A DNA stretch of 61,710 nt, taken from contig JBGSLH010000004.1 of NCBI GenBank assembly GCA_041740795.1, positions 1 to 61,710 of the forward strand. Direction: 5' to 3'. Source of the DNA: Minisyncoccia bacterium. GTDB lineage: Bacteria; Patescibacteriota; Minisyncoccia; Phycocordibacterales; JAACPR01. Position 1 is the first letter of the stretch. The number at the start of each line of letters is the position of its first letter. The notes beneath the pieces were generated by a model, which was not told the DNA's origin, did no database searches, and saw nothing but the letters and a program-made list of their open reading frames with translations. This document shows positions 1 to 61,710 of this stretch, piece after piece. The translations under genes and the position numbers were made by a program.

Positions 1-48
1 TTTGTGTAAGAAAATGAAATGTTAATTTCCTTTTTCTTGTTCCGTTTA
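1..48 (+). other. 5' strand of 16S precursor processing stem (pairs with 1850-1897)
   Basis: TTTGTGTAAGAAAATG...TTCTTGTTCCGTTTA is complementary to TAAACGGAGCAAGAA...CATTTTCAAACACAAA. Confidence 0.8.
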
Positions 49-78
49 TTTCAAAATTGGTGATGTAAATCACCCATT

Positions 79-1730
79 TATTTTAAGAGTTTGATCCTAG
101 CTCAGGATGAACGCTGGCGACATGGATAAGGCATGCAAGTCGAACGAGGCCTAGAGCCGAGTGGCAGACGAGGTAGTAACATGTGGGAACTTGCCCTAAA
201 GTCAGGAATAATTCGTCGAAAGGCGAACTAATACTTGATAGTCCTGCTGTGTAATAACAGTAAGGTAAAGTTTTAACGCTTTAGGAGAGGCCCGCACAGT
301 ATCAGTTAGTTGGTGAGGTAATGGCTCACCAAGACTATGACGCTTAGGGGAGCTGAGAGGCTGACCCCCACCGATGGTACTGAGACACGGACCATACACC
401 TACGGGTGGCCGCAGTCGAGAATCTTCCACAATGGGCGCAAGCCCGATGGAGCGATGTCGCGTGATTGATGAAGTGTTTCGGCATGTAAAGATCTTTTCT
501 CGAGGAGGAAGTTTATTGACGTTACTCGAGGAATAAGGGGTTGCTAAACTCGTGCCAGCAGCAGCGGTAATACGAGTGCCCCAAGCGTTATCCGGAATTA
601 TTGGGCGTAAAGGGTCCGCAGGCGGCTCTATTAGTCTTGTGTGAAATCTCCCGGCTTAACTGGGAAGACGCATAGGAAACGGTAGAGCTAGAGGATGTGA
701 GAGGTATGTGGAACTCATGGTGTAGGGGTGAAATCCGTTGATATCATGGGGAACACCGAATGCGAAGGCAGCATACTGGCACATTCCTGACGCTCAGGGA
801 CGAAAGCACGGGTAGCGAATGGGATTAGATACCCCAGTAGTCCGTGCCCTAAACGATCCTGACTTGCTTTTTGGAGTATCGACCCTCCAAGAGGCGTAGC
901 TAACGCGTTAAGTCAGGCGCCTGGGTAGTACGACCGCAAGGTTAAAACTCAAAGGAATAGACGGGGACTTGCACAAGCGGTGGATCATGTGGCTTAATTC
1001 GTCGATAAACGAAGAACCTTACCAAGGCTAGAAATCTATATGCAAGGCTACAGAAACGTAGTCCCTCTTCGGACATATAGACAGGTGATGCATGGCCGTC
1101 GTCAGTTCGTGGTTTGAATTGTTCCCTTAAGTGGGGTAACGAACGCAACCCTCGTCGTGTGTTATACGTGTCACACGAGACTGCCCCCGCCTCAACTTTT
1201 AAATTTTCCGTAAAATCCGGCTAAAAAATGTCTTCTGAATTCAGAGTAGATAACCTACACTTCATTCAGTTCAACATTTTTTATCTCGAATTTTGCAGAA
1301 AAATTTTGAAAAGTTACATTCTAAAATATTTAGGATGTGACTTATTAGAATAGTTTGAAATGTGAGGCGGGGGAGGAAGGCGAGGATGACGCCAGGTCAG
1401 CATGTCCCTTGATGCCTTGGGCCGCACACGTGATACAATGCCCATAACAACAAGACGCAATGCCGTAAGGTGGAGCAAATCTTTATAAAAATGGGCTCAG
1501 TTCGGATTGAGGTCTGCAACTCGACCTCATGAAGTTGGAATCGCTAGTAATCGCAGGTCAGCTATACTGCGGTGAATACGTTCTCAAGTCTTGTACTCAC
1601 CGCCCGTCAAGTCAAGGGAGCTGGGAGCACCCGAAGTCTCATTTTATATGGGATTAAGGTGAGTTCAGTAACAGGGACTAAGTCGTAACAAGGCACGGGT
1701 AGCGGAAGCTGTTCGTGGATTATTTCAAAT
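79..1730 (+). rRNA. rrs: 16S rRNA (with internal insertion)
   Basis: AGAGTTTGATCCTAGCTCAG at 86-105, GTGCCAGCAGCAGCGGTAA at 552-570, ATTAGATACCC, AAGTCGTAACAAGG at 1680-1693; ends are approximate. Confidence 0.98.
1186..1371 (+). other. Intervening sequence / expansion in 16S helix 40
   Basis: AT-rich insert between GAGACTGCC and GGAGGAAGG, closed by CCCGCCTCA/TGAGGCGGG; long internal hairpins; no ORF. Confidence 0.9.
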
Positions 1731-1900
1731 GAAAATCGTTGATACCGAAAGGTATTGATTCCGAGTCGATTTCTGTGCCTCAATTGAGCACAGAAAAACA
1801 ATAGTATTCAGTTTCAAAAGTATACTCAGACAGTAGGAAAGACTATACTTAAACGGAGCAAGAACAAGGCACTTAACACCACATTTTCAAACACAAATAT

Positions 1901-1950
1901 CGCACAAATACCCATTTCTCTTAGGAGAGGTGGGTATTTTGCGTTTACTT
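1901..1950 (+). terminator. Intrinsic terminator after 16S
   Basis: AAATACCCATTTCTC-TTAG-GAGAGGTGGGTATTT hairpin followed by T-rich tail. Confidence 0.7.
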
Positions 1951-1984
1951 TACTAAATAAGCTTTATATGTTATAAATATAGGG

Positions 1985-2095
1985 ATGTTTAGTTCAACAC
2001 AACACACTCGAGTCGGTCCTGTCGGAAAAATAATACAAGGAATCATTGTTATTGCAGCAATCTCCATTCTACTCCTTTCCCTCATGTCTGTTTGA
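1985..2095 (+). CDS. Small single-TM protein, 36 aa (not in ORF track)
   Basis: MFSSTQHTRVGPVGKIIQGIIVIAAISILLLSLMSV; TATGTT -10-like element just upstream. Confidence 0.6.
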   Translation: MFSSTQHTRVGPVGKIIQGIIVIAAISILLLSLMSV

Positions 2096-2147
2096 GTGCC
2101 TTGTCGGAGTCATACTTCTGGATCGTTCCTCAAGTGATGACTAGGTA

Positions 2148-2187
2148 CCCCTGTCTTGCGTCGCGTATACACGATGCGAGACAGGGG
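2148..2187. repeat. GC-rich inverted repeat
   Basis: CCCCTGTCTTGCGTCG...CGATGCGAGACAGGGG. Confidence 0.7.
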
Positions 2188-2205
2188 ATTTTTGTACCTT
2201 GCTCC

Positions 2206-2255
2206 GTATACCTCGCTCCGACCCAGGAGTGCTCCTCGGTCGGAGCGAGGTATAC
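2206..2255. repeat. REP-like palindrome family A, copy 1
   Basis: GTATACCTCGCTCCGACC...GGTCGGAGCGAGGTATAC; same arms at 43379-43422. Confidence 0.85.
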
Positions 2256-2298
2256 AGAATCCTTTACAAATAGACTATAGTGTGCTATTATATATTGG

Positions 2299-2604
2299 AT
2301 GAAAACTGTTCTATCCGTTACTGCTGTCGCCATGTTTGTCGTTCTCGCCATCTTTGGAATTCAAAGGGGACTGAGAAGTACCTTGAGTGTTCCTTTGGTG
2401 TACATGCCCTCTGATTCAGTGGTTTATGACACGGAAGAAGGATTTGATTCTTCTCCTGTCATTGCCGTTCAGAATCCTGATGGGACATGGATGCGTTCGG
2501 ACAAATGGCCAACAGTCTTGAAGCAACGCTATGAAATCACATACGTATCACCCGATTGGGTGCCTCCGTATGTGGCGGATCCGTCACTTCTCACTTTGAG
2601 ATGA
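2299..2604 (+). CDS. Hypothetical membrane-anchored/secreted protein
   Basis: 101-aa ORF with N-terminal hydrophobic segment, own TTTACA-17-TATTAT promoter and downstream terminator. Confidence 0.75.
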   Translation: MKTVLSVTAVAMFVVLAIFGIQRGLRSTLSVPLVYMPSDSVVYDTEEGFDSSPVIAVQNPDGTWMRSDKWPTVLKQRYEITYVSPDWVPPYVADPSLLTLR

Positions 2605-2624
2605 CACTCTATCGTCTCAATTAT

Positions 2625-2660
2625 AAACCGCCCGGCACCTTGTGTCTGGCGGTTTTTCTT
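2625..2660 (+). terminator. Intrinsic terminator
   Basis: AAACCGCC...GGCGGTTTTT. Confidence 0.7.
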
Positions 2661-2696
2661 TGGATTGACTTGAGCCCGATCTTTGATACAGTAGGG

Positions 2697-2780
2697 AAGT
2701 CGTAAGACAACTGGCCTGTAAGGGATTTATGTGAAGATGCCCCCGCATCTTATCGTAGATCCCTTACAGGCCTTTCTTTA
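2697..2780 (+). ncRNA. Candidate small RNA 1
   Basis: TTGACT(2665)-16-TGaTACAGT promoter; 14-bp perfect stem GGCCTGTAAGGGAT/ATCCCTTACAGGCC then T-rich tail; no ORF. Confidence 0.45.
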
Positions 2781-2843
2781 TCTTGCTGCGACTTTGAGAT
2801 ATCCTCGCTTTACATATTTTGCCACGTCTGGTATTTTAGGTTT

Positions 2844-2920
2844 GAGATCCTCCGGTGACTTCAAGTATTACGCAATGGAGCAATTTGCTTAGGACTTGTC
2901 GGAGGGTCTTTTTACTTTAT
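2844..2920 (+). ncRNA. Candidate small RNA 2
   Basis: TTTACA(2809)-17-TATTTT(2832) promoter; predicted start coincides with base of a long hairpin GAGATCCTCCG/CGGAGGGTCTT followed by a T-run. Confidence 0.45.
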
Positions 2921-2964
2921 TTTTTAAGATATATTTGATATAGTGAGCCGACGGTCAAACGCAT

Positions 2965-3040
2965 GCGCGCGTAGCTCAGTTGGTAGAGCACGTCACTGAT
3001 ACTGACGGGGTCCCAGTTTCGAAGCCTGGCGCGCGCACCA
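2965..3040 (+). tRNA. tRNA-Ile(GAT), non-canonical T arm
   Basis: Cloverleaf: GCGCGCG acceptor, GCTC/GAGC D stem, CGTCA-CTGATAC-TGACG anticodon arm, encoded CCA. Confidence 0.88.
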
Positions 3041-3340
3041 CAAGAAACAGCCCGAGGACTTAGTCCTCGGGCTTTTTCTTGTGGTGCGCGCGGAAACGAA
3101 GCGAAGCTTCGTTTCAAGGATTCGAAAGGCGCAGGCCTAGGGCCCCCGCATCCATAAAGCGACAGCGAAATGGATCTGGGATGGCCGAGCCGGGGTCGCG
3201 AGCACTTAGGAGAATTCGACCGACAGGGAAGAATTATACTTAGTGACTTGTGACCGGATCCTGGATGTTTTTAACTGTGGGGCGAATTCGGTAAGCAACA
3301 TGACTGTGATTTTAAGAACCTGTGCCCGAATCCTGGTGCG
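3041..3340. repeat. tRNA-anchored multi-hairpin element
   Basis: Inverted copy of the tRNA 3' end at 3082-3092, stacked hairpins, and a degenerate direct copy CGAATCCTGGTGCG at 3327-3340. Confidence 0.6.
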
Positions 3341-3344
3341 TTAG

Positions 3345-3899
3345 TTAAGCAATCAATCGTCCTTCAAAGTATCTATTTTCAATTTGAGATATCGCTATAT
3401 TAAAATTAGTTGATTGAATAATTTCAAATGCTTTTTCTTCAAAAGGTTTAAAACTTAGTGGAAGAATATTAATTAGAGTTTTTGAAATTAATTTCTTATC
3501 AAAAATAGAGCTTTCAATATAACCTAATCTTAATAAATACCAAGTTGCAACAAATAGGGAGCAAGGATATTTTTTTGTTTTTACGTAATCTAAAATTTGT
3601 TTTTTTAAAGTGCCATTATGAATCAATGATAGTACCTCATCACAACTTGGAATTAGTTGGGATTCTCTTAAGATGATATCTGGCTGGAATCCTTCTTTTT
3701 TTAACCACTGTGTAAGAATAGTATAATCAAAAGATAGATCGGGAAATGAATAATCATCAACCATTACAACCAGAGTTGTTGATTTGCCTCTGTGTTCTTT
3801 TGTTACGCCTTGAAGTATTTCAACAGAAAACACTTGTTCATCACTAATGTTTTTATTTGTGTAAATATGAGCGTATTCAATAGAGATATCTTTTTTCAT
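3345..3899 (-). CDS. Hypothetical protein, possibly SCO2522-like (HUP/Rossmann-type)
   Basis: 184-aa ORF; motifs SIEYAHIY, VMVDDY, RES, CSLFVATWYLLRLG, ILPxxFxxxE. Confidence 0.75.
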   Translation of the reverse strand: MKKDISIEYAHIYTNKNISDEQVFSVEILQGVTKEHRGKSTTLVVMVDDYSFPDLSFDYTILTQWLKKEGFQPDIILRESQLIPSCDEVLSLIHNGTLKKQILDYVKTKKYPCSLFVATWYLLRLGYIESSIFDKKLISKTLINILPLSFKPFEEKAFEIIQSTNFNIAISQIENRYFEGRLIA

Positions 3900-3935
3900 A
3901 ATAGAAGTATATCAAAAGATTTAATTAGTTATTCC

Positions 3936-4655
3936 CTACATCACCCCCAGCCCCTTCAGTAACTCCATCTTCTCTCCAACAGTAATCTCTCTCCCTTGTC
4001 CTTCTTTCAATATGGTCCCGAGCCGAAGGTTCATAATCCTTGTTCTCTTCAACTCCTTAATCTGATAACCAAGCGCCGCACACATCCGTCTGATCTGATG
4101 CTTTTTACCTTCGGTAAGAATGATTTTGAATGAGCGTTCTCCTGTAAGTTCAACCTCACAGTCCTTGGTCATGTATCCTTCGATGTTTACACCATGAGAC
4201 ATTTTTTTGGCAAAAGAAGCGGTGAGTGCTTTGTCTACTCGGATTCTGTATTCTTTCTCGTGATGGTACTTTGGACTGAGGAGGCGATCCACGATTCGTG
4301 TATCGTTCGTAAGGAATACGAGTCCACGAGAGGCTTTATCCAAGTTTCCAATTGGTTGGAGCTTTTGTGCTTTTGCCCAGATGTGTGCGATTGATTTTTC
4401 ATCACCTTGAGGGTTACGTGTAACAATTCCAACTGGCTTGTTGAAAACGTAATACACGAAGTTCTCTTTTTTCTTTTCGATGAGGGAATCGATCGCGACT
4501 TCATCCTGCTCGTTCACTTTCTGTCCAAGGACTGCAGGCTTTCCATTAATTGTTACGAGACCTTGCTTGATAAAAATATCCGCCTGACGACGTGAGCAAT
4601 AATTTTTGAGATAGAGGTATCTGTTCAGACGAACAGGATATTCGATTTGATCCAT
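3936..4655 (-). CDS. S4-domain pseudouridine synthase (RluF/RluB/RsuA family)
   Basis: RLNRYL...SRRQAD S4 domain, NKPVG, GNLDKASRGL catalytic Asp motif, EGKKHQIRRM; start re-assigned to MDQIEY. Confidence 0.93.
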   Translation of the reverse strand: MDQIEYPVRLNRYLYLKNYCSRRQADIFIKQGLVTINGKPAVLGQKVNEQDEVAIDSLIEKKKENFVYYVFNKPVGIVTRNPQGDEKSIAHIWAKAQKLQPIGNLDKASRGLVFLTNDTRIVDRLLSPKYHHEKEYRIRVDKALTASFAKKMSHGVNIEGYMTKDCEVELTGERSFKIILTEGKKHQIRRMCAALGYQIKELKRTRIMNLRLGTILKEGQGREITVGEKMELLKGLGVM

Positions 4656-4734
4656 ACGCATTAAATTACCATATTTTTTAAGGTTTGTACAGGTAACGCC
4701 TAGTGCCTTGTATGTCAGGCTCAGAGCATGACTT

Positions 4735-5733
4735 TTATCTAAAGATATTCGGCTCCGCTTCCAAAACAACATCGAAAGATTCCTGCACCAACTTTGTAAT
4801 GCGTGTGATTACCTGCAAGAGGTCTTGAAACGACGCATCTCCTGTATTTATCAAAATCAACTTATTCGCTTCGTTAAAAATCACCGTATCATTTTGTGTC
4901 AAAAGATAATCCACATGTTCGATCAACCAGCCGGCATAGAGTTTGATCTGATCGTCTTCTGTTTTAAAAAAGGGAATGTTCGGATAATGCACGAGGAGTT
5001 TCTCCAAATGTTTTTGATTGATAATTGGATTTTTAAAAAACGAACCACAGTTGGGAAAGATTTTGTAATCGGGAATCTTCTTGTTCCGTATTTCGATAAT
5101 TGCATTACGTATCTCGACAAGAGTCGGATGAGATTTTGTAAAATATTCCTGTACTGCTTTGTATGCAGGGATATCAGGAAGGGTAGTCTGAAGTCTGATC
5201 CTGATATTCAAGATGACATACTGTCTCGGGTTTTGCTTAAAAATACTGTCTCGATATGCGAACAAACAATCTCTCTTTGAGAAGATCTCATACGTATTTT
5301 TTTCTCTATCAAACACTTCCGCTTCTACAAAAACATTTGCGAGTTCTGCTCCGTATGCTCCGATATTTTGAACCGGTGCTGCGCCGACTGTTCCAGGTAT
5401 TCCTGACAGTGCTTCGATGCCAGAAAGGTTTTTAGCTACCGTCCATGCCACCAAATCCTCCCATGATTCGCCGCCCTGGGCAGTTACGATAACTGTGTGG
5501 TCCGATTCCTGTTGGACAGTGATTCCTTTGAGTCTCATTAGTCCGATGATGTAGTGGTTGGTACTCTCGCCAAAGATTGAATTCGATCCTTCTCCGATGA
5601 TAATAAGTGGTTTATCCACATCTCTCGAATATGAGTTTATTTTTTCTATATCCGATTTTTCATTAATTTCAAATACTCTGTGGGCAATGCCACCTATTTT
5701 GAAGGTGGAGTATACTCTCAAATCAAGATTCAT
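4735..5733 (-). CDS. murB: UDP-N-acetylenolpyruvoylglucosamine reductase
   Basis: STFKIGG, IGEGSNSIF, GIPGTVGAAPVQNIGAYG, NCGSFFKNP, EPN; start re-assigned to MNLDL. Confidence 0.96.
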   Translation of the reverse strand: MNLDLRVYSTFKIGGIAHRVFEINEKSDIEKINSYSRDVDKPLIIIGEGSNSIFGESTNHYIIGLMRLKGITVQQESDHTVIVTAQGGESWEDLVAWTVAKNLSGIEALSGIPGTVGAAPVQNIGAYGAELANVFVEAEVFDREKNTYEIFSKRDCLFAYRDSIFKQNPRQYVILNIRIRLQTTLPDIPAYKAVQEYFTKSHPTLVEIRNAIIEIRNKKIPDYKIFPNCGSFFKNPIINQKHLEKLLVHYPNIPFFKTEDDQIKLYAGWLIEHVDYLLTQNDTVIFNEANKLILINTGDASFQDLLQVITRITKLVQESFDVVLEAEPNIFR

Positions 5734-5736
5734 ACG

Positions 5737-5754
5737 TATATCATATGTGATATA
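5737..5754. promoter_or_regulatory. Palindrome overlapping divergent murB/murA -10 elements (candidate operator)
   Basis: TATATCA-TATG-TGATATA in a 29-bp intergenic gap. Confidence 0.55.
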
Positions 5755-5762
5755 TTGGGTAT

Positions 5763-7280
5763 ATGTCAAAAAAGAATTCAGCATCAGATTCCTTGCAGAA
5801 AATCGGAACACTTATCAAGTCACTCAGGTCACAGAAAGGTCTTACTCAAGGTGATTTTGCAAAACTACTCAAGACATCACAGAGCGCCGTTGCACGGATA
5901 GAATCCGGAAATCAGAATCTTACAACGAACGAAATTCTCAAGATTGGAGAAGTTCTTCATCGTAAAATAATCTCACTCGACAAGTCGATCGATTTTAAAA
6001 TCATCGGAGGAAAAAAACTCAGCGGTTCAATCGAGACGAATACGTCCAAGAACGGCGCGATGGGATTGCTCTGCGCATCTCTACTCAACAAAGGAACTAC
6101 AATTCTCAGACGCGTGCCACGTATCGAAGAAGTGAATCGAGTACTTGAAGTGTTCGATAGTATCGGTGTGCAGTACAAATGGGAAGGGACGACCCTGACT
6201 ATCAAACCTCCCAAAAAATTCAAGATGAGCAACTTGCAGGCGGAGTCTGCTAGTAAAATCCGTTCTGCACTTATGATGATTGGTTCGCTTATACATCATG
6301 TCGAATCTTTTGATCTTCCTCATGCAGGAGGATGCAAGATGGGAGAGCGAACCATCGCAGCTCACCGCTACGGACTCGAAGAGCTTGGAATCAAGATTGA
6401 TACGAAGTCTGATTTTTATAAGATATCAAAAAAGAAACTGCACAGGGCGGACATTGTCATGTACGAAGCAGGTGACACAGCTGTGATCAATATTCTTCTT
6501 GCTGCAGCGGGGATTCCTCAAGAAACCAACATCTCATTTGCTTCGTCGAATTACCAGGTCCAGGAGGTGTGCTTTTTTCTCCAGAAGATGGGAGTGATTG
6601 TTGAAGGAATCGGAACACATCGGCTCAAGGTAAAAGGAATAAAAGATATTAATATGACAATTGAATTTTCATGTGCAGAAGATCCGATCGAGTCCATGAT
6701 GTTTATTGCTGCCGCGATTGTTACGCAGTCCGAATTGACCGTCAAAAAATGCCCAATCGATTTTCTTGCTCTCGAACTCCTCAAACTAGAGAAAATGGGA
6801 CTCAAATATAAAAAGAGCAAAGTATACAAATCTGAGAATGAGCACACTGACCTTGTTGATGTTGTCGTGTATCCATCGAAGCTAGTCGCGCCTGCAGACA
6901 AGATCGCTGCCATGCCGTATCCAGGAATCAACACGGACAACCTTCCGTTTTTTGTTCCGATAGCAACACAAGCAGAAGGGCAGACTCTTATACATGACTG
7001 GATGTGGGAAAATCGCGCGATCTATTTTACGGAACTTAATAGGCTCGGTGCCAACATTAAGCTTGCAGATCCTCATCGTGTGTTCGTAATAGGAAAGACT
7101 CCACTTAAGGCCGCGCAGATCGTGTGTCCGCCTGCGCTTCGTCCTGCGATGATCATCTTGATCGCGATGCTTGCAGCACCGGGCGAATCTATCTTGAGAA
7201 ACGTATATGCGATTGAAAGAGGATATGAGGATATTGCAAATCGTCTGAATTCCATCGGGGCGGATATCAAGATTGTGTAA
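5763..7280 (+). CDS. murA: XRE-HTH fused UDP-N-acetylglucosamine 1-carboxyvinyltransferase
   Basis: N-terminal LRSQKGLTQGDFAKLLKTSQSAVARIESG HTH; SKNG, LPHAGGCKMGER (catalytic Cys), PYPGINTD, RGYE. Confidence 0.95.
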   Translation: MSKKNSASDSLQKIGTLIKSLRSQKGLTQGDFAKLLKTSQSAVARIESGNQNLTTNEILKIGEVLHRKIISLDKSIDFKIIGGKKLSGSIETNTSKNGAMGLLCASLLNKGTTILRRVPRIEEVNRVLEVFDSIGVQYKWEGTTLTIKPPKKFKMSNLQAESASKIRSALMMIGSLIHHVESFDLPHAGGCKMGERTIAAHRYGLEELGIKIDTKSDFYKISKKKLHRADIVMYEAGDTAVINILLAAAGIPQETNISFASSNYQVQEVCFFLQKMGVIVEGIGTHRLKVKGIKDINMTIEFSCAEDPIESMMFIAAAIVTQSELTVKKCPIDFLALELLKLEKMGLKYKKSKVYKSENEHTDLVDVVVYPSKLVAPADKIAAMPYPGINTDNLPFFVPIATQAEGQTLIHDWMWENRAIYFTELNRLGANIKLADPHRVFVIGKTPLKAAQIVCPPALRPAMIILIAMLAAPGESILRNVYAIERGYEDIANRLNSIGADIKIV

Positions 7281-7359
7281 TAAAACTGACTAAAATCTTT
7301 CTAAAGAAATTTATAATCTGTGGAAAAGTCGCTTTTTTGGATGTGCTATGCTGAAGACA

Positions 7360-7638
7360 ATGAAACGAAAACTTTCTACAAAAGAACGTGATGAAGTGGT
7401 GACAAAAGGATATCTTGAAGATCAGGATTTTGTAACGAAACAGTATATCGAAGAGCAAAATTTTGTAACCAAGGACTATCTCGATATGAGACTCGAGACT
7501 TTTCAAAAAGATATGTACCAACACATTACTGCGCTTATGGAACATAATCGAGAACAAACACTTGTCTTGATCGATGCGTTTCAGGGTAGATTCGAACGGA
7601 TTGAACGGCGACTTGATATTGGAGCATGGGGTGCGTAA
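7360..7638 (+). CDS. Small coiled-coil protein with (F/V)VTKxY repeats, paralog of 57957-58301
   Basis: KLSTKERDEVVTKGYLED...FERIER shared with the second copy; start set by -10 spacing. Confidence 0.8.
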   Translation: MKRKLSTKERDEVVTKGYLEDQDFVTKQYIEEQNFVTKDYLDMRLETFQKDMYQHITALMEHNREQTLVLIDAFQGRFERIERRLDIGAWGA

Positions 7639-7709
7639 GTTCAAAACATGGGTGACATTTCTTCTATAAAATGCTACACTGGCGTTCATTATTTATTTTA
7701 AAAATTGAT

Positions 7710-9137
7710 ATGCAAATTCCACAGAAGAAAACAAAAATAGTCGCGACTATCGGTCCGGCAACAAGTTCGCAGGAACAGCTTGAAAAATTACTCAAGGCAG
7801 GACTCAATGTGATGCGAATGAACTTCTCTCATGGTGACTTTGCAGAACACCAGGAAAAGGTAGACAACGGAAAGAAGGCCTCACTCAAGACAGGACTTCC
7901 TTTGGCATATCTTCAGGACCTTGGGGGGCCAAAGATCCGAATCGGAGAATTTGCAACTGAGTCAGGACGAGTGATGATCAAGAAAGGACAGACTTTTACT
8001 CTCACAACAAAACTCATTAAAGGTGATGACACTATCGTGTACGTAAACTACAAGAAGCTTCCTCAGGAAATCAAAGTAGGTCATACCGTAATGCTTGACG
8101 ACGGTAAGAAGCGAATGACTGTCACAAAGGTGAAAGGTGAAGAAATTACATGTAAGGTAGATGTAGGAGGAGAACTCAAAGGACGAAGAGGAGTGAACCT
8201 TCCTGATACCGACATTTCAATGAGCTCACTTACACCAAAGGACAAGAAGGATCTTGAATTCGGTCTCAAGAACAACGTGGACTTTTTCGCACTTTCTTTT
8301 GTGAGACGACCCAAGGATATTCTCGATCTCCGAAAGATTCTAGATGCTGCAAAATCAAAGGCACATATCATCTCCAAAATCGAAACTCCACAAGCTGTAG
8401 AGAATATTGACGAGATTATCAAGATTTCGGATGGAATCATGGTGGCCCGAGGAGATCTTGCTGTTGAAGTTCCTGCAGAAAAAGTGCCCCTTATCCAAAA
8501 GATGCTGATCAGGAAATGTAATGAAGCAGGAAAGCCAGTTATTACGGCAACTCAAATGCTCGAATCAATGATCAATTCTCCGGTTCCTACGCGAGCCGAG
8601 GTGTCAGACGTTGCGAACGCGATCTTGGATGGAACGGACGCAATCATGCTTTCTGAAGAAACAACTCTCGGACAATTCCCGATCGAGGCCGTTGAACTCA
8701 TGACACGAGTTGCAGAACACGTTGAGGAAGATTATGTAAAGGAAATATTCTTCAAGGATCATGTTCGAGAAAAAACTACAGTTGCTGATGCGATGACACT
8801 TGCAACTGTTAAAAATGCAATGAAACTTGATGCGAAGTTCATCATTTCAATCACGAAGACAGGATACAATGCGCGAGTACTTTCACGACACAAGCCAACA
8901 ACTCCAGTTATCGTACTGACTCCAAGCGAGACTACATTTCAACAACTACAACTCAGCTGGGGATGTTACCCAATCCTTATTGATTCTTACAAATCAGTGA
9001 AGGATACGAGTGAGATAATTCGAAACGTCCTCATTAAAGACAAACTTGCAAAGAAGGGAGATCGAGTGATTGTCTCTACTTCAATGCCTTTTGGAGAAAC
9101 CCACGAACCGAACCTGATGTTCGTTGAAACTATCTAG
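7710..9137 (+). CDS. pyk: Pyruvate kinase
   Basis: KTKIVATIGP, RMNFSHG, DLGGPKIR, SKIET, MVARGDL, TATQMLESM, PTRAEVSD. Confidence 0.98.
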   Translation: MQIPQKKTKIVATIGPATSSQEQLEKLLKAGLNVMRMNFSHGDFAEHQEKVDNGKKASLKTGLPLAYLQDLGGPKIRIGEFATESGRVMIKKGQTFTLTTKLIKGDDTIVYVNYKKLPQEIKVGHTVMLDDGKKRMTVTKVKGEEITCKVDVGGELKGRRGVNLPDTDISMSSLTPKDKKDLEFGLKNNVDFFALSFVRRPKDILDLRKILDAAKSKAHIISKIETPQAVENIDEIIKISDGIMVARGDLAVEVPAEKVPLIQKMLIRKCNEAGKPVITATQMLESMINSPVPTRAEVSDVANAILDGTDAIMLSEETTLGQFPIEAVELMTRVAEHVEEDYVKEIFFKDHVREKTTVADAMTLATVKNAMKLDAKFIISITKTGYNARVLSRHKPTTPVIVLTPSETTFQQLQLSWGCYPILIDSYKSVKDTSEIIRNVLIKDKLAKKGDRVIVSTSMPFGETHEPNLMFVETI

Positions 9138-9155
9138 TTAGTTTTTAGAAAAAGA

Positions 9156-9190
9156 AAAAGCCGCTGATGCGAAACGCATTAGCGGCTTTT
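9156..9190. terminator. Bidirectional terminator
   Basis: AAAAGCCGCTGATGC-GAAAC-GCATTAGCGGCTTTT between convergent genes. Confidence 0.75.
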
Positions 9191-9196
9191 GTTTGG

Positions 9197-9649
9197 TCAG
9201 TCGCGCCTTTTCAAAAGGAACGGCCATGCATGCCACCAGTGCACTTTTCTGTTGAGGGTATGGAGACGTGCATTGAAAATCAGACGTTTGTCTCGTTCTG
9301 TAACACAGCTAAGTTCGCATACTGTTGCATAGAAGTTTTTGTCTCCAGATTCTGCATAGAGCTTTACGAAGATACTGATGAGCTGTTTACGATATGGCCA
9401 GGTTTCCCCAACTCGCAATCGTTTAAGATATGCAATCTGGGCTTGCTCGGCAACGGTGATAAGGATTCTTGAGTCGAAATTTCCCTTACGGGCGAGATCG
9501 AACATTCTGGTTGGAACTTTCTCCTGACGTCGAAGACAGAGAATGATCGCCTGTACTTTTCGTTCAGCAGGATCTTCTCGAGGAATATTTCCTGATATGC
9601 TGCGAAAAAGCAAAGAGCGATTGGTGGGCTTTTGGAATGTGAGGGACAT
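9197..9649 (-). CDS. Hypothetical protein
   Basis: 150-aa ORF filling the gap between pyk terminator and rsmI; no recognised motif. Confidence 0.55.
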   Translation of the reverse strand: MSLTFQKPTNRSLLFRSISGNIPREDPAERKVQAIILCLRRQEKVPTRMFDLARKGNFDSRILITVAEQAQIAYLKRLRVGETWPYRKQLISIFVKLYAESGDKNFYATVCELSCVTERDKRLIFNARLHTLNRKVHWWHAWPFLLKRRD

Positions 9650-9682
9650 GTGTTTATGCAGATAATATGATAGATTAGGCGT

Positions 9683-10354
9683 ATGTCAAATCTATACGTA
9701 GTCGCAACTCCCATAGGGAACCTCAAAGATATCACTTTGCGGGCACTCGAAATTCTCAAGCATGCAGATATTATCCTCTGTGAAGACACTCGGACGACCA
9801 AAAAACTCCTCTTTGCATATCAGATTTCTGCCAAGTGCATCGCCTTCCACAAGTTCAGTACGGATAGGGAAATCGAATCCATCCTCAATCTTTTTGAAAC
9901 ATACGAGCATGTCGCGCTTGTGAGTGATGCAGGAACTCCAGCTATCAGTGATCCTGGATCGCTTTTGATAAAGCTCGTCCGAGAACAGAAGCCAGAAGTT
10001 TCGATCCAGGGAATCGCCGGTGCGAGTGCTATAACGACTGCTATTTCTATCTCAGGACTACCAATGGCACAGTTCACCTTTATGGGATTTCTTCCACACA
10101 AGAAGGGGAGACAGAAAAAGCTGGATGAGGCGCTCACCTACGGACACTCAGTTATCTTTTACGAGTCGACACATCGCATCCTCAAACTTCTCGAAGAGAT
10201 CGAAACAAGACAGCCTGAACGTCGAATCCTGATTTGCAAAGAACTGACCAAGATGCATGAGCGGGTACTGTCTGGAACAGCGAGAGAACTTTTGACCCAG
10301 ATCGAGCTTGATCCATCTTTACAAAAAGGAGAATTTGTTTTGATTTGCGAATAA
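9683..10354 (+). CDS. rsmI: 16S rRNA C1402 2'-O-methyltransferase
   Basis: LYVVATPIGNLKDITLRA, CEDTR, VSDAGTPAISDPG, FYESTHR, KELTKMHE, KGEFVL. Confidence 0.97.
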   Translation: MSNLYVVATPIGNLKDITLRALEILKHADIILCEDTRTTKKLLFAYQISAKCIAFHKFSTDREIESILNLFETYEHVALVSDAGTPAISDPGSLLIKLVREQKPEVSIQGIAGASAITTAISISGLPMAQFTFMGFLPHKKGRQKKLDEALTYGHSVIFYESTHRILKLLEEIETRQPERRILICKELTKMHERVLSGTARELLTQIELDPSLQKGEFVLICE

Positions 10355-10390
10355 TTTTGGATTAGTAAACCTTTCATTTATAATACGAAT

Positions 10391-10738
10391 ATGAAAGTGT
10401 ATAAATTCATCTTTATCGTAGGTTTTCTTAATCTCAGTATTCCATTTTTTGGTATTCCATTCGTCTACAAGAATTATGCAGTGATCACTCTTGCTATCAT
10501 CACTCTCGGATATGCACTTATCGTTCGAGCAGTGGAGAAGGAGCGTCAGAATCACATGGTACAGACCAAGACAACTCCTGCTGTAGAAAATAGTGAATCA
10601 AAAATTCCTGTTCACCGCAAAAAGATAGAGGATGTTGTCGAGATGGTAGAACAGAAGGATCGCATAATAATCACTGATATTACACCCAAGAGACGGGCAC
10701 GCAAGCCAAAAGTAGTACACGAAGACGTTTATGAATAA
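10391..10738 (+). CDS. Hypothetical two-TM membrane protein
   Basis: Two N-terminal hydrophobic helices and charged tail; stop overlaps next ATG. Confidence 0.75.
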   Translation: MKVYKFIFIVGFLNLSIPFFGIPFVYKNYAVITLAIITLGYALIVRAVEKERQNHMVQTKTTPAVENSESKIPVHRKKIEDVVEMVEQKDRIIITDITPKRRARKPKVVHEDVYE

Positions 10739-11918
10739 AAAAATAATCCTCACAATTGTAGGTGTTGCACTAGTTGGACTCTACATATTACTGCAGTCGA
10801 CTATGGCTTCGACAAGCTACGTTCCAAAGTCAGTGCAGGATCAGTTAGCACAAGCCAAGGACAAAGTCGAAGAAAAACTCATGCCGCAATCTGCCCATGT
10901 CAAAACACCTCAGCCTCTCAAGTCTCTCTATATGACCGCGTGCGTTCTCAGTACTGTCGAGTTCAAAAAAGAAGTCGTCGATGTGATTGATACAACTGAG
11001 GTCAATGCAATCATTATTGATATCAAAGATTTCAGTGGGACGATTTCTTTTCCTTCTGACAATCCCAAACTTTTTGGAACTCAAGGAACTGGCTGTAAGG
11101 CGACTGGCGTAAAGGAATTTATAGAAGAATTACACAAAAAAAATATCTACGTGATCGGACGTGTGAGCGTATTCCAAGATAATGTGATGACCAAACTCAG
11201 ACCAGATCTTGCAGTGAAGCGAGCCAGTGATGGAGGAACATGGAAGGATCATAAAGGAATCAGCTTCATCGACGTGGGGGCAAAGGAACACTGGGACTAC
11301 ATCGTTGAACTTTCAAAAGAATCGTACGCACTCGGCTTCGATGAGATTAACTTTGACTATATCCGGTATCCTTCTGACGGTAATATGAAGGACATTGCGT
11401 TCAGTCACAGTGATGGCAACAACAAGCCCGAAAGCCTCAAGAAATTCTTCGTGTATCTCCATGATCAGTTAAAGGATACAGGACTCGTGACCTCGGCCGA
11501 TCTCTTTGGAATGACCACAACCAATCGTGATGATTTGAACATTGGTCAGGTCTTAGAGAATGCGCTACCATATTTTGATTATATAGCTCCTATGGTGTAT
11601 CCTTCACATTACCCAAACGGGTTCAATGGTTGGTCTAACCCCAACAATTATCCATATGAATTAGTATACTTTGTGATGAAGTCTGGAGCGGATCGAGCCG
11701 AAGCGCTTAAAAATGCTACTTCAACTCCTTCGGATATTGCAAAACGCGTAGGTAAACATCAACTTCGAACATGGATACAAGACTTTGATTATGGTGGAGA
11801 TTATGGTCCAGCTGAGGTTCGGGCACAAATTAACGCTTCTGTAGATGCAGGAGTCGATTCATGGATGCTCTGGGCACCGAGCAATAGGTATACGGTGGGG
11901 GCGTTGAAGAGTGAGTAA
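10731..11918 (+). CDS. Membrane-anchored putative glycoside hydrolase (DUF4015-like TIM barrel)
   Basis: N-terminal TM; NAIIIDIKD, GFDEINFDYIRYP, SADLFG, IAPMVYPSHY, LRTWIQDF. Confidence 0.8.
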   Translation: MNKKIILTIVGVALVGLYILLQSTMASTSYVPKSVQDQLAQAKDKVEEKLMPQSAHVKTPQPLKSLYMTACVLSTVEFKKEVVDVIDTTEVNAIIIDIKDFSGTISFPSDNPKLFGTQGTGCKATGVKEFIEELHKKNIYVIGRVSVFQDNVMTKLRPDLAVKRASDGGTWKDHKGISFIDVGAKEHWDYIVELSKESYALGFDEINFDYIRYPSDGNMKDIAFSHSDGNNKPESLKKFFVYLHDQLKDTGLVTSADLFGMTTTNRDDLNIGQVLENALPYFDYIAPMVYPSHYPNGFNGWSNPNNYPYELVYFVMKSGADRAEALKNATSTPSDIAKRVGKHQLRTWIQDFDYGGDYGPAEVRAQINASVDAGVDSWMLWAPSNRYTVGALKSE

Positions 11919-11920
11919 AT

Positions 11921-13663
11921 ATGAAGAAAAACATACAAATAATTAAAAAATCATTATTATATTTTCGTCCATTCAAGTGGGCGATAATTGTTATTTTTAT
12001 ATTAGGTTTTATTCAGAATAGTTTAATTAATTCTTCAAGTTATGTTTTGGGAAAAGTTGTAGATGCTTTTAATTCAGTAGATCAATATAATCTTTTACTA
12101 TATGTGATTGGGTATATTTTGCTTCTTGTAATGCCTTTGATGCTTAAGCGATTAATAAATATCTATGACATTAAACATGTAGATTTTGATATGTTCAATC
12201 ATATTCAAGGAACAACACTTTTTAAATCCCTCGGATTGTCTCTTGGACAATTAAGGAGAGAGCACAGTGGTTTTAAACAAGATGTTTTGAAAAGTGGAGA
12301 AAATAGTCTGGATTATTTATATTTCATTATTCAAGAAGAAATTTTACCAGCAATATCTTCATTTATAGTTGCACTTGTTGGTTTGTATTTTGTAGGGATA
12401 GAATTTTTTCTTACTGCTATTTTATTTTCTATTATTTATTATACCCATGGTACATATGTAAATGCTGGAATTAAAAAACCATTAAGGGTTCAAATAGAGA
12501 AACGAGGCGAACGAAATAAGGTGTACGTTGATATCTTAAGAAGTTTGTTTTTTATAAAATTTTCTAATCAAAGAGAAACAGCGACAAAACATTTGAATGT
12601 GGTTCAAGATGATTTTAGAAATCATGGTGTAGATATTTGGACTGATTATCATAAAAAAATGTTAATCTCAGATTTTTTACTTATAAGCTATTATGTAATT
12701 TTTGTATATTTTGTATATATGGGATTACAAAAAGGAGATATTAGTGCAGGTTTATTAATTCCGACTTTTGCATGGATGGTTATGTTTGCAAATGCTGTAT
12801 CTCGAGTTAGAAATATGCAGCGACGAATTGCAATTGCGATATCTGATCTTGAAAAGATGTTTGAAATGCTTGAACAAAAAACAGATTTGGAAATATGTGA
12901 AAATCCTAGATCTATTAACGTATTTGAAAATGAAATTTCTTTTGAATCAGTAGGATTTGATTATAAAGATGGTAAAAAAGATGCACTTATATCAATAAAT
13001 TTTAATATTAAAAAGGGGGAGAAGGTTGCACTTGTTGGACGGTCAGGATCCGGAAAAACGACAATAATTTCTTTACTACTTCGGCTTTATGATCCAGCAC
13101 AAGGAAGCATTTTGATTGACGGAGTTGATCTGAAAGCGCTTGAATTGGGTGATTGGCACAATATGATTGCATACGTACCACAAGACAGTGATCTCCTTGA
13201 TATTTCAATCAAGGATAATATTATCTTCGGTGCAAGACATAAAGTTACAGATGCAGAAATTGAGTCTGTTCTAGAAAAGGCAGGTATAAAAGAATTCATT
13301 CATAATCTTCCTCAAGGAATTGACACTCTAGTAGGTGAACGTGGTGTCAAACTCTCTGGTGGACAAAAACAACGAGTTTGCATTGCGCGAGCTCTCATCA
13401 AGGACGCACCAATTCTACTTCTCGATGAGGCAACCTCAAGTCTCGACAGCGAGACAGAAAGTGTCGTGAATAAAGCTATCTGGGATATGCTTGGAGATAA
13501 GACTGGGGTAGTAATTGCTCATCGGTTGAGCACCATCCTCGATGCTGATAAGATTATTGTAATGGATCACGGAGAGATTGTTGGAATTGGAACACATAAA
13601 CAGCTGCTCAAGTCGACTCCGTATTACAAGAAATTGGTTGATGCTCAGAATGTAAATTTATAA
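11921..13663 (+). CDS. ABC exporter, fused permease/ATPase
   Basis: TM domain plus GRSGSGKT, LSGGQKQR, LLDEATS, IAHRLST. Confidence 0.95.
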   Translation: MKKNIQIIKKSLLYFRPFKWAIIVIFILGFIQNSLINSSSYVLGKVVDAFNSVDQYNLLLYVIGYILLLVMPLMLKRLINIYDIKHVDFDMFNHIQGTTLFKSLGLSLGQLRREHSGFKQDVLKSGENSLDYLYFIIQEEILPAISSFIVALVGLYFVGIEFFLTAILFSIIYYTHGTYVNAGIKKPLRVQIEKRGERNKVYVDILRSLFFIKFSNQRETATKHLNVVQDDFRNHGVDIWTDYHKKMLISDFLLISYYVIFVYFVYMGLQKGDISAGLLIPTFAWMVMFANAVSRVRNMQRRIAIAISDLEKMFEMLEQKTDLEICENPRSINVFENEISFESVGFDYKDGKKDALISINFNIKKGEKVALVGRSGSGKTTIISLLLRLYDPAQGSILIDGVDLKALELGDWHNMIAYVPQDSDLLDISIKDNIIFGARHKVTDAEIESVLEKAGIKEFIHNLPQGIDTLVGERGVKLSGGQKQRVCIARALIKDAPILLLDEATSSLDSETESVVNKAIWDMLGDKTGVVIAHRLSTILDADKIIVMDHGEIVGIGTHKQLLKSTPYYKKLVDAQNVNL

Positions 13664-13702
13664 AAAACTCGCTGAAATCCCTGATTCGGACTTTTTATTA
13701 AT

Positions 13703-13792
13703 AAAGAAAGCCGTAGCAAAATTGTACGGCTTTCTTTCATATTCACCCTGATATCACTCAGGGATCGGTGGGTAACCCCAAAGATATGTAAC
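13703..13792 (-). ncRNA. Candidate small RNA 3, convergent on the ABC transporter terminator
   Basis: Minus-strand TTGACA(13827-13822)-17-TATACT(13804-13799); hairpins GGG-GTTA-CCC and CCCTGA-GTGATA-TCAGGG; ends in bidirectional terminator 13703-13737. Confidence 0.5.
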
Positions 13793-13871
13793 TCATTAAG
13801 TATAAGTTTCGAAGTATTTTATGTCAATCTGGTACTTTAGAATTGATTTATGTTAAAATAAGCCTTTAATT

Positions 13872-15143
13872 ATGATCCCATACACCCACATACACTTCAT
13901 CGGAATGGGAGGAATCGGCATGTCAGCACTTGCACGGATGTGTCTTGCTCATGGTATCAAAGTCTCAGGATCCGACAGTGCTGAGTCGCAGATTCTCAAG
14001 GATTTGGAAAAGGAAGGCGCTGTTATCCATATTTCTCATGCAAAAGAGCATATAACAAATTTGGTCGATTGTGTCGTGTACACGCTCGCGATCGATAATC
14101 TTAATGATGAACTTGTGGAGGCACGTCTGAGAGAACTTCCACTTTTTACCTATGCACAAATGCTCGGAGTTGTTTCAAAGGATATGTACACGATTGCGAT
14201 TGCAGGAACGCATGGCAAGACTACGACGACTGCGATGGTTGCCGATGTTTTTTTGAAAAATGAAAAGAAACCGCACGTGATCGTGGGAAGTCTCTTGGCT
14301 CAGACGGGGTCGAACTATATTTTTGGAGAAGAGGAGATTTTTATTGTTGAAGCCTGCGAATACAAGAGATCATTTTTGAATATCAATCCGAACGTCGTGC
14401 TCATCACGAATCTCGAAGAAGACCATCTCGACTACTACAAGGATCTTGCAGATATTCAGGATGCATTTAGAACTCTTGTACAGAAAGTTCCTGTTACTGG
14501 ATATGTAATTTGTGATAGTGAAGATCCTAAAATAAAACCTGTCTTGGAAGATTGTAAAGCGCGAATTATAGATTACAAAAAATATATTCCTGAAGTTCCT
14601 AAATTATATGTATTAGGTGATCACAATATTTTGAATGCGGCACTCGTACTTGCACTGGCCGATGTTATTGAATTTGAAAAAGAAAAAACAAATCGAGCAC
14701 TCGCGGAGTTTAAAGGGACATGGAGACGACTTGAGTTCAAGCAAGAACTCGGCAGCCTGAAGATCTATGATGATTATGCTCATCACCCAACTGAGATACG
14801 AGCAGGAATTTCTGCTTTTAAAAAAAGATTTCCAGACTTACCATTGATTGTTATTTTTCAACCACATTTGTACTCTCGAACCAAGGAACACTTCGATGAT
14901 TTTGTTGAAGTACTGTCGCAGGCGGACTCTGTCGCGCTTCTTCCTATTTATGCTGCGAGAGAACCATACGATGATTCGATAAATTCAACTATGCTTATGG
15001 AAGCACTGCAAAAAAGCGGAATTCGAGTTGAATACTGCGAAGATCTGAATTGTGCCACCAGGTACATTCTCGATCATAAAGATATAGAAGGGATTGTGGT
15101 GACGATGGGAGCAGGGGATGTGTGCAAGGCGATTGATTTCTAG
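13872..15143 (+). CDS. murC: UDP-N-acetylmuramate--L-alanine ligase
   Basis: HFIGMGGIGMSALA, IAGTHGKTTT, VEACEY, DHLD, DDYAHHPTEI, FQPH. Confidence 0.96.
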   Translation: MIPYTHIHFIGMGGIGMSALARMCLAHGIKVSGSDSAESQILKDLEKEGAVIHISHAKEHITNLVDCVVYTLAIDNLNDELVEARLRELPLFTYAQMLGVVSKDMYTIAIAGTHGKTTTTAMVADVFLKNEKKPHVIVGSLLAQTGSNYIFGEEEIFIVEACEYKRSFLNINPNVVLITNLEEDHLDYYKDLADIQDAFRTLVQKVPVTGYVICDSEDPKIKPVLEDCKARIIDYKKYIPEVPKLYVLGDHNILNAALVLALADVIEFEKEKTNRALAEFKGTWRRLEFKQELGSLKIYDDYAHHPTEIRAGISAFKKRFPDLPLIVIFQPHLYSRTKEHFDDFVEVLSQADSVALLPIYAAREPYDDSINSTMLMEALQKSGIRVEYCEDLNCATRYILDHKDIEGIVVTMGAGDVCKAIDF

Positions 15144-15209
15144 GAGTGAGATTTTTGACAATTTGAATATTTGTGGCAATATCAGGAAGAAATACAAATT
15201 CCTGTTCTT

Positions 15210-15770
15210 ATGAAAAAAATACCACACTATGCATCGCTTTCAATCATTGGTCGTCAGCCTCCATTAAGTGATGATCATCGACAACGAAAGACTGAGAGAC
15301 TGATTTATGATGGAAGTCAGCCCGTCGCCGGATGGCTAAGGTTGACACCTGTCCCTTCTCTGATTATCGATCCAATAACTCTCATTGAAGCAGCTCAACA
15401 ACCATTAATGATAATGATCTCTGATCCAGATGCAGGATCTTTACATTTCTCAAAAGTCCGCGGATCTTTTGCGGTTCTGTTTTTCAAATTCCCACAATTT
15501 TTTGAAACGAATGAACAACTCGGAAAAATGGGGTCAATTTTGGACAGTTATCTCTGTGCAATGTCGCATGAAGCTATTAGAACTGCTTCCCTTACACTGC
15601 TTTCTCAGCACCTTCAATTTTGTAAGAATCAAATGTCAACATCAATGGGGCTTGAAAGTCTGATCGGTTGGAATACAACCGAAGCGATTCTTTTCCGACG
15701 CGGTCAGTATATTCATCATCTGATGGAGCTATACGATTATGTTGTGGATCATGTGAGCGTCTCTGCATGA
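15210..15770 (+). CDS. Hypothetical protein
   Basis: ORF with upstream TTGACA and downstream terminator; start uncertain (GTG 15171 possible). Confidence 0.6.
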   Translation: MKKIPHYASLSIIGRQPPLSDDHRQRKTERLIYDGSQPVAGWLRLTPVPSLIIDPITLIEAAQQPLMIMISDPDAGSLHFSKVRGSFAVLFFKFPQFFETNEQLGKMGSILDSYLCAMSHEAIRTASLTLLSQHLQFCKNQMSTSMGLESLIGWNTTEAILFRRGQYIHHLMELYDYVVDHVSVSA

Positions 15771-15785
15771 CAATTCTTCTGGCTT

Positions 15786-15820
15786 AAGGCCGGCACCGCA
15801 GGTGCCGGCCTTTTTCTTTT
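15786..15820 (+). terminator. Intrinsic terminator
   Basis: AAGGCCGGCACC-GCA-GGTGCCGGCCTTTTT. Confidence 0.8.
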
Positions 15821-15871
15821 TCATATGTTTTTGCTTCCACCTTTCTTCTTTTACTTATATAATACTTTCAA

Positions 15872-17878
15872 ATGAGCAATCCAGACAAAGTAATATATTT
15901 TGCAGAAACTGATGCTCGTAATTCTCGCATCAAGTTCGGAATAAAACAAAAAGACAGGTCACGACATGTGTACGTGATCGGTAAAACTGGTATGGGTAAG
16001 TCTACTTTGCTTGAGAACATGGCTGCGCAGGATATCCAGAGTGGGAACGGAATATGCTTTATGGATCCCCATGGAAAGACCGCAGAACTTCTTCTTGAAT
16101 ATATTCCGAAGGAGCGTACGAATGACGTGCTGTATTTTGCTCCGTTCGATATGGAACATCCAGTTTCTTTCAATATCATGGAAGACGTGGGATATGACAA
16201 GCGTCACCTCGTGGTGTCTGGATTAATGAGTGCATTCAAAAAGATCTGGAAGGATGCATGGTCTGCTCGAATGGAATACATTCTTTCAAATACACTTTTT
16301 GCTCTGCTCGAATATCCTGATGCAACGCTTCTTTCGGTGAATCGAATGCTTTCGGACAAGGCCTTCCGAAAAAAGGTGGTAGATAATATCAAAGATACCG
16401 CAGTAAAATCTTTTTGGGTAGATGAATTCGCAAACTATACAGAGCGTATGGCAGCCGAAGCAGTGCCTGCGATCCAGAACAAAGTGGGACAGTTCACTTC
16501 TAATCCTCTTATCCGAAACATCATCGGGCAGCCGAAGTCGAGTTTTGACCTGCGGGAAATGATGGACAACAAAAAAATAATCATTGTAAACCTTTCAAAG
16601 GGAAGGATGGGAGAGTCGAACGCACAGCTTCTCGGATCACTTCTTGTGACCAAGATCTATCTTGCTGCCATGAGTCGAGCCGATGCAGGTCCGCATGAGA
16701 TCGACTTGCTCCCGGACTTCTCACTTTTTGTCGATGAGTTCCAGTCTTTTGCCAATGAATCTTTTGCGGATATTCTTTCTGAAGCGCGTAAGTATAAATT
16801 AAATCTACACATCGCCCACCAGTATGTCGAACAGATGCCTGAAGAAGTACGTGCTGCTGTGTTTGGTAACGTCGGCACACTTGTGACGTTCAGAGTCGGT
16901 TCTGCAGACGCTGAACTTTTTGAAAAAGAATTCGCTCCAACCTTCATGCAGCAGGACATCGTGAACCTCGGTTTTGCTCAGGTCTATATGCGACTAATGA
17001 TTGATGGGATTGGCTCCAAGCCTTTTTCTGCCTCAACCTTGCCTCCGCTCGCACTTCCTGAGGACAACAGTACTGTTGACGTAGTGGCGGCTTCAAGACG
17101 GCAATTTACGCGTTCTCGAGTCGAAGTGGAGGAACAAGTGAAGGAACTTACCAATATGGGACGTGCAGAAGAGGGTCAACGCTCAGGTGATGGCAACAGA
17201 GGCCAGTCGAGACAGGATTTTGGTCAAAAAAAGGGAGGAGGACAAGGGCAGTATTCGAAGATGTCATCCCGCACGAACTCGCCTGCGACGAGTGAAGATG
17301 CGGGATCTCGTAACAATACACCGAGATCCCGGAATGAATCCGGGATGACATCTCATCAAGTCCGGGATGAGAGACAGACTCACCCTCAATATTCAAGAGA
17401 AGTTGCCATCGACCTGACTCGGCAGGCTCCGCGACATGAACAGCACGGCAAGCCTGCGATTTCCAAAGATAAAGAATACGAACTCAAGAAACAACTTGAA
17501 GAGGCAAAAAAACGTGCGATTGACGAGTCGGCTGACGAACCTGTGGAGGAATTTGTTTCACTCAAATCTATTTCGCAGAAACCGGGACAAAAGGACGTTT
17601 CAAAAGAAAATAAAAATGCGCTCAAAGATGCATTACTCAAAGTCTTGCAGCAAAACGGCGCGCCTGCCCAACCTACTCATGTCGAAATCGTGAACAAGGA
17701 CGTGAAGGAAACTCACACAGAGACGGTGAAGATTGATACAGAGCCTATGCAGAAACGAGAGACGATCCTGCATCCTAAATTGGAAAAGAGGGCAGAGCCT
17801 AGGCGAGAATCCACTGAGCCTATCAAGCCAGGAGAAATTCCTGAGGATGAGTTGAAGAGGTTATTGGAAGTGGAGTAA
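15872..17878 (+). CDS. VirB4/TraD/HerA-like ATPase (type IV secretion DNA-binding/DUF87-like) with long disordered C-tail
   Basis: Walker A GKTGMGKS, DPHG, Walker B LFVDEFQ, ARKY, AVFGNVGT. Confidence 0.88.
   Translation: MSNPDKVIYFAETDARNSRIKFGIKQKDRSRHVYVIGKTGMGKSTLLENMAAQDIQSGNGICFMDPHGKTAELLLEYIPKERTNDVLYFAPFDMEHPVSFNIMEDVGYDKRHLVVSGLMSAFKKIWKDAWSARMEYILSNTLFALLEYPDATLLSVNRMLSDKAFRKKVVDNIKDTAVKSFWVDEFANYTERMAAEAVPAIQNKVGQFTSNPLIRNIIGQPKSSFDLREMMDNKKIIIVNLSKGRMGESNAQLLGSLLVTKIYLAAMSRADAGPHEIDLLPDFSLFVDEFQSFANESFADILSEARKYKLNLHIAHQYVEQMPEEVRAAVFGNVGTLVTFRVGSADAELFEKEFAPTFMQQDIVNLGFAQVYMRLMIDGIGSKPFSASTLPPLALPEDNSTVDVVAASRRQFTRSRVEVEEQVKELTNMGRAEEGQRSGDGNRGQSRQDFGQKKGGGQGQYSKMSSRTNSPATSEDAGSRNNTPRSRNESGMTSHQVRDERQTHPQYSREVAIDLTRQAPRHEQHGKPAISKDKEYELKKQLEEAKKRAIDESADEPVEEFVSLKSISQKPGQKDVSKENKNALKDALLKVLQQNGAPAQPTHVEIVNKDVKETHTETVKIDTEPMQKRETILHPKLEKRAEPRRESTEPIKPGEIPEDELKRLLEVE
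17263..17373 (+). mobile_element. RPE-like palindromic element B1, in-frame in the ATPase, with extra partial right end
   Basis: GTCATCCCGC...GCGGGATCTC-13nt-GAGATCCCGGAATGAATCCGGGATGAC (87 bp) then CATCAAGTCCGGGATGA. Confidence 0.85.
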
Positions 17879-17887
17879 GATTTGGAC

Positions 17888-18652
17888 CTACTTTGCTTTC
17901 TTGAAATATTGACTGATTTTTTTCGTAATTCTTTTAAGGATAAAGAATCGGGGAATTTTTAATGAATTAACCTTCCATGCTTTTTGTAATTCGTGCCAGC
18001 CTTTTATTCTTTGTTTTAAATTCTGCGCACTTGTTCCCCCTTCTCTCATACTGACAAAAGTTTCGGGAATATATTTTACGTTTATCTTTTCGATCTTCAA
18101 AAGTCTGAGAAGTAGTTCGTAATCAGCGGCAATTGAGAATCGAGGGTCAAAAATTTTATCTAGTTTCTGATACACTTCTTTTCTTACAAAAAAAGTCGGG
18201 TGGGGAATTATCCAGCCATCGTTCAGACTTTCTTCTTCATATTTGCCGGATTTCCAAAAACGAGTCTGTTTTGAAATATTGTCCCGCTCTACATATCTCA
18301 AGTCTCCATATACTGCGTCTATATTTGGATCAGATTCAAACACTGAATTGATTTGAGATAAAATATCTTCAGAAGCAAAAAAATCATCGGAATTCAAAAT
18401 GCCGACAATGTCACATGTAGCGATTAAGATCCCTTTGTTCATTGCGTCATAGATTCCATTGTCAGGTTCTGAAATTAATGTAATATTTATTTTGTTTTTG
18501 TATGTTGAAATAAGTTTTTGGGTACCATCTGTTGAAGCTCCATCAACTATAATATATTCCAAGTCAGAATAATTTTGACCAATAACGCTTTGGATTGTGT
18601 CTCCAATTGTCTTACTCGAATTATAAGAGGGTGTAATTATTGTGATTTTCAT
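17888..18652 (-). CDS. Glycosyltransferase family 2 (WcaE-like)
   Basis: KITIITPSYN, IVDGASTDGT, GIYDAMNKG, LNSDD, PHPTFF. Confidence 0.93.
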   Translation of the reverse strand: MKITIITPSYNSSKTIGDTIQSVIGQNYSDLEYIIVDGASTDGTQKLISTYKNKINITLISEPDNGIYDAMNKGILIATCDIVGILNSDDFFASEDILSQINSVFESDPNIDAVYGDLRYVERDNISKQTRFWKSGKYEEESLNDGWIIPHPTFFVRKEVYQKLDKIFDPRFSIAADYELLLRLLKIEKINVKYIPETFVSMREGGTSAQNLKQRIKGWHELQKAWKVNSLKIPRFFILKRITKKISQYFKKAK

Positions 18653-18655
18653 TAT

Positions 18656-19408
18656 CTATAGAATTTTGTATGTGGCCAAAATTTCCGTTGATGTTTCAAC
18701 AGTTGAACTATTCAAAGGAGAAAGCGTATATCCTAATGACTTTAGTAATTCAATACATTCTTGATGTATCTGCTCACTATGGGTAGATAAAAATATAGTA
18801 GGGTGGAATTCTTTTAAGGTTTGTAATGCACCATGTAATACATCGACTTCTGCACCTTCAACATCAATTTTCATTAGATTGGGTCTAAGAATAATTTGAT
18901 CGGCAATTAATTCATCGAGACTTATGACTGGTACAAGTAGGCCACTTTTTTCCTGACTCAAAAAACCTGTTGCAGCATGATCTCCGTCATTAAAATAAAC
19001 CACATCCTTTTTATTTGAAACTCCTCCAATAAAAACTTTTGAATTAGTACAGGTATTCAAATCAAAATGTCTTTTTAGATAATGAACGTTTCTCGGTGCT
19101 GGTTCAAAAGCGTACACATTCCCTCTGTCTCCTACAATTTTTGAAGCGATAAGAGAATAAAAACCAACATTTGCACCAATATCAAAAACCGTATCACCTT
19201 CTTTGATCTTGTCTGTGAACATTCTTTGCTGTTCAATTTCGTATGTTCCAAGCCAGTATGCATTTACTCCAGATCCTTTTATCCATCGAGATCCTTTCAA
19301 TGAACCTTGCAAGATGGGTAGGATTGTTTCATTGGGAATAATCTTGAGAAGTAATCTTGAAAAAGATCCAAGAAGTGTTTTTTTTGAAATTTTTGAAATA
19401 TTGATCAT
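18656..19408 (-). CDS. FkbM-family methyltransferase
   Basis: VFDIGANVG, AFEP, MKIDVEGAE. Confidence 0.92.
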   Translation of the reverse strand: MINISKISKKTLLGSFSRLLLKIIPNETILPILQGSLKGSRWIKGSGVNAYWLGTYEIEQQRMFTDKIKEGDTVFDIGANVGFYSLIASKIVGDRGNVYAFEPAPRNVHYLKRHFDLNTCTNSKVFIGGVSNKKDVVYFNDGDHAATGFLSQEKSGLLVPVISLDELIADQIILRPNLMKIDVEGAEVDVLHGALQTLKEFHPTIFLSTHSEQIHQECIELLKSLGYTLSPLNSSTVETSTEILATYKIL

Positions 19409-20313
19409 GTAATTAGGGTAAAAAGCTTTTTAATAAAATGTTTCCAGAATGGATAATTGTTTCTTTGGGTAATATTATCAGATTCGATGTCTTTAACAAT
19501 ATTTACAGGATGATTCAATGGAAATTGAAGTGGTGATGTCACCATATTTGCAAACTTACTGATCCTTTTTGTGTGAGTAGATTGTAGGTCTCCGAATCCG
19601 ATATTAGAAATGAGATTAACTGAAGGCATGATGGAAAGATAGTTGTTAGTGAAACACGCATATGACCACTGGTAATCCCATGTATCTATTTTGTTATTGT
19701 ATACATCATCAAATATCGAAGACCAGTAAAAAGCATCTTTTTTATTTCCGAATATTTGATCGAGCCCCTTTTGTCTTTTTGTATCTGGCCAATTGGATAG
19801 CGCAACGTCGTATTTTGCCCACGCCCTTTTCCAGGTTGCCCATCCCCAAATGTGCGAGTATTTTGAAAAGTAATAGCTGTATTCATTCTTAATTTTTCCA
19901 AATTGAAAATTGTCACCACTGATCATTCCAATTCGATCATCATCCTTGTACTTCTCCAGCATCTCCTCACAGAATTTGAAGAATGTTTGATCAGGAAGAC
20001 AATCATCCTCCAAGATAATCCCTTGTTCTTCGTTCTCAAAAAACCAATCTATTCCTGAAGACACTCTTTTTTTACAGCCAAGATTTATATCTGAATAATT
20101 TTTAAACACTTCGCATTCCCAATCGATCAAGTCTAGTATTTTGCGAGTTTCAGAACATAATATATCTTCATTCTTTTTTTCATTTCGTGCTCCATCTGCG
20201 ACAATATATAATTTTGTCGGCCTTAGTTCTTTTATTTTCTTAAAAACTTGAAAAGTAGTATCAGGTCGATTGAATATGATAAACAATATTGGGGTTTTGA
20301 AAGTCAGATTCAT
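19405..20313 (-). CDS. Nucleotide-diphospho-sugar transferase (HlpA-like GT-A)
   Basis: PILFIIFNRPD, IVADGAR, NLGCK, IILEDDC, HIWGWATW. Confidence 0.88.
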   Translation of the reverse strand: MNLTFKTPILFIIFNRPDTTFQVFKKIKELRPTKLYIVADGARNEKKNEDILCSETRKILDLIDWECEVFKNYSDINLGCKKRVSSGIDWFFENEEQGIILEDDCLPDQTFFKFCEEMLEKYKDDDRIGMISGDNFQFGKIKNEYSYYFSKYSHIWGWATWKRAWAKYDVALSNWPDTKRQKGLDQIFGNKKDAFYWSSIFDDVYNNKIDTWDYQWSYACFTNNYLSIMPSVNLISNIGFGDLQSTHTKRISKFANMVTSPLQFPLNHPVNIVKDIESDNITQRNNYPFWKHFIKKLFTLIT

Positions 20314-20314
20314 A

Positions 20315-21025
20315 TTATAGGTATTTACACACAAAGAATAACATCCTCACTAGAATATTGGGAGTGGGTAGGTTGTTATCTTGCATCTCTTTTAGATATT
20401 TGTCATGGTTAAGGTCTCCAAGTGAATCTCCTCTTTTTGTAAAAATTACAGACGATATGGGAAGATATGTAAAAGTTGAATCTTTGATCTGTGCAATTTT
20501 TACAAACAAATCAAGATCTCCACAGATTTTGAAATTAGAATACTTAAAACCTCCAACTTGACTATAAATGTTTTTGGAAAAGATAATACTTGGTTGGATT
20601 GCAGGGATACATCCGTGTTTTAAAAAGAATTTTCCAAATCTCCTCCCTTTGCCAAACTCGGTGCGGTTTTCATTTGTAAAAAAATAAGTACCGTCAGAAT
20701 ATATAAAATCAATTTTTCCTTTAGTCGCTTTTATATAGAGTTGCTCATAACCGGTAGGAATTATTCGATCGTCTGCATTTACCCATGTTATGAGATCACT
20801 TTGAGCTTCTTTGAACCCTTGATCTATTGCTCCGTACATTCCTGTGGCTTCTGTTTGATGGAAAAGTTTGATGTGTGGATATTTTGAAATTATCTCCAAG
20901 GAATTATCTGTCGAACCTCCATCTACTATAATATGTTCAAAAGGAATAGAAAGTTTTTGAATGGACAAAATATTATCTTCGATATATTTTCCATTATTAA
21001 GGTTTGGAGTGATTATGGAAAGCAT
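20315..21025 (-). CDS. Glycosyltransferase family 2
   Basis: SIITPNLN, IVDGGSTD, WVNADD. Confidence 0.9.
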   Translation of the reverse strand: MLSIITPNLNNGKYIEDNILSIQKLSIPFEHIIVDGGSTDNSLEIISKYPHIKLFHQTEATGMYGAIDQGFKEAQSDLITWVNADDRIIPTGYEQLYIKATKGKIDFIYSDGTYFFTNENRTEFGKGRRFGKFFLKHGCIPAIQPSIIFSKNIYSQVGGFKYSNFKICGDLDLFVKIAQIKDSTFTYLPISSVIFTKRGDSLGDLNHDKYLKEMQDNNLPTPNILVRMLFFVCKYL

Positions 21026-21026
21026 A

Positions 21027-21980
21027 TTAGGAATGGATAAGCTTAACAAGACTGGACTTTATCTTTCGTAACTTCCTAAGTAGAGTATATTCATGGATTG
21101 ATACGGGCTTTCGACCAACTCTTTTTATAAATTCATTTTCAAGATCTTTGATATGCCAGATCTCTAAAGGTTCAAAAAATTCTATACTCTGGGTATCAAA
21201 TAAGTTATATATTTCTTGTTTGTGCCAACTATCTAGGGGTTCAATTGAGGGGTGTTGTGATTTGTAATCTATAATCCATTCTTCTGGTGTTGTAGATAGT
21301 TTTCTAATTGCACATTCGAGTGAATGTGCATACGAAGAATTGATAGAAATATATCTTTTTGGATCTTTTACTAATTCACTACATCGGTATAGTGCTTGTT
21401 TGTACTGAGTCTTTTCCCAAAAGGTCCATTGGAGGTGAATTATCGGTGTAGAATCAACTTTTACACATGTTGTCAAAAAACCTTGAGGAATACGCGAAAC
21501 ATGATCATTGATTATAACTTCTGTGTCATAGTTTGTGATTCCATCATCTACCCACGCTGCACGTTGGTAATTTTTGTACCATACACCTGTGCTGTTGTAA
21601 TGTTTTAAAGATTTCCATAATTGTATCCATGGGAATCTGAAACTGTCACCAACCTTAAAATCATGTTCATTTAAAAACTTTCTAAACATATTAACAGGAA
21701 TATACTCATCTGCATCCAAACAAAGTATAAGATTTCCTTCTCCATATTGCCTGGCTTTTTTTAAGAGATCCCATCTAACTTGGTTTGAATGTCCTTCTCT
21801 CGGATTATCAATTACTGTCACTTTTGGAAAGTTTTTATACAATTCTTTTGATCCGTCAGTAGACATCTGATCAGATATAATAATTACATCGCAATATTGA
21901 GTAAGTATGTTCAAGGTAATTGGTAAAACAGCAATCTCATTTTTTACAGGCATAAGACATATTACTTTTGGGTTTTGCAT
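21027..21980 (-). CDS. Glycosyltransferase family 2-like
   Basis: CLMPVKNE, DQMSTDGS, CLDADE. Confidence 0.85.
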   Translation of the reverse strand: MQNPKVICLMPVKNEIAVLPITLNILTQYCDVIIISDQMSTDGSKELYKNFPKVTVIDNPREGHSNQVRWDLLKKARQYGEGNLILCLDADEYIPVNMFRKFLNEHDFKVGDSFRFPWIQLWKSLKHYNSTGVWYKNYQRAAWVDDGITNYDTEVIINDHVSRIPQGFLTTCVKVDSTPIIHLQWTFWEKTQYKQALYRCSELVKDPKRYISINSSYAHSLECAIRKLSTTPEEWIIDYKSQHPSIEPLDSWHKQEIYNLFDTQSIEFFEPLEIWHIKDLENEFIKRVGRKPVSIHEYTLLRKLRKIKSSLVKLIHS

Positions 21981-21983
21981 AAC

Positions 21984-23207
21984 TTATTTTGACCTTAATT
22001 TTTTAATTTGTCTGTATAAGGTAATAGTATATCTATTGTAAAACAATATTCGTAATTTTGTTAAAAAATGGAAAAATAATCTACGAGCCCGGTGAGGGAA
22101 GGGATTTTGTAATACATCCTTATAAATTTTGACGATCTTCCGTATTTGATTTTTGAGTTCATAGTGTTCGTTAAATCTTTCTTTTGCGTTTGTAGATAGT
22201 AAAGTATAGTACTCTTTATCATTCATTAATCTTGCAAGTTCTTCGGCATACTCTTCAATTGTGTCTACAACCTTGCCAGCATTACCGATTGCTTCTATGT
22301 GTCCATTTGCCATTGTCGATGTATGACTTACAATCGGTAATCCAAAATACATAGCTTCTGCCATTGCTGAAGAATTCACTTCTCCATCTTTTCGCCCATG
22401 AGAAAATACATCCAGTGTCAAAATAAAATTGTAGATATCATCTTGGGTTTCTGCATAAGGGAGAAATACGATGTTCTTAATACCTAACTCCTGAGCTTGT
22501 TTTTTGTACAGATCACTTCCGTTCAATAGTAAAAATACTGTATGTTCATTTTCGATCTTTTTGTATGCCGCAAGAGGGATGGGGGAATATATCCAATCAT
22601 CTTTTCGTTGGTGAAAACCAAAGACAAACTTGTTCTCAATTTTTAATTTTGGACGCAAGTCGACATAATTCTTTTTGGGTATCTCAATGAATGTGGAAAT
22701 AATCTCTACTCGTTTCGAATCGCCACCCTTTTTAATCCATTGATTTGCGGACCAACTTGAAATATGTAGAACTCGGGAAATATTGTACTGATTGTCTATG
22801 CCTGCCAACAAATGAAGAGAATCAATAATCGGAGTTTTTTTAATTTTTGTAAAGGGATATTCTGGATATCCTCCTCTGCCTGTTTGAATAAGATCATAAT
22901 TCTTTTCATTAAATTTTTCCCAAAAATCAGTTCCGATCCAGTCGTGATTTGGAGATGTTACGTCTTTGTATGCAACATGAAACTTAACAAGATTCACGGG
23001 ACTATTTTGTAGAAATTCGACTCGTTCTGGATCTGTATCGAGATGTTTAAAATCACTTCCAAGATATGGCGCTGCATCGCAATAAAAATAATCCACTGAA
23101 AACTTGTCTTCGGGTAGATTTGCTGCAAGAACCTGAAGAAACTTCTCAGTACCTCCTGCAGAGAGTCCTCCAAATTTTATAAAGGCGATTTTAATTTTTT
23201 GGGTCAT
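21984..23207 (-). CDS. Glycosyltransferase family 4 (GT-B)
   Basis: GGTEK N-terminal motif, DVFSHGRKDGEVNSSAMAEAMYFGLPIVS. Confidence 0.87.
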   Translation of the reverse strand: MTQKIKIAFIKFGGLSAGGTEKFLQVLAANLPEDKFSVDYFYCDAAPYLGSDFKHLDTDPERVEFLQNSPVNLVKFHVAYKDVTSPNHDWIGTDFWEKFNEKNYDLIQTGRGGYPEYPFTKIKKTPIIDSLHLLAGIDNQYNISRVLHISSWSANQWIKKGGDSKRVEIISTFIEIPKKNYVDLRPKLKIENKFVFGFHQRKDDWIYSPIPLAAYKKIENEHTVFLLLNGSDLYKKQAQELGIKNIVFLPYAETQDDIYNFILTLDVFSHGRKDGEVNSSAMAEAMYFGLPIVSHTSTMANGHIEAIGNAGKVVDTIEEYAEELARLMNDKEYYTLLSTNAKERFNEHYELKNQIRKIVKIYKDVLQNPFPHRARRLFFHFLTKLRILFYNRYTITLYRQIKKLRSK

Positions 23208-24150
23208 TGTTTTGTTCTTCCAATATTTTATCGACCGCAATTTTTACAGCTTCATCCGAGGATAATCGAGGACTCCAACCAAGTTTCTTGAGCTTTGAAA
23301 AATCATATTTAAATTGTGACACGTCACCGACCCATCCTCTGCTTCCGCCCGTATACCTTATTTTTGCAGGCAGTGACATGCAAGAGATAACGGTCTCTGC
23401 AATATGGGATACTTTTGTCTGGGTATCTACTCCGATATTGTATACGTTGAATTCTTCATTTGAATTCTTCCACACGAACAAAATTGCATCCACTATTTCC
23501 TTAACATAGATATACGGCTTGTTTTGCTGTCCATCTCCAAGAACTTCCAACTCGTATGGAGTGGCCCGAAGTTTTCTTATGAAATCATAAATTGCTCCGT
23601 GTGTGGCATATTCACCGACAACGTTAGGGAAGCGTGTAACCCATACCTTTATCCCGTAATTATGAGCATAGGCACTCAAGAAACCTTCCGAAGCTAATTT
23701 TGCGGCACCATAATGAGAGATCGGGATTAGTGGGCCGGTATCTTCTGTCACTGCTAGGTTGGTATCGCCCCAGACAGCACCGGTTGAAGGGAATATGATT
23801 TCCTTGATCCCGTTGATGCGTGCCTGTTCCAGCACTGCAATCGTTGTCTGGAAAGTATTCTTATAATCAATGTCTGGAGATTTCATGCTGTTTGAAATGT
23901 CCGAGTTGGCCGCGAGGTGGAATATAACGTCAATGGTGTTTTTTTTAAAAACATTCCCGAATTCCTCTTCGTTCAAGATATCCCCCCTGATGAACGAAAA
24001 ATTCTCGCTTGTGCGCAGTCTTGCAATATTCCTCTCGACTCCGAGGGAGAGATTGTCGAAAGCTACGACTTTGTGTCCTTGCGCAAGAAGCTCTTCACAT
24101 ACGTGATTACCGATGAATCCTGCACCTCCTGTTACGAGTATTGTTTTCAT
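23191..24150 (-). CDS. NAD-dependent epimerase/dehydratase
   Basis: ILVTGGAGFIG, FHLAAN, YGAAK. Confidence 0.95.
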   Translation of the reverse strand: MKTILVTGGAGFIGNHVCEELLAQGHKVVAFDNLSLGVERNIARLRTSENFSFIRGDILNEEEFGNVFKKNTIDVIFHLAANSDISNSMKSPDIDYKNTFQTTIAVLEQARINGIKEIIFPSTGAVWGDTNLAVTEDTGPLIPISHYGAAKLASEGFLSAYAHNYGIKVWVTRFPNVVGEYATHGAIYDFIRKLRATPYELEVLGDGQQNKPYIYVKEIVDAILFVWKNSNEEFNVYNIGVDTQTKVSHIAETVISCMSLPAKIRYTGGSRGWVGDVSQFKYDFSKLKKLGWSPRLSSDEAVKIAVDKILEEQNNDPKN

Positions 24151-24155
24151 ATTAT

Positions 24156-24872
24156 TTATATCTTAAATCCAGCACTTTGTGCATCGTTATAAAACATCTT
24201 TACCGTATCCAGAGAATATTCATCTAGATCATAACCAATAAGGGATAATTTTTTGAGAATATCATTGGTTACTGTTATGATGTGGCATCCAATATCATCT
24301 GCTTGGAAAATATTGAGGAGTTCCCGAGGACTGGCCCAAATCAATTCTGCTTTTGGATTACTTTTCATTATTTCAATAGATTCGGTCATGAGAGGGAGTG
24401 GGTCATGGCCTGTGTCTGCAATTCGTCCTGCAAAGACAGAGATGCAGCTTGGAACTTCCGGATTGAGTACTGCAACGACATTCTTGACCTGTTCAAGCGT
24501 CATGAGTGCGGTTACATTTACTTTGACCTTTTGATCAGTCAGTCTTTTTATGAGATCGTAGCAAGGTTCCTGTTTTGTATTTGTAATCGGAATTTTCACG
24601 TATACATTTTTACCCCAGCTCGCAATCTCCAGTGCCTGTCTCTCCATCTCGTCAAAGTCATCAGAAAAAACTTCAAAAGAAATCGGCTTATTCTGAATAA
24701 TAGACAGAATATCTTTTGCAAACTCACTATAATTCGTAATCCCGGCTTTCTTCATGAGTGTCGGATTTGTAGTGAGTCCTTTTATGAAATCCTTTTCGTA
24801 CATTTCAAGCATACCTGCCTTGTCCGCTCCATCTGCAAAAATCTTTATGTTCAGGTCGTTAATTGTTTTCAT
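24156..24872 (-). CDS. tal: Transaldolase (short family)
   Basis: GLTTNPTLM, NVYVKIP, VNVT, SVFAGRIAD, LIWAS. Confidence 0.9.
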   Translation of the reverse strand: MKTINDLNIKIFADGADKAGMLEMYEKDFIKGLTTNPTLMKKAGITNYSEFAKDILSIIQNKPISFEVFSDDFDEMERQALEIASWGKNVYVKIPITNTKQEPCYDLIKRLTDQKVKVNVTALMTLEQVKNVVAVLNPEVPSCISVFAGRIADTGHDPLPLMTESIEIMKSNPKAELIWASPRELLNIFQADDIGCHIITVTNDILKKLSLIGYDLDEYSLDTVKMFYNDAQSAGFKI

Positions 24873-24875
24873 GTT

Positions 24876-25445
24876 TTATTGTGTTATTAAGTCGAGTACT
24901 TCTGATAATTCACATATTGAGTGAAGAGGGGAACTCGCTCCTCGTTTTTTATTGGAATGGTCGTTGATAAGTTGAATTGTTTTTACTCCGGCCGCAATCC
25001 CACATTCAATATCGTTATCTTGGTCTCCGATCATCCATGAGCCTGAAAGATCCAGACTGTAGTCGTATGCAGCTTTTTTTATGAAGAATGGTTTTGGTTT
25101 ACGACATTCACAAGGACCTGAATATTCAGATATCACCCCGTCCGGATGATGATAACAGTAATAATATTCTTTAATATTTATACCATATTTTTCAATCTGT
25201 TCCTGGAGCCTTCGGTGGATTTCCTTGATGTTTTCAAGTGATGTTTTGCCTTTTGCATAGCTTGGCTGATTTGAAATGGTAAAGAGGTTGTATCCCATGT
25301 CATTGAACTTTTTGAGGGTTTCGAGTACGTTCGGTCTCAAAATCAAGTCATGCGGTTCATGGGGAGATTCATAATCGTCAGTTTTTGGATTGAAAACCAA
25401 TTCATTTATGACGCCGTCCCTGTCTAAGAAAATTGCCTTGTTCAT
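24876..25445 (-). CDS. gmhB: D,D-heptose 1,7-bisphosphate phosphatase (HAD)
   Basis: AIFLDRDGVIN, SNQP, CYHHP, CECRKPKP, MIGD. Confidence 0.93.
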   Translation of the reverse strand: MNKAIFLDRDGVINELVFNPKTDDYESPHEPHDLILRPNVLETLKKFNDMGYNLFTISNQPSYAKGKTSLENIKEIHRRLQEQIEKYGINIKEYYYCYHHPDGVISEYSGPCECRKPKPFFIKKAAYDYSLDLSGSWMIGDQDNDIECGIAAGVKTIQLINDHSNKKRGASSPLHSICELSEVLDLITQ

Positions 25446-26149
25446 TATTTGGTGGATTCCCACTTTGCTTCCTGTACCTTGAGTGTTGGACTTGAAACAA
25501 GCAAGTGCCAGATTACAGCGTGAAAAGATTCTGTAAGGGGAGTGACCATGTCAGGATTTACGGTAGGTACGATTATTGCGACGTCTGCAACTTGTGCTGT
25601 ATAGCCGCCATCCCTTCCTACGATTCCGAATATTTTTGCGTTAACTTCTTTTGCGAACTTCAATGCCTTTACAATATTGGTACTGATATTTTTCTCTTCA
25701 TTTCCTCCTCCTACTGAAATAACAAAAATGCAGTCCTTTGAAGTAAGTCTGCTTCCCTTGAGCCAGTTTACAAAGACAGAATCCCATCCGTCATCATTGG
25801 TACGTGCCGTAAGTTCTGAAACGTTGTCAGTCGGGGCATATGCCTCAATCCCGACTAGTTTTCGAAAGTCATTCACTGCATGGCCGGCGTTGCCCGCACT
25901 TCCTCCAACACCAAGGATAAAGAGTCTTCCTCCGTTTGTCCGTGTATCCAAAATAAGCTTGATTGCCTTTTCGATGAGCTCCTTGTCGAGAGCTTTTGTG
26001 ATCTGCTCAACAGCATACAGGTATGAATTGATATAATCGGACATCTCCACGTAGTTTTTCTCGATAGCCGTTATTCGATTGCGTAAAAAAGCCAGCTCCT
26101 CGTCTGAATTTTTAAAAGTCTTCTGTTCCTGTGGGAATTCGGGATTCAT
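25445..26149 (-). CDS. gmhA: Phosphoheptose isomerase (SIS) with N-terminal extension
   Basis: LGVGGSAGNAGHAVNDF, TARTNDDGW, ISVGGG, TESFHAVIWH; alternative start 26044. Confidence 0.88.
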   Translation of the reverse strand: MNPEFPQEQKTFKNSDEELAFLRNRITAIEKNYVEMSDYINSYLYAVEQITKALDKELIEKAIKLILDTRTNGGRLFILGVGGSAGNAGHAVNDFRKLVGIEAYAPTDNVSELTARTNDDGWDSVFVNWLKGSRLTSKDCIFVISVGGGNEEKNISTNIVKALKFAKEVNAKIFGIVGRDGGYTAQVADVAIIVPTVNPDMVTPLTESFHAVIWHLLVSSPTLKVQEAKWESTK

Positions 26150-26160
26150 GTTCCGTAATG

Positions 26161-26853
26161 TTAGTTAATGTATTTTTTAAAATCTTCAATACCATCAAAA
26201 GAGCCTATCTCATAAAATCTCTGTTTTGTTTCAAAACCGAGCATTTTGCCATCTTCCACCAACTTCTTACTTATATGAGCTAGATCGGATACCTCACCGT
26301 CACTAAGGGTATTAAAGCACTCTTTGGTCAGAATGGAAAGCCCATATTCTATGAACTTCATTTCAGGAACAGGATTGCCTTTGTCGTACTTCATGAGCGT
26401 ATTTTCTTCAAAAATCACGTTGCTTTTATCCCACTTATTTTCGTTCTTGATAACCGTCATCAGTGCCTGGCTTGAGTTTTTTTCAAAAAAATCAGAAACT
26501 TCCCGAAAGTCTATCGGCAGGTAGGAATCTCCGTACATCATGAAAAAAGTTTCAGGCAGAAGAGGCAGAGCTTTCTTTATGGTTCCGGCCGTACCTAGTA
26601 GGGTGTTCCCATCAGGAGAATATGAAACCTTGAGACCAAATTTTGTTCCATCGCCCACGAATTCCTCAATCTGTTCACCGAGATATCCTGTACAAATAAC
26701 GACATGCTCAATACCTTGCTTCTTTAACAGATTCAGCTGATATTCAATAAAAGGTTTTCCATGTATCTCTATCATGGCTTTTGGGACGGATTGACTGAGC
26801 GGTCTTATTCGAGTTGCCAATCCTCCTGACAATAATACTAGGCTTGTGATCAT
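26161..26853 (-). CDS. hddC: Heptose-1-phosphate nucleotidyl(guanylyl)transferase
   Basis: LSGGLATRIRP, PKAM, LLGTAG, YGDSY; context. Confidence 0.82.
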   Translation of the reverse strand: MITSLVLLSGGLATRIRPLSQSVPKAMIEIHGKPFIEYQLNLLKKQGIEHVVICTGYLGEQIEEFVGDGTKFGLKVSYSPDGNTLLGTAGTIKKALPLLPETFFMMYGDSYLPIDFREVSDFFEKNSSQALMTVIKNENKWDKSNVIFEENTLMKYDKGNPVPEMKFIEYGLSILTKECFNTLSDGEVSDLAHISKKLVEDGKMLGFETKQRFYEIGSFDGIEDFKKYIN

Positions 26854-26858
26854 GGTTC

Positions 26859-27836
26859 TTAAAATAATATCTTTGTTCCTTCAAAATCAAATTTGAAGCG
26901 TACCTCCTCAAGACCCTCTGAAGCCAATGTTTTTCGGAGCTGCGCCTTATCATTTGCGTAAAACATCAGGAATCCGCCTCCACCTGCACCAATCAGCTTT
27001 CCGCCTATTGCTCCGTTTTGCATTGCAAGCGCATACCATTCGTCTATCTTGGGGTTGGACATGTTTCCAGAACGCTTCTTCTTGTGTTCCCAGTGAACGT
27101 TCATAAGTTTTCCAAAAGTTTCAAGATCTCCATTCTCGAGGGCAGTCTTACTTTTAAGCCCCAACTCTTTCACAAAGTGCAAGTTGGAGATCATGTCTTC
27201 GTTGTTTGTCTTGCTCTTGTCATTTTGTTCTTTGAGAATTGTTCCGGCGGCTCGCGAGTATCCCGTAAAAAACAAAAGAAGATTATCTTCGAGATTATGG
27301 AGTGTCTCTTTGTTGATTTTGAGAGGAGATATCTTGACCTCTCCATTTTTACAGAATTCAAAACACGTAATGCCTCCATGTGCGGCAATGTATTGGTCTT
27401 GTTTTCCTATCGGCTCGTTCAGTCGGTCGATCTCGATGTGGCAAGCTTGCTGGGCCAATTCAGACTGACTTAGAATATTTTTCTCATAATGATTCAGGCC
27501 TTTTAGTAGGGCAGTGGTAAAGCTTCCTGAAGATCCGAGCCCTGTCCCTGCAGGAATGTCAGCGACGCTCGTTATTTCGATCTGCGTCGTATCGGGACTT
27601 ATCAACTTGAGCGATTCCTTGATGATGGGGTGCTCGATGGAGTCGACGTTCTGAACGGTCTCTATCTTTGAATATTTGAGGAAAATATCGGGAATAAAAG
27701 GCTTGCTTATCGTGATATAAACATATTTATCAATGGCTGCGGCTACGAGAAAACCACCGTGCTGACCATAATATGATTCAAGGTCGGTACCTCCTCCTCC
27801 GAGGCTTATTCGTAATGGACTTCGTGTTATAAGCAT
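26859..27836 (-). CDS. hddA: D-glycero-alpha-D-manno-heptose 7-phosphate kinase (GHMP)
   Basis: RSPLRISLGGGGTD, PAGTGLGSSGS, IGKQDQY, GGKLIGAGGGGF. Confidence 0.93.
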   Translation of the reverse strand: MLITRSPLRISLGGGGTDLESYYGQHGGFLVAAAIDKYVYITISKPFIPDIFLKYSKIETVQNVDSIEHPIIKESLKLISPDTTQIEITSVADIPAGTGLGSSGSFTTALLKGLNHYEKNILSQSELAQQACHIEIDRLNEPIGKQDQYIAAHGGITCFEFCKNGEVKISPLKINKETLHNLEDNLLLFFTGYSRAAGTILKEQNDKSKTNNEDMISNLHFVKELGLKSKTALENGDLETFGKLMNVHWEHKKKRSGNMSNPKIDEWYALAMQNGAIGGKLIGAGGGGFLMFYANDKAQLRKTLASEGLEEVRFKFDFEGTKILF

Positions 27837-27839
27837 GTG

Positions 27840-28775
27840 TTAAACAGCATAGCATACGGTTTCTAGGCGAGAAAGGGCGTGTTGTCGGTAGTATATTTTG
27901 TAATCGGGATTAAGGGATTTTATCAGAAAGGGTACTTGCCAGAAGTGTTCTGTCTTATGATATACGCAGATGGCGAGCTTGGGCCTGTTTTTTTTGATGA
28001 TGCCTTGCATTCCTGTGAGGGCTTCAAGCTCCGATCCTTCCACGTCGAGCTTGATGAATGTGATCTTATCTTTCTGTTCTTGAGTCAGAAGGTCATCCAG
28101 TCGAATAACCTCAATAATATCTCCCCCTTCTTCAGTAATGGATGAACCTATACCTCTTTGGTCAAAGTTTATTTTTTTATTTTCTGAATACAGTCCGTAG
28201 GGATAGTATGTCACCTTATCGTCGTTCAAGTTTAAATTTTTGACTTCAGAAACCAGATCCACGAAATTCTTCTTATCTGGTTCAAAACAATAAATATGGT
28301 CAAAATTTCCCGATGATCTTTTTGTAAATTCTCTGACGGTATCTCCGTTGAATCCGCCGCCATCTACGAAACATTCGTTATTAGCAAGAGTGATGATCCC
28401 TTGAGGGAAATATTCATCCGTATTCAAGAGCTGTGTATGCTTTTCGAGCAGTCCATTTTTCTTGAGGTACTCGGTTTCATTCGTATAATCGTAATCTTTT
28501 ATGAAAGCCAGTTGGGTGCGTATGACTTCTTTTGATGTGTCGTCGGTAGTAAGACTTAGAATGGCATCGATATTTTTCCTGTTAGTATGATAAAAAAGAT
28601 CGGTATCCCTCTTCCTCTTGATACGAACTATTTTCCTTGGAATGAGCAGGCCGTAAGTGAGTATCGAATGCAATGCTCCTCTTGAATTTTTTTGTGCAAG
28701 GGAGTTTAGCCAAATTTTCAAGATATTTTTTTCTCGAAGTCCGAGATGATCTGGGCTGCTTTTTTGGTTTTCCAT
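27840..28775 (-). CDS. FkbM-family methyltransferase
   Basis: FVDGGGFNGD, CFEPD, IKLDVEGSE, LAICVYH. Confidence 0.92.
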   Translation of the reverse strand: MENQKSSPDHLGLREKNILKIWLNSLAQKNSRGALHSILTYGLLIPRKIVRIKRKRDTDLFYHTNRKNIDAILSLTTDDTSKEVIRTQLAFIKDYDYTNETEYLKKNGLLEKHTQLLNTDEYFPQGIITLANNECFVDGGGFNGDTVREFTKRSSGNFDHIYCFEPDKKNFVDLVSEVKNLNLNDDKVTYYPYGLYSENKKINFDQRGIGSSITEEGGDIIEVIRLDDLLTQEQKDKITFIKLDVEGSELEALTGMQGIIKKNRPKLAICVYHKTEHFWQVPFLIKSLNPDYKIYYRQHALSRLETVCYAV

Positions 28776-28783
28776 AATAAGAT

Positions 28784-29581
28784 TTATTTTTGTAAGGTCA
28801 GGAAGTAAAACGATCCGAAAGTTGGCAGGTATTTCTCAAGTGCTATGTTTATGTTGAGATATAGTTTAAACAGTTGTGGAAAATCTTTCATCAGTACCTT
28901 TCTGAAACAAGAAGGAATCCTGAATATATGGGCACCTTGTCGCTTGATAATTTTGAAGCCTGCTTTGGTGGCTATACCTTCGATTTTTTTAGGACTGAAG
29001 GTGTAATGCCTGAGTTGTTCCCATCTTGCATTTTTTTCCGTGCACTGATCCAAATCGACAAGAATCTTTCTGTTTTTGAATCTGGACGGTCCATATAAGA
29101 GACTCTTGTTGTTAGGCATTGAGAACAGGACCATTCCACCTGGTTTCATTACTCTGTAGATCTCTGACATTGCCTTGTCATTATCTGGAATGTGTTCCAG
29201 CACTTCAGAACAGACGGCAGTATCGATACAATCGTCCAACAGGGGAATATCGGTAATATCGACTTGTTCAAAAATAATTCTCTCATCGGGACTCAAATTC
29301 TTCTTTGCCTTTTCAAGTTCCTGCCTGTCGTATTCAAAGCAATATATTTTTTTGAATTTTCCTTGAGCTATCTTGGTATATGGACCTCGTCCTGCGCCAG
29401 CATCCAGAAAACTCTTGTCTGCAGAAGAATATTTTTCGATAAAATCCTTGCAGTTTTTTGCCTTGAGTCTGTGGTAAAAGCGATTCACTGTAAAAGGATC
29501 TGTATAGTCCAAGAACGCATCCATGTGAGGTATGTCAATGAGTCGATCTAGGATATCTTTTTGCGGGTGAAGAAAAGTCAT
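28784..29581 (-). CDS. Class I SAM methyltransferase (Methyltransf_11-like)
   Basis: FLDAGAGRG, CSEVLEHI, KPGG. Confidence 0.9.
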   Translation of the reverse strand: MTFLHPQKDILDRLIDIPHMDAFLDYTDPFTVNRFYHRLKAKNCKDFIEKYSSADKSFLDAGAGRGPYTKIAQGKFKKIYCFEYDRQELEKAKKNLSPDERIIFEQVDITDIPLLDDCIDTAVCSEVLEHIPDNDKAMSEIYRVMKPGGMVLFSMPNNKSLLYGPSRFKNRKILVDLDQCTEKNARWEQLRHYTFSPKKIEGIATKAGFKIIKRQGAHIFRIPSCFRKVLMKDFPQLFKLYLNINIALEKYLPTFGSFYFLTLQK

Positions 29582-29765
29582 TTTTGCGTATGTGGAAAAA
29601 TGTTTATTTTCGAGTAATGAACCTGTAATCCTTGAGTACGTTGTATTGAATAAAGTCTGGTTTTTTATAGTTCATAGTGGACCTTGTAGATCATCAGTAT
29701 AATAAGTGTCTGTAATAGTATTATCAATATCTTCATTAGTAAAGTCACGCAACAAGCGGAATGCG

Positions 29766-30716
29766 CTACCGTGTTTTTCTTGCTATGAAGTTGTATGCAT
29801 TCTTCATCAAAAACGGAGCTGTGTTTTCATCGAGCTTCGTATTATCCTCCGTACATACCGAATATCCGATCTCCCTAAAGAACGACAGTACGTCCTGATA
29901 CGTATATCCGTATACTCTGTAGTTGTTTTCCTGCATCTCGAAAAATATATCGGGCGAACATGTCTCTAACAGTTCTTTCGCACCTTTCAATACGAGAAGC
30001 TCTGCACCTTCCGTATCTATTTTTATCAGGTTGATCGGCGGCTTTTTGTTACTTTTCCACCAGATATCAAGGGGTATCGTCTTGACCTGAATGCTTTCCC
30101 CGGATCCCCCTCGTCCTGTATCGATGAATCCGTCTCCGGAGCAGTTTGCTTCGTTGTGCATGAAGAAGGAAACCTCTCCCTCCTTGTCACTTGCGGCATT
30201 GTCAGACAATAGAATCCTGTCAGAAATGTTATTCTCTTTTATTGTCTTTGCAAAAAGCATGTTCTGGTGAGGTGAGGGTTCGAAGGCATGGATTTTTATG
30301 TTCGGATATTCATTAAGCAAATACAGGCTTATCAGCCCTATGTTTGCGCCGATATCTATAAAGTGAGGATGCTCGACACTGATGAGAGACTGTTTCAGAA
30401 ATGTACACGTCTCCTGTTCGTATATGCGGTCGCACATTATATGATTCACGATACCGATTCCTTCTTTTGAACAACTGTAAAATAACTTGTACCCTAAGTA
30501 ATATCGGTATCGGATATGTGGACCATAATTACAGATTCTTTCGAGCAGGTCCATGAGCAGATTTCTCTGTGATTTTTTGGAGATGAAAGGAAATGTGAAT
30601 ATTTGAACAAAAGGCAGTATAAAAAGGTGTGCAGCCTTGAAAAACCGTACGACATAGGCGACTTTTTCCTTATTCGTCGCTATATTGAATTTTCTTATTT
30701 TTGCAGGAATGTTCAT
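29766..30716 (-). CDS. FkbM-family methyltransferase
   Basis: FIDIGANIG, AFEPS, IKIDTEGAE. Confidence 0.92.
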   Translation of the reverse strand: MNIPAKIRKFNIATNKEKVAYVVRFFKAAHLFILPFVQIFTFPFISKKSQRNLLMDLLERICNYGPHIRYRYYLGYKLFYSCSKEGIGIVNHIMCDRIYEQETCTFLKQSLISVEHPHFIDIGANIGLISLYLLNEYPNIKIHAFEPSPHQNMLFAKTIKENNISDRILLSDNAASDKEGEVSFFMHNEANCSGDGFIDTGRGGSGESIQVKTIPLDIWWKSNKKPPINLIKIDTEGAELLVLKGAKELLETCSPDIFFEMQENNYRVYGYTYQDVLSFFREIGYSVCTEDNTKLDENTAPFLMKNAYNFIARKTR

Positions 30717-30727
30717 TGGATATACTT

Positions 30728-31555
30728 TTAAATATTACGTATTTTTGAAATTACTGATAAAAACTTTTGCCTCAAGAACCACCATGGAGTCAGTTCTTTG
30801 TCCCTTTTTGCAAGGATCGGATACTTCTCAAGTTTTCTCCAATCCTGTTGCCAGATCTCATATGCAGAAATAGAAGGAATGCGTTGTGTTTTGCATAGTA
30901 GCGAAAATATGCTTTGATCATGGCGATTTTCGATGAATTCATTAAAATTAGGGGATATGGAAGGACTATCATCTACTAAGTTGAAATTGTTTATGAACAC
31001 ATCAAGCCACTGTCTTAAAATTTCTTCGGAGCGAGCACACTTCCGGACGACAAACGTAGTGGCTGCAACTATCCCTGTATTGTAGATTTTCTGATCATCT
31101 CTCACATTGAAGTGATCAAATATATCGCCTTTGGTGTACTTCTTTTCAAGGTGCGAATAGGATGTCGTTAGATTATCGTCTGCAGCTTTTACCGCTTCCT
31201 GAAAAACAAGAAATCCTATCTCTGTCAATTCTGTCATTTTGAAATAATACTCCAAACGCTCGATACCTTTTTTGTTCAGATGACAGCCAGCATCCGTATA
31301 GAGCAGGATATCTCCGTCTTTTATCTTTGCGAATGTCTGCAAAATTATCTGTGGTTTCCAGGCCCAGTATCCATAACCCCTTGATCCTTTTGCTAGAATT
31401 TCTTTGAAATCTTCCTGAAACTTTGGATCCAGGTTATTTTCGTCATATATGAATATCTCATGAAAGAAATCAAGATTATCAGCCTGATACCTGATACGTT
31501 TCAGTGATTTTTTCATTCGTGAATCGGCAAAGGTGCAGAAATATTTTTTTGACAT
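30728..31555 (-). CDS. Putative glycosyltransferase-like protein
   Basis: GYGYWAWKP, LLYTDAG (DxD-like), RHDQSIFS; located in the glycan cluster. Confidence 0.7.
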   Translation of the reverse strand: MSKKYFCTFADSRMKKSLKRIRYQADNLDFFHEIFIYDENNLDPKFQEDFKEILAKGSRGYGYWAWKPQIILQTFAKIKDGDILLYTDAGCHLNKKGIERLEYYFKMTELTEIGFLVFQEAVKAADDNLTTSYSHLEKKYTKGDIFDHFNVRDDQKIYNTGIVAATTFVVRKCARSEEILRQWLDVFINNFNLVDDSPSISPNFNEFIENRHDQSIFSLLCKTQRIPSISAYEIWQQDWRKLEKYPILAKRDKELTPWWFLRQKFLSVISKIRNI

Positions 31556-31556
31556 G

Positions 31557-33086
31557 TTATTTTATGAGATTCAGTCTTTGCATGATCTTGGTAGAAGAAA
31601 TCCTGAAATCATTCCAATCTTCCGGTTCGACAAATCCAAACAATTTATATAGTACCATAAACAATCCGACACATGCTGGTCCTATAAAAATCAAACTCAC
31701 CATACTTGTTATGTAAGGATAAAGTAGAAATGTCACAATTAGATAAAAAGGAATTGCCGTAGCAACTATCTTTAGTATGAGTTTTTCATGGAGACTTTCT
31801 CGTATGCCAAAGTAATTTTTTTCTGAATATTTGAGCATCCAAAAAATAAACAATACCGAGATAAGATAAGATAGGGCTGCACCACTTATCCCGTATTTTG
31901 GAAGAAGAACAAACAGACAGAGTATGTTGATGCTTGCCATGATAAGCGAACCTATTGTAAGGAACTTTATCTTGTTAAGTGCGGTTAACAAATTGGAAAG
32001 TGGTCCGTAAAGTGCCAATATGAAGTTAGTCATCACAAGAAGGATCAAAACCATGCTGGATTGTTTAGCAAAAGTATCGTCAAGCCAGTACAACAATATT
32101 TTATCGGCTATAAAAGTGATTGAAAGGGAGATTGCGGAAGAAAGAATAATAATCAATCTCATTGACCGTATATATACGCGTTTTATCTTCTCTGTGTCAT
32201 GTAATGCGTTCAGGTTGACGGTGATCGGAAAGAGTAGAGAGGAAAAAGTACTGGAAATACTTGATATTTTTGTAGCAACGCTTCCTGGCACACTATAGTA
32301 TGTAAGTTGAGCATTTCCCAAAAATACAGGAATAAGTAGTTTGTCAAAATGAACCAATGAAGAACTCGCAAGATTATTGAAGGCTACGGAAAGTCCGAAT
32401 CTGTAGTTCTTGAGAATTTCTTCTTGGACCCATTCGTACTTCAGTCGCATGAGAGGAAAAATATTTCTTGCCGTGAAGAAGTAGACTATGTTGTTGAGTA
32501 ATGACAGAAACAATTGCACTACCAGTACTGCAAGTAGTCCAAATCCTGACAATACCAACACCAGCAGGCTTGCGTTTGAGATAAGCATGAAGACCATGCT
32601 TATCTTCACTTGTAGGTCATTTCTCTGAAGTGTAAACAATATATTGCTAAAATTTGCAATCACTGCATTGATAAAAGCGATAATCCCGAGAATGAAAAAA
32701 ATAATCAGATAATTATTACTGGTACCAACACGATCTATGAAAAAAAGTTGAATAATTACCCCAACGCTTGTGCAGGCAAGAAGATAGACGAATGCCAGAA
32801 TAAGATAAACCGAATTCATCGAGTGGAGCATTTTTTTTAGGCGCCTTTCATCTCCAATCGACCGATATTCAATTATATGCTTACTAGTTCCAATACTTAC
32901 ACCCAGGTCAAGTAATCCCAAAAAAACTATAAGGGTATTTAAAAATATGTAGAGGCCGTAATCTTTTGCCCCCCAGTGAGAAATGATAATCGGAGTTATA
33001 AAAAGTATTACCAGGATAGGCAGTACAAAACCAAGGAGATTATAAAGGGAATTCTTCAGTGTGTTCTGTGCCGTGGTGTCAATCAT
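31557..33086 (-). CDS. wzx: Oligosaccharide flippase (Wzx/MOP family)
   Basis: About 12-14 hydrophobic helices; LLDLG and YYSVP signatures; context. Confidence 0.85.
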   Translation of the reverse strand: MIDTTAQNTLKNSLYNLLGFVLPILVILFITPIIISHWGAKDYGLYIFLNTLIVFLGLLDLGVSIGTSKHIIEYRSIGDERRLKKMLHSMNSVYLILAFVYLLACTSVGVIIQLFFIDRVGTSNNYLIIFFILGIIAFINAVIANFSNILFTLQRNDLQVKISMVFMLISNASLLVLVLSGFGLLAVLVVQLFLSLLNNIVYFFTARNIFPLMRLKYEWVQEEILKNYRFGLSVAFNNLASSSLVHFDKLLIPVFLGNAQLTYYSVPGSVATKISSISSTFSSLLFPITVNLNALHDTEKIKRVYIRSMRLIIILSSAISLSITFIADKILLYWLDDTFAKQSSMVLILLVMTNFILALYGPLSNLLTALNKIKFLTIGSLIMASINILCLFVLLPKYGISGAALSYLISVLFIFWMLKYSEKNYFGIRESLHEKLILKIVATAIPFYLIVTFLLYPYITSMVSLIFIGPACVGLFMVLYKLFGFVEPEDWNDFRISSTKIMQRLNLIK

Positions 33087-34290
33087 TGCTTAGGCATTTA
33101 CTATATAGCTCAATATATTTTTTGTAAAATATATCTTTCCTATAGTTGTCTTCGATCAGTTTTCGTGCTTCCTGCTGCTTTTTCATTAGATGTTCGGGAT
33201 CTTCGAACAGGCAAGCGATATTTTGCGCAAGAGATAGGCTGGTTTTGTCTGTTAAGATACCAACATCCTTGGTCACCAGTTCTCGTACGACAGGTATGTC
33301 AAAACCAACTACCGGAACGCCGCAGGCAAGAGCTTCCGCTGCGGAAAGCAGGAAGGTTTCTGCTGCGGAAGCGAAACAGAACACGTCACTCAGGGCATAG
33401 AGTTCCGCAAGTTGTTTTTTGTCATACACATAGCCAGTAGTCCTGACCCTACTACCCTTGATGTTTCCTTCTCCTAGACCAAGGAAATAATACTCGTTGT
33501 TGTTCAGAAGAGTCGCACTCTCTATAATATACCTTATCCCTTTGCTCTTATCGCTGAGATTAGAAGCAGAAAAAAGCACAACTTTTTTGTCTTGGGGAAT
33601 CTTATATTTTAATCTTAAGTCTTTTTTATTGTATATCGGCCTGAATAGATCCGTATCAATTCCATTGAAGATTCTTTCGATTCTGAATTTTCCCAAAAAG
33701 GAATGTTTAATACTTTCCTTTAACCATAAGGAGGGACAGACAATTATCATTTCCTGCTGTCCAAACAGGACAGATTTTTTTCTAGCGAGCATGTATCCTG
33801 TAAAAAAGGAAAAATAATTTTTTGGATATGAATATATATTTGTACACTGTCCTGATCCTGTCTTGCAGTGCGTACAATCCATGCTATGTGCAGGAAGCCA
33901 GGTGATCGGCCACTCATCGTGTAGTGAATACACAATCGGAATTCCTGATTTTTTTAAAAAATCAAGGAGCAGGAAAAAGTTCAGATAATATCCGTGGAGA
34001 TTGTGGATATTTATAAGGTCAAATTTCTCTTTCTGTATGTACCGAATCAGCTTCATCGTAGAAAAATAACTTCCATATCCTTCCAGTCCCAAAAATCTCA
34101 CAAGGAATATGTGAAGATATGTCTCTAATTTGTTTCCAAAATAGAATGCATTTCCGGCTGATTCTCCAGTCTTGCGTCCGTATGCAAAGTGCATGTCAAA
34201 ATCAGTACTGAGGTTTTGGAATAGGTCGCTTGCGACCCTCGCTGCACCACCTTTGCCAATGGTCGTATTGATTATCAGTATTTTTTTCAT
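33079..34290 (-). CDS. Glycosyltransferase family 4 (WcaC-like)
   Basis: GGAARVA, HNLHG, SLHDEW, EALACGVPVV. Confidence 0.9.
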   Translation of the reverse strand: MKKILIINTTIGKGGAARVASDLFQNLSTDFDMHFAYGRKTGESAGNAFYFGNKLETYLHIFLVRFLGLEGYGSYFSTMKLIRYIQKEKFDLINIHNLHGYYLNFFLLLDFLKKSGIPIVYSLHDEWPITWLPAHSMDCTHCKTGSGQCTNIYSYPKNYFSFFTGYMLARKKSVLFGQQEMIIVCPSLWLKESIKHSFLGKFRIERIFNGIDTDLFRPIYNKKDLRLKYKIPQDKKVVLFSASNLSDKSKGIRYIIESATLLNNNEYYFLGLGEGNIKGSRVRTTGYVYDKKQLAELYALSDVFCFASAAETFLLSAAEALACGVPVVGFDIPVVRELVTKDVGILTDKTSLSLAQNIACLFEDPEHLMKKQQEARKLIEDNYRKDIFYKKYIELYSKCLSND

Positions 34291-34360
34291 GGTTATTGTG
34301 AGAAAAGGAGATATTGTTTATTTGTAATCCTTTTTACTATATGCTAAAAATACTACACAT

Positions 34361-36499
34361 ATGACAAAACACAATATCTGGAGCATCTCCATCATCGTAC
34401 TTTTATTCGCAGCATTACTCACTCCCTTAATCGTTGCGGGGAGCCTGTACTTTCCGTTCGTCACTGGAAAGGTGTTCATGATCCGGATAATCGTCTCGCT
34501 GGCGACGGCTCTGTGGCTTGTCCTTATTCTCAAAAAACCTGAGTTCCTGCCGAAGAAAAGCTCAGTACTCATTACTTCTGCAGCATTTGTGGCATGGCTT
34601 GCTTTTGCAAACATCTTTAGTGTCGACTCTTCGAACAGCTTTTTTTCAAACTTTGAACGTATGGAAGGTTGGTTCACACATCTGTACTTATTCCTGTTTC
34701 TTCTTGTTGCATCTTCTGTACTCCAGACAGAAAAATTATGGAACTGGTTTCTTGCAACGTCTGTAATCGTTGCGAACTATATCGCACTGTATGCAACGTT
34801 CGACAGTACTGCTCGAACACAGGCGATTCTGGGAAATTCAACCTATGTAGCCATTTACGCGCTCTTCAATCTCTTTTTTGCTGTACTTCTCGCATATCGG
34901 ATCTACAAAAGTACATTGGACAATATCGCGTTGAAGTACACAGGAATACTGTATTATGTTTTGTCGGTCATTCTCTTTGTGTATGTAATCTTCAGAACGC
35001 AGACACGAGGAACGGTTCTTGCACTCGTATTCTCGACGATCTTGTTTCTGATTCTTTCTGCTATTTCATATTGGAAGAATAAAAAAGTGCGTATTGTCAC
35101 TCTTACACTTGTCATTCTTTCTATTCTTGTTGCAGGACTTTTTTGGCAAAACAGAAACGCTGCGTTCATCCAGAACAATCCGATGCTTGTCAGGGTAGCT
35201 ACGATTTCTGCAAGTGAAGGTACAGGAAAAGCCCGACTAGTGAACTGGAACATTGCGATCAATGGAATAAAAGAAAACCCATTACTTGGATGGGGACAGG
35301 AAAACTATACGTATGTGTTTGCTCAAAAATACGATCCTCGGATGTATGCACAGGAGCCATGGTTCGATCGGACTCACAACGCATTTCTCGACTGGTCTAT
35401 TCAGGGCGGTATTCCGGCATTACTGATCTATCTCGCACTCTTTGCAACTGCCGCATACACATTCAAAGTTTCAACATCACTTACTCGAACCGAAAAGAAC
35501 TTGATGATTTCTCTTTTGGCTGCATACGGAATCCATAATATGTTTGTGTTCGATAACTATTCGAGCTACCTCATGTTCTTCGTCGTACTCGCTTTCGCTA
35601 TTCATCATAGTCAAAAAGAAAAAATAAAAATCATCCTGGATGAAAAGATGAAACAGGCTGCAGTAATATTTTTGGTATTACTTCTCATCCTTGCTTCATA
35701 TTTTACCGTTATAAAACCACTGAGCGCTAGCCGAGAATTGATTACAGTGTTTTCTCAAAAAGATGCATACAAGGTTTTGGATATATATAAAAGTATCCTA
35801 GAAAAAAATTCGTTTGGAAGTGATGAGACCACAATACGTCTCTTGAGTGAGGCAAATAATTTCATGAAGGTGGACAATGCTGAATTTCAGAAAGCATACC
35901 TAGACTTTTCAACAAAAGCCGGTGAAGAGATGATCGTCCGTGGTCCAGATGATGTCCGACGACTTGAAACGTATGGAACATACCTGTATCAGGTAGGAGA
36001 TATTTCAAAGTCAATCAGTATCTTGGAAAAAGCACAAACTCTTGCGCCCAATCGACACAACAATCTCTACACTCTCGGCTTTGCCTATATCGAAAACAAG
36101 CAGTTGGACAAGGCGATGGAAGTATTCAAACATGCATACGAGCAGCTTCCTGAAAATGAGACTGCGAGAACCTACTATGGAGCAGTGCTTCTTTTGAGCG
36201 GTGATACAAAGGGAAAAGATTTTATAGGAAACTATTCCTATAAGAATCCAATCTTCCTCCTCGCATTCGGAAAAACGAAGCAGTACAAGGAAGTGATCAA
36301 AATACGTGAACAATTCAAATCTGACAATCCTACTGATTATCAGAATCAGGTTTCGCTTGCGGTAGCCTACGTTCTTGATAAACAGCCTGCAAAAGCGATC
36401 CAGATCTTGAGAGAAGTGCAAAAAGCCGTGCCGGAATTCAAGGCACAAGGAGATGCGTTGATCAGGGATATCCAGACAGGGAAGAGTATCGTGAAATAG
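34361..36499 (+). CDS. O-antigen ligase / oligosaccharyltransferase family protein with C-terminal TPR
   Basis: Multi-TM; TQTRGT, RLVNWNIA, GWGQENY, RTHNAFLD, HNMFVFDN; TPR-like helices. Confidence 0.88.
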   Translation: MTKHNIWSISIIVLLFAALLTPLIVAGSLYFPFVTGKVFMIRIIVSLATALWLVLILKKPEFLPKKSSVLITSAAFVAWLAFANIFSVDSSNSFFSNFERMEGWFTHLYLFLFLLVASSVLQTEKLWNWFLATSVIVANYIALYATFDSTARTQAILGNSTYVAIYALFNLFFAVLLAYRIYKSTLDNIALKYTGILYYVLSVILFVYVIFRTQTRGTVLALVFSTILFLILSAISYWKNKKVRIVTLTLVILSILVAGLFWQNRNAAFIQNNPMLVRVATISASEGTGKARLVNWNIAINGIKENPLLGWGQENYTYVFAQKYDPRMYAQEPWFDRTHNAFLDWSIQGGIPALLIYLALFATAAYTFKVSTSLTRTEKNLMISLLAAYGIHNMFVFDNYSSYLMFFVVLAFAIHHSQKEKIKIILDEKMKQAAVIFLVLLLILASYFTVIKPLSASRELITVFSQKDAYKVLDIYKSILEKNSFGSDETTIRLLSEANNFMKVDNAEFQKAYLDFSTKAGEEMIVRGPDDVRRLETYGTYLYQVGDISKSISILEKAQTLAPNRHNNLYTLGFAYIENKQLDKAMEVFKHAYEQLPENETARTYYGAVLLLSGDTKGKDFIGNYSYKNPIFLLAFGKTKQYKEVIKIREQFKSDNPTDYQNQVSLAVAYVLDKQPAKAIQILREVQKAVPEFKAQGDALIRDIQTGKSIVK

Positions 36500-36534
36500 A
36501 CTTGCGTTATTTCAGATGTGTGATATGATGTTGA

Positions 36535-36600
36535 AGTGAGTGTTGGTATATCCAACTCCACGAATGTCTGCGAAAAAGCCACCGTAAGGTGGCTTTTTCG
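36535..36600 (+). ncRNA. Candidate small RNA 4 (about 65 nt)
   Basis: TTGCGT-16-TGaTATGAT(36524) promoter; ends in terminator 36571-36600. Confidence 0.5.
36571..36600. terminator. Perfect bidirectional terminator
   Basis: CGAAAAAGCCACC-GTAA-GGTGGCTTTTTCG. Confidence 0.85.
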
Positions 36601-36693
36601 TTATCTGGTTTTATACGGGCTTTGTTGACCAACGGGTGCCAACTCCAAGTGAATGCCTAAGTGAGTGCAGCCGTTGGTCAGCACAACCAACAT
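36571..36693 (-). ncRNA. Candidate small RNA 5 / leaderless 30-aa ORF (36693-36601)
   Basis: Minus-strand TTGTTA(36728-36723)-17-TATACT(36705-36700); ATG at predicted TSS; long hairpin 36622-36686. Confidence 0.5.
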
Positions 36694-37036
36694 GTACACA
36701 GTATAAGAGTTTTCATAATAAATAACAATCGAAAAGTGGATGAAACTTTATAAAAAATTTATGTCACAAATATTTTGTGCGCCTCCTTCGGCTGCTTCAG
36801 AATTATTTCCAAAGCAAATCTTTTACAAAAATTTTAAAAAATAAATCTAAAAATTATTTTTTAAAAAACTTTTTTCAAAAATAAAATAAAAAAATAAAAA
36901 ATATTTTTTTTAGTTATCCACAAAATATTTTTATAAAAAATTGTTTTATATTTTATATGAGAGAAAATGAATAGAGGTAATAATTAATTAAGTCGAAATT
37001 ATTGCTTATAATTATAGGTAATTATTTTTCAAAAAA

Positions 37037-37180
37037 ATGCCAGCAAAAAAGAAAGCAGTAAAAAAAGTAGCGAAGAAAAAAGTTGCTAAAAAAGCTGCTC
37101 CAAAAAAGAAGGTTGCAAAGAAAACAGTTAAAAAAACTGTAAAGAAAGTTGCAAAGAAGAAAACTACAAAGAAAAAATAG
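37037..37180 (+). CDS. Histone H1-like lysine-rich protein, 47 aa (not in ORF track)
   Basis: MPAKKKAVKKVAKKKVAKKAAPKKKVAKKTVKKTVKKVAKKKTTKKK; followed by terminator. Confidence 0.85.
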   Translation: MPAKKKAVKKVAKKKVAKKAAPKKKVAKKTVKKTVKKVAKKKTTKKK

Positions 37181-37187
37181 TTTTCAA

Positions 37188-37218
37188 GAAAAACCCCGCG
37201 CTCTGCGCGGGGTTTTTC
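37188..37218 (+). terminator. Intrinsic terminator
   Basis: GAAAAACCCCGCGC-TCT-GCGCGGGGTTTTTC. Confidence 0.85.
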
Positions 37219-37248
37219 AATATATGCGAATCATGCTATATTTGGTCA

Positions 37249-39759
37249 ATGAAATTTTTAAAGAATGTATTTGCAGACCAGAACACAAAAGCCGTTAGAA
37301 GCTACCAACTATTGGTCGAAAAGGTAAATGCCTTTGAACCTGAATTGCAGAATCTTTCTGATGCTGAGCTCAAGGCAAAAACTACATATCTAAAAGCTAA
37401 ACTTCAAGAGGGCAGAATGCTTGAAGATATACTACCAGAAGCTTTCGCTGTAGTGCGTGAAGCATCCAAACGAGTCTCAGGAGAACGTCATTATGATGTT
37501 CAACTTATTGGAGGAATGATCATTCATGATGGAAAGATTGCCGAAATGAGAACAGGAGAAGGTAAGACACTTGTTGCCACGTTGCCTGCATACCTCAATG
37601 CGTTAAGTGGAAATGGAGTTCATGTTGTAACTGTGAACGATTACCTTGCAAAACGAGATGCAGTTTGGATGGGTCAGATCTATGATTTTCTCGGCTTGAG
37701 TGTTGCTGTTATCAACGGTGATCATTCATTTAAATATTCCTCCGTAAAAGAAGACATACAACTCGACGAGCAACGAGATCAGGACGGATCATATTCAGTC
37801 ATTGATGAGTTTCTCGTTCCGGTATCACGTGTCGAGGCGTATCAAGCAGACATTATATATGGAACGAACAGCCAGTTTGGTTTTGATTATCTGCGTGACA
37901 ATATCGAATACGATAAGAACAATATCAGACAGACACGACACAACTTTGCAATCGTTGACGAAATTGACTCTATTTTGATAGACGAGGCACGAACGCCTCT
38001 TATCATCTCAGCACCGTCAACCGATCCAGAAAATCTATATAAAGTATTCACTCAGATCGTCTCTTCTTTTGAAAAAGATGTTGACTATACTGTTGATGAA
38101 AAGCATAAGTCGATTCATCTTACTGATTCAGGAATCGAAAAGGCAGAAAAATCTCTCAATGTCGAAAATATCTATACCGAAAAAGGTGTTAAGTATGTGC
38201 ACCATCTCGAAACAGCAGTGAAGGCACGTGCACTTTATCGAAATAACAAGGAGTATGTAGTTCGAGACAATAAGGTTATTATTGTTGATGAATTCACCGG
38301 ACGATTGCAACCAGGAAGACGGTGGTCAGATGGTATTCATCAGGCTGTCGAAGCCAAAGAAGGTGTAACTATTGAGCAGGAGTCTCGTACCTATGCATCC
38401 ATTACGTACCAGAACTATTTTCGGATGTACAAAAAACTTGCAGGTATGACAGGAACCGCAATGACTTCTTCGGAAGAATTCTTCAAAGTGTATCAGCTTG
38501 ATACTATTGTCGTACCAACTAACAAGTCAATCCAACGAATCGACCAAGATGATCTGATATTTCAGACTGAAGAAGGAAAATTCAAGGCAATTACTCAAAA
38601 AATAAAAGAATTGAATGCAAAAGGTCAGCCAGTTCTGATCGGAACAGTTTCAATTGAAAAGAATGAGATGCTTTCTGCATTTTTGACCAAGGAAGGAATT
38701 GCACACGAAATATTGAATGCCAAGAATCATGAAGAGGAAGGAAACATCGTTGCACGTGCAGGACACAAGGGTGCAGTAATAATCGCAACTAACATGGCAG
38801 GGCGAGGAGTGGATATCAAGCTCGGAGGAGTTCCGTTTGATCAGACTGCGTACGAGGAAGTAAAATCTCTCGGTGGACTCTTTGTAATCGGTACCGAACG
38901 ACATGAGGCGCGAAGAATCGACAACCAGCTCAGAGGACGTTCAGGACGACAAGGTGATCCTGGAGAAACACAATTTTATGTCTCGATGTCAGATGATCTG
39001 ATGCGAATCTTCTCTACGGATCTTGTGAAGAACATGATGGGAAGACTTGGAATTCCCGAGGATCAACCCATCCAAAATAAAATCATCACAAAGTCTCTCG
39101 AAAGTGCTCAGGAAAAAATCGAAGGACTGAATTTTGACCAGCGAAAACAACTTCTTTCATACGACAATGTGCTCAATACGCAGCGAGATTCGATGTACAA
39201 ACGTCGGCGTGCGATCGTGACAGGTGATGAATCCATACTCAAACTTGAACTGGATGCAATAACATCAGTTGATTCTGAGGTAAACACGATCGTTCAGCAT
39301 AAGATAACCGAAATCGGTCTTGATAATTTTCTCCAATTATTTCGAAGATTCCTTCTCCAGAGTCTCGATACGTTCTGGATTGATCACTTGGAAGCGATGT
39401 CATACGTCCGATCTGCAGTTGCGCTTCGCGCATACGGTCAGCGTGATCCTCTTATTGAATATCAGAAGGAAGGACGAACGATGTTCGAGAGTCTCAAACA
39501 GTCTGTTACTGCCCGTGTAATTGCACTGATAAAAAATATTGATGAACAAGCATTTAAGAAAGAAGAGGAACGTGTAAAAAATGCGATGCTCCAAGCGCAG
39601 AAAGTCGGAGGTACGGGCGGAACTGAAACGGTTCTTGGAGACAGCTTAGAATATGGACGTAATGATACGGTTACTCTCGTAAAGGATGGGCAGGAACAGA
39701 CGTTGAAATTCAAAAAAGCACAAGAACTGCTTGGACAGGGTTGGGAAATCAAAAAATAA
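37249..39759 (+). CDS. secA: Preprotein translocase SecA
   Basis: MRTGEGKT, IVDEIDSILIDEARTPLIIS, TNMAGRGVDI, QLRGRSGRQGDPG. Confidence 0.98.
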   Translation: MKFLKNVFADQNTKAVRSYQLLVEKVNAFEPELQNLSDAELKAKTTYLKAKLQEGRMLEDILPEAFAVVREASKRVSGERHYDVQLIGGMIIHDGKIAEMRTGEGKTLVATLPAYLNALSGNGVHVVTVNDYLAKRDAVWMGQIYDFLGLSVAVINGDHSFKYSSVKEDIQLDEQRDQDGSYSVIDEFLVPVSRVEAYQADIIYGTNSQFGFDYLRDNIEYDKNNIRQTRHNFAIVDEIDSILIDEARTPLIISAPSTDPENLYKVFTQIVSSFEKDVDYTVDEKHKSIHLTDSGIEKAEKSLNVENIYTEKGVKYVHHLETAVKARALYRNNKEYVVRDNKVIIVDEFTGRLQPGRRWSDGIHQAVEAKEGVTIEQESRTYASITYQNYFRMYKKLAGMTGTAMTSSEEFFKVYQLDTIVVPTNKSIQRIDQDDLIFQTEEGKFKAITQKIKELNAKGQPVLIGTVSIEKNEMLSAFLTKEGIAHEILNAKNHEEEGNIVARAGHKGAVIIATNMAGRGVDIKLGGVPFDQTAYEEVKSLGGLFVIGTERHEARRIDNQLRGRSGRQGDPGETQFYVSMSDDLMRIFSTDLVKNMMGRLGIPEDQPIQNKIITKSLESAQEKIEGLNFDQRKQLLSYDNVLNTQRDSMYKRRRAIVTGDESILKLELDAITSVDSEVNTIVQHKITEIGLDNFLQLFRRFLLQSLDTFWIDHLEAMSYVRSAVALRAYGQRDPLIEYQKEGRTMFESLKQSVTARVIALIKNIDEQAFKKEEERVKNAMLQAQKVGGTGGTETVLGDSLEYGRNDTVTLVKDGQEQTLKFKKAQELLGQGWEIKK

Positions 39760-39775
39760 GAGATATGATAGGGAT

Positions 39776-40930
39776 ATGAGATACTTATACGCTATCTGCC
39801 TATCCGTTTTCGTTTTTATGTCGGCACATCAGTCCTTGGATGCATACACTGTAGTGGTACAGCCCGATATTTCTATTGATCAAAATTATGTCTCTGACCA
39901 GAACCTTTATTTTGCAAGTGTCAGGGCGTGGTTTGGTGCAACATACGACAAGGATGTTGTGTCCGCGTCTTACGATCAAACAATCGGAGGCACTATTTTT
40001 GGAGACATGACCTTGCTCGGAAAAAATATCGTGTTGCAAGGTGAATCGTTTGGCGATGTCCGTATGATTGCCGATACGGTAACTGTTTCTGGAGTCGTGA
40101 ACAAGGATCTCATTTTGATTGCCCGTCATGTTGTACTTGCTCCTGGAGCGATAATCAACGGTGATACTCTGATTCTTGCTCATACGGTAGAGACACATGG
40201 ACAATTCCTTGGAAAAAGCCAAATAACAGCAAGTCAGATTGATATCACGGGATCAATTGTTGGACCGACAACACTGACAGGTTCCAAGATATCGTTTCTC
40301 CCTGGAGCAAAAGTTGTTTCAGATATTTCATACTTCTCGCCACAGCGTGCAATCGTTGCTCCTGGGGTAGAAATCCAAAAGGAACTCAATTTCAATCAGA
40401 TCGAATCGATCCAACAAAACGACGTGGTCAAGCGTCTATTTTTCGCATTTATCAGTTTTTGGGCAATCATCAAGCTTATTGCGACACTTTTTGTAATATT
40501 CATACTCACACAGCTCTTCAGGCTGTTCTTGCAGCGCATCATCGATACCGTCCGTGTCAAAAAACTACGACTCTTCGTGACAGGTATCGTATCACTCATT
40601 TTCATACCACTCCTTATTGCAATCTTGTTTGCGACTCTTGTCTTGATACCTGTGTCAATCATCGCCTTGGCACTGTTTTTAATCATGATTATTCTGCTGC
40701 CTGCGATGAGTGCAATAATTACCGCATCGCTCTATCAGACATATGTGCAAAAACAACCCAAAGTCACTGCGAGCTTCAACATGTCGGCACTGTCTCTTGT
40801 GCTACTGACATTCGTCGGTTTTGTACCATATGTTGGAAGCACTCTTGTGTATTTGATCTACATACTCGCGTTCGGAGCAATGACACAGTATCTCTACGAA
40901 CAGGTTCGAAGAAAAAAGATAACTATATAA
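39776..40930 (+). CDS. Membrane protein with bactofilin-like beta-helical N-domain and multi-TM C-domain
   Basis: Signal-like N-terminus, repeats such as GDMTLLG/GDVRMIA/GDTLILA, several C-terminal TM helices. Confidence 0.72.
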   Translation: MRYLYAICLSVFVFMSAHQSLDAYTVVVQPDISIDQNYVSDQNLYFASVRAWFGATYDKDVVSASYDQTIGGTIFGDMTLLGKNIVLQGESFGDVRMIADTVTVSGVVNKDLILIARHVVLAPGAIINGDTLILAHTVETHGQFLGKSQITASQIDITGSIVGPTTLTGSKISFLPGAKVVSDISYFSPQRAIVAPGVEIQKELNFNQIESIQQNDVVKRLFFAFISFWAIIKLIATLFVIFILTQLFRLFLQRIIDTVRVKKLRLFVTGIVSLIFIPLLIAILFATLVLIPVSIIALALFLIMIILLPAMSAIITASLYQTYVQKQPKVTASFNMSALSLVLLTFVGFVPYVGSTLVYLIYILAFGAMTQYLYEQVRRKKITI

Positions 40931-40931
40931 T

Positions 40932-41804
40932 ATGAAAATAATCACACATAACGATCGTTTCCATGCCGATGATGTGTTTACAATGGCTACTCTCAGGATT
41001 TTGTTTGGATCAAAAATTACAGAAGTTGTGCGGACTCGAGATGAGGAAATTATACAGACAGGAGATATTGTATTCGATGTCGGAAATATATATGATCCTG
41101 AGACAAACCGTTTTGATCATCATCAGAAAGAAGGAGCAGGAACACGCGCTAATAATATTCCATATGCAGCATTTGGTCTCGTTTGGAAAAAGTGGGGAGC
41201 GGAACTCTGTGGATCGCAGGATGCTGCTGATCTCGTAGACAAAAAACTTGTGCAGATGATTGATGCAAGCGACAACGGATTCTCTCTCTATTCATATACG
41301 ACTCCTGACGTAAAAGAATATGTCATGGATACGATCTGTGGAGCATTTGGTTCTACGTGGATGGAAGAAGATAATTATGACGAGGCGTTTTTTGAAGTGG
41401 TAGGTTTTGCAGAAAAAATTGTTCGCCGCGAAATAAAAGGTGCCCAAGATAAATGCGCAGCAATTCCTCTCGTGGAAGAGTCATATCAAAAATCCGAAGA
41501 CAAAAGAATTGTCGTGCTCGATGAATATTATCCATGGCACGATACTCTTTCCAAGTATGATGAAGTGCTTTTTGTCGTTTCTCCAAGCAAGGAAAAGGAT
41601 CAGTGGAGAGTGAGTGCGATCCAGCAGGAACGGTTCGTCAACAAGAAGGATTTTCCTGTCGCATGGGCGGGATTACGAGGAGTCGAACTCGAAGAAGCCT
41701 CGGGAATAAGGGATGCCATGTTCTGTCATCGAAAGTTATTTTTGGCGGCCGCAAAGACCCGAGAAAGCGCGATACTCCTTGCCAAAAGTGCCGTTGAACT
41801 GTAA
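40932..41804 (+). CDS. MYG1-family protein (exonuclease/hydrolase)
   Basis: ITHNDRFHADDVF, DVGNIYD, FDHHQ, MFCHRKLF. Confidence 0.92.
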   Translation: MKIITHNDRFHADDVFTMATLRILFGSKITEVVRTRDEEIIQTGDIVFDVGNIYDPETNRFDHHQKEGAGTRANNIPYAAFGLVWKKWGAELCGSQDAADLVDKKLVQMIDASDNGFSLYSYTTPDVKEYVMDTICGAFGSTWMEEDNYDEAFFEVVGFAEKIVRREIKGAQDKCAAIPLVEESYQKSEDKRIVVLDEYYPWHDTLSKYDEVLFVVSPSKEKDQWRVSAIQQERFVNKKDFPVAWAGLRGVELEEASGIRDAMFCHRKLFLAAAKTRESAILLAKSAVEL

Positions 41805-41816
41805 AGTCTAATTCTT

Positions 41817-42791
41817 ATGGCATTTGTCGACGAAATAAAAATACATCTCAAATCAGGAAAAGGAGGCAATGGAGTCGTCAGGTGGCTTCATTTGAAAGGA
41901 AAAGAATACTCTGGTCCTGCCGGAGGTAACGGTGGTAAGGGAGGAGACGTATACATCAAGGCGGTGCGAACATCTTCAATTCTTGAGAAATATATTCAGA
42001 AAGCTGAAATGCATGCAGGCAATGGTGAAGATGGAAGCAATCGAAGTCGGACAGGGGAAGGTGGAGAAGATCTGATTATGGAAATTCCACTTGGATCATA
42101 TGTCAAAAATCTTGAAACAGGCGTGGATCACGAACTTCTCGAAGAAGGACAGATGATCAAAGTTCTTCATGGAGGAAAGGGCGGACTTGGAAACGAAATG
42201 TTCAAGGGTCCTGTCAATCGAACTCCGGAACAGCAGACTGATGGAAAGCCGGGCGAAGAAGCGGATTTCTATATTGAACTTCGATTGATTGCCGATTATG
42301 GACTGATCGGACTACCGAATGCAGGCAAGTCGACACTTCTTAACACACTTACCAATTCAAAATCAAAGGTAGGAAACTACAACTTCACTACTCTCGAACC
42401 ACACCTCGGTGACATGTATGGAATCGTCATTGCAGATATTCCAGGCCTCATCGAAGGTGCAAGTGAAGGAAAAGGTCTTGGACACAAATTCTTGCGTCAC
42501 ATCCAACGGACCAAAACTCTCCTGCACTGCATAACATGCGAATCAGGCGACATCCTCAAGGATTATCAGACAATTAGAGCAGAACTGAAGGCTTTTAATC
42601 CTGATCTGGTAAATAAAGAAGAGCTTATTTTGATTACAAAAACTGACATGGCATCTGCCTCAATTGATGTCGAAACACTTTTCCCTGATCAAGAGGTCCT
42701 ACAGGTCTCTATTCTCGATGACGAGTCAGTAAATTCTCTCAAAAAAAAGCTCACCCAGATGATCCAGAAGCCTGATGCTGTGGATAACTAA
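41817..42791 (+). CDS. obg: GTPase ObgE/CgtA (short, no C-terminal domain)
   Basis: [42 protein letters not shown]. Confidence 0.96.
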
Positions 42792-42814
42792 AAACCCTTT
42801 ATTTTCAAAGGTCA

Positions 42815-42900
42815 TATAATACATATATAAATTTAATAGTGGTCGAAAGACTTCGGAAGCTGTTAAGTTTATTAATTAACGGTTAATTAATAAAGTTTTA
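42815..42900 (+). promoter_or_regulatory. Pilin promoter and structured leader
   Basis: TATAAT 42815-42820; stem TAATAGT/GCTGTTA with GTC-GAAA-GAC; 13-bp palindrome 42868-42894. Confidence 0.5.
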
Positions 42901-42913
42901 TAAACTTAGTAAT

Positions 42914-43321
42914 ATGATTAAAAAGACAAAAGGTTTTACATTGATTGAACTTCTCGTAGTGATCGCAATCATCGGTATCCTTTCTTCTGTAGTGTTGGCT
43001 TCGCTCAACTCTGCAAGAAACAAGGGTACGGATGCAGCTATCAAGGCAGAACTCAATAACTTGCGACCAGCAGTTGAAATCTTTTATGATGGCAACGGGG
43101 CAAGTGGATACAGTGGATGGAGCGCAACTCCTGGGGTAGCAGCAATACTCTCAAGTCTTGCCTCAAAAACAACAGTTACCAACGGTCCAACGGCATCTAC
43201 AACAACTTGGGCTGCTGCTGCACTTCTTAAGTCAGGAAGTTATCAATGTGTAGATTATACTGGAGTTGCAACAACTACAGGAACTCTCACAATTGGTACT
43301 ACTGATGCTGCGTGTATATAA
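42914..43321 (+). CDS. Type IV major pilin
   Basis: GFTLIELLVVIAIIGILSSVVLASL; C-terminal Cys pair; own promoter and terminator (43345-43378). Confidence 0.93.
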   Translation: MIKKTKGFTLIELLVVIAIIGILSSVVLASLNSARNKGTDAAIKAELNNLRPAVEIFYDGNGASGYSGWSATPGVAAILSSLASKTTVTNGPTASTTTWAAAALLKSGSYQCVDYTGVATTTGTLTIGTTDAACI

Positions 43322-43378
43322 TTTAATTAAATTTAAATTAAAAGAACAAAAACCACCTCCTAGGGGTGGTTTTTGTTT

Positions 43379-43422
43379 TACCTCGCTCCGACCGAGGGGT
43401 TCCTCTCGGTCGGAGCGAGGTA
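43379..43422. repeat. REP-like palindrome family A, copy 2
   Basis: TACCTCGCTCCGACCGAG...CTCGGTCGGAGCGAGGTA. Confidence 0.85.
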
Positions 43423-43438
43423 TGATACAATAATTCCA

Positions 43439-44320
43439 ATGCTTGCGATATTACTTACCTACTTTTTTCTTCTCGGACTTGCGATTGGAAGTTTTCTCAA
43501 TGTCGTAATCCTGAGACACAACACAGGCAAGACGACGGGTGGAAGGTCTGCATGCATGGTTTGCAAGAATCAACTTGGATGGAAAGAACTCGTGCCGCTT
43601 TTTAGTTTTCTTTTTCAGAGAGGGAAGTGTGCTCACTGCAGAACAAGAATCAGTTGGCAGTATCCGCTGGTAGAATTCTCGACTGCGGTTCTTTTTACCC
43701 TTAACTTCTATTATCTCTTTACAGAGTCACGTTCGATATCTGAGCTGATCCTTTCTGTCGGACTGACCTCGTGCATCTGGGCGTTGCTTGTTGTGATATT
43801 CGTATATGACTTGCGACACAAGATTATTCCAGATGTATTCTCGGGAGCACTTTTTGTACTCAGTATCTTACTTGTACTTTCATCCCGGATTTATTCCGGG
43901 ATCTCTTGGTTTTATTACGAGATCCCGCATCTTCGTCCGTCTTCGACAGACTTCGTGCAGGATGGCAGTGTACTTACGTACCTTAACTTGAGTGCTGGCG
44001 TTATTTTTTATCTTGTAATTTATGCGATATGGAAACTTTCAAACGGACGCCTCATTGGACTCGGAGACGCAAAACTTCTTCTTGGTACGGGAACTATTCT
44101 TGGATTCGTATATGGACTGTCGTCGATTGCACTTGCTGCATGGATCGGATGTGTGTACGTGATTTTTGTCTTGTTGAAACAAAGATTGAGTATAAAGGGT
44201 AAACATATTACAATGAAAACAGAAATTCCGTTTGGTCCGTTTCTCATTCTTGGATTCTTGATCGTGTACTTCCTGCGAATCGATGTGACTAATCTGGGTT
44301 TTATTTTAGAAAACTTTTAA
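43439..44320 (+). CDS. pilD: Prepilin peptidase (A24) with in-frame palindromic insertion
   Basis: IGSFLNVVI, RSACMVC, GKCAHC, YDLRHKIIPD, IGLGDAKL, PFGPFL. Confidence 0.93.
   Translation: MLAILLTYFFLLGLAIGSFLNVVILRHNTGKTTGGRSACMVCKNQLGWKELVPLFSFLFQRGKCAHCRTRISWQYPLVEFSTAVLFTLNFYYLFTESRSISELILSVGLTSCIWALLVVIFVYDLRHKIIPDVFSGALFVLSILLVLSSRIYSGISWFYYEIPHLRPSSTDFVQDGSVLTYLNLSAGVIFYLVIYAIWKLSNGRLIGLGDAKLLLGTGTILGFVYGLSSIALAAWIGCVYVIFVLLKQRLSIKGKHITMKTEIPFGPFLILGFLIVYFLRIDVTNLGFILENF
43879..43966 (-). mobile_element. RPE-like palindromic element B3, reverse orientation, in-frame in pilD
   Basis: TCATCCCGGATTTATTCCGGGATCTC-TTGGTTTTATTAC-GAGATCCCGCA... is the reverse complement of B2; encodes SSRIYSGISWFYYEIPHLRPSSTDFVQDG. 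Confidence 0.85.
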
Positions 44321-44913
44321 TGAAGCAACCTATTTTACAAAAAGGCTTTACGATGATCGAGATGATCGTAGTACTTGGCATCTTTGCCGTTATGAGTGGG
44401 ATCGTTCTCTTTAATTATAGTAAGTTCAGAAGCGATACTATTTTGACCAACATGGCATACGAGATTGCCCTTTCTATCAGAGAAGCCCAGATCTATGGTG
44501 TGAGTGTACGAAGTCCAAATGGAGGTACACCAGATTTCTCTGAAGCATATGGAATATACTTTTCCGGAGAAGAATCAAACCAGTATCTTCTGTTTGCTGA
44601 TGATGATGGATCGCTTGAATACGAGGGAAGCTCATGTACGGATTCTGGAGCGGATACGTGTGTGACCCCTTACACGCTGCTAGGCAACATCAAGATCGTT
44701 GATGTTGCAATACTGAACAATGGTGGAAATTGTCCTATGGATGATCAGCCTCTCAGCATCCTCTTCAAGCGACCTAATCCCGAACCGGTCATTAATAGTG
44801 ATAATTCGATCAGTCAGGCTCAGATAACGGTTACTTCGGAAGATGCGGTGCGATATGTAGTCATTTCCAATAATGGACAAGTGTCCGTCCTTAACGATTC
44901 AATATGCAATTAA
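44320..44913 (+). CDS. Minor pilin (FimT/GspH-like)
   Basis: GFTMIEMIVVL. Confidence 0.88.
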   Translation: MKQPILQKGFTMIEMIVVLGIFAVMSGIVLFNYSKFRSDTILTNMAYEIALSIREAQIYGVSVRSPNGGTPDFSEAYGIYFSGEESNQYLLFADDDGSLEYEGSSCTDSGADTCVTPYTLLGNIKIVDVAILNNGGNCPMDDQPLSILFKRPNPEPVINSDNSISQAQITVTSEDAVRYVVISNNGQVSVLNDSICN

Positions 44914-45458
44914 ACAAGCGTAATTCAAATCATGAAGGCTTCACGCTTATCGAACTTCTTGTTTCGGTCGCGCTTTTCTCTGTGGTACTTACGGTGACAC
45001 TTGGATCGATTATTACGATTGCAGATTCCAACAAGAAGGCGCGCTCTCTCATGTCCGTCATGAACAACCTTAACTTTGCAGTAGATAGTATTACACGAAG
45101 TTTCAAATCAGGGAGCATTAACGGTGATGATCCTGTTGAATCTCGATATGGCAACAGTGACAACTGTCTTACGACAAATGAGATTAACTATGATCAAGTA
45201 GGTGATGGTTTTAATACTCGAGAAGTGACGTATTGTTGGGTCGAAGATAATGGAACTGGAAAGATTACAAAAAACGGAGTCGATCTTACCTCTCCTGATG
45301 TGGACATCGACTATCTCAAGTTTGCCGTGGCGACACACAGTCTCGGAACACAACCTGCCGTCAACATTATGCTCGAGGGAACGGTAAAGGTTTCGGAAAA
45401 GATCAGATCCAATTTCTCTCTGCAGACGACCGTATCACAGAGACAACTTAATATTTAA
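44904..45458 (+). CDS. Minor pilin (PilW-like)
   Basis: GFTLIELLVSV. Confidence 0.88.
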   Translation: MQLNKRNSNHEGFTLIELLVSVALFSVVLTVTLGSIITIADSNKKARSLMSVMNNLNFAVDSITRSFKSGSINGDDPVESRYGNSDNCLTTNEINYDQVGDGFNTREVTYCWVEDNGTGKITKNGVDLTSPDVDIDYLKFAVATHSLGTQPAVNIMLEGTVKVSEKIRSNFSLQTTVSQRQLNI

Positions 45459-45460
45459 AT

Positions 45461-46054
45461 ATGAATCACAGTAACGGACAAAAAAATAACAAAAACCAAA
45501 AAGGATTTACTCTCATCGAGACGCTTGTTGCTATTTTTATTCTACTCATTTCAACAACAGGACCGCTTACCTTTGCACAGTCAGGACTTCGAGCGTCGTT
45601 CCTTGCGCGTGATCAGATCGGCGCATTCTATCTTGCACAGGATGTGATCGAGACAATCAAGAATCTTCGAGATAATACTGGGCTGAGCGGCGCTTCCTCA
45701 GATTGGCTTGGAGGAATTCCTCTTGAGTGTCGTCCTGAAAGTGTTGGTGTTACCAAGGTCTGTAATATGGATACGGCTCAGTCTGGTGTATTTAATACGA
45801 TTGCCTGTGATTTTGAAGAAGGCTGTACAACTCCTTTGTATTACGAAAATGCCTCACGTCAATTTGTGGTCGCATCTGGACCTTCTTCTGGCCTAACGGC
45901 ATCCAAGTACACTCGTACGATCTATCTCATCGAACTCGAAGACAACAGGGAGATGCAAATCGTAGTAGAAGTAAAATGGGAATCGAACTTTTTTTCAGAA
46001 AAAAGAATCGTAGTCCAGGAGAATATCTATAACTGGGTACCTGCACTTAATTAA
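45461..46054 (+). CDS. Minor pilin (PilV-like)
   Basis: GFTLIETLVAI, AFYLAQDVIE. Confidence 0.88.
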   Translation: MNHSNGQKNNKNQKGFTLIETLVAIFILLISTTGPLTFAQSGLRASFLARDQIGAFYLAQDVIETIKNLRDNTGLSGASSDWLGGIPLECRPESVGVTKVCNMDTAQSGVFNTIACDFEEGCTTPLYYENASRQFVVASGPSSGLTASKYTRTIYLIELEDNREMQIVVEVKWESNFFSEKRIVVQENIYNWVPALN

Positions 46055-46064
46055 TCAGAAGCAT

Positions 46065-48634
<2,570 letters not shown>

Positions 48635-48637
48635 CAT

Positions 48638-48727
48638 GTCATCCCGCATGAAGTGACTCCATAGGAGGAACGGAGTTGCGGGATCTCGTAATAAAACCAC
48701 GAGATCCCGGAATAAATCCGGGATGAC
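48638..48727 (+). mobile_element. RPE-like palindromic element B2, intergenic
   Basis: GTCATCCCGC...GCGGGATCTC-GTAATAAAACCAC-GAGATCCCGGAATAAATCCGGGATGAC. Confidence 0.87.
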
Positions 48728-48758
48728 GAGAATATATTTACATGCTACTATGGGCTTT

Positions 48759-49043
48759 ATGAATAAAGACGATATCAAACATCTTGCGCATCTTTCGCGT
48801 CTCCATCTCGAAGATGATGAGGCAGAAGCCTTCACACATCAATTTGATGAGATTGTTGCATATGTTGATAAAATTAAAGAAATCTCTTCTGATCTTGGTT
48901 CCGATATTATCGAATCTAACGAAGTTCGAAATGTTCTTCGAGAAGATATCGTTGTTTCTTATCAAAATCCTGAAAACATAATTAACGAAGCTCCGTCTCA
49001 CTCCGATAACTTCGTGAAGGTTAAAAAGATTCTCAATCAATAA
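48759..49043 (+). CDS. gatC: Asp/Glu-tRNA amidotransferase subunit C
   Basis: DIKHLAHLSRL, LRED, VKVKKIL; upstream of gatA. Confidence 0.92.
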   Translation: MNKDDIKHLAHLSRLHLEDDEAEAFTHQFDEIVAYVDKIKEISSDLGSDIIESNEVRNVLREDIVVSYQNPENIINEAPSHSDNFVKVKKILNQ

Positions 49044-49044
49044 T

Positions 49045-50451
49045 ATGAACATTTCTGAATTTACAATTGAAACACTCAATGCAAAATTGATTTCAAAAGA
49101 ACTTTCTGTTCAGGAAGTTGTCGATGCATTCATTTCTCGAATTTATGAAAAAAATGATGAACTCAATGTGTTTATCGAAATTCATAAAGATTTTATCCAA
49201 AAACAAATACTCGTTGCTCAATCAAAAATAGATGACGGGAGCGCGACTATTTTGACAGGTATTCCAATTGCCGTTAAAGATAATATCTTAATCAAAGGAG
49301 AAAAAATCACAGCTGCTTCAAAAATCTTAGAAGGCTATACTGCGACATATGATGCGACCGTCATTGAGAAATTAAAATCACACGGAGCAATTCTTATACC
49401 TCGGGCAAATATGGACGAATTTGCCATGGGAGCGACGACAGAGAACTCTGCTTTTGGGGTGACGAAGAATCCACATGATATGGGCCGTGTTGCAGGAGGA
49501 TCATCGGGAGGAAGTGCCGTAGCGGTTGCTGCTGGGATGACCGTTGCTTCTCTTGGTTCTGATACTGGAGGATCAGTCAGACAACCAGCATCTCTTTGTG
49601 GAGTAGTGGGATTAAAACCTACGTATGGAAGCGTGTCTCGAAATGGCCTTATCGCAATGGCGAGCTCATTTGATGTGATTGGACCGATCACTAAGAATGT
49701 CGCTGATTCCAAAATTATTTTTAATGCGATCAAAGGAACCGATCCTCTTGACCAGACGACTGTGCTTAAGGAGATTTCATCAGAAGTAAAAAAAATAGGT
49801 GTACCATATCATTTTCTTAAATCAGGTATAGATGCGGATGTACTCGAAGTTTTTAATTCGAACATTGAAAAACTCAAAGGTCTTGGATATGAAATCGTAG
49901 ATATTTCAATTCCGAGTTTTGAATACGCACTTTCTATTTATTATATTCTTGTTCCTGCAGAAGTTTCTTCCAATATGTCACGTTTTGATGGAGTGAAGTT
50001 TGGAGCAAAAGTAGAGGGAAAAGATCTTACTGATGATTATTTTAAAACTCGAGGTACACTTCTTGGAACAGAAGTAAAACGACGGATCATGCTTGGTACA
50101 TATGTGCTTTCGGCTGGATATGCAGATGAATATTATAGAAAGGCATGGGTAGCTCGTAATGCGATTAAGTCAGAGGTCAAAACTATTTTTGAACAAGTAG
50201 ATATGATTGCGATGCCAGTATCACCTTTTCCTGCATTCAAAATTGGTGAAATGTCTTCAGACCCACTCAAGATGTATCTTGCTGATATATTTACTGTATC
50301 TGCAAACGTAGCTGGTGTTCCTGCGATTTCTATTCCTGCAGGAACAGTTGTACGAGAAGATAAAAATCTTCCAATTGGTTTACAACTCATCGCGCCATGG
50401 CATGGTGAAGAACGCCTCTTTAATGTTGGAGCAAAATTTGAGATACTGTAG
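49045..50451 (+). CDS. gatA: Asp/Glu-tRNA amidotransferase subunit A
   Basis: GIPIAVKDN, NMDEFAMG, GGSSGGS, GSDTGGSVRQPA. Confidence 0.97.
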   Translation: MNISEFTIETLNAKLISKELSVQEVVDAFISRIYEKNDELNVFIEIHKDFIQKQILVAQSKIDDGSATILTGIPIAVKDNILIKGEKITAASKILEGYTATYDATVIEKLKSHGAILIPRANMDEFAMGATTENSAFGVTKNPHDMGRVAGGSSGGSAVAVAAGMTVASLGSDTGGSVRQPASLCGVVGLKPTYGSVSRNGLIAMASSFDVIGPITKNVADSKIIFNAIKGTDPLDQTTVLKEISSEVKKIGVPYHFLKSGIDADVLEVFNSNIEKLKGLGYEIVDISIPSFEYALSIYYILVPAEVSSNMSRFDGVKFGAKVEGKDLTDDYFKTRGTLLGTEVKRRIMLGTYVLSAGYADEYYRKAWVARNAIKSEVKTIFEQVDMIAMPVSPFPAFKIGEMSSDPLKMYLADIFTVSANVAGVPAISIPAGTVVREDKNLPIGLQLIAPWHGEERLFNVGAKFEIL

Positions 50452-50454
50452 GTA

Positions 50455-51480
50455 ATGGCTGAAATAAAAAAAGACGCTCCAAAACCTACTTCTTCTGCTT
50501 CTGGTGACGAGCGACATTGGTTCATCGCTTTCTTTCCTGTGATCGTGGTCTTTGTTCTACTTGCACTCGGAGCAAGACTCAATCAAGAAACTATCTTTGG
50601 TGACAAGCTTCAGGATCCTCCAACTGATGCGCTTTCGACAAAGAAGGATATTTTGAATATGTACGAATGGATTGGACCAGGTGAACTTTTTGAATCACAA
50701 AGAATTATTAATACAGATAAAGTAATTGTTCGTAATACTCCAGCTGGCGGAATCGTTGGTAAGCAAAAAAAACTTATTACAGGAGTCCTTCGAGGCGAAC
50801 CTGTCGAAGCTTTCAATACAGTATGGTGGAGAGTGGATTATCCCGAAGCTCCCGACGGATGGGTGAATGTTGAGCAGATTTCCTCAAAGGTGAAGACTGT
50901 GCGAGCAATCAACATTGTCCCGATTGTTTACGGATTTTATAAACCGATCGGATACACACTGCTCTTTGTGCTCTTGATCTTTTTTGTATATTTCAAATTC
51001 AAGTTGAAGAAAGAAGAGAAGATTGCCAAAAAGAAAAAGACACTGAAGGATGAACTGTATCAAGAAAAATCAGTGCCACTGTCCGTGCGCATTGAACAAA
51101 AGCCAGATGTGCAAGAAGTGTCGGGATTCCAGACCGAAGAAATTGTCCCTATTCAGGTTCTCGAACAGCAGAACAGGTGGAAACACATCCAGGATCTTAT
51201 TAAGTCATACAATGCGAACGATTGGAGACAAGCGATCATCGAAGCGGATATTATTTTGGAAGAAATGCTCGATAAAATGCAGTACGAAGGTCTGACTATT
51301 GGAGATAAGTTAAAAAAAGTCGAGAAGTCCGACTTCGTGACGCTTGATCGAGCGTGGTCTGCGCACCGTGTTCGAAACCAGATTGCTCATGATGGTTCAA
51401 GTTTCAAGCTCCATCGCGAATTGGCCGAAAAGACAATCAAGGATTATGAAATGGTATTTCGAGAGTTCTACTATATTTGA
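50455..51480 (+). CDS. Two-TM protein with SH3-like external domain and C-terminal HEPN-like domain
   Basis: TM1, VRNTPAG...WWRVDY...DGWV, TM2 followed by poly-K, AHRVRNQIAH. Confidence 0.8.
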   Translation: MAEIKKDAPKPTSSASGDERHWFIAFFPVIVVFVLLALGARLNQETIFGDKLQDPPTDALSTKKDILNMYEWIGPGELFESQRIINTDKVIVRNTPAGGIVGKQKKLITGVLRGEPVEAFNTVWWRVDYPEAPDGWVNVEQISSKVKTVRAINIVPIVYGFYKPIGYTLLFVLLIFFVYFKFKLKKEEKIAKKKKTLKDELYQEKSVPLSVRIEQKPDVQEVSGFQTEEIVPIQVLEQQNRWKHIQDLIKSYNANDWRQAIIEADIILEEMLDKMQYEGLTIGDKLKKVEKSDFVTLDRAWSAHRVRNQIAHDGSSFKLHRELAEKTIKDYEMVFREFYYI

Positions 51481-51580
51481 TAGGTATCAACTGAATATTT
51501 TGACAAACCCCATTTATTTTGTAAGTATGCAAAAGAATCTTCTTTTACTATGAAAACCAAAACAGAATACTTGCAAACAT

Positions 51581-51919
51581 TTGCTCGCCATGCTTTTCTC
51601 AATATGCTTACTTCTTTGGGCAGGAATCAAGCTTGAATCGTCCTTGTACGTGCGAGGATTGGCTCTTGTTCCTTGGTTGGTTATCTTCGGCTTCTCCCTA
51701 AGATTACTTCATGTTTACTTCGAGTGTCCTCTCGACTCTGATTCATTCAGTAAGCTGAATCGTATCATAGATGCCTGCGCGATCGGTGCAGGCCTCTCGT
51801 TTATTTTCATCATGACTATCACTTTGCCAGAAGTGAACATGAAGGCAATTTCTGTAGTCTTGGGAACCTTCGGATTTTTCGTAGTCTATTTCCACTCTTT
51901 ACCCATAAGAAAAAAATAG
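51581..51919 (+). CDS. Hypothetical multi-TM membrane protein (start uncertain)
   Basis: Hydrophobic 112-aa ORF from TTG; upstream TTGACA; terminator 51935-51963. Confidence 0.6.
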   Translation: MLAMLFSICLLLWAGIKLESSLYVRGLALVPWLVIFGFSLRLLHVYFECPLDSDSFSKLNRIIDACAIGAGLSFIFIMTITLPEVNMKAISVVLGTFGFFVVYFHSLPIRKK

Positions 51920-51973
51920 ATAAGTAAATCTGCCAAACAGCGCGTTACGACGCGCTGTTTTTTAATTTAAATA

Positions 51974-52975
51974 TTAGATCTCACTCACTCTATATCCACT
52001 CGGAGCATTTTTCAGATATTCTTCTATCTTTGCTTGTGAAAGAAGTCCTGCTTGCGCACCTATATATTGAACAACCGACATCGAGTTGATTGGTCCCCAG
52101 AGAAATGCTTCCTGAAAAGGTTTGCCAAGCGCAAGGGCTGAAGTGATAGTTGATGCGAAAGAATCTCCTGCACCAGTTCGATCGACAGGTTCCTTAAGAT
52201 CTGGATACATTGGTACTTGATACGTCTTTGATTCGTAGAGTGCGTGTGCTCCGTTTGGTCCGTCTGTAATGATAGGAATCTGTGGACCTAGATCTTTTAT
52301 ATTTTGTAACAATATTTTTATATCAGATTCTTTTGTGTTCAAAATAGTCTGAGCTTCTTCTTTATTACAGAAAAACAGATATGTGTGAGCGTATAGATCC
52401 TTAAGTGCATCATATCCAAGTTTTATTTGAAATGTCCCTGGTTGAAATGCTAATTTGGTATTCGTATTCTTTTTCAAAAATTCTGCGATTTGGTGATGGT
52501 ACTCAAGAGAGTTTTCTGCAAGTGAACTGAGATACATAAAAGACGGTGCAGGAGAAATATTTGGGAACGAGTAGGGGAACTCTGTGTGCTTCACAAGGAT
52601 CGTTCGTTCTGCTCCTAATCTGAGAACATAATGATAATTAGATTTCTGATCTTTATGTACGAGAACGTATTTGGTATTGATACCTTCTTTTTTAAGTGCT
52701 TGAATTTGCTCTCGTCCAAAAGCATCGTCTCCAGTATTAGTTACCAGTCCAGTTTTGAGTCCGAGTCTATGTGCACTTACTCCTGCATTCGGGCTATTTC
52801 CAACAGCAGCCACTACTACGACATCATTGAAAGGGAGCTTTGTACCGAATTTCATACAGAGTTCTTTTTCTCCTGCAGGATTGTCAGTCTCGACCCATGC
52901 GCTGTTAAGTTCGATAAAGGCGTCAGTCACAATATCTCCGACTGCTATAAAATCCAATTTTTTGAAGTTAAACAT
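51974..52975 (-). CDS. PfkB-family carbohydrate kinase
   Basis: GNSPNAG, FCNKEEA, ITDGPNGA, DRTGAGDSF. Confidence 0.93.
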   Translation of the reverse strand: MFNFKKLDFIAVGDIVTDAFIELNSAWVETDNPAGEKELCMKFGTKLPFNDVVVVAAVGNSPNAGVSAHRLGLKTGLVTNTGDDAFGREQIQALKKEGINTKYVLVHKDQKSNYHYVLRLGAERTILVKHTEFPYSFPNISPAPSFMYLSSLAENSLEYHHQIAEFLKKNTNTKLAFQPGTFQIKLGYDALKDLYAHTYLFFCNKEEAQTILNTKESDIKILLQNIKDLGPQIPIITDGPNGAHALYESKTYQVPMYPDLKEPVDRTGAGDSFASTITSALALGKPFQEAFLWGPINSMSVVQYIGAQAGLLSQAKIEEYLKNAPSGYRVSEI

Positions 52976-52999
52976 ATGAAAGGATTATATCATTAGCAC

Positions 53000-53139
53000 G
53001 TCATTCCCGCGAAGGCGGGGATCCAGTCCCGAAGGGATTAATTGATTAAAGTTATTGTGTAACGATTTGCGACTCCTGTCCTTTGACTAGTTATGTTTTG
53101 CGCTTTGTGATCCTGGATTCCCGCCTTCGCGGGAATGAC
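53000..53139. mobile_element. RPE/dRS3-like MITE with 27-bp terminal inverted repeats
   Basis: GTCATTCCCGCGAAGGCGGGGATCCAG ... CTGGATTCCCGCCTTCGCGGGAATGAC. Confidence 0.85.
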
Positions 53140-53170
53140 GACACTGTGAATATGTTATACTAAGCCTCAT

Positions 53171-54028
53171 ATGACACTCAAAGAAACAATTTTAGACGCC
53201 AAGGCGCGTAAGGTAGCAGTCGGACATTTTAATGTATCTAATCTCGAAGCGGTGCATGCGATCAAGGAAGCCGTGCAGGAAACTGGATATCCTGTAATCA
53301 TAGGTCTCTCAGAAGGCGAAGGGGAATTCTTTGGTTTGCGCGAACTTGTTGCGATCGTTCGGGAATATCAGTCTCGAGGACTGCCTATCTTTACGAATGC
53401 TGATCATTCATATTCTTTTCAGCGAGCACAGAGTGCAATCGACGCAGGATTTGATGCAGTGATTATTGATGGTGCTGATTTGCCTCATGAAAAAAATATT
53501 GCAATGACAAAAGAAGTAGTTGAGTATGCACGATCTCAAAATCCAAACTGTCTTGTAGAAGCCGAGATTGGATTTATTGGAAAATCTTCAAATATTTTGG
53601 ACAAAATTCCTGAAGGAGTCGGAACAGAAGAATTTCTTACTAAGCCTGAAGAAGCAAAGGCATTCGTAGATGCGACAGGTGTCGACATGCTTGCTCCTGC
53701 AGTCGGTAATCTTCATGGAATGCTCAAGGACATGCCTAATCCTCGACTTGATATTCCTAGGATCCAGGCGATTGCGGATGCAACAGGCGTCCCACTTGTA
53801 CTTCATGGTGGTTCTGGGATTAGTGTCGAAGATTTCAAGGCAGCAATCGCAGCAGGAATTTGTATTGTGCATATCAACACCGAAATTCGAATAGCATACA
53901 AGGAAGCTCTGATAAAAGGACTTGCGGACAATGCGGATCAAGTTGCTCCGTACAAATTTCTCAAGCCTGCACAGGAGGCAGTCAAAAAGGTAATAATCGA
54001 GAAGCTAAAAGTATTTAACAATGGGTAA
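53171..54028 (+). CDS. fba: Class II fructose-bisphosphate aldolase
   Basis: NADH, VEAEIG, VDMLAPAVGNLHG, LVLHGGSG, NTEIR. Confidence 0.93.
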   Translation: MTLKETILDAKARKVAVGHFNVSNLEAVHAIKEAVQETGYPVIIGLSEGEGEFFGLRELVAIVREYQSRGLPIFTNADHSYSFQRAQSAIDAGFDAVIIDGADLPHEKNIAMTKEVVEYARSQNPNCLVEAEIGFIGKSSNILDKIPEGVGTEEFLTKPEEAKAFVDATGVDMLAPAVGNLHGMLKDMPNPRLDIPRIQAIADATGVPLVLHGGSGISVEDFKAAIAAGICIVHINTEIRIAYKEALIKGLADNADQVAPYKFLKPAQEAVKKVIIEKLKVFNNG

Positions 54029-55751
54029 TGCTAATAGTGAGATCCCGCATCGAGTGAGGGATGACAAAAATACCGTGCGGGACGACAGTGTGATTTTACC
54101 CAAAGAACTTTTTTCCCTTTTACAAAAACAAATACAGGGCGAAGTCGTTTTTGACGAGGAGACTTTGCAGAAGTACAGTCATGACACGTCAATTTTTGAA
54201 ATAAAACCTCTTGCAGTCGTGTATCCCAAGAACTCGTTAGATATTTCTCATATTATAAAATTCGTTCAAGATAATAAGTTCACCATTCCACAACTCTCGA
54301 TTACACCTCGAAGTGGAGGATCAGACATGACAGGTGGTGCGATTGGACAAGGGCTGATTATTGATGTGACACGCTACATCAACCAGTTTGAAATTGATTT
54401 TAAGAATCTTGCAGCACACGTACAGCCCGGAGTATTCTACCGTGACTTTGAACCAAAGAGTCTCGAGCAGAATCTCATTATGCCTGTATATCCCGCATCC
54501 AAAAACCTCGCGGCGTTCGGTGGGATGATCTCAAACAATTGTGCAGGAGAAAAATCCTTACAGTACGGACAGATGCGCAACTTCGTCACGGATATCAAAG
54601 TTGTGTTATCGAACGGAAAAGAATATCAATTCAAGGAACTTTCTTTTGATGAGGTTCAAAAAATTATAAAGGGCAAGGACGAATTTATCGCGGGGATCTA
54701 TCGTCGCATCTTCCATATGCTTGATCAGAATTACGAATTCATCCAGAATGCAAAACCGAAGACGAGCAAGAACTCTTCTGGGTACGCGCTGTGGAATATT
54801 ATGGATAAAGAAAAAAAGACATTCAATCTTGCTCAGCTCTTTGTTGGGGCACAAGGGACACTTGGATTTCTGACGGATGCCAATATCAGACTTGTTGAAG
54901 AAAAACCTTTTCAAAAAATTATCACGGTATTTCTACCTTCGTGGAATCCTTTGCCAAAGCTGGTAAATGATCTTCTTGTGCATAAGCCTGAATCTCTCGA
55001 AGTGTTCGATGATACGACACTCAAGCTTGGACTCAGATTCTTTCCTCAGATTGCAAAACGAATCGGCCAACCACTTTTCAAATTTCTTGTGAGCTTCATT
55101 CCTGAATTCTTCATCGGAGTGCGAATGCTCGGACTTCCTAAGCTCATCATGCTGATTGAACTTTCTGCCAATACCCAAGAAGAACTCACTCGTAAGATTC
55201 ATGCGACCGAAAGTTCACTCAAAGACAATAAGGCGATCTTTAGAACAATTCCGACCGTCGAGGAAGCGGAGAAATATTTTGTCGTACGACGAGAGAGCTT
55301 CAATCTTCTGAGAGAAAAAGTAAAAGGGAAGAATACCGCACCGTTTATCGAGGACTTCTGTATTTTGCCTGAGAAGCTCCCTCAGTTTCTTCCTGAGCTT
55401 CTTGCGATTCTCAAAAAAAGCAAGATCGCGGTGAATGTTGCCGGTCATGCAGGTAATGGGAATCTTCACATCATCCCGCTTATGGACCTGAAGGATCCCA
55501 AAGAACGTGCCAAGATCGTAACAGTTGCCAAGCAAGTCTATGACTTGATCATCTCGTATGGAGGAACGATTACTGCTGAGCATAACGACGGGATCATGCG
55601 AACGCCCTTTGTGAAGGATATGTTTGGCGAGAGAACATACCTCCTGTTCAAGGAAGTGAAGAGCATTTTTGATGCAAACAACGTCTTCAATCCTGGTAAG
55701 AAGGTGGATGGAACGCTCGAGGATATCGAGAAGTGGATGAAACACGGGTAA
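54021..55751 (+). CDS. FAD-linked oxidase (GlcD/D-lactate dehydrogenase-like)
   Basis: PRSGGSDMTGG, NCAGEKS, GAQGTLGF, AGHAGNGNLH, TAEHNDG, NPGK. Confidence 0.88.
   Translation: MGNANSEIPHRVRDDKNTVRDDSVILPKELFSLLQKQIQGEVVFDEETLQKYSHDTSIFEIKPLAVVYPKNSLDISHIIKFVQDNKFTIPQLSITPRSGGSDMTGGAIGQGLIIDVTRYINQFEIDFKNLAAHVQPGVFYRDFEPKSLEQNLIMPVYPASKNLAAFGGMISNNCAGEKSLQYGQMRNFVTDIKVVLSNGKEYQFKELSFDEVQKIIKGKDEFIAGIYRRIFHMLDQNYEFIQNAKPKTSKNSSGYALWNIMDKEKKTFNLAQLFVGAQGTLGFLTDANIRLVEEKPFQKIITVFLPSWNPLPKLVNDLLVHKPESLEVFDDTTLKLGLRFFPQIAKRIGQPLFKFLVSFIPEFFIGVRMLGLPKLIMLIELSANTQEELTRKIHATESSLKDNKAIFRTIPTVEEAEKYFVVRRESFNLLREKVKGKNTAPFIEDFCILPEKLPQFLPELLAILKKSKIAVNVAGHAGNGNLHIIPLMDLKDPKERAKIVTVAKQVYDLIISYGGTITAEHNDGIMRTPFVKDMFGERTYLLFKEVKSIFDANNVFNPGKKVDGTLEDIEKWMKHG
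54039..54086 (+). mobile_element. Partial RPE-like element B4, in-frame at oxidase N-terminus
   Basis: GAGATCCCGCATCGAGTGAGGGATGAC plus partial repeat GTGCGGGACGAC; encodes EIPHRVRDDKNTVRDD. Confidence 0.72.
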
Positions 55752-55791
55752 TATTGCCTTTTCAAAAAAAATCTGTATACTGTTAAACACT

Positions 55792-56421
55792 ATGTTAAAA
55801 CTTAAAGTATTGAAAAGAGACGCAACTGAAGTTGCAGAAGATATCCGAGCAGCTGGTTCTATTCCTGCTGTATTCTATGGTCCAAAGGAAGCTGCACAGT
55901 CTATCAAGATCGTATATCCTGATTTTGAAAAGGCCTTCAAGGAAGCCGGAGAGTCAACAGTTGTGACTCTTGTTGTTGATGGAGAAGAACATGAAACTCT
56001 CATTCATGACGTTTCATACCACCCTGTTCGAGGAACTGTCGCTCACGTGGATTTTTATGTAATTGAAAAAGGTAAAAAAGTACAGGTACATGTACCGCTT
56101 GAATTCACAGGAGTTGCGCCAGCCGAAAAGACTCTCGGAGGTACGCTCATGAAAGTTATGCACGAAGTTGAGATCGAAGCGATGCCAAAGGATCTTCCTC
56201 ACGAAATTATCGTAGATATCTCATCTCTTGTAGACTTCGATTCACAGATTCATGCTTCTGATATCGTGCTTCCTTCTGGAGTTACACTTATCGCTGAAGA
56301 CGACGAAGTAATCGCTCTTGTACAGGCTCCAAACGAAGAATCTGACGAACCAGCAGAAGCAGTAGATATTTCATCTATTGAAGTAGAAAAGAAAGGGAAG
56401 AAAGAAGAACCTGCAGAGTAA
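55792..56421 (+). CDS. rplY: 50S ribosomal protein L25/CTC
   Basis: IPAVFYG, HVDFY, VHVPLEFTG, DLPHEIIVDIS, acidic tail. Confidence 0.95.
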   Translation: MLKLKVLKRDATEVAEDIRAAGSIPAVFYGPKEAAQSIKIVYPDFEKAFKEAGESTVVTLVVDGEEHETLIHDVSYHPVRGTVAHVDFYVIEKGKKVQVHVPLEFTGVAPAEKTLGGTLMKVMHEVEIEAMPKDLPHEIIVDISSLVDFDSQIHASDIVLPSGVTLIAEDDEVIALVQAPNEESDEPAEAVDISSIEVEKKGKKEEPAE

Positions 56422-56458
56422 AGCTATCGGCCATTAGTATTTAGCTATTAGTAGTTAG
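56422..56458 (+). repeat. Heptamer tandem array (AGCTATT consensus), copy 1
   Basis: AGCTATC GGCCATT AGTATTT AGCTATT AGTAGTT directly after the stop codon; terminator 56459-56483 follows. Confidence 0.7.
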
Positions 56459-56549
56459 AAAAAGCGCCCTTCGGGCGCTTTTTGTTATAATTAGCCATTA
56501 GTCAACTCTCGCTTCAAATAAAGTATGAAGTCTGATAGAATAGATTTCT

Positions 56550-57890
56550 ATGAGTTATAGATTTTTGTTCAAAAAATTGAATATTTTCCTGCTGTGCATA
56601 TTGATTCTCACGCTCTCTTTTTATGTAGATGTTCATGCTCAGTCAGAAGAACAGTTGAAGGAAGAACTCGCCAAGACTGAAGCTGAGATCAAAGAACAAG
56701 AAGCCATCTTGAACGCGCAAAAAGTAAAATCAAACGTGATTCTCGGAGAAGTTCAAAAACTCACGTCGCAAATCAATACTGTACAGAAGAACATTGATGC
56801 CAAAAATTCTGTAATCAAGGAAATTGGTTCGGATATCAATATCAAGGACCAGACGGTAAACCAACTTAACGATAAGCTTGATCGGAGTACTGAAGTGCTT
56901 GCTGAACTTATCCGTGCCAAGAATAAGATTGACGACGTTTCTCTTTTTGAAATCGTGACCGCATACGAGAATCTTTCCGAATTTTTTGTTGGAGTTGATT
57001 CTGTTTCTACTATCCAAAAATCAGTAGACAGTCTGCTTGATCAAATCAGAGAACTAAGAGGACTTACACAGGAAGAAAAAACAAAGCTTGAAGAAAAGAA
57101 AAATCGAGAGCAGGACATCAAGGTGAAGATTGAAGCCGAAAAGAAAGTTGTTGCCGTAAAGCAGGGTGAGCAGAAAGGTCTTCTCGCTGCATCAAAGGCT
57201 GTTGAACAGACTCACGAACAGGAACTTGCTGCTAAGCGAGCTAAGGCGAATACTATTCGAAGCGCACTCTTCAAATTGCGAGATACACAAGGGATTTCTT
57301 TTGACGAAGCTCTTAAATATGCTAGCGCGGCATCCAAGGCAACAGGAGTACGAACTGCATTTATCCTTGCTATCTTAAAACAAGAATCAAATCTTGGAAC
57401 GAACGTTGGAACATGTAACCGAGCTGGAGATCCTGAAGAAAAGAAATGGTACAACATCATGCCAGGACCAACGAGTGGATCATGGCGGGATGATCAAACA
57501 ACCTATCTTGCGATCGTTAAGCAGCTTGGTCGAGATCCTGAAACCACACCACTCTCTTGTCCAATGGGAAGCGGTTGGGGAGGAGCGATGGGACCATCAC
57601 AATTCATCCCGACTACCTGGAAAGGATATGCAGGACGAGTTGCGTCCGCACTCGGAGTAAGTCTTGCTGATCCATGGAATCCTCAACATGCATTCATGGC
57701 TACTGCTATCTACATGTCGGATCTCGGAGCAGGAGCGCAGACCTATACCGCAGAACATACAGCGGCTCTCAAGTACTATGCTGGAGGTAATTGGTCCCTT
57801 CCACAGAACCAGTTCTACGGTAACGGAGTGATGGGGCATGCAACTACGTTCCAGGACAATATCGATTTCTTGGACAGTGTTGAGGACTAA
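56550..57890 (+). CDS. Coiled-coil lytic murein transglycosylase (SLT_2-like)
   Basis: N-terminal anchor, long coiled coil, AILKQESNLG, GGAMGPSQFIPTTW, DPWNP. Confidence 0.88.
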   Translation: MSYRFLFKKLNIFLLCILILTLSFYVDVHAQSEEQLKEELAKTEAEIKEQEAILNAQKVKSNVILGEVQKLTSQINTVQKNIDAKNSVIKEIGSDINIKDQTVNQLNDKLDRSTEVLAELIRAKNKIDDVSLFEIVTAYENLSEFFVGVDSVSTIQKSVDSLLDQIRELRGLTQEEKTKLEEKKNREQDIKVKIEAEKKVVAVKQGEQKGLLAASKAVEQTHEQELAAKRAKANTIRSALFKLRDTQGISFDEALKYASAASKATGVRTAFILAILKQESNLGTNVGTCNRAGDPEEKKWYNIMPGPTSGSWRDDQTTYLAIVKQLGRDPETTPLSCPMGSGWGGAMGPSQFIPTTWKGYAGRVASALGVSLADPWNPQHAFMATAIYMSDLGAGAQTYTAEHTAALKYYAGGNWSLPQNQFYGNGVMGHATTFQDNIDFLDSVED

Positions 57891-57956
57891 AATCTTTATA
57901 AAGTGGGTTTATTTCTCTGGGGAAAACTCAAGTAGTGATGATGATATGATTGAGGC

Positions 57957-58301
57957 ATGACAGGAGTAAAATTATCTCAAAAGGAACGTGACGAAGTGGT
58001 GACAAAAGGATATCTTGAAGATGTCTTGGATCAGAGGAATTTTGTAAATAAAGACTATTTTCATAATACGCTGAATCTGGTACTTGAGAGCAAGAATTAC
58101 TCTACCAACGACAGGTTGGATATGGTAATAGAAGAGGTTGCAAGCATTAAGACCCAGCTTTCCCAGATGCAGATTGAACTAGGAGAAGACAACCGACGAC
58201 ACATGAGTGCTCTGATGGAAGATAACCGTCATCAGATTAGTTTACTGATCGAGGCTTTTGAAGCTCGGTTTGAACGAATTGAGCGTAAGGTGTTTGCATA
58301 A
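57957..58301 (+). CDS. Small coiled-coil protein, paralog of 7360-7638
   Basis: KLSQKERDEVVTKGYLED...ALMEDNR...RFERIER. Confidence 0.8.
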   Translation: MTGVKLSQKERDEVVTKGYLEDVLDQRNFVNKDYFHNTLNLVLESKNYSTNDRLDMVIEEVASIKTQLSQMQIELGEDNRRHMSALMEDNRHQISLLIEAFEARFERIERKVFA

Positions 58302-58313
58302 AGGCGACGGTCT

Positions 58314-58375
58314 CTGGATCCCTGTCGACACAAGGATCATAGAAATATACGCGCTCCGCTCGGTATTTCTATGAC
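58314..58375. repeat. Degenerate palindromic element remnants
   Basis: CTGGATCCCTGTCGACACAAGGATC and CATAGAAATA...TATTTCTATGAC hairpins. Confidence 0.45.
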
Positions 58376-58412
58376 TTTACAAAACAAGGCTTTCTGCTAT
58401 AGTACTACCACT

Positions 58413-58622
58413 ATGAAAAAAGATATCCACCCAACATACTACGCAAACGCAGTGACCACATGTGCATGTGGTGCTTCATTTGAAGTTGGTTCAACAAAGG
58501 AAAAGCAGAACATTGAAATCTGCTCACAATGTCACCCTTTCTATACTGGTCAAGAAAAAACACTCGACGCAGCTGGACGAGTAGAAAAATTCAAAGCTCG
58601 AATGGCAAAATCAAAGAATTAA
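58413..58622 (+). CDS. rpmE: 50S ribosomal protein L31 (Zn-binding type)
   Basis: MKKDIHPTY, CACG, EICSQCHPFYTG; terminator 58630-58661. Confidence 0.97.
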   Translation: MKKDIHPTYYANAVTTCACGASFEVGSTKEKQNIEICSQCHPFYTGQEKTLDAAGRVEKFKARMAKSKN

Positions 58623-58670
58623 CTTTTGTAAGAGGGGCGCGCCGCAGGCGCGCCCCTCTTTGCCTTTACA

Positions 58671-59642
58671 ATGACATACGAAGAAGCACTACAACACAAA
58701 GAAAATCCTCGGGTACAGTATTTTGTTTCTGAAATAGAACGACTTGAAAACGCGAAAAAAGAAACGGAGGAACTTTTGAATAATCCGGACATGAAAGATA
58801 TGGCCGAAGAAGAACTCAAGTCACTTACTCTTGAGCAGCAGAGTTTTTTCGATCAGATGACAGAAAGCCTTAAAAAAGAGGAAGCGGAAGAAGAATTTCC
58901 AAATGAGATTATCCTTGAGGTGCGTGCAGGTGCAGGAGGAGACGAAGCATCTATCTTTGCATATCAGTTGGCAGAAATGTACGAACGATATGCCGAAAAA
59001 CAAAATTGGAATATGATCAAGCTCGAGGAATCACTCAGTTCTGTCGGAGGCTACAAGGAAGCGACATTTGAAGTGAGGGGACAAGATGTATATAAAAAGC
59101 TTCGATATGAAACAGGTGTGCATCGCGTACAACGAATTCCTAAGACCGAAAGTAAGGGACGTGTGCATACATCGACTGCGTCTGTCGCTGTTTTGCCTAT
59201 GCGTAAAAAAACGAAGCTTGTCCTACATCCCGACGATCTTGAGATGGAATTCTCACGAGCTGGAGGAAAGGGAGGTCAGAACGTGAATAAAGTAGAAACG
59301 GCGGTACGACTCGTGCACAAGCCGACCGGATTCGATGTGCGTTCAACGGCGCAGCGAAGTCAGCTCAAGAACAAGGAAACGGCTTTGGCTATCTTGACTG
59401 CCAAGGTGGAGCAGCACTATGAGGCGATCGAAGCTGCCAAATACTCGTCTGAACGTAAGGACCAGATCGGAACATCTGACCGGTCAGAAAAAATCAGGAC
59501 ATATAACTTTCCACAGAACAGGATCACTGATCACCGAATCAAGCAGTCGTGGCACAGTATTGAGAGTACGCTTGCCGGAAATCTTGATCCGATCATCGAA
59601 AGCATGCAGGCCGGAACGGTCGGAGATGCGGACGAGGACTAA
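58671..59642 (+). CDS. prfA: Peptide chain release factor 1
   Basis: [26 protein letters not shown] (PxT), [18 protein letters not shown]. Confidence 0.93.
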
Positions 59643-59703
59643 TCTAGCTTGTTTCTTGGGTCTCTATTGCCAATTTTAAATATATTTGTTACTATCCACC
59701 TAC

Positions 59704-60414
59704 ATGAAATCAGTAAATACAGACAATACAGTAGCTATCGAATCAATGCTCCAAGTAGGAGCACATTTTGGATATGCAAAGTCAAGGCGTCACCCGTCGA
59801 CAAAATCTTTTATCGCAGGTAGCAAGAACGGATATGAGATCATCGATCTTGATCAGACTGCAAACCAGACTCAGAAGGCAGTAGCTTTCGTTTCAGAAGT
59901 CGCAAAGGATCGAGGACAAATCCTGTTCGTAAGTACCAAAAAAGAATTTGCATCAATCGTCAAAGATGCGGCGATGTCTATCGACCAACCGTACGCTATC
60001 GTACGGTGGATCGGAGGTACTCTCACTAACTTCGAAGAAATTTCAAAACGAGTAAAGCGACTCGAAACCCTTCTTGAACAGAAGTCAAAAGGTCTTCTTG
60101 CAAAATACACAAAGAAGGAACGACTTATGATCGACCGAGAGATCGAGAACCTTGAAGAACGATTCGGAGGAATTACAAACATGAAATTCAAGCCAAAGGC
60201 GATGTTTGTAATCGATAGCAAGCACGAAGAGATTGCTGCACAGGAAGCGATCAATGAGAAGATTCCGGTAGTAGGACTTTCAAACTCTGACTGTGATGTC
60301 AGCAACCTTACATACCCTATTATTGCAAACGACTCTTCAGTAAAGAGTGTAAAATTTTTTATCGCTCAGATCGTAGAAGCATACAAGTCTTCAAAAGAAG
60401 AAAAGAAAGCGTAA
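59704..60414 (+). CDS. rpsB: 30S ribosomal protein S2
   Basis: VGAHFG, RWIGGTLTNF, IANDSS; TTGCCA-17-TACTAT promoter. Confidence 0.97.
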   Translation: MKSVNTDNTVAIESMLQVGAHFGYAKSRRHPSTKSFIAGSKNGYEIIDLDQTANQTQKAVAFVSEVAKDRGQILFVSTKKEFASIVKDAAMSIDQPYAIVRWIGGTLTNFEEISKRVKRLETLLEQKSKGLLAKYTKKERLMIDREIENLEERFGGITNMKFKPKAMFVIDSKHEEIAAQEAINEKIPVVGLSNSDCDVSNLTYPIIANDSSVKSVKFFIAQIVEAYKSSKEEKKA

Positions 60415-60444
60415 TTTTACCAAGTAACACACATACAAATAATT

Positions 60445-61026
60445 ATGAGTATTTCAACAGAAGTAATCAAGCAATTACGAGACGCGACAGGTGTCTCTAT
60501 CATGCAGTGCAAAAAGGCACTTGAAGAAGTGGGTGGAGATATTGAAAAAGCAAAAGTCATCCTACAAAAATACAGCAAGGCCGCGGCTGATAAAAAGTCA
60601 GACCGAACTCTTGGGGCAGGGACTGTTGCGTCATACATTCACCAGGGCGGAGCTGTTGGAGTGCTTGTAGAGCTTATGTGTGAGACTGACTTTGTATCAA
60701 AGAATGAAGCATTCCAGGCTCTTGCCAAAGATATCGCAATGCATGTTGCGGCTCTCGCTCCTCGATTTATGCGAAAAGAGGACATCAAGGAAGAAGATAC
60801 GACTGCTGCCAAAGAAGTATTCGCAGAAGAAACAGAAGGGAAGCCTGAAGAATTGAAGGCAAAGATCCTTGCAGGTAAACTCGATGCATACTTCAGCGAA
60901 AAAACTCTCCTCGAACAGCCTTTCATAAAAAACCCGGACAAGACAATCGCGCTTCTTATCGACGAAGCATCACAGAAGTTCGGAGAAAAAGTGGAAATCA
61001 CTCGGTTTACGCGATACTCAATCTAA
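60445..61026 (+). CDS. tsf: Elongation factor Ts (short form)
   Basis: IKQLRDATGVSIMQCKKAL, VELMCETDFV, LLEQPFIK. Confidence 0.97.
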   Translation: MSISTEVIKQLRDATGVSIMQCKKALEEVGGDIEKAKVILQKYSKAAADKKSDRTLGAGTVASYIHQGGAVGVLVELMCETDFVSKNEAFQALAKDIAMHVAALAPRFMRKEDIKEEDTTAAKEVFAEETEGKPEELKAKILAGKLDAYFSEKTLLEQPFIKNPDKTIALLIDEASQKFGEKVEITRFTRYSI

Positions 61027-61061
61027 AGCTATTAGCTAAGGGCTTACAGCTTTTAGCATTG
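61027..61061 (+). repeat. Heptamer tandem array (AGCTATT consensus), copy 2
   Basis: AGCTATT AGCTAAG GGCTTAC AGCTTTT AGCATTG directly after the tsf stop. Confidence 0.7.
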
Positions 61062-61066
61062 CAACC

Positions 61067-61375
61067 ATGATAATAGAACTCATCACAATTAGTGTCTCCT
61101 CCATTATTCTGTTTTTGATTTATTTTGCGCGTCTCAAGTCGACAAATGGAGACACATTCCTTTTTTCTGAAAGATTTCTGAATAGGGCAGACGAGGCAAT
61201 TTTTGGTTTTATAAAATTCATCTACAAGATGAACGCGCTCCTTTTCCATAATATATCAGGATTTGTAGCACACATTCCCCATAGAACCATCCACGTGATT
61301 CACGGGATTTCACATTCGATTACGGAATATACAAGTAATTTAGTAGAAAAAATCACCCACAAGAATACAAAATAA
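61067..61375 (+). CDS. Hypothetical membrane-anchored protein
   Basis: 102-aa ORF with N-terminal TM. Confidence 0.7.
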   Translation: MIIELITISVSSIILFLIYFARLKSTNGDTFLFSERFLNRADEAIFGFIKFIYKMNALLFHNISGFVAHIPHRTIHVIHGISHSITEYTSNLVEKITHKNTK

Positions 61376-61447
61376 TCGTCGTTTTGAGACTTCACAAACC
61401 GAATAAAATCAGTTAGAATGCACGTACTCTATATTTTCAATGAGTAT

Positions 61448-61523
61448 GCCACTTTAGCTCAGTTGGTAGAGCAGCCGTTTTGTAAACGGCAGGTCGTCAG
61501 TTCGAATCTGACAAGTGGCTCCA
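61448..61523 (+). tRNA. tRNA-Thr(TGT)
   Basis: Canonical cloverleaf, GCCGT-TTTGTAA-ACGGC, TTCGAAT, CCA; promoter TTCACA-17-TAGAAT; terminator 61523-61563. Confidence 0.97.
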
Positions 61524-61603
61524 AAAAGACCCTCAAAAATCATCCGATTTTTGAGGGTCTTTTGATTGAAAAAAAGGCCGAATGGTGGTAATCTGCTATA
61601 TAC

Positions 61604-61710
61604 ATGGAATCAGATAAATATTATCTAAAAGTTGCTCACGCCAGGGACTTAAAAGGTAAAGATAGAGTTATATTTCGAATGTTTGAAATACTACATGGAG
61701 CACTTACTTG
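61604..61710 (+). CDS. Partial CDS (truncated by window), possibly a membrane GT2-type protein
   Basis: MESDKYYLKVAHARDLKGKDRVIFRMFEILHGALT... open to the end; TTGAAA-17-TAATCT promoter. Confidence 0.6.
   Translation, partial: MESDKYYLKVAHARDLKGKDRVIFRMFEILHGALT

Follow-up and report, generated by a model that had tools for sequence, protein, structure and literature searches.

The 16S rRNA gene in the window, a 61,710-nt stretch of DNA from a Minisyncoccia bacterium, ends without the CCUCC of the anti-Shine-Dalgarno (anti-SD) sequence. This raises the question of how the ribosomes of this organism find start codons, and whether Shine-Dalgarno (SD) pairing has given way to another pairing or to none. 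The explanation that we favor as a whole, and hold to be very probable, is that a single intact 16S rRNA without CCUCC supports pairing-free initiation, with leaderless and coupled routes serving the genes. The features of the window on which this explanation draws are collected in Table 1.

Table 1. Features of the window; for start regions, the box, the spacer and the start codon are given in that order.
Feature	Position	Strand	Description
boxA-like antitermination motif, 16S leader	38..58	+	TGTTCCGTTTATTTCAAAATT; core TTGTTCCG recurs in 16S 5′ flanks of relatives
16S rRNA gene	79..1730	+	Rfam RF00177 SSU_rRNA_bacteria, 1354 bits, full model, model positions 1-1533
Helix 45	1694..1717	+	10-bp stem with GGAA loop, CACGGGTAGC-GGAA-GCTGTTCGTG; Rfam alignment
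16S 3′ tail	1717..1730	+	DNA GGATTATTTCAAAT, RNA GGAUUAUUUCAAAU; usual bacterial 16S, GGAUCACCUCCUUU
Mini-hairpin, tail and first trailer bases	1718..1737	+	UUUC-AAAU-GAAA with outer GAU/AUC pairs; weak
Full promoter	2263..2301	+	TTTACA, 17 nt, TG-n-TATTAT, 7 nt, ATG at 2299
Start of 184-aa ORF	3897..3914	-	TGATATACT, 6 nt, ATG; predicted leaderless
Start of HTH-EPSP-synthase-family gene	5748..5765	+	TGATATATT, 6 nt, ATG; predicted leaderless
Start of TP_methylase gene	9668..9685	+	TGATAGATT, 6 nt, ATG; predicted leaderless; Pfam domain from residue 4
Run of 16 genes	17888..33086	-	Gaps mostly -17 to +11 nt, one of 184 nt; no SD in any
Start of secA	37234..37251	+	TGCTATATT, 6 nt, ATG; predicted leaderless
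Start of rpsB (bS2)	59687..59706	+	TGTTACTAT, 8 nt, ATG; predicted leader of ~2 nt

The 16S rRNA gene and its altered 3′ tail

Pattern search and covariance model agree that the 16S gene is the sole copy in the 653-kb assembly (16 contigs, ~40% GC, standard stop codons, estimated 79.7% complete), and it is not linked to a 23S gene. Helices 44 and 45 are intact in the Rfam alignment, and the 3′ tail follows directly after helix 45. Infernal aligns the tail GGAUUAUUUCAAAU to the Rfam consensus GGAUcACCUCCUUu without a gap, column for column and at top posterior probability. Read against that consensus, CACCUCC has become UAUUUCA: UUUCA stands where the CCUCC core would be, and GAUUA where Era would bind GAUCA. 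In the 100 nt downstream of the tail there is no CCTCC, and the only CCTC lies ~50 nt downstream, within a hairpin. The original prediction, that CCUCC is absent from the 16S 3′ tail, is thus borne out by the Rfam alignment as well as by the tails of relatives described below, and neither search of the assembly returned a second 16S copy with CCUCC, which that prediction had named as its counter-evidence.

The 16S 5′ leader contains what might be a second version of the tail, TTATTTCAA at 47-55; this was considered and rejected. It is not conserved in relatives and forms part of the TTGTTCCG... element within TGTTCCGTTTATTTCAAAATT at 38-58, which we take to be akin to boxA.

Loss of CCUCC among relatives

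The shared helix-45 signature assigns the host, an ultra-small member of the candidate phyla radiation (CPR) with a 653-kb genome, to the Parcubacteria/Paceibacteria. CCUCC is missing in all 29 of the 16S 3′ ends recovered from 40 relatives of the genus, family and order, and the tail is identical in two same-genus assemblies. It is also absent in at least 119 species-representative genomes with the same helix-45 sequence, whose titles name Paceibacterota, Parcubacteria, and Kaiser-, Nomura-, Taylor-, Zambryski-, Lloyd- and Staskawiczbacteria; among these matches listed (at least 119), the tail follows the pattern GGA-W-Y-A-W-W-U-Y-M-A or a similar one. For the class we drew an even sample of 201 genomes, ~110 of them with a recognizable 16S 3′ end, and GGAUCACCUCC (CCUCC) is kept in ~40 of these ~110, none of which belongs to the same order. 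Loss of CCUCC is common to the whole order and to roughly two thirds of the sampled class.

Shine-Dalgarno use across the genome

Genes were called with a simple codon-usage ORF caller that takes the longest ATG-initiated ORF, giving 639 genes at 88% coding density; as this caller is crude, the fractions of genes reported here are rough and probably underestimates. Recoded stop codons were ruled out as a confounder, ORF coverage being normal with the standard stops. Upstream of starts the frequency of G is only 7-12% at -13..-2, and GGAG, AGGA and GAGG show no positional peak upstream of genes anywhere in the genome. At -17..-5, 0.8% of genes have one of the SD pentamers AGGAG, GGAGG and GGGAG; at a control distance, 1.0% do. 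With a canonical tail, the mean duplex energy is -2.23 kcal/mol at -20..-1, compared with -3.51 at -70..-51 and -3.85 inside genes; pairing is weaker upstream of starts than in either control, and SD-like sequence is therefore depleted there.

The same pipeline returns a strong signal for E. coli K-12 (50 kb; -7.13 vs -3.95, with 91% of genes at or below -4.4) and for an SD-using member of the Patescibacteria from another class (-5.32 vs -2.74), and it therefore detects SD sequences where they are present, in small CPR genomes included. The absence of AGGAGG that had been remarked upstream of some genes in the window thus extends genome-wide, and the SD enrichment that would have told against it is found neither in the pentamers nor in the energies. 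The accompanying proposal of SD-independent initiation is supported by this depletion, by the single 16S gene, and by the lack of pairing with the organism's own tail reported below.

Extended -10 boxes next to start codons

In 37% of genes, a rough figure and probably an underestimate, a sigma-70 extended -10 box of the form TnTGnTAtAAT ends 6-8 nt before the ATG. Upstream positions, numbered from the A of the ATG, favor T at -15, -12 and -7 (45% at -7), G at -14, and A at -11 (53%). TAnnnT starting at -12 is found in 136 of 633 genes, compared with a control mean of 19.6 and a control maximum of 31 per position (binomial P = 5e-71); it starts at -13 in a further 55 genes and at -14 in 51. 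The longer TGnTAnnnT starting at -15 is present in 72 genes, where ~2 are expected, and the logo aligned on the hexamer reads T-n-T-G-n-T-A-t-A-A-T. E. coli, run through the same pipeline, has no TAnnnT peak at -12.

In-frame TAA and TAG stop codons were considered as a source of the TA at -12 and rejected. Counts show no periodicity (36 at -15, 33 at -9 and 47 at -6 vs 136 at -12), and a stop-codon origin is also contradicted by the TG at -15/-14.

With the A of the ATG as +1, the motif matches the -15/-14, -12/-11 and -7 positions of sigma-70 promoters, which is what would be expected of leaderless transcripts. Promoter geometry alone suggests that genes leading a transcription unit have leaderless or near-leaderless mRNAs. 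The SD-independence of the original prediction is supported, but the -10 boxes that recur at a constant spacing before the ATG had not been noticed in it. Several individual starts in the window illustrate the arrangement. The predicted SecA protein enters its Pfam SecA_DEAD domain at residue 5, and the TGnTAnnnT beside the secA ATG is kept in 24 relatives, with flanks that have diverged; box and ATG are 6 nt apart within the genus and 7-10 nt apart in most genera outside it, and a few have 14-15 nt. In the predicted bS2 protein the Pfam domain begins at residue 15. The promoter at 2263-2301 matches 10 of 12 positions in a promoter scan, with TG present.

A different reading of the same motif is that the -12 TAnnnT with its TGn is an A/U-rich element bound by the ribosome or by S1 on leadered mRNAs, which would make initiation SD-less but not leaderless. 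A/U-rich enhancers are known in SD-poor bacteria, which lends this reading some support, as does an S1-like 390-aa protein encoded in the assembly. We nevertheless judge it unlikely, since the motif behaves as a promoter in several respects. It agrees with the extended -10 consensus of sigma-70 down to the upstream extension of TRTG type, and TTG is enriched at the -35 position with a spacer of 16-18 nt (17% of boxed genes vs 6% of controls). The start-site rule of pyrimidine at -1 and purine at +1 is obeyed, with a pyrimidine at -1 in 77% of boxed genes. The box is distributed as promoters would be: it lies at -12..-14 in 39-54% of genes that lead a unit, that is, after a divergent gene or a gap of at least 20 nt, vs 10-14% at a control position, in 26% of genes after a gap of 0-19 nt, and in only 6% of genes that overlap the upstream gene. 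Finally, 7 nt separate the ATG at 2299 from the end of a full promoter of the form TTTACA-17-TATTAT.

Tightly packed genes and the remaining genes

Returning to the leaderless and coupled routes that we favor, the second class is made up of genes with little or no space upstream. Overlap with the same-strand upstream gene, or a distance of less than 20 nt from it, is seen in 201 of 636 genes, and the commonest spacings are +1 (33 genes), +2 and +3 (16 each) and -4, the ATGA arrangement (12 genes). On the basis of these gap statistics, close-packed genes are likely started by coupling or reinitiation, and the minus-strand run of 16 genes in Table 1 supplies candidates for either process. About a third of genes fall outside both the strict -10 class and the coupled class, and for these S1-assisted initiation on short A-rich leaders is possible.

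The tail and the first bases of the trailer

The bases that once formed the anti-SD can fold with the start of the trailer into the mini-hairpin of Table 1. Alone, the hairpin of the window has a folding energy of -1.4 kcal/mol (z = -0.16), which is not significant. Across relatives, however, complementary arm states are found together: a 5′ arm TTCA goes with a 3′ arm TGAA in 79% of 125 tails, CTCA with TGAG in 80% of 10 tails and GTCA with TGAC in 4 of 4, all three counted as tails and not as independent events, and TCCA tail types carry TGGA. Several tail positions are 85-99% conserved among the matches listed (at least 119). Generic stem-fitting gives 4.0 pairs, vs 3.75 when arms are swapped between types and 3.24 for shuffles; AU-rich sequence pairs readily, which keeps the margin over controls small, and the co-occurring arm types are the better evidence. 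Contig ends from metagenomes were tried as a proxy for mature rRNA ends and set aside, as these are ordinary DNA contigs whose ends do not cluster.

The conservation, together with the covariation between tail and trailer, means that 'simple decay' of the tail is an incomplete description for the tails listed. One account of it is that the tail has been remodelled into a selected cis element, in which the old anti-SD bases, together with the 4-7 nt that follow, make up a covarying mini-helix that is kept on the mature 16S at the site of the lost SD/anti-SD duplex, where it would fill the pocket of that duplex in a ribosome adapted to leaderless and reinitiated translation. The co-occurring arm states and the fitted stem lengths are what this account has in its favor. 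The negligible hairpin of the window itself speaks against it, as does the fact that the tallies count tails and not independent evolutionary events, and we regard it as quite improbable. A trailer helix, beginning ...CC/UUUCUA, is already present in the relatives that keep CCUCC. We take this to mean that an ancestral helix of pre-rRNA processing has shifted into the tail once the tail was free to change, and that the mini-hairpin is probably a feature of the pre-rRNA. A remodelled tail would be compatible with SD-independent initiation, to which it would add a function.

Pairing between mRNAs and the altered tail

Initiation could still depend on pairing if the tail 3′-UAAACUUUAUUAGG-5′ had become a substitute anti-SD that recognizes a new mRNA motif, for example UUGAAAUAAU. 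The tail is indeed conserved, with U at index 8 in 118/119, A at index 5 in 101/119 and C at index 9 in 95/119 of the matches listed (at least 119), and its complement superficially resembles the upstream TGnTAnAAT. Duplex energies with the own tail GAUUAUUUCAAAU, however, are equal upstream of starts (-2.34), at -70..-51 (-2.30) and inside genes (-2.40), and GAAAT, TGAAA, GAAA and TTGA show no upstream positional peak at the SD position genome-wide. The GAAATAAT-like substitute motif that the original prediction had proposed fails on both counts. Nor does the beginning of the coding region pair with the tail, with -3.20 at +1..+18 and -3.08 inside genes. In the upstream motif T-n-T-G-n-TAtAAT the T(-12), A(-11) and T(-7) never vary, which marks it as a sigma-70 element rather than a complement of the tail, and relatives with different tails retain the same -10 motif. 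A substitute anti-SD is very hard to reconcile with these results, and we conclude that initiation uses no tail-mRNA pairing of any kind. ATGAAA was also considered as a partner of the tail, as it opens 20% of genes, and was rejected: AAA is the top second codon in most sampled genomes whatever their tail, E. coli included.

That the 16S gene is itself degenerate or mis-assembled, with a functional CCUCC copy in the missing 20% of the genome, would fit the completeness estimate of 79.7% and is scarcely credible given the full-length, high-scoring Rfam match with helices 44 and 45 intact, the identical tail and one 16S 3′ end in each of the independent same-genus assemblies (rated 91-100% complete), the order-wide loss of CCUCC, and mRNAs that offer no SD to read.

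Proposed initiation scheme and order of events

We propose, with good backing from the sequence statistics, that the extended -10 promoters TnTGnTAtAAT of unit-leading genes, ending 6-8 nt before the ATG, would place the 5′ end of the mRNA at the start codon or 1-2 nt before it, as judged from predicted transcription starts, and that the transcript would be translated as a leaderless message. Genes that lie 1-20 nt behind the previous gene, or overlap it, would be initiated by ribosomes that have only just finished translating it. The rest of the genes would probably have short, A-rich, G-poor leaders.

The distribution of CCUCC and its known readers within the class suggests how this state may have arisen. 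Five CCUCC-keeping Paceibacteria from five families show no SD enrichment in mean energy and carry SD pentamers in 0-8% of genes at most. The KH domain of Era reads GAUCACCUCC (PMC10582724). Of the 201 class genomes, a single one has an Era match above the cut-off, and this assembly (~80% complete) has none. SD use and Era may thus have been lost in the class first, leaving the tail free to change in some lineages; with these two known constraints on GAUCACCUCC no longer acting in the class, the tail probably drifted and decayed. The extended -10 signal reaches 6-19% in six anti-SD-less genomes of this order vs 1-5% in five CCUCC keepers, a comparison that amounts to a single phylogenetic contrast.

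Ribosomal protein uL1 (PF00687) likewise has no match in the assembly (~80% complete), whereas 14 of 14 control genomes match. The absence of uL1, of Era and of a second 16S gene is backed by complete relatives.

Implications

This lineage adds one more well-documented case of a large bacterial radiation that runs without the SD mechanism, and it comes with a testable picture of the replacement, in which extended -10 promoters would yield leaderless mRNAs gene by gene and reinitiation would serve packed operons. That Era and SD use are missing across the class, also in genomes that retain CCUCC, suggests a sequence of steps by which an anti-SD is lost. There are also practical consequences. 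Gene finders that model ribosome-binding sites will misplace start codons in these genomes, and SD-driven initiation should not be assumed when Paceibacteria genes are expressed in other hosts, or in systems built for Paceibacteria.

Comparison with known systems

Anti-SD loss and SD scarcity in Parcubacteria are already published (PMC9297842, PMC10783764). Tsurumaki, Saito, Tomita and Kanai (2022, RNA 28:1041; PMC9297842) described a Parcubacteria subgroup without an anti-SD, the motif being detected in 48% of Parcubacteria, and found that this subgroup overlaps the group without uL1. The original prediction that anti-SD loss occurs in a few lineages is correct, and the present lineage is among the published ones (PMC9297842). 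It shares with that subgroup its place in the Parcubacteria, the missing CCUCC at the 16S 3′ end, the undetected uL1 and an rRNA insertion. Tsurumaki et al. cover the missing motif and its overlap with uL1 loss but not the route of initiation, for which promoter geometry here points to leaderless and coupled starts.

A survey published in PLoS One in 2024 (PMC10783764) reported SD-scarce CPR genomes without CCUCC, among them Wolfebacteria and Ca. Campbellbacteria, as its category iv. Our genome resembles that category, which is marked by the lack of CCUCC, by fewer than 5.5% of genes with a stable tail/mRNA interaction, and by a variant shared with close relatives. As to interaction, SD pentamers are at 0.8% vs 1.0% and energies show no enrichment, by a method that differs from that of PMC10783764; as to the variant, there is a single rrs copy, same-genus tails are identical, and the loss is order-wide. 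The pairing expected of category iii ('SD-abundant lacking CCUCC') is not seen, with own-tail energies of -2.34 vs -2.30 and -2.40. The survey listed a few CPR genomes, did not report promoter-proximal starts, and linked leaderless mRNAs mainly to archaea (PMC10783764). In our literature search no paper linked leaderless mRNAs with Parcubacteria, and the papers that joined leaderless with Patescibacteria were unrelated to the question.

With the Bacteroidota the genome shares a genome-wide lack of SD sequences and A-rich, G-poor regions upstream of starts. Most Bacteroidota keep CCUCC, which is reportedly sequestered by ribosomal proteins. Their mRNAs are leadered, whereas here the CCUCC core is gone and a -10 box stands at a fixed distance from the ATG.

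Leaderless mRNAs are abundant in Actinobacteria, Deinococcus-Thermus, many archaea and mitochondria, and in the prokaryotes among these a promoter element precedes the start codon by a short, constant distance, such that the ATG is the transcription start. In Actinobacteria and Deinococcus the anti-SD is still functional, and leadered genes make use of SD sequences. Unlike them, the present genome has no SD gene class at all; like leaderless-rich prokaryotes in general, it has its -10 elements at a constant ~6-8 nt ahead of the start codon.

Initiation signals and 16S 3′ ends in relatives

Anti-SD is absent in two relatives' genomes, G022 (L176-L195) and G039 (L343-L347), and in both of them AGGAG-type motifs nevertheless stand at SD distance (-17 to -5 before the start codon) in 6-8% of genes, versus 0-2.5% at control distance. 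For the window's own genome, no enrichment of AGGAG-type motifs is observed, with 0.8% at SD distance and 1.0% at control. Genome-wide, TA at -4/-3 (TAnnATG) is present in 90 genes; in only 33 of them does the end of a called upstream gene, 1 nt ahead of the ATG, account for it. The other cases may come from uncalled short ORFs that stop there, or from plain A/T preference.

In the CCUCC-keeping Paceibacteria sequences (L152-L155), a trailer reading UUUCUA... starts immediately 3′ of CCUCC. Its pairing partner is a TAGAAAGG-like segment lying distally, and the resulting helix encloses a second hairpin. A precursor helix abutting the 3′ end therefore exists where the anti-SD is kept, too. Full-length Era, called as a TIGR00436 score above its cut-off, is found in only 1 of the 201 Paceibacteria genomes of the class sample, the remaining hits there covering the GTPase domain only.

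Surroundings of the 16S gene

No 23S gene follows the 16S within window positions 1731-3040, where other features were located (see table). Further downstream, the fusion of HTH_3 with an EPSP-synthase/MurA-family domain is unusual. The 16S gene itself is interrupted by an AT-rich insertion of ~165 nt (window 1196-1360), flanked by CCCCCGCCUC on one side and GAGGCGGGGG on the other. This pair looks like an extended helix-40 stem, and the interruption is possibly either an intervening sequence or an rRNA insertion of the CPR type.

Features annotated around the 16S gene in the window
Feature	Position	Strand	Description
TTGTTCCG(T/C) motif	38-58		16S leader
Strong hairpin	1738-1760		Downstream of 16S
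Strong hairpin	1769-1797		Downstream of 16S
Terminator-like hairpin with T-run	2148-2187		Downstream of 16S
ORF, 101 aa	2299-2604		Downstream of 16S
tRNA-Ile(GAU)	2965-3040		Downstream of 16S
Fusion protein, 505 aa	5763-7280	+	N-terminal HTH_3 (XRE-type) + EPSP-synthase/MurA-family domain

In the window, the leader motif continues into TTATTTCAAAA, which is a near-copy of the 16S tail by chance. Comparison of 16S 5′ flanks revealed that many relatives conserve TTGTTCCG(T/C) 10-45 nt before the 5′ end of their 16S, and we take this motif to be similar to the boxA antitermination site.

Follow-up and report, generated by a model that had tools for sequence, protein, structure and literature searches.

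Extended −10 boxes abutting start codons suggest leaderless mRNAs in a Minisyncoccia bacterium without an anti-Shine-Dalgarno sequence

Introduction

How are start codons chosen by a ribosome that lacks the anti-Shine-Dalgarno (anti-SD) sequence? This question is raised by a 61,710-nucleotide stretch of DNA (JBGSLH010000004.1:1-61710 of GCA_041740795.1; hereafter the window) from Minisyncoccia bacterium, whose 653-kb, 40% GC genome is ~80% complete. By SecA comparison, the nearest loci belong to Paceibacterota, Nomurabacteria, Taylorbacteria, Kaiserbacteria or Zambryskibacteria, which places the genome within Parcubacteria/Paceibacteria. We describe a promoter layout in which, at one-third or more of transcription units, a −10 box abuts the start codon. 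Because the box sits directly against this codon, the mRNAs probably begin at the AUG.

Results

The 16S rRNA lacks an anti-SD and genes lack SD motifs

Loss of the anti-SD had been part of the original prediction for this window, and it holds for both this genome and its relatives. The 16S rRNA maps to positions 79-1730 (1354 bits). The 3′ end of the RNA reads GGAUUAUUUCAAAU and contains no CCUCC, which is also missing from the 16S 3′ ends of 13 of 13 relatives.

1717..1730 (+): 3′ tail of 16S rRNA, GGATTATTTCAAAT, without the CCTCC anti-SD

Ribosomal protein uL1 (PF00687) was found in all 14 control genomes but in none of 31 genomes surveyed, consisting of Minisyncoccia bacterium (only ~80% complete) and 30 relatives (28 of them at least 90% complete). 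Protein bS1 is present, with at least three S1 domains.

No SD motif was detected in any class of genes. GGAG is depleted near starts (7 of 365 genes, versus 27 of 365 further upstream), GGAGG is absent (0/365), and G is depleted from −12 to −1. TTTGAAA, the complement of the new 16S tail, also does not occur upstream of starts (0/365). Start regions come out as unstructured in folding predictions, with minimum free energies of about −2.3 kcal/mol compared to −4.6 kcal/mol within genes. This unstructured, AT-rich start region is common to all gene classes, including genes without a start promoter.

−10 boxes abut start codons in the window

TANNNT had been predicted to lie 6-8 nt before 17 starts in the window, and we verified all 17 coordinates. 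Twelve boxes are TG-extended, four lack the TG but match TATAAT at five or more of six positions (5733, 10391, 15872 and 39776), and one (61067) is weak. Each line below gives the box, the hexamer position, the gap to the ATG and the gene.

2283..2301 (+): TGcTATTAT, hexamer 2286-2291, 7 nt, ATG 2299; 101-aa ORF with no assigned function; −35 TTTACA at 17 bp
3897..3914 (−): TGaTATACT, hexamer 3906-3911, 6 nt, ATG 3899; 184-aa ORF
5731..5745 (−): TATGAT, hexamer 5740-5745, 6 nt, ATG 5733; murB; −35 TTGACA at 18 bp; supersedes ORF-track GTG 5811
5748..5765 (+): TGaTATATT, hexamer 5751-5756, 6 nt, ATG 5763; HTH-MurA fusion
7344..7362 (+): TGcTATGCT, hexamer 7347-7352, 7 nt, ATG 7360; ORF-track ATG 7348 falls within the −10 box
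9668..9685 (+): TGaTAGATT, hexamer 9671-9676, 6 nt, ATG 9683; TP_methylase/RsmI-like
10379..10393 (+): TATAAT, hexamer 10379-10384, 6 nt, ATG 10391; 115-aa ORF, first of an ABC-type operon
15858..15874 (+): TATAAT, hexamer 15858-15863, 8 nt, ATG 15872; T4SS coupling-protein-like ATPase
37234..37251 (+): TGcTATATT, hexamer 37237-37242, 6 nt, ATG 37249; secA; terminator immediately upstream
39764..39778 (+): TATGAT, hexamer 39764-39769, 6 nt, ATG 39776; signal-peptide protein; supersedes TTG 39731
43423..43441 (+): TGaTACAAT, hexamer 43426-43431, 7 nt, ATG 43439; prepilin peptidase (PilD); supersedes TTG 43373
48743..48761 (+): TGcTACTAT, hexamer 48746-48751, 7 nt, ATG 48759; gatC, first gene of gatCA; supersedes ATG 48723
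52973..52992 (−): TGaTATAAT, hexamer 52984-52989, 8 nt, ATG 52975; PfkB-family kinase
56533..56552 (+): TGaTAGAAT, hexamer 56536-56541, 8 nt, ATG 56550; SLT-domain protein
57942..57959 (+): TGaTATGAT, hexamer 57945-57950, 6 nt, ATG 57957; 114-aa ORF
59687..59706 (+): TGtTACTAT, hexamer 59690-59695, 8 nt, ATG 59704; ribosomal protein uS2; supersedes TTG 59686
61054..61069 (+): TAGCAT (4/6, no TG), hexamer 61054-61059, 7 nt, ATG 61067; weakest of the 17

The divergent murB and HTH-MurA fusion genes are separated by only 29 bp from ATG to ATG, and the −10 box of 39776 starts 5 nt past the secA stop codon. The ORFs at 2299 and 61067 have no Pfam match and were missed by our own gene finder; the latter ORF is unconfirmed. 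Four more start-adjacent −10 sites are present in the window, three of them TG-extended with a gap of 9 nt.

27834..27854 (−): TGcTATGCT, 9 nt, ATG 27836; GHMP kinase; promoter inside a long minus-strand glycan operon
53153..53173 (+): TGtTATACT, 9 nt, ATG 53171; class II fructose-bisphosphate aldolase
55776..55794 (+): TATACT, 10 nt, ATG 55792; ribosomal protein bL25/TL5; borderline site, whose mRNA probably has a 2-4 nt leader
58395..58415 (+): TGgTATAGT, 9 nt, ATG 58413; ribosomal protein bL31; supersedes ORF-track ATG 58371

The prediction that several ORF-track starts need correction is borne out by Pfam, in that profile matches start at, or close to, the promoter-guided N termini of MurB (5733; FAD_binding_4 match from residue 20, MurB_C present), PilD (43439; A24_N_bact position 1 at residue 11), GatC (48759; GatC profile 1-66 at residues 17-88) and uS2 (59704; Ribosomal_S2 position 1 at residue 15). 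An additional corrected start, that of bL31 (58413), aligns Ribosomal_L31 positions 1-63 with residues 1-63. For the RsmI-like protein (9683), TP_methylase position 2 is residue 4, and for the aldolase (53171) profile position 2 is residue 2.

The extended −10 box is enriched before start codons genome-wide

Using a motif-centred test that is independent of gene calls, we examined the 156 best extended −10 sites (TGnTA[TC]A[AC]T) of the whole genome. An ATG followed at a gap of 6, 7 or 8 nt in 29.5%, 10.9% and 8.3% of sites (sum 49%), compared to ~1.5% for each other gap. In the gene-centred test, TGnTAnnnT lay at gaps of 6-9 nt in 23% of first ATGs versus 0-1% at other gaps, and in only 0.1-0.3% of internal ATGs. 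Overall, 24% of 588 called genes carry TGnTAnnnT 6-9 nt upstream, and at the heads of transcription units the frequency is 33% versus 2-4% in shifted windows and shuffled upstream sequence; genes and starts came from our own simple caller, whose choice among three candidate starts inflates the match rate, and the controls were handled identically to real starts. A further 13% of unit heads have a strong −10 box (controls, ~10%). For the start-adjacent −10 class, a mixture model gives conservative lower bounds of 28% (all genes) and 36-39% (unit heads).

The positional enrichment expected from the original prediction thus held for the TG-extended form and failed for the bare one: weak TANNNT boxes (<5/6, no TG) were present at 11% of starts versus 15-20% in controls. 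The loose TANNNT criterion by itself would not discriminate.

The spacing favors transcription starts at the AUG

Gaps peak at 6 nt, followed by 7-9 nt, with 85 of 178 strong sites (48%) at the 6-nt mode, which is the canonical distance from a −10 box to the transcription start site (TSS). In keeping with the Y/R rule for −1/+1, a pyrimidine precedes the A of the ATG, and G is seldom found at −1 (3-4%). In this class, 206 of 214 start codons (96%) are ATG. Extended −10 boxes at distances that would give leadered mRNAs are few (60 observed, 44 expected).

From these features we infer the TSS positions and the route of initiation, and with them the term leaderless. We consider it highly likely that the extended −10 promoters start RNA at or near the ATG, yielding leaderless mRNAs with coupled downstream cistrons. 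RNA polymerase would start at the A of the ATG or within 1-3 nt, and the resulting mRNAs would have neither a 5′ UTR nor a ribosome-binding site. Lacking an anti-SD, the ribosome presumably binds the 5′-terminal AUG directly, in the manner of other leaderless systems (as 70S, or as 30S with IF2 and initiator tRNA).

An unlikely alternative is that the promoters are real but that most transcripts carry short leaders (a few to ~10 nt) and are translated by non-SD leadered initiation, using an unstructured A/U-rich start and bS1. Gaps of 8-10 nt occur at about 40% of sites, and at about one-third of the strong ones (59 of 178), and may produce 1-4 nt leaders instead of strictly leaderless mRNAs; among more distant relatives, 9 nt is the prevailing gap at secA. 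The retention of bS1 and the unstructured start region of every gene class also fit short leaders. However, with a modal gap of exactly 6 nt the ATG begins at the canonical +1, the pyrimidine/purine step fits a TSS at its A, and near-exclusive use of ATG is typical of leaderless initiation.

The start-adjacent box has the features of a promoter

Judged by its sequence, the start-adjacent box is a sigma-70-type promoter of the extended −10 kind, with consensus TnTGnTAtAaT. Outside the hexamer there is a TG at −15/−14, a T at −17 and a weak −35 TTG ~17 bp upstream. Of 30 tRNA genes, 12 are likewise preceded by the motif, which in six cases lies within 8-12 nt (at the nearest, 8 nt) of the end of the mature tRNA at its 5′ side; it is therefore no translation signal. 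It is rare at tightly coupled genes (4%, versus 33% at unit heads).

These features make it very improbable that the box is instead a non-SD translation signal on leadered mRNAs, similar to the A/T-rich motif found in GeneMarkS-2 group B genomes (Bacteroidetes, for example). The box does lie at the usual distance of a ribosome-binding site, and a replacement signal could be expected for a ribosome without an anti-SD. Yet such a signal would not account for the TG extension, the −35 remnant or the tRNA genes; group B motifs also precede internal genes (PMC6028130), where this box is scarce; and the box is not complementary to the new 16S tail.

The layout is conserved and widespread

In five same-genus genomes, adjacency of the −10 box and ATG is retained at orthologues even where flanking DNA is unalignable. 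For secA (5/5 genomes), 39776 (5/5, at 6-8 nt), pilD 43439 (5/5, with unalignable flanks) and gatC 48759 (4/4), a −10 box precedes the ATG by 6-9 nt in all 19 recovered orthologues. The secA layout is also present in 52 of 72 Parcubacteria orthologues. In favor of the view that AT-rich intergenic composition and motif-fitted start choice created the pattern, bare TANNNT is common in AT-rich DNA and its weak form is not enriched. This view is refuted by the tests: enrichment at gaps 6-8 exceeds 10-fold in the motif-centred test, shifted and shuffled controls fall far below unit heads, a reversed-pattern control gave 1 match versus 76, and the layout is conserved across species.

Among 201 Patescibacteria genomes, the same layout is enriched 5-fold, equally with or without an anti-SD. 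This argues that start-abutting −10 boxes are a phylum-wide trait not caused by anti-SD loss. Where the original prediction had combined the architecture with anti-SD loss, the absence of both anti-SD and SD stands, but it does not account for the layout.

Downstream cistrons are closely coupled

Overlapping or abutting stop and start codons, also predicted, are frequent. Defining a coupled gene as one that overlaps the upstream stop codon or follows it by ≤15 nt, we counted 146 among the 588 genes of the genome and 28 among the 57 genes of the window. Across the genome, TAA-N1-ATG junctions are the most frequent (26), followed by TAA-N2-ATG (14), TAA-N3-ATG (13) and ATGA (11).

40927..40934 (+): coupled junction, TAA, one T, ATG 40932
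49040..49047 (+): gatC-gatA junction, TAA-T-ATG 49045

The gatC-gatA junction is identical in one same-genus genome, and in the others the stop is 1-3 nt from the ATG. The junctions suggest that downstream cistrons mostly depend on termination-reinitiation coupling, in which the next cistron would be started, typically at UAA-N1-3-AUG, by a ribosome fresh from termination at an overlapping stop codon or at one 0-15 nt away.

Sequence analysis supports the original interpretation on each point that it can address. The proposal that initiation is mainly leaderless plus coupled covers ~55-60% of genes genome-wide and ~80% in the window, but it does not extend to the roughly one-third of genes genome-wide with neither a start-adjacent −10 box nor a close upstream stop. 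These probably use A/U-rich unstructured start regions and the retained bS1.

Discussion

In haloarchaea and mammalian mitochondria, leaderless mRNAs form the majority and SD pairing contributes little or nothing; an anti-SD is also missing from mitochondrial ribosomes. The transcripts arise differently, however: haloarchaea use a TATA box of the archaeal type (at about −26) and mitochondria process polycistrons, while Minisyncoccia bacterium appears to use ordinary bacterial sigma-70-type promoters. In Haloferax volcanii, >60% are leaderless (PMC6028130).

Among bacteria, frequent leaderless transcription defines GeneMarkS-2 group C, which includes Mycobacterium tuberculosis, Streptomyces, Corynebacterium and Deinococcus deserti and has about 25-60% leaderless transcription units (PMC6028130, PMC3898074, PMC4007540). 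Minisyncoccia bacterium shares with this group a Pribnow box 6-8 nt before the first operon gene, a start codon that would almost always be 5′-terminal, and the layout at a substantial share of operons, for which about 25-50% is expected in group C. It differs in its TG-extended −10 promoters and 40% GC genome, and in that group C organisms retain the anti-SD and SD sites on internal or leadered genes; Minisyncoccia bacterium has neither, and no SD-type site was found on its remaining (internal or leadered) genes. Patescibacteria/Parcubacteria are not among the lineages named in the main-text description of group C (PMC6028130).

The ribosomal features resemble those of a Parcubacteria subgroup without anti-SD and uL1, for which rRNA and ribosomal-protein losses were reported (Tsurumaki et al., 2022; PMC9297842; see also Brown et al., 2015, as cited there). 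Shared features are a 16S rRNA without CCUCC, absence of uL1, a small genome and a 16S insertion. Tsurumaki et al. mention neither leaderless mRNAs nor the route of initiation. Bacteroidetes/Flavobacteria also initiate independently of SD (Jha et al., 2021, as cited in PMC9723584). They share genome-wide absence of SD use and A/U-rich unstructured start regions, but their anti-SD is kept and sequestered and their mRNAs are leadered, while Minisyncoccia bacterium has lost the anti-SD and apparently makes many leaderless mRNAs. The leaderless mechanism is already known; the present case is solid and new at the level of the lineage. Our literature search found no paper on a −10/AUG leaderless layout in the candidate phyla radiation (CPR) lineage of Minisyncoccia bacterium, no CPR TSS study discussing leaders and no published TSS data for the lineage.

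We tentatively suggest, as a possibility somewhat short of even, that an old phylum-wide Patescibacteria habit of promoters abutting 5′ ends made SD pairing dispensable and allowed complete anti-SD decay in the uL1-/Era-less Parcubacteria branch. If true, translation in this bacterium would resemble that of mitochondria or haloarchaea, with three SD-free entries: a 5′-terminal AUG, UAA-N1-3-AUG reinitiation, and unstructured A/U-rich starts with bS1. Avoidance of G at −1 would be common to all three.

The uL1-/Era-less branch includes the Minisyncoccia genome, and abutting promoters there extend to tRNA genes.

-10 Boxes Lie Next to Start Codons

The original prediction held that a TANNNT hexamer 6–8 nt upstream of the ATG marks leaderless genes. 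When we read the sites and computed the gap between hexamer and ATG, all 17 starts listed for the window proved to have such a box. It is TG-extended (TGnTAnnnT) at 12 of the 17 and matches TATAAT at 5/6 or 6/6 positions without the extension at four; the one weak site (TAGCAT) precedes 61067, an ORF without support. Four additional sites had been missed:

ATG 27836, minus strand, gap of 9 nt
ATG 53171, gap of 9 nt
ATG 58413, gap of 9 nt
ATG 55792, gap of 10 nt

To measure enrichment over chance, we used three independent designs, centered on the motif, on genes, and on the heads of transcription units. In the motif-centered design, which needs no gene calls, an ATG followed 29.5%, 10.9%, and 8.3% of the 156 genomic TGnTA[TC]A[AC]T sites at gaps of 6, 7, and 8 nt, respectively, and about 1.5% at each of the other gaps. 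For TGnTAWAAT (89 sites), the ATG lay at gaps of 6–8 nt in 34 cases, at 12–14 nt in five, and at 18–20 nt in three. Among the 588 genes (86% coding) called with a home-made Markov-model caller, TGnTAnnnT preceded 23% of first ATGs at gaps of 6–9 nt, compared to 0–1% at other gaps and 0.1–0.3% for internal ATGs. At unit heads, extended boxes at this distance reached 33%, compared to 2–4% in shifted windows and shuffled upstream controls, and strong non-extended boxes (at least 5/6 match to TATAAT) reached 13%, compared to 5–9%. Weak TANNNT hexamers were not enriched in this test (11% versus 15–20% in controls). Thus, the predicted positional enrichment stands for extended and strong boxes and fails for weak ones, and the loose TANNNT definition owes its success solely to strong boxes, which make up most of its examples. 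PWM/EM refinement of the -10 model locked on TG, and explicit classes with a mixture lower bound were used instead. This conservative bound puts the share with a positional -10 signal at no less than 28% for genes overall and no less than 36–39% for unit heads.

The Box Resembles a Promoter

Aligned sites share the consensus TnTGnTAtAaT, with a weak TTG approximately 17 bp upstream. The modal gap of 6 nt makes the A of the ATG the seventh base past the hexamer, which is the canonical +1. A pyrimidine precedes the ATG at about 75% of sites and G at 3–4%; a pyrimidine at -1 followed by A is the usual context of a transcription start site (TSS). G at -1 occurs before 2–5% of starts of every class, compared to 28% of internal ATGs. 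ATG is the start codon in 206 of the 214 genes with start-adjacent promoters, and sites with gaps of 8–10 nt may, judging from the spacing, give leaders of 1–4 nt. The motif is rare (4%) before tightly coupled internal genes, and extended boxes at leadered distances barely exceed chance (60 observed versus 44 expected, 188 genes). Genome-wide, the start codon adjoins nearly all recognizable promoters of the extended type.

The motif also lies upstream of 12 of the 30 tRNA genes (approximately 4 expected), and therefore functions on non-coding genes as well. For six of the 30 (approximately 0.3 expected), an extended or consensus -10 box lies 8–12 nt ahead of the mature 5′ terminus, leaving a predicted pre-tRNA leader of only about 1–5 nt. 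These six are tRNA-Arg (13696) on contig C5; tRNA-Thr (66614) on C11; and tRNA-Leu (64109 and 64390), tRNA-Cys (64701), and tRNA-Arg (34847) on C12. Life without RNase P, an idea raised by these short distances, was rejected, as C12 encodes a full-length RNase P RNA (27616–27964, 98.8 bits, E = 1e-31).

Promoter-Guided Starts Agree with Protein Profiles

The prediction had also corrected several starts of the ORF track. Seven starts in the window changed, the six that had been flagged and that of bL31, and Pfam profiles begin at or near the promoter-guided N termini, in agreement with the corrections.

Promoter-guided starts and the onset of Pfam matches
bL31, start 58413: profile positions 1–63 match residues 1–63
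Fba, start 53171: profile position 2 matches residue 2
GatC, start 48759: profile position 1 matches residue 17
PilD, start 43439: profile position 1 matches residue 11
uS2, start 59704: profile position 1 matches residue 15
MurB, start 5733: FAD_binding_4 match from residue 20

The shorter form of the protein starting at 39776 opens with the signal-peptide-like MRYLYAICLSVFVFMSA. At 7360, the -10 box itself contains an alternative ATG (7348).

Start-Adjacent Boxes Are Conserved

We compared five genomes of the same genus, whose SecA proteins are 80–83% identical. For the orthologues of secA (37249), 39776, pilD, and gatC, the -10 box was always kept 6–9 nt before the ATG. Although the DNA upstream of pilD cannot be aligned, every species carries TGnTA(T/C)A(A/C)T 7–9 nt before the ATG. 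Among 72 more distant Parcubacteria secA loci, an extended or strong box precedes the conserved N terminus at a gap of 5–10 nt in 52. The gene at 40932 is translationally coupled in our genome (TAA-T-ATG), whereas two species of the genus (loci L157 in genome G002 and L158 in G005) possess a separate extended -10 promoter adjacent to the start of its orthologue, indicating that genes can switch between the two modes over short evolutionary distances.

The Lineage Lacks the Anti-Shine-Dalgarno Sequence

The source assembly comprises 653 kb in 16 contigs (GC approximately 40%, approximately 80% complete), of which C4 is the window. The closest public SecA loci are from Paceibacterota, Nomurabacteria, Taylorbacteria, Kaiserbacteria, or Zambryskibacteria, identifying the organism as a bacterium of the candidate phyla radiation (CPR) of Parcubacteria type. 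Ribosomal protein uL1 was found in none of 31 genomes (our own and 30 relatives up to order level) and in 14 of 14 controls, which places the organism in the uL1-less subgroup (Tsurumaki et al., PMC9297842), where the anti-Shine-Dalgarno (anti-SD) motif is frequently absent. An alternative genetic code was ruled out, as the tiling of ORFs agrees with table 11.

The 16S rRNA gene (79–1730), which opens the contig, contains an AT-rich insertion of approximately 180 nt (1190–1370) and is followed by an ORF (2299) and tRNA-Ile (2965), with no 23S gene after it. Its 3′ end reads ...GUGGAUUAUUUCAAAU, compared to ...UUGGAUCACCUCCUUA in E. coli. The anti-SD loss assumed in the prediction was thus confirmed: CCUCC is absent from this tail and from those of 13 of 13 relatives (genus to order level), all of which share GGAWUnWUUCAA. 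This element is followed by a partly complementary UGAA/GAAG (1717–1745 in the window; loci L002–L019), with which it could, from base complementarity, form a tiny hairpin. Era is described as binding GAUCACCUCC (Tu et al., 2011, as cited in PMC10582724). In the same 31 genomes, searches for Era returned GTPase-domain matches only, none above cut-off (0/31); without Era, the 16S tail may be under one constraint fewer.

G is depleted upstream of starts (7–13% at -12 to -1). Of the 365 genes that lack a start-adjacent promoter, seven contain GGAG within -20 to -2, compared to 27 at -60 to -42; none contains GGAGG. A replacement SD pairing with the new tail (AUUUGAAAU) was rejected: TTTGAAA occurs in 0 of the 365 and GAAAT in 12 versus 6, and nothing complementary is enriched.

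Coupled Genes and the Remaining Third

Genome-wide, an extended or strong box adjoins the start of 36% of genes; 25% overlap the preceding stop codon on the same strand or begin within 15 nt of it, 4% begin 16–40 nt from it, and 32% show neither signal. The 57 genes of the window divide into 17 predicted leaderless genes (18 with murB), 28 coupled genes, four at 16–40 nt, and eight others, bearing out the prediction that overlapping or abutting stop and start codons are common. The most frequent junctions are TAA-N1-ATG (26), N2 (14), N3 (13), and ATGA (11). TAA-N1-3-ATG accounts for 53 of 146 coupled cistrons versus 14 of 146 for ATGA/TAATG overlaps, the usual bacterial junctions (window examples, 40927–40934 and 49040–49047). 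Several coupled junctions are kept within the genus.

Start regions of all classes are AT-rich, with a predicted 40-nt minimum free energy of approximately -2 to -3 kcal/mol versus -4.5 to -5 kcal/mol inside genes. Loss of bS1 was ruled out by a 390-amino-acid protein with at least three S1 domains. For the unexplained third of genes, the likeliest route to initiation would be an AT-rich, unstructured start region together with bS1.

The Layout Extends across the Phylum

We counted TGNTAYAMT-N6-8-ATG in 201 Patescibacteria genomes spread evenly over the phylum and found 4651 occurrences versus 882 of the reversed control (5.3-fold). Among the 109 genomes that carry CCUCC in the tail, enrichment reached 4.6-fold, compared to 4.4-fold for 12 with a CCUCC-less 16S end. 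The layout is therefore shared throughout the phylum rather than being a reaction to loss of the anti-SD. Our genome, with 76 versus 1, ranks second of 201 by excess per Mb and is an extreme case of this layout. As a gauge of SD usage across the phylum, the ratio of AGGAG-N4-9-ATG to its reversed pattern was set aside: its baseline is not 1, its values in anti-SD-plus (1.73) and anti-SD-minus (1.67) genomes are similar, and it is uncorrelated with the leaderless signal (rho of 0.05).

Full-text searches for leaderless genes in Patescibacteria or the candidate phyla radiation yielded no account of them in CPR bacteria, nor was there one among the best 25 of 355 matches in a wider search including Parcubacteria and related lineages. 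Tsurumaki et al. (PMC9297842) report the anti-SD loss and do not discuss initiation or start-codon finding; the main group C lineages of GeneMarkS-2 (PMC6028130) are Actinobacteria and Deinococcus-Thermus; and a TM7x transcriptome preprint contains no TSS or UTR analysis. Our result fills this gap on how Parcubacteria ribosomes without an anti-SD find start codons and points to a natural bacterial system with SD-independent initiation as its sole mode, relevant to how translation initiation evolved and to heterologous expression of CPR genes. Gene callers and annotators that expect SD sequences misplace starts in such genomes. For future genetics in these organisms, TnTGnTAtAaT-N6-ATG offers a promoter and start rule.

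Loci with Unusual Promoter Surroundings

Only 29 bp separate the ATG of murB from that of the HTH-MurA fusion (5731–5765); the two -10 boxes stand back to back, so that the -35 of each promoter falls within the opposite gene. No promoter precedes the release-factor gene at 58671 (PCRF and RF-1 domains), which is separated from bL31 by a perfect hairpin rich in GC, GAGGGGCGCGCC-GCAG-GCGCGCCCCTC (58623–58673); its PCRF match does not begin until profile position 29. A 28-nt inverted repeat (52999–53026 and 53113–53140, 96% complementary) lies in the intergenic region of the PfkB-kinase and aldolase genes. Its arms, each with a CCCGC-GAAG-GCGGG hairpin of its own, lie immediately 5′ of the two divergent predicted leaderless promoters, one arm per promoter, and from its arrangement the repeat could represent paired operators or one copy from a family of palindromic repeats. 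A palindromic element, TACCTCGCTCCGACC...GGTCGGAGCGAGGTA, occurs twice (2203–2258 and 43379–43422), directly 5′ of predicted leaderless promoters; at 43439, its 3′ arm continues directly into the TG-extended -10 box.

Follow-up and report, generated by a model that had tools for sequence, protein, structure and literature searches.

A MurA enzyme with a fused XRE-type helix-turn-helix domain and a conserved palindrome at its own promoter in Patescibacteria

Results

Genes and proteins of the murB-murA locus

In the window, i.e. the whole stretch of 61,710 nucleotides analysed from a Minisyncoccia bacterium, two divergent genes for peptidoglycan precursor synthesis are separated by only 29 bp between their start codons (5734-5762). 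The leaderless murB (4735-5733, minus strand) starts with the ATG at 5733-5731 (MNLDLRVYSTFKIGG...) and encodes a UDP-N-acetylmuramate dehydrogenase of 332 aa that exceeds the cut-off of NCBIfam model PRK00046 (333 vs. 277 bits) and contains the Pfam domains FAD_binding_4 and MurB_C. The opposite gene (5763-7280, plus strand, ATG at 5763) encodes a 505 aa protein in which a DNA-binding domain is fused to MurA. A genome search identified this HTH-murA fusion gene as the sole murA of the genome, and it is flanked by murB and a gene for pyruvate kinase.

The N-terminal part of the fusion (5763-5987, plus strand) consists of an XRE-type HTH domain and a 10-residue linker, as delineated by Pfam HTH_3 and an AlphaFold2 model. 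Residues 18-66 match HTH_3 with 36.1 bits (cut-off 23), which suffices for assignment to the XRE / Cro-C1 domains, and the segment was modelled as a four-helix bundle (helices at residues 2-24, 29-36, 40-47, and 55-65; recognition region TSQSAVARIE). Among solved structures, controller proteins and HipB come closest to it, while an identity as HipB / Y4mF-type type II antitoxin was rejected (TIGR03070 with 44.3 bits vs. a cut-off of 71.65, and no adjacent toxin gene). The recognition helix TSQSAVAR is almost unchanged among fused homologues.

Profile and structure matches assign residues 76-505 (5988-7277, plus strand) to the catalytic body of MurA. PF00275 covers residues 82-495 (E-value 1e-44) and membership in the MurA sequence family is met with NCBIfam PRK09369 (328.1 vs. 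297 bits), while the stricter equivalog TIGR01072 was not reached (319 vs. 392.7 bits). The fold is that of MurA, with TM-scores of 0.85-0.91 for the modelled body against solved MurA structures (Foldseek). Cys191, encoded at 6333-6335, occupies the position of the catalytic cysteine in alignments with solved MurA and is unchanged in 100 fused homologues, among which many further active-site residues are invariant as well. The AlphaFold2 model, calculated from a 100-sequence alignment and for the monomer only, has a pLDDT of 89, with low confidence in the loop 191-193, as expected of a mobile loop. An N-terminal XRE domain on a MurA that retains its catalytic Cys, as proposed in a preliminary description of this DNA, is thus well founded. 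Enzymatic activity of HTH-MurA is inferred, because it is the only MurA of the genome and adjoins murB.

A palindrome overlapping two divergent promoters

The spacer contains an 18-bp inverted repeat, the putative operator TATATCA-TATG-TGATATA (5737-5754). Its arms (5737-5743 and 5748-5754) are 100% complementary and 4 nt apart, the local spacer TATG departs from perfect symmetry at one position, and the conserved unit is the full 18-mer with the family consensus TATATCA-YATR-TGATATA. The centres of the half-sites are separated by 11 bp, which fits a dimer on a single face of the DNA.

Both start codons are preceded by promoters that run into this repeat. The murB promoter (minus strand) matches 11 of 12 consensus positions in a promoter scan and consists of a -35 box TTGACA (5764-5769) located on murA codons 1-3, a spacing of 18 nt, and a -10 box TATGAT (5740-5745) within the palindrome, 6 nt from the murB ATG. 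The murA promoter (plus strand) has a weak -35-like hexamer TTCATA (5729-5734) on the murB start codon and, after 16 nt, the box TATATT (5751-5756), which is preceded by TG and thereby forms an extended -10 element TG-A-TATATT (5748-5756; TGATATAAT in relatives) that overlaps the right half-site and ends 6 nt from the murA ATG. Genome-wide, -10 boxes peak exactly 6 nt before ATG and there is no Shine-Dalgarno signal, i.e. leaderless transcripts are the rule. Relative to the leaderless murA start, the palindrome extends from -26 to -9, and it covers the equivalent part of the overlapping, opposed murB promoter. Sequence and promoter scan hence agree with the arrangement first described, a palindrome over both -10 boxes, each 6 nt from its ATG, in a 29-bp gap.

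The palindrome is single-copy in the 652,950-base genome when up to one mismatch is allowed. With up to two mismatches, one match in the window compares with 0.45 expected, so that a lone site is weak evidence and the case rests on comparative data. A search for further regulon members in the genome yielded six sites with two mismatches, nearly all intragenic, none at a promoter and none with the consensus spacer; glmS was not found in this genome, which is ~80% complete.

Distribution of the fusion and conservation of the palindrome

The HTH-MurA fusion arose once and was detected in 44 of 401 sampled Patescibacteria genomes (~11%); the species genomes that carry it number at least 561. A literature search found no publication on HTH-MurA or XRE-MurA. 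The palindrome follows the fusion closely: it lies directly upstream with at most one mismatch in 105 of the 108 fused loci with upstream DNA to inspect (90 exact, 15 with one mismatch), while two loci have two mismatches, one of them with the symmetric change TATCTCA..TGAGATA, and one has no site. In contrast, none of 22 unfused close MurA homologues carries it, even with up to three mismatches allowed. Conservation upstream of HTH-murA homologues, on which the preliminary description had made its proposal depend, is therefore confirmed. Across 99 distinct fused loci, the 18-mer core holds 0.9-2.0 bits per position (half-sites 1.66-2.0, spacer 0.94-1.78), while the flanks are unconserved (≤0.6 bits); the spacer, although outside the search pattern, is fixed at a length of 4 and conserved as YATR.

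This pattern extends to other classes of the phylum: 26 of 29 fused genes from them have the site upstream (0-2 mismatches), and their helix is conserved as TSQSA(V/I)xR(I/M)E. The site is absent at the fused locus L064 and the divergent loci L233 and L234. As the recognition helix and the operator are both nearly invariant, it could not be demonstrated that they co-vary; among the altered helices, it is that of the most divergent head (L234, TSPSTIERIE) alone that comes without the site. The palindrome is also missing in two secondary losses of the HTH, but these are not independent evidence because the HTH-coding 5' end adjoins the palindrome and one deletion could remove both. Moreover, part of the conservation is that of a promoter, since the right half-site is the extended -10. 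A role of the palindrome at the RNA level was rejected because most loci place it ahead of the point where the leaderless transcript is inferred to begin.

In three genera, a second copy of the palindrome is found at an unlinked locus that encodes a small membrane protein. The palindrome precedes this gene in all seven genomes with the fusion, but in none of 19 genomes that have the gene together with an unfused MurA or none. This difference is inflated by shared ancestry, given that three genera of one family are compared with other families. The genome studied here yielded no homologue of this membrane protein, and neither the leader nor the ORF of this second target has an Rfam or Pfam match.

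Discussion

A putative enzyme-repressor of cell-wall synthesis

The domain architecture, the palindrome with its position, and the specificity of the site for fusion genomes were established computationally. An enzyme and a DNA-binding domain in one polypeptide, with a site at genes of the same pathway (murA and murB), match one characteristic of enzyme-repressors, and a palindrome at the own promoter matches one of XRE / Cro-C1 regulators. We consider it likely that HTH-MurA is a bifunctional enzyme that, as a dimer, binds the palindrome and thereby represses both murA and murB, with physical binding, dimeric state and repression all being inferred. MurA, the target of fosfomycin, carries out the first committed step in peptidoglycan synthesis. 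In the proposed mechanism, the C-terminal 430 residues would serve as the only MurA of the cell, while the N-terminal XRE-type HTH would bind TATATCA-YATR-TGATATA. Bound protein would cover both -10 boxes, because the palindrome spans the same region of both promoters, and would exclude RNA polymerase; this position of the site is the sole basis for inferring repression. murA and murB, i.e. the first two committed steps of precursor synthesis, would be repressed together, and the circuit would amount to negative autoregulation by MurA itself. MurA enzymes are usually described as monomers, which counts against a dimer. According to a 2025 paper, on the other hand, XRE regulators often control their own expression and contact palindromic sites as dimers (PMC12565409). 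The core of the preliminary description, in which the HTH of MurA acts on both genes through the palindrome, gains support from a site that tracks the fusion even to the unlinked second target. Co-control of murB holds only in part: the shared 29-31 bp murB-murA spacer supports it in this genus, to which this spacer is confined, while other genera have murB at a distance of 40-130 bp or not next to murA at all.

The preliminary description had conceded that the symmetry might merely reflect two back-to-back -10 boxes, in which case no dedicated protein would be needed and the palindrome would be no more than the opposed extended -10 elements (ATTATATCA / TGATATAAT) of divergent leaderless genes. 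Each half does read as such an element, leaderless promoters are the norm in this genome, and the left flank supplies the rest of a TAnnnT box more often at loci with divergent murB than at those without (59% vs. 27%). However, the core is kept in both groups, and the full palindrome persists at the 50 of 108 fused loci that have no divergent murB, some of which have a co-directional gene or tRNA upstream instead. Two promoters would not account for a spacer of fixed length conserved as YATR, nor for a genome with 13 copies of TGATATAAT and 271 of TATAAT but a single palindrome. The palindrome is also absent from all 22 unfused loci and from the divergent murB-murA pair of an unfused relative, where the spacer measures ~40 nt. 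On these sequence comparisons, the palindrome appears not to be a by-product of two promoters, and an origin from promoter symmetry alone is largely refuted and barely tenable.

A protein bound to the palindrome might also act as an activator or ligand-dependent switch, e.g. by reshaping the 16-bp and 18-bp promoter spacers. The palindrome spans spacer and -10 box of both promoters, the murA promoter combines a weak -35 with a short 16-nt spacing, and no computation fixes the sign of regulation. We nevertheless regard either role as unlikely, since the proximal half-site falls on the -10 and extended -10 at almost every locus, the classic position for steric exclusion, and the murB promoter is so close to consensus that activation should be unneeded. 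Even less plausible is that the palindrome serves a separately encoded regulator as operator and that the HTH of MurA has another function, e.g. in nucleoid tethering or protein contact. Small stand-alone XRE proteins do exist in these genomes, albeit as weak matches, and the link between HTH and site lacks a binding assay, but the site follows the fused HTH across classes and is missing with unfused MurA, at the unlinked second target as well. Further, the nearly invariant TSQSAVAR helix pairs with a nearly invariant site, and the loci examined are not accompanied by any other conserved regulator gene.

Beyond repression by HTH-MurA, a one-protein feedback loop is conceivable, in which the level of cell-wall precursors directly sets the transcription of murA, murB, and further targets. 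This remains tentative, more doubtful than probable, and is inference only, as is any modulation by UDP-GlcNAc, PEP, or UDP-MurNAc. Binding of UDP-GlcNAc/PEP or UDP-MurNAc might drive the MurA body from its open to its closed form, a change that the short, fixed linker could pass on to the HTH, setting the affinity or dimerisation of the latter; in other lineages, targets may include the small-membrane-protein gene with its structured leader. UDP-MurNAc is present in solved structures of MurA from at least five species (3su9, 3swd, 3swe, 3swg, 8d84, 6q03), which shows that the enzyme body can bind the product of the MurB step and makes this product a plausible signal.

If MurA does read its own promoter, this would add transcription as a new level at which MurA is controlled, and would be a very compact circuit in genomes of 0.6-1 Mb with few regulators. 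Should the feedback loop also hold, it might be a main regulator of the cell wall where transcription factors are very few. HTH-MurA would also offer a natural system for the coupling of an enzyme's conformational change to DNA binding, and in vitro testing is possible without culturing because operator and protein are well defined.

Comparison with known systems

BirA of Escherichia coli acts both as biotin protein ligase and as repressor of the bio operon, and dimerises on biotinyl-AMP, following a co-repressor logic. Its operator bioO is a single palindromic site between two divergent, overlapping promoters, just like the murB-murA site. Another enzyme-repressor with a fused DNA-binding domain is archaeal RbkR (PMC5397151). 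BirA, PutA, NadR, and RbkR resemble HTH-MurA in joining a working pathway enzyme to an N-terminal DNA-binding domain, with an operator over promoters of the same pathway. However, HTH-MurA is not homologous to this group: its HTH is of the XRE type instead of a winged helix or RHH, its enzyme is MurA, and its pathway is peptidoglycan precursor synthesis.

On the side of the DNA-binding domain, the 434 and P22 repressors, SinR, HipB, and the controller C proteins of restriction-modification systems likewise possess an HTH and a palindrome at their own promoter with half-sites about one helical turn apart. While XRE / Cro-C1 repressors are small and dedicated proteins or antitoxins, the HTH of the fusion is attached by a fixed linker of ~10 residues to an essential enzyme of 430 residues. 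On the side of the enzyme, control of MurA by UDP-MurNAc in ‘dormant’ MurA-UNAM-PEP complexes throttles the first committed step according to the state of the pathway, similar to what is proposed for HTH-MurA, and MurA of Firmicutes is subject to regulated proteolysis. These known controls hit the protein, whereas control by HTH-MurA would be transcriptional and exerted by MurA itself.

Divergent murB and HTH-murA genes with fully overlapping promoters

The HTH-murA ORF (505 aa; start ATG at 5763, plus strand) combines an XRE-type HTH_3 domain (Pfam; residues 18-66, 36.1 bits against 23) with a complete MurA (PF00275, residues 82-495; NCBIfam PRK09369, 328 bits against 297), an architecture established computationally, and encodes the sole MurA found in this genome (652,950 bases, roughly 80% complete). 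The divergent murB (332 aa; start ATG at 5733-5731, minus strand) was assigned by NCBIfam PRK00046 (333 bits against a cut-off of 277). The 29-bp spacer between both genes holds the palindrome TATATCA-TATG-TGATATA (5737-5754), whose arms are perfectly complementary. A consensus scan placed the murB promoter on the minus strand (-35 TTGACA at 5769-5764, 18 nt, -10 TATGAT at 5745-5740; 11 of 12 positions) and the murA promoter on the plus strand (-35-like TTCATA at 5729-5734, 16 nt, -10 TATATT at 5751-5756, preceded by TG), the two overlapping completely (5729-5769) and each leaving 6 nt between -10 and ATG. The geometry claimed in the preliminary description, i.e. a 29-bp spacer with a palindrome over both -10 boxes and 6 nt to either ATG, is thus correct in all details. 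In the murA promoter the palindrome spans positions of about -26 to -9, and it covers the corresponding stretch of the murB promoter. Moreover, the murB -35 is encoded by murA codons 1-3 (ATG TCA AA) and the murA -35-like hexamer sits over the murB start codon, so that coding and promoter constraints are superimposed on both N-termini.

Over 673 long ORFs of the whole genome, TAnnnT hexamers show a sharp peak at exactly 6 nt in front of ATG (18% vs a background of ~3.5%), and at no position do Shine-Dalgarno-like words reach 1%. Both patterns support leaderless genes in this organism, and murA and murB are therefore ordinary leaderless genes here.

The palindrome is conserved with the fusion

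Within the genome, the palindrome is unique at up to one mismatch, while there are 13 copies of TGATATAAT and 271 of TATAAT; the six matches with two mismatches are almost all intragenic, none lying at a promoter or having the consensus spacer. Fused genes were gathered from the family (33 genomes), class (301 genomes) and phylum (401 genomes) and from a scan for the peptide TSQSAVAR[MI] across 185,579 species genomes, which yielded at least 561 confirmed relatives and 80 loci. Exact TATATCA-N4-TGATATA was present in 90 of the 108 fused loci having upstream DNA, with one mismatch in 15 and two in 2 (one being the symmetric variant TATCTCA..TGAGATA), and a single locus had no site. What had been read as a candidate operator is hence conserved upstream of HTH-murA homologues (105/108 at 0-1 mismatch), in contrast to 0/22 unfused MurA genes (50-67% identical) at up to 3 mismatches, a specificity again derived by computation from relatives whose counts are not independent observations. 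Information over 99 distinct loci amounts to 0.9-2.0 bits at each position of the 18-mer and at most 0.6 bits in the flanks. Since the spacer, which lay outside the search pattern, is always 4 nt long and conserved as YATR, the consensus is a perfect 18-mer with the halves TATATCATA and TATGATATA.

A second, unlinked site

Seven genomes of three other genera of the family (G001, G002, G003, G014, G021, G022 and G024; loci L157-L163 and L180-L186) carry a second palindrome copy, five exact and two with one mismatch, 155-323 nt upstream of a gene for a ~65-aa small membrane protein (MKIFRALGLGL...MPEVFEAFE), its gene-proximal half again being TGATATAAT. The window's own genome lacks this locus, and a glmS gene was not found in its incomplete assembly either. 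All seven family genomes with the gene have the fusion (7/7) and the palindrome (7/7), whereas the palindrome is missing in the 19 class-level genomes that have the gene and an unfused or absent MurA (0/19; best 3-4 mismatches). Because murA and this locus are unlinked, the site tracks the DNA-binding head rather than neighbouring sequence, with the caveat that the seven genomes all belong to one family and the contrast partly reflects shared ancestry.

The leader between this second operator and the gene is conserved and apparently structured, with AAGGAAAGTTCATTRA as a box and with GAGGGAGG and CTTCTCTC as long-range pairing partners, and its length of 155-323 nt is an oddity in a leaderless genome. 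Neither leader nor gene had matches in Rfam or Pfam; the leader may represent a small RNA or a riboswitch-like element not yet known.

Evolution and distribution of the fusion

In a tree inferred from 139 MurA bodies by maximum likelihood, all 101 fused proteins formed one clade (SH-aLRT 98), with a wholly unfused clade of 14 as sister. Two unfused pairs, L038/L041 (sharing a genus with a fused genome) and L035/L037, are nested within the fused clade (support 96-100) and are, judged by this placement, secondary losses of the HTH head. The palindrome is absent at both pairs; however, the head coding sequence lies ~10 bp from it, so a single deletion could remove both and we do not count these losses as independent evidence. 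The fusion was found in 44 of 401 sampled phylum genomes, and the same site (0-2 mismatches) at 26 of the 29 loci fetched from this sample, two of these loci being from the order to which the window belongs. Fused proteins at phylum level retain the recognition region TSQSA(V/I)xR(I/M)E, and the most diverged head (L234, TSPSTIERIE) has no such site.

Several loci showed peculiarities of their own. A G+C-rich terminator-like hairpin adjoins the left half-site in L213 and L216, from another class of the phylum, where this half is degenerate alike (TTTGTCA) and the right half and spacer are intact. In family genome G007, murA is deleted: at locus L153 (G007:C23:2169-5186), murB is succeeded by a one-mismatch palindrome (TGAAATA) and a remnant of 15 codons, MSKKTKDILRLLNQS*, after which comes the pyruvate kinase gene located downstream of murA in the window; the genome had no MurA match at all. 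MurA matches were missing in 9 of 33 family genomes (G007, G010, G011, G015, G017, G018, G019, G027 and G032), of which seven are at least 90% complete, and the exact palindrome in all nine; part of the family may not need cell-wall precursor synthesis or may have lost it. Unfused loci L047, L050, L051, L053 and L054, all of one family, share a conserved CATATGAT(T/C)G(T/C)TGATAT(A/T) downstream of murA at a roughly fixed distance (~1,780-1,860 nt past the murA alignment start; variant TATATGAT.. in L051), which probably belongs to the coding part of the following gene.

Predicted structure and proposed regulation

The AlphaFold2 model (monomer, 100-sequence alignment; pLDDT 89, pTM 0.82) has a head of four helices (2-24, 29-36, 40-47, 55-65), a linker of constant length (10 residues) in which S75 and D77 are invariant, and a body that superposes on solved MurA structures (TM-score ~0.9). 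Cys191 aligns with the catalytic cysteine and, like many active-site residues, is invariant in 100 fused homologues. Among solved structures, the head is closest to restriction-modification controller proteins and HipB, which bind palindromes as dimers. UDP-MurNAc, the MurB product, is present in several solved MurA structures together with a PEP adduct on the catalytic Cys; a ligand-bound body state that could serve as signal therefore exists, and ligand control of HTH-MurA by this state is our inference.

Without binding or expression data, we consider it probable that HTH-MurA is a dimeric repressor of murA and murB acting via the palindrome. In the two half-sites, which are 11 bp apart from centre to centre, helix 40-47 of each chain would enter successive major grooves, and the inferred dimer, once bound, would cover both -10 boxes and block access of RNA polymerase to both genes simultaneously. 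The first two committed steps would thereby be under negative autoregulation.

The symmetry might also arise with no protein involved, simply from two back-to-back -10 boxes as the preliminary description had allowed, and a -10-like box is indeed completed by bases left of the core in 59% of loci with divergent murB vs 27% without. However, 50 of the 108 fused loci have no divergent murB within 1.5 kb (upstream lies instead, e.g., a co-directional gene in L040 or a tRNA in L031), the core is kept in loci of both kinds, and an unfused relative whose divergent murB and murA are ~40 nt apart lacks the palindrome. Two -10 boxes are thus not sufficient, and we find a protein-free palindrome very hard to credit. 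Its use by another protein seems quite improbable with a site that follows the head even at an unlinked locus. The same HTH-MurA binding might act as activation or a switch, as the sign of regulation is inferred from the position over both -10 boxes; we regard this as unlikely and favour repression by HTH-MurA.

Literature searches returned no account of MurA fused to an HTH or of MurA controlling its own transcription. In the proposed role, HTH-MurA would group functionally with BirA, PutA, NadR and archaeal RbkR (PMC5397151), although it is homologous to none of them. It resembles BirA/bioO in that the enzyme has a DNA-binding domain at its N-terminus and that a single palindrome lies between overlapping, divergent promoters of genes in the enzyme's pathway.

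Follow-up and report, generated by a model that had tools for sequence, protein, structure and literature searches.

Hairpin repeats at the locus

The window, by which we mean the whole 61,710-nucleotide stretch analysed, comes from a 653-kb metagenome-assembled draft genome (16 contigs, 80% complete). A small DNA repeat that forms hairpins is present in it as three full copies of 87-90 bp, along with a single degenerate unit (54042-54086). The repeat sequences listed in the initial annotation are all present, and shuffle tests agree with their being repeats: the window has three occurrences of the 26-mer GAGATCCCGGAATRAATCCGGGATGA, which none of 100 shuffles produced, and six of GCGGGATCTCG (at most one mismatch), for which shuffles average 0.5.

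The first full copy (17263..17349, plus strand; 87 bp or 29 codons) lies in the intact gene of a 668-residue HerA/TrwB/VirD4-like P-loop ATPase (15872..17878, plus strand; Pfam T4SS-DNA_transf, DUF87 and TrwB_AAD_bind) that is conserved in all 26 relatives searched. It is a doublet with outward GTC tags, in which a long unit (17263-17306; GTCATCCCGCAC, a nested hairpin and ATGCGGGAT) is followed by a tail and spacer (CTCGTAACAATACACCGAG) and a short minus-strand unit (17326-17349; GTCATCCCGGATTCATTCCGGGAT), and it is read as the peptide SSRTNSPATSEDAGSRNNTPRSRNESGMT. The insertion site is a length-variable, low-complexity linker behind the conserved ATPase domain, where the nearest relative, G004, has another, different unit. 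An extra partial right end proposed at this copy did not hold up: the sequence that follows it (CATCAAGTCCGGGATGAG, HQVRDE) has a counterpart, CATCAAGTAAGGAATGAG (HQVRNE), in the same relative which, on this alignment, makes it old host sequence or an old remnant.

The second copy (43880..43967, minus strand) is reverse-complemented relative to its host gene, which encodes the A24-family prepilin peptidase PilD (43439..44320, plus strand; Pfam A24_N_bact, 6.6e-29, and Peptidase_A24), and corresponds to residues S170-G198 of the 315-aa ORF. The probable start of PilD, set against 23 orthologues, is ATG 43439. The tag of the long unit (43922-43966) is mutated to GCC, the short unit at the 43880 end has lost its final C, and the copy is read as SSRIYSGISWFYYEIPHLRPSSTDFVQDG. 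pilD is single-copy, with one match in the genome, and is flanked by four pilin-like genes with N_methyl motifs.

The third copy (48638..48727, plus strand; long unit 48638-48684, short unit 48704-48727 on the minus strand) is intergenic. It begins 3 nt after the ligA stop codon (TAG, 48632-48634) and lies upstream of gatC, the start of which is placed at ATG 48759 by alignment with G003, G006 and G007 (listed ORF, 48723-49043). The same spacer measures merely 16 nt (TGCTAGTATGGCAAGC) and is empty in the sister species G003 and G006; in G007, it holds an unrelated long hairpin in the same position.

The degenerate unit (54042..54086, minus strand; GTCGTCCCGCAC-GGTATTTTT-GTCATCCCTCAC-TCG-ATGCGGGAT) occupies part of the first 24 codons of an FAD-linked oxidase ORF (54021..55751, plus strand; 576 aa from ATG 54021; Pfam FAD_binding_4 and FAD-oxidase_C), in frame with that ATG; its DNA fold has a z of just -2.2. 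The initial annotation saw the right half of an element here, with an additional partial right end. The sequence is there but is better read as one degenerate unit on the minus strand, whose tag and half-stem are duplicated; the extra end at this gene is the duplicated half-stem. ATG 54021 is the orthologous start and overlaps the stop codon of the aldolase gene; the 72 extra bases behind it are missing in G003, G004, G006 and G007, and G005 has a different doublet at this site. The oxidase copy may be untranslated if the alternative start codon, GTG 54089, is the real one.

Anatomy of the units

Two hairpins tagged with (C/T)GTC, inverted relative to each other and of the pattern GTC-ATCCCGCAC...GTGCGGGAT-C, make up each full copy. 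The basic unit runs from the tag through a sequence-invariant stem of 8-9 bp starting with AT (ATCCCGCAC/GTGCGGGAT) to a C and the tail TCG, the tail being C-TCG or C-CAG across the family. All true units begin with (T/C)GTC, mutated tags being limited to one GCC and two GTCG. Two kinds of loop are found: a short one of 3-7 nt (TTG, TTGA, ATTYAT), of the TTGA or ATCCCGG-ATTYAT-TCCGGGAT form, and a 23-26-nt insert, present in 18 long units, which forms a nested hairpin of 6-8 bp whose sequence varies while its pairing is kept. In doublets, which span 67-112 bp, two inverted units with outward tags are separated by about 12 AT-rich bases, and TTAG(C/T)A directly precedes the tag, usually at one end of the element.

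Single-stranded DNA folding of the three full window copies gave z = -6.1 (the ATPase doublet), -4.1 and -5.2 against shuffles. The inner helix shows compensatory changes in five of seven pairs, a score reached by 0 of 500 shuffles. The stem pairs ATCCCGCA/TGCGGGAT are unbroken in 12 long units and six of their eight pairs are invariant; this conservation of the outer stem in sequence, beyond mere pairing, points to recognition by a protein.

Distribution in the genome

A genome census recovered about 50 hairpin units at 33 loci. A profile search (nhmmer) found 23 repeat loci, and a hairpin scan yielded 59 units, of which about 50 are true members of the family, compared to 3-12 in shuffled genomes. 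Fifteen window-type doublets and four canonical-NTS pairs were counted. Although some 91% of the genome is coding, 25 of 32 loci are intergenic (binomial p = 4e-20); the remaining seven, about one locus in five, are intragenic and in frame. The initial annotation's picture of a dispersing palindromic family, open in both orientations, is thus borne out by the census, the intact host genes and the orthologues that lack the inserts. Mobility of the family is suggested by this distribution.

The stop codon found 1-8 nt before most copies, together with the strength of the hairpins and the unrelated hairpin at the same intergenic site in a sister species, could also indicate RNA or DNA punctuation (terminators or mRNA-stabilising hairpins) spread by ordinary recombination or slippage without a dedicated nuclease, the intragenic copies being accidental spill-over; many REPs have been argued to act as RNA (PMC3733652). 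We regard this as an improbable account on its own, given that no T run follows the hairpins, that no Rfam family matches (best E = 0.12), that the outer stem is conserved in a manner suggestive of protein binding, and that the same motif is found on both sides of a nuclease gene across phyla (see below). It is, however, compatible with the nuclease-based explanation favoured below rather than exclusive of it.

A flanking direct repeat beyond chance was not found at 18 of the 19 composite loci. The sole exception is the PilD copy, where a perfect 7-bp repeat, TGTACTT, abuts the element on the left (43873..43879, plus strand) and recurs on the right (43969-43975); random 14-mer pairs share a 7-mer in 0.7% of trials. 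A miniature inverted-repeat element (MITE) derived from a DDE-type insertion sequence would have target-site duplications at its ends, unlike 18 of the 19 composite loci.

In-frame copies in intact genes

Genome-wide, no fewer than six intact genes, and probably a seventh, contain an in-frame copy; three of these genes lie in the window. The hosts are the HerA/TrwB-like ATPase, PilD, the FAD oxidase, TsaD, RNase HII, RsmE and an HI0933-like flavoprotein, and none of the seven has lost its Pfam domains or catalytic motifs. The copies add peptides of about 23-38 aa. All seven are stop-free and in frame, while just 38% of element frames are open, an outcome with a chance of about 5e-7 supposing that length and frame are unconstrained.

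Alignment of the three window hosts with their orthologues revealed 29 additional residues in PilD, 24 additional codons in the oxidase and a linker of variable length in the ATPase. Relatives do not already hold these peptides. In this genus, four host sites (the PilD loop, the ATPase linker, a loop of RNase HII and the oxidase start) carry different family members among sister species and are empty in others. In PilD, comparison with 29 orthologues places the insertion in the most variable loop of the protein, between the catalytic motifs YDLRHKIIPD and GLGDAKL, both of which are intact, in agreement with the reverse-complemented in-frame copy described in the initial annotation. That the copies are old host sequences drifted into similar palindromes, or assembly artefacts, has as its only point in favour the draft, metagenome-assembled nature of the source genome. 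We give it practically no credence in view of the near-identical 26-mers in unrelated genes, the empty sites in sister genomes, which contradict it directly, and the related units found in independently assembled relatives.

An AF2 model of PilD (293-aa form) is confident everywhere but across the insert: its only long stretch with pLDDT <50, residues 156-175, falls inside the element-coded segment (148-176). The element-coded peptides are probably disordered and would be present in the mature proteins. The palindrome could conceivably join its two ends in RNA, whereby intragenic copies would be excised from the mRNA or bypassed in translation and the proteins would lack the peptides, excision from RNA being an option raised in the initial annotation. 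This is hardly probable: an open frame in seven of seven copies would be needless under excision, copy lengths and boundaries vary, and no intron or ribozyme model was matched. About one locus in five appears to be translated within intact, conserved genes, including that of the sole prepilin peptidase. Such inserts constitute an annotation hazard, as they may look like frameshifts, pseudogenes or novel domains and may shift apparent start codons.

An Ssn-type nuclease gene and canonical NTS copies

The published NTS, CGTCATTCCCGCGMAVGCGGGAATCYRG (PMC11893778), has exact canonical matches in the window (53117-53139), on contig C12 (48563 and 48909) and on contig C8 (88798). Between the two C12 copies (48563-48585, plus strand, and 48909-48931, minus strand; inverted, with tags outward) lies a 99-aa GIY-YIG ORF (C12:48631-48930; Pfam GIY-YIG, 5e-18) and, judging from its sequence, this locus is the published NTS-ssn-NTS cassette. 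The search for a mobilising nuclease or transposase thus produced a candidate. The protein shares 64% identity with a Neisseria sp. homologue, and its residues Y7, Y18 and E65 align with Y6, Y17 and E64 of PMC11893778. NCBIfam has no specific model for it, and its sole PDB match is the UPF0213 protein 1zg2 (E = 0.002). Of the 80 homologues closest to it, which span phyla, 28 have tagged hairpins on both sides of the gene.

Among 61 relatives, seven genomes have a canonical NTS, five a close Ssn and four both (Fisher p = 3e-4). An intact close ssn was not found in three NTS-bearing relatives, G009 and G029 having none and G004 a fragment only, but the assemblies of G004 and of the source genome, G000, are themselves incomplete. 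More broadly, of 301 genomes sampled from the phylum, 68 have an NTS, the reversed control pattern giving no match.

A different nuclease would be involved if the repeats were REPINs mobilised by a RAYT, with doublets cut and pasted by the IS200-like Y1 HUH transposase of contig C1 acting on GTCATCCCGC hairpins. Their doublet architecture is REPIN-like, and the contig does encode a 172-aa Y1_Tnp ORF (C1:3520-4035; Pfam, 8.7e-9) with an HxH motif and hairpins on its flanks. The hairpin beside that gene (AAAGGTTTAAGGAATTC-TCC-GAATTCCTTAAACCTTT), however, has no relation to the family and occurs in some four copies only, contig C1 has no family unit, the tag is of the CGTC and not the GTAG type, and CGTC repeats are without RAYT association according to Di Nocera et al. 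(PMC3733652), making this origin very unlikely.

Relation to known repeat systems

The repeat is not new in kind. The class of CGTC-tagged REPs and NTS-like, Ssn-related motifs (NTS-SRM) to which it is assigned already includes Neisseria dRS3 and Rickettsia conorii RPE-4 and RPE-6 (Di Nocera, De Gregorio & Rocco 2013, PMC3733652). CGTC-REPs are defined by an unpaired terminal CGTC (or TGTC/CCTC) tag, an 8-9-bp stem whose first two positions are complementary A and T residues, a 4-5-nt loop, an unpaired tail with CCA consensus, inverted dimers and location at gene 3' ends, atypical loops being allowed in some species (PMC3733652). The present family likewise has an unpaired (C/T)GTC tag at one end, an 8-9-bp stem whose first two pairs are A-T and T-A, a tail that is short and unpaired, and many inverted dimers; copies lie within about 20 bp of gene 3' ends, and occasional intragenic dimers are in frame and encode 20-30 aa. 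It departs from the definition in the 23-26-nt nested hairpin that replaces the 4-5-nt loop in many units, in its CTCG tail, in the outward tags of every dimer, in the share of intragenic loci, and in its CPR-type host, which falls outside the five phyla with CGTC repeats in PMC3733652.

The NTS/SsnA system (Chenal et al. 2025, PMC11893778) is characterised by a single-domain GIY-YIG gene of about 94 aa between inverted repeats, whose product belongs to CDD family cd10448 and cuts single-stranded DNA in a strand-specific manner, a few nt 5' of the motif. In the present genome, it is matched by the exact NTS copies and the cassette. NTS cleavage requires three nucleotides before the palindrome and binding requires the C after it, the loop being dispensable and extendable; SsnA tolerates loop extensions in vitro (PMC11893778). 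Window units, (T/C)GTC-ATCCCGC...GCGGGAT-C, keep the positions vital to cutting and binding (GTC tag, CCCGC/GCGGG core and C after the palindrome). Compared to the NTS consensus, the three full window elements have one T deleted from the stem, which reads ATCCCGC in place of ATTCCCGC and is 1 bp shorter, and end in CTCG rather than CCAG. As altering the NTS stem sequence abolished Ssn activity even with the hairpin kept (PMC11893778), Ssn may not act on the window copies. Moreover, the demonstrated role of Ssn is to limit transformation, not transposition, and that study reports on transformation control in Neisseria and not on in-frame insertions, its main text mentioning no Patescibacteria (PMC11893778).

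The behaviour of the family also recalls the Rickettsia palindromic elements (RPE-1 and others), which Ogata et al. reportedly described in 2000 as lying in frame within genes. Both insert in frame into genes that are intact and often essential, in a genome of small size, are missing in orthologues and add peptide segments compatible with function; this likeness is one of behaviour, compared by description. RPE-1 is longer, at about 100-150 bp, and is not known to bear a CGTC tag. The sequence kinship to RPE-4 and RPE-6 is taken from PMC3733652.

REPIN/RAYT systems, said to have been described by Bertels and Rainey in 2011 and Nunvar et al. in 2010, similarly combine inverted hairpin doublets behaving as a replicating population with a single-copy, domesticated nuclease gene flanked by repeats. 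They differ in their Y1 transposase and GTAG tag, as opposed to a GIY-YIG nuclease and CGTC tag here. Furthermore, the two arms of the present doublets often have different inner hairpins and thus fold separately, unlike those of REPINs.

Proposed mechanism

We consider it likely that the repeat is a lineage-specific subfamily of CGTC-tagged REP/Ssn-related-motif (NTS-like) hairpins, with Ssn-driven spread as the proposed mechanism. Hairpins would extrude when the DNA becomes single-stranded; the genome's Ssn-type GIY-YIG nuclease would bind them and nick a few bases 5' of the tag; and units would be copied to new places, or over resident copies, through repair or template switching. Surviving copies would chiefly be those directly behind stop codons. 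Within genes, only copies whose length is a multiple of three, without stop codons and in permissive loops, linkers or termini, would persist, to be translated into probably disordered peptides of the sizes reported above. We infer that the C12 Ssn cuts the ATCCCGC subfamily and that its nicking drives the spread of the repeat. To our knowledge, mobilisation of CGTC repeats has never been shown.

These findings extend the Ssn/NTS hairpin-repeat system and Rickettsia-style in-frame palindromes to ultra-small CPR genomes. They also provide compact material for testing whether Ssn nucleases mobilise CGTC repeats: the 99-aa enzyme with canonical sites of its own, a diverged nested-hairpin subfamily, and orthologous sites that are filled in some sister species and empty in others.

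A bolder and rather unlikely possibility is that the composites are polar mobile units, with TTAGCA and its in-built TAG stop at one end and outward-facing Ssn recognition hairpins at both, which time and again enter a small set of permissive codons in housekeeping proteins or replace each other there. It draws on the four host sites listed above and on flanking duplications of 7-8 bp seen at two insertions. Were this true, Ssn-nicked hairpins would form a system that reuses its sites and rewrites protein loops again and again, and the mobilising enzyme that the CGTC-REP class as a whole has long lacked would be identified.

A further composite in the window

A composite of about 145 bp belonging to the same superfamily (52994..53145, no strand assigned) was absent from the initial annotation. 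Its canonical NTS ends, TTAGCA-CGTCATTCCCGCGAAGGCGGGGATCCAG (53000-53022, plus strand) and CGTCATTCCCGCGAAGGCGGGAATCCAGG (53117-53139, minus strand), have their tags outward, and homologues with shared internal sequence are found at C9 32491-32680 and C12 49617-49785.

Copies in the window and structure of the repeat unit

The initial annotation described one palindromic family inserted in frame in three proteins encoded in the window and likened it to the Rickettsia palindromic elements (RPEs). The element sequences are present where it had placed them, and translation of the host open reading frames (ORFs) together with alignment of the copies recovered the peptides assigned to them. The copy in the ATPase gene (17263-17349) measures 87 bp and supplies 29 codons; that in the prepilin peptidase gene pilD (43880-43967) is reverse-complemented and likewise supplies 29 codons; and that in the ligA-gatC spacer (48638-48727) starts 3 nt past a stop codon. 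The copy at the start of the oxidase gene (54042-54086) had been taken for a right half of the element. Element sequence does lie there, but in the form of one single degenerate, minus-strand unit. The window contains three occurrences of a 26-mer from the right arm, which was seen in none of 100 shuffles, and six matches to GCGGGATCTCG with at most one mismatch, where shuffles averaged 0.5. Folding of the three full copies as single-stranded DNA gave z-scores relative to shuffles of -6.1, -4.1 and -5.2, and the oxidase unit folds only weakly (z = -2.2).

A profile made from the three window copies found 23 loci in the source genome (a 652,950-bp draft of 16 contigs, approximately 80% complete, in which the window is contig C4), and a hairpin scan returned 59 units, of which about 50 truly belong to the family, compared with 3-12 in shuffled genomes. 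Each unit opens with a (C/T)GTC tag, followed by the stem ATCCCGCAC; a loop then separates this from GTGCGGGAT, after which come a C and the tail TCG. The loop is either short (TTG or TTGA), or ATCCCGG-ATTYAT-TCCGGGAT, as in the right arm of the window copies, or an insert of 23-26 nt that folds into a hairpin of its own, as in their left arm. Doublets of 66-112 bp comprise two inverted units with outward tags, separated by a spacer of about 12 AT-rich bases. The inner hairpins often differ between the two arms of one doublet, suggesting that the arms fold separately or that the element forms a four-way junction. Across 12 long units, i.e. units with a nested inner hairpin, two of which came from a sister species, the outer helix is unbroken in all 12 and six of its eight pairs are invariant; the inner helix shows changes on both sides in five of seven pairs, with 89% of cells paired, and the observed covariation score was reached by none of 500 shuffles. 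Sequence is thus what is conserved in the outer stem, and structure in the inner hairpin. Most inner loops are C-GNA-G triloops, a closing motif known from unusually stable DNA mini-hairpins. That the inner hairpins might be independent mobile modules was ruled out, as none was found outside units.

Genomic placement and reading frame

A crude gene map assigned 91% of the genome to coding sequence; 25 of the 32 loci fall between genes (binomial p = 4e-20), and at most loci a stop codon lies 1-8 nt away. The seven copies located within long ORFs are all in frame and stop-free; their hosts are the three window genes and those encoding TsaD, RNase HII, RsmE and an HI0933-like flavoprotein, families confirmed by Pfam. 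Only 38% of the six frames are open over 15 full copies (53% in intragenic and 28% in intergenic ones), and the probability of finding seven of seven in frame and open by chance is about 5e-7. With so few frames open, this record is unlike that expected of untranslated or spliced-out inserts. A 916-aa paralogue of the window ATPase (contig C2, 3327-6190) is followed, 3 nt past its stop, by a family doublet of two long units.

Comparison with orthologous sites

Alignment with 29 orthologues bore out the insertion proposed for PilD, revealing 29 extra residues in the window protein. These sit in the loop that joins the two catalytic motifs, YDLRHKIIPD and GLGDAKL, both of which are intact. The distance from HKIIP to GLGD is 75 residues in the window protein, against 49-51 in the relatives G005 and G007 and 54-58 across the wider family. 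In an AlphaFold2 model built with 24 sequences (mean pLDDT 85, pTM 0.83), the sole long stretch with pLDDT below 50 (residues 156-175) falls within the element-coded segment (148-176). PilD is single-copy and its neighbours are four pilin-like genes. The TTG start listed for pilD is probably wrong, and the true start in the region 43373-43439 is probably ATG 43439, which leaves a 16-residue lead ahead of GSFLNV, as in 23 orthologues.

The ATPase copy lies within a low-complexity, length-variable linker after the conserved domain. In G003 and G006 the ligA-gatC spacer measures 16 nt, versus about 124 nt in the window, 90 of which are the element; in G007 this spacer is occupied by an unrelated AT-rich long hairpin of about 95 nt (locus L159). 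The oxidase of G004 (the nearest relative), G003, G006 and G007 begins M-(H/P/F)-K-(D/E) at an ATG overlapping the aldolase stop codon, and the window gene has 72 additional in-frame bases behind the equivalent ATG, which are absent in all four relatives. Since these bases are in frame after the orthologous ATG, translation of the oxidase from ATG 54021 is plausible; GTG 54089 may serve as an alternative start. The RNase HII insert is absent in five species of the genus.

Polar end, reuse of host sites and age

Most composite elements carry TTAG(C/T)A directly ahead of the tag at one end. This hexamer is translated as Leu-Ala in rnhB and in the G004 ATPase gene, and its absence from empty-site orthologues indicates that it is part of the element. 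That TTAGCA is instead the target site was ruled out at rnhB, where empty-site orthologues lack it; the ligA case is ambiguous. At least four intergenic loci use the TAG within TTAG(C/T)A as the stop codon of the upstream gene. Target-site duplications were sought at 19 loci and were absent in 18; the PilD copy has a perfect 7-bp repeat, TGTACTT, on either side.

A two-protein tree of the genus pairs the source genome (G000) with G004 and G005 with G007, each with 100% bootstrap, and different family members occupy the same host sites in these genomes. The ATPase linker holds a window-type doublet in G000 and in G004 a single unit whose ATCCTCGCGAAGGCGGGGAT stem is a variant of NTS, the hairpin repeat recognised by Ssn GIY-YIG single-strand nucleases. 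The rnhB loop contains a doublet of two long units in G000, a decayed long unit with a short one in G004, and an NTS-like variant doublet with stems ATCCTCAT and ATCCCCAC in G005, and is empty in G007 and four others. The oxidase start, empty in G004 and G007, bears the single unit in G000 and an NTS-like variant doublet (stems ATCCCCAT and ATCCTCGCG) in G005, where the doublet is bounded by a flanking duplication, ATGTATAA and ATGTCTAA, that re-creates the stop codon before it as well as the start codon behind it. Finally, the PilD loop carries the reversed doublet in G000 and another tagged hairpin in G002. This reuse is compatible with two origins: a very small number of permissive sites may have been hit repeatedly, or resident copies may have been converted in place by other family members. 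G004 has single long units with all three inner-hairpin classes of G000, which indicates that the unit subfamily is older than the split of the two. The central palindrome GGGATCTC-N-GAGATCCC, sought in 40 relatives, was found in the window's own genome only, so that doublets of exactly this form look specific to the G000 species.

Relationship to NTS repeats and a candidate nuclease

The CGTC REPs described by Di Nocera et al. 2013 have a terminal CGTC or TGTC tag, short tails and 8-9-bp stems beginning with A/T pairs, and frequently form inverted dimers; they adjoin the 3' ends of genes, and intragenic dimers sometimes encode 20-30 aa (PMC3733652). Neisseria dRS3 and R. conorii RPE-6 and RPE-4 were placed among them (PMC3733652). 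According to Chenal et al. 2025, the Neisseria NTS is CGTCATTCCCGCGMAVGCGGGAATCYRG, and its copies bracket the gene for SsnA, a 94-aa GIY-YIG protein that binds NTS as single-stranded DNA and cleaves a few nucleotides upstream (PMC11893778). Cutting is governed by the three bases preceding the palindrome and binding by the C following it, the loop can be removed or extended, and the experimentally shown role of Ssn is restriction of transformation and nothing else (PMC11893778). The window units resemble the Neisseria NTS in their tag, in the CCCGC/GCGGG core and in the C that follows the palindrome, but their stem is one T shorter and their tail is different.

Exact canonical NTS copies also occur in the genome, including a pair in the window at 53000-53022 (+) and 53117-53139 (-) that ends an element of about 145 bp (52994-53145) with TTAGCA at its left end. 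Two homologues on contigs C9 and C12 share its internal sequence, and it resembles an NTS-bracketed cassette that has lost its gene. A gene-bearing cassette of this kind, on C12 (48563-48931), supplies a candidate for the mobilising enzyme for which a search had been suggested: a 99-aa Ssn-type GIY-YIG ORF (48631-48930) flanked on both sides by inverted exact NTS with outward tags, its last codons (KPGFPPSRE) overlapped by the 3' hairpin. The protein shares 55-68% identity with homologues from CPR groups, Rickettsiales, Legionella and a Neisseria sp. (64% over 84 residues for the latter), and its Y7, Y18 and E65 are one position off Y6, Y17 and E64 mutated in PMC11893778. NCBIfam and PDB searches returned no Ssn-specific assignment for it. 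Tagged hairpins flank both sides in 28 of its 80 closest homologues, mostly with identical NTS sequence. In a set of 61 relatives, four genomes have both canonical NTS and a close Ssn homologue, three have NTS only, one has Ssn only and 53 have neither (Fisher p = 3e-4). Of 301 genomes sampled across the phylum, 68 contain NTS, and none gives a hit to the reversed control pattern. A second single-domain GIY-YIG ORF (81 aa; C8, 79973-80218) shows 37% identity to the Ssn-type protein and has no tagged hairpins nearby; weak homologues of like kind occur in about half of the relatives.

We propose that the repeats are hairpins recognised by the Ssn-type nuclease and that their spread would take place at the DNA level, the steps between Ssn binding and copying of the repeats being ones that we infer. 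Selection would then retain copies behind stop codons and, within genes, those that are in frame, stop-free and situated in disordered loops, linkers or termini, where they would be translated. The window subfamily, with its ATCCCGC-stem units, departs from the ssn-flanking NTS at positions that may be relevant to the enzyme. In-frame intragenic dimers and some RPEs are already covered by the CGTC REPs, and an account of the Ssn/NTS system appeared in 2025; as variant features, the family here has nested inner hairpins, a polar TTAGCA end and reused sites. Literature searches for REP-like or in-frame palindromes in CPR found no paper.

Other hairpins and transposase-like genes

A RAYT/REPIN origin was considered and rejected: a Y1 gene is present, but its flanking hairpin is unrelated to the family and low-copy. 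The RAYT-like Y1_Tnp gene (C1, 3437-4075) adjoins rpsL/rpsG/fusA and has on either side a 37-nt perfect hairpin, AAAGGTTTAAGGAATTC-TCC-GAATTCCTTAAACCTTT, with about four copies genome-wide. An Rfam scan of the intergenic copy gave no score near the gathering threshold. G059, a genome of the same order, contains 102 canonical NTS, most of them arranged as inverted pairs whose starts are spaced by about 45 bp, together with a number of complete or fragmentary ssn copies; the expansion there goes far beyond that of the window's genome. Lastly, a GC-rich perfect hairpin at 58625-58675 of the window, GAGGGGCGCGCC-TGC-GGCGCGCCCCTC, has a similar counterpart on C8 at 21930 and is probably a member of a separate, terminator-like repeat family.

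Follow-up and report, generated by a model that had tools for sequence, protein, structure and literature searches.

Does the spacer ahead of secA in this Minisyncoccia bacterium encode two small RNAs that act on one another, and what might such a pair do? In the window, by which we mean the whole 61,710-nt stretch of DNA that was analysed, a 230-bp spacer lies between the gene for a Wzy_C/TPR membrane protein (34361-36499, plus strand) and an AT-rich stretch, which is followed by a 47-aa Lys-rich gene and then by secA. An earlier note had described in this spacer two convergent small RNA genes that stop at one terminator and share three boxes in permuted order, and had suggested that they form an undescribed module.

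Boxes and transcription signals in the spacer

The three boxes lie where the note had placed them, all as plus-strand direct repeats: box A (AAGTGAGTG) at 36534 and 36659, box B (CCAACTCCA) at 36552 and 36639, and box C (GAATGTCT / GAATGCCT, GAATG(T/C)CT) at 36562 / 36651. Their order is A-B-C in one set and B-C-A in the other, again as described, and when we scanned the 653-kb genome, each 9-mer box taken singly occurred at chance frequency and the combinations A..B..C and B..C..A occurred nowhere else. The second set is flanked by a 22-nt inverted repeat (36618-36639 vs. 36667-36688).

Both promoters and the shared two-way terminator were likewise found at the positions given earlier. The promoter of the short RNA, hereafter RNA-1 (36502-36529, plus strand), consists of TTGCGT (36502-36507), a 16-nt spacer, and a TG-extended -10 element, TGaTATGAT (36521-36529), which by our reading of the sequence puts the start 1-2 nt ahead of box A; a cTTGAC/TTGC..-N16-17-TGCTATAnT arrangement is found upstream of GTGAGTG in all relatives. 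On the minus strand, the promoter of the long RNA, RNA-2, is TTGTTA-17-TATACT (36728-36700). The intrinsic terminator common to both RNAs in this genome (about 36571-36600, both strands) is a perfect hairpin (13+13 bp) that sits between an A-run and a T-run. On the basis of promoter, terminator, and covariation, we predict RNA-1 to be a transcript of ~70 nt (36534-36604, plus strand; fold z=-6.8) and RNA-2 to be a transcript of ~123 nt in this genome (36571-36693, minus strand; fold z=-6.1).

A search of positions 36500-36730 against Rfam 15 at gathering thresholds matched no family, nor did a search with the homologous RNAs from 15 relatives. The matches returned for the spacer in E-value mode were all sub-threshold and driven by the terminator, as was a weak match to the RNAI family (23.5 bits vs. 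a 47-bit threshold). As judged from sequence comparison, the spacer pattern exceeds chance: both elements are conserved, with covariation, in five species of its genus and dozens of other families.

RNA-2 folds into a covarying hairpin on the minus strand

That the long RNA is a hairpin was borne out by comparative evidence. The arms of the inverted repeat form a long stem (36618-36688, minus strand) around an apical domain (36639-36667, minus strand) that reads 5'-A' (CACUCACUU), C' (AGGCAUUC), ACU, B' (UGGAGUUGG)-3', so that the apical box order is permuted relative to that of RNA-1. The conserved part is an 86-nt hairpin (36610-36695, minus strand) that scores 82 bits with R1, our covariance model of RNA-2. 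In a MAFFT alignment of 19 sequences, RNAalifold predicted 29 pairs, 24 of which show compensatory changes on both sides, and 93% of the cells that should be paired were paired, compared to 68% in column shuffles and 35-42% in controls in which the partner was slid by 1-3 columns. The stem, at 23 bp, covaries while keeping a constant length.

Several lines of evidence place RNA-2 on the minus strand, as had been proposed. When the stem was read on the assigned strand, we counted 42 G·U compared to 12 A·C pairs. Across 57 loci, the promoter-like score averaged 8.6 on the RNA-2 strand vs. 7.5 on the opposite strand (p=3e-5), with scores of at least 10 at 15 loci on the former and two on the latter, and T-runs followed the hairpin in 22 loci on the RNA-2 strand vs. 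nine on the other. The wobble pairs between RNA-1 and RNA-2, moreover, fit only this orientation.

The apical consensus is GCACUCAC-AUA-AGAYAUUCG-UUUGGAGCU, in which CUC and GGAG are invariant across the 19 sequences. The C·C mismatch, an A/CUN asymmetric loop, and GGAG are all invariant beyond what pairing needs, and such features hint that RNA-2 has a job of its own. Together with the constant 23-bp stem, they are part of the case for our main alternative, in which RNA-2 is the working molecule, either as a protein-binding hairpin or, in some families, as the 5' leader of a small membrane-protein gene, and RNA-1 is a dedicated off- or on-switch that remodels its apical domain. We regard this as a tentative but serious possibility and return to it below where further evidence bears on it.

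RNA-1 and the co-evolution of the pairing segments

RNA-1 (covariance model R2) is made up, from its 5' end, of box A, a hairpin that we call H1, boxes B-C, and the intrinsic terminator. Box A (AAGUGAGUG; 36534-36542, plus strand) forms the 5' end and is complementary to A' of RNA-2. H1 (UUGG-UAUAU-CCAA; 36543-36555, plus strand) lies within a stretch that in this genus is antisense to rodA, as described below. Boxes B-C (CCAACUCCA C GAAUGUCU; 36552-36569, plus strand) are predicted to be a single-stranded seed, or "toehold," and are complementary both to C'-B' of RNA-2 and to the rodA-like mRNA. The same plan is seen in relatives, in which a near-consensus promoter is followed by a 5' (A/U)UGUGAGUG box and the single-stranded tail ends in ..CGAAUGUCU before a strong terminator. 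When we folded 12 RNA-1 bodies from different families, H1 formed at the same place in all 12, from unrelated sequences that differ wholly in length as well (4 to 13 bp), and the C box was unpaired in every one. With its free 5' GUGAGUG box, variable hairpin, and single-stranded B-C tail, RNA-1 would have the appearance of a typical trans-acting sRNA.

The short RNA had been described as complementary to the apical part of the long RNA's hairpin. This complementarity proved to be both covarying and specific to cognate partners. In 31 curated cognate pairs of RNA-1 and RNA-2, the predicted BC:C'B' duplex had a mean of -19.7 kcal/mol, compared to -13.3 kcal/mol for non-cognate combinations (permutation p<5e-5); the duplex of the window's own pair is predicted at -25.4 kcal/mol. 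The real strands also paired better than did the same sequences with both partners reverse-complemented (-19.7 vs. -16.2 kcal/mol, Wilcoxon p=2.6e-5), a difference to be expected only when the transcribed strands can accommodate G·U wobbles. Box C varies widely among families (GAAUGUCU, GAAUAUCU, GAAAGUCU, CAAAUAUCU, AACAAAACA, CAUAAGUGCC), and C' of RNA-2 tracks it, also in genomes in which the two genes are unlinked. Box A is near-invariant, and where it is altered, it is altered in both RNAs, with compensatory variants GUGAGCG/CGCUCAC (loci L057, G340, and G428), AUGAGUG/CACUCAU (L055 and L153), and AUGAGCG/CGCUCAU (L054). Over the box A positions of 60 pairs, we counted 507 Watson-Crick, 51 G·U, 14 A·C, and 54 other combinations. 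B-C and C'-B' are colinear, and A:A' crosses BC:C'B' in a pseudoknot-like manner; bulges and mismatches are tolerated in the pairing segments, which drift.

We conclude from these comparisons that the predicted pairing is kept by compensatory evolution across this class of ultra-small bacteria (Parcubacteria/Paceibacteria), even where the genes are unlinked, and the proposal of an undescribed module of two complementary small RNAs is thus supported by both the covarying fold and the co-evolving complementarity. The free drift of box C among families argues against widely conserved mRNA targets of RNA-1, and the retention of mutual complementarity alone would also suit RNA-2 as the working molecule.

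As direct repeats on one DNA strand near two promoters, the boxes might instead be where a protein binds the DNA, or the remains of a duplication, with no functional pairing between RNAs. We consider this very unlikely: the stems that enclose the boxes show the covariation of RNA helices, the differences between copies are biased toward G·U-compatible changes on the transcribed strands, and the boxes change yet stay matched on different contigs, unlike a fixed protein site.

Distribution and gene order

A DNA-level search of 100 relatives, followed by locus-by-locus reading, recovered both elements from five species of the window's genus and pieces of them from many other families. Model R1 matched exactly one copy per genome in 68 of the 401 class genomes (17%, with a model of limited sensitivity), including 15 of the 20 genomes of the window's own order and members of ~20 further families. 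When 401 genomes from across the phylum were sampled, all eight R1 matches fell inside the same class, with no other sampled class positive. Relatives identified through secA carried the labels Candidatus Paceibacterota or Parcubacteria (Nomura-, Taylor-, Kaiser-, Zambryski-, and Vogelbacteria); RNA-2 was present in 30 of 80 named Parcubacteria secA flanks and was adjoined by RNA-1 in 24 of them. With model R2, RNA-1 was found beside RNA-2 in at least 45 loci and unlinked from it in others. Both RNAs are single-copy; most relatives within the order have them, as do many other families of the class.

The earlier note had suggested a search of relatives, and this recovered both elements with their covarying boxes, while showing that the convergent architecture is specific to the genus. 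Convergent genes with a shared terminator occur only in the window's genus, within which RNA-2 has its own terminator in three species (loci L003, L004, and L006). In most other families, the genes are in tandem, with RNA-1 preceding RNA-2 on the same strand at a distance of 130-375 nt; a divergent arrangement is seen in some. RNA-1 lies kilobases away or on another contig in families f71, f2, f70, and parts of f117, and even then remains complementary to its cognate RNA-2.

These results bear on the likeness to the par (Fst) RNA I/RNA II locus of Enterococcus pAD1 that had been pointed out earlier. A type I toxin-antitoxin system of this kind, in which the peptide MLVVLTNGCTHLGIHLELAPVGQQSPYKTR would be translated from the long RNA unless the short RNA prevented it, draws on the convergent genes, two-way terminator, and direct-repeat complementarity of this genome and on an ATG at the predicted transcription start. 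The 30-aa ORF opened by this ATG is indeed present in the window, but it is not conserved: three of the six same-genus copies have no in-frame start codon, the ORF of other families contains stops and frame-shifting indels, and changes in the stem compensate bases rather than codons. The peptide is also not hydrophobic, and the earlier judgment that it is not Fst-like is supported. The repeats here are permuted and not colinear as in par, and whereas toxin-antitoxin loci are distributed patchily, this module occurs class-wide, as a single chromosomal copy. The par-like layout itself is seen in the window's genus; elsewhere, tandem, divergent, or unlinked genes are found. Since the ORF is not conserved, the analogy is one of layout only, and we regard the toxin-antitoxin interpretation, which these data already contradict, as scarcely credible.

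A different alternative is that RNA-1 and RNA-2 are two halves of one obligate bipartite RNA or RNP scaffold, a class-specific housekeeping particle in which neither part regulates the other. Both are single-copy, class-wide, always found in the same genomes, and co-evolving, their pairing is retained when the genes are unlinked, the helix arrangement is conserved, and they have long been syntenic with secA and the Lys-rich protein gene. We nevertheless judge this alternative unlikely, given that the pairing segments drift and tolerate bulges, unlike known catalytic or scaffold RNA cores, that H1 ranges from 4 to 13 bp, that no Rfam family is resembled, and that the model, whose sensitivity is limited, found RNA-2 in only 17% of class genomes.

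Genes around the RNA pair

The order RNA pair, Lys-rich gene, secA is kept across many families, an old synteny. In the window, the Lys-rich gene (37037-37180, plus strand) encodes a 47-aa Lys/Ala-rich, histone-H1-like protein and is preceded by a perfect DnaA box (TTATCCACA) with ATTG(T) 14-19 nt further on (36914-36946, plus strand). The same motif occurs in L002-L007, L010, L013, L018, L045, L051, and other loci; it is promoter-like and in most families is found downstream of the RNA pair, driving a Lys-rich gene of 34-66 aa. A perfect DnaA 9-mer is present in about two-thirds of the RNA-pair loci, compared to 0.02 expected per 3 kb. We considered and rejected an origin of replication, as the spacer has a single DnaA box, which is part of this conserved promoter-like motif, and no clear GC-skew switch. 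Regulation of the adjacent Lys-rich gene, by analogy to Chlamydia IhtA-Hc1, was also rejected: complementarity of the Lys-rich leader to RNA-1 or RNA-2 did not go beyond that of shuffled sequences in eight genomes (z from -0.5 to +2.2).

In families f117, f79, and related ones, a conserved 51-52-aa protein with two predicted TM segments (MRYAWVSLAILAIW...IGFRS) starts 7-30 nt past RNA-2 (loci L034, L037, L039, L042, L044, L047, L050, L054, L058, and L060); it had no match in Pfam or NCBIfam. An RNA-2 that ends this close to a start codon would fit the leader version of the proposal that RNA-2 is the working molecule. The gene is missing from this genome, in which RNA-2 stands alone, and we do not count the protein as part of the module here. 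In L026, the stretch between RNA-1 and RNA-2 contains ~2.5 tandem copies of a ~75-nt unit made up of the RNA-1 terminator and the sequence that follows it. Two other families, represented by L064 (953-1304) and L022 (1773-2109), have the gene for RNase P RNA within ~200 nt of RNA-1, which indicates that small-RNA genes cluster there.

RNA-2 is not the SRP RNA or another known structured RNA

As a single-copy hairpin of ~90 nt with a conserved apical domain, encoded beside secA, RNA-2 resembles the 4.5S SRP RNA (RF00169) in size, shape, and neighborhood. Unlike the SRP RNA, it has no domain IV motif and does not match RF00169 or RF01854. Neither model matched any of 13 genomes, and a scan for the domain IV motif (GNRA loop and AGCA/AGG loops) gave only a match inside a coding region. 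We also found no true SRP54 GTPase (Ffh or FtsY) in the 13 relatives or in the 401 class genomes, in which the best SRP54 scores were no higher than 25 bits and covered only the P-loop, compared to 14 of 14 control genomes that scored. The absence of ffh and ffs in Parcubacteria has already been published (Nelson & Stegen 2015, PMC4508563), and our results confirm this known loss on a much larger sample. In a class without Ffh and FtsY, RNA-2 is not the SRP RNA, and we rejected this identity.

Other identities fared no better. The plus-strand box region resembles loop C of 5S rRNA, a resemblance that is gone in the family consensus. The tmRNA (which can also be two-piece), RNase P RNA, and 6S RNA do not fit in size and motifs: by our reading, neither RNA-1 nor RNA-2 has a T-loop or a tag ORF, and RNase P RNA is found as a separate gene in relatives. 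ARAGORN identified no tmRNA in the window or in the genome's 16 contigs; with a genome that is ~80% complete, the missing tmRNA may simply fall in a gap.

RNA-1 is predicted to pair with a rodA-like mRNA in this genus

We conducted an ungapped, genome-wide scan for sites complementary to the B-C region of RNA-1. Apart from its own antisense, the top site was GGACATTCGTGGAGTAGG (contig C3, ~3097-3125, plus strand), which scored 40 out of 45, compared to 34 for the next best. The site falls within a SEDS-family gene, at codons LQDIRGVGYN. A paralogue on contig C16 lies between mraY and murG, in the dcw cluster, and is thus ftsW, which leaves the C3 gene as the rodA-like copy; ftsW does not have the RNA-1-complementary site. 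On contig C8, a clpB-like site similar to C'B' was weak and interrupted and is probably a chance match.

The complementarity to the rodA-like mRNA extends through H1, with 15 contiguous bp and 25 Watson-Crick plus three G·U pairs overall (z=-7 vs. dinucleotide shuffles). It holds in the five same-genus species that were checked (G000, G001, G003, G005, and G007). In G005, the B box has CACC in place of CUCC, matching a synonymous rodA codon change from GGA to GGU, and RNA-1 of this species fits rodA better than it fits RNA-2; in G007, there are two rodA codon changes without compensation. These matches indicate that RNA-1 is, by complementarity, antisense in trans to the rodA-like mRNA in this genus, a feature that the earlier note had missed.

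Of 18 genomes tested from other families, 13 gave no significant match; outside the genus, significance was reached in L008 (z=-3.2), with two further families borderline. Because the complementarity is missing in most families, a decoy logic built on rodA may be lineage-specific. If RNA-2 is the working molecule, the rodA match would be a recent side acquisition or incidental, and the lack of rodA complementarity in most families is consistent with this. The H1 region, on the other hand, is complementary to rodA and has no complementarity to RNA-2, which argues for one or more additional partners of RNA-1 in this genus. The RNA-2 loop of the window, AGGCAUUCACUUGGAGUUGG, resembles the rodA site, AGGACAUUCGUGGAGUAGG, and RNA-2 can thus be expected to compete with the rodA mRNA for RNA-1 here.

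A model for the RNA pair

We confirmed from comparative evidence an apparently uncatalogued, class-wide pair of base-pairing small RNAs, for which we found no description of either member in the literature. For both predicted genes, the folds, strands, co-evolving complementarity, and rodA match were established at the level of sequence. As to function, our working interpretation is that RNA-1 is an sRNA and RNA-2 its dedicated partner or decoy, with the rodA mRNA as a second target in this genus; we see about an even chance that this is correct. A more ambitious description, in which the pair is either an obligate bipartite housekeeping RNP with a four-way junction, found in SRP-less Parcubacteria near secA and the Lys-rich RNA/DNA-binding mini-protein and linked to envelope biogenesis (rodA), or a natural toehold-exchange switch conserved over hundreds of species, seems to us improbable.

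If RNA-1 and RNA-2 act as an sRNA and its decoy, the folds suggest how they would come together. RNA-2 on its own is predicted to form a helix between A' (CUC) and B' (GAG), with C' in the loop. The unpaired box C of RNA-1 would serve as a toehold and invade the apical C' loop; pairing would then spread through B:B', opening the internal A'/B' helix (CUC/GAG) of RNA-2, and the freed A' would capture the 5' end of RNA-1. The product would be a four-way junction formed by the RNA-2 stem, A:A', H1, and BC:C'B', with ~25-30 intermolecular bp, and the permuted three-box design would force just such a strand-exchange, four-way-junction complex. The two RNAs would titrate each other, probably with cleavage of the duplex by RNase III, for which this genome has a gene. 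RNA-2 carries a site complementary to the RNA-1 seed (BC:C'B' and A:A'), and as a decoy or sponge, it would set the amount of RNA-1 that is free to act on rodA. The order of the pairing steps, the junction, the involvement of RNase III, and the direction of regulation are thus what we infer for the pair.

Pairs of an sRNA and a sponge, or anti-sRNA, are known, among them SdsR-RyeA, GcvB-SroC, and RoxS/FsrA-RosA. RNA-1 and RNA-2 resemble these in joining a short, seed-bearing sRNA with a noncoding partner whose sole obvious conserved property is complementarity, and in this genus RNA-2 mimics an mRNA target site (rodA). They differ from them in being conserved and co-evolving class-wide while the seed itself drifts, and in the use of three permuted boxes that would capture the 5' end of the sRNA; they have no sequence or Rfam relationship to the known pairs, and a sponge role for RNA-2 is putative. 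We know of no described sRNA/sponge pair with a permuted three-box design. The proposed pairing is also reminiscent of CopA-CopT of plasmid R1 and RNA I-RNA II of ColE1, in which structured RNAs start pairing at an exposed loop and form a four-way junction, as we propose here. Those pairs are cis-encoded and fully complementary, in contrast to the pair described here, which has separate genes, is complementary over only ~25-30 nt divided among three boxes, and plays no part in replicon control.

Bacteria of the candidate phyla radiation (CPR) cannot grow alone and are without Hfq-type chaperones, and to our knowledge, RNA-based regulation in these organisms is almost wholly undescribed. The comparative support for this RNA pair is strong, with the pairing between the RNAs preserved over and above each fold, and it defines an RNA-RNA module in a lineage with genomes of ~650 kb, in which any gene that has been retained probably matters. 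In this genus, as judged by complementarity, the module points to possible post-transcriptional control of a peptidoglycan polymerase, the RodA-like SEDS protein.
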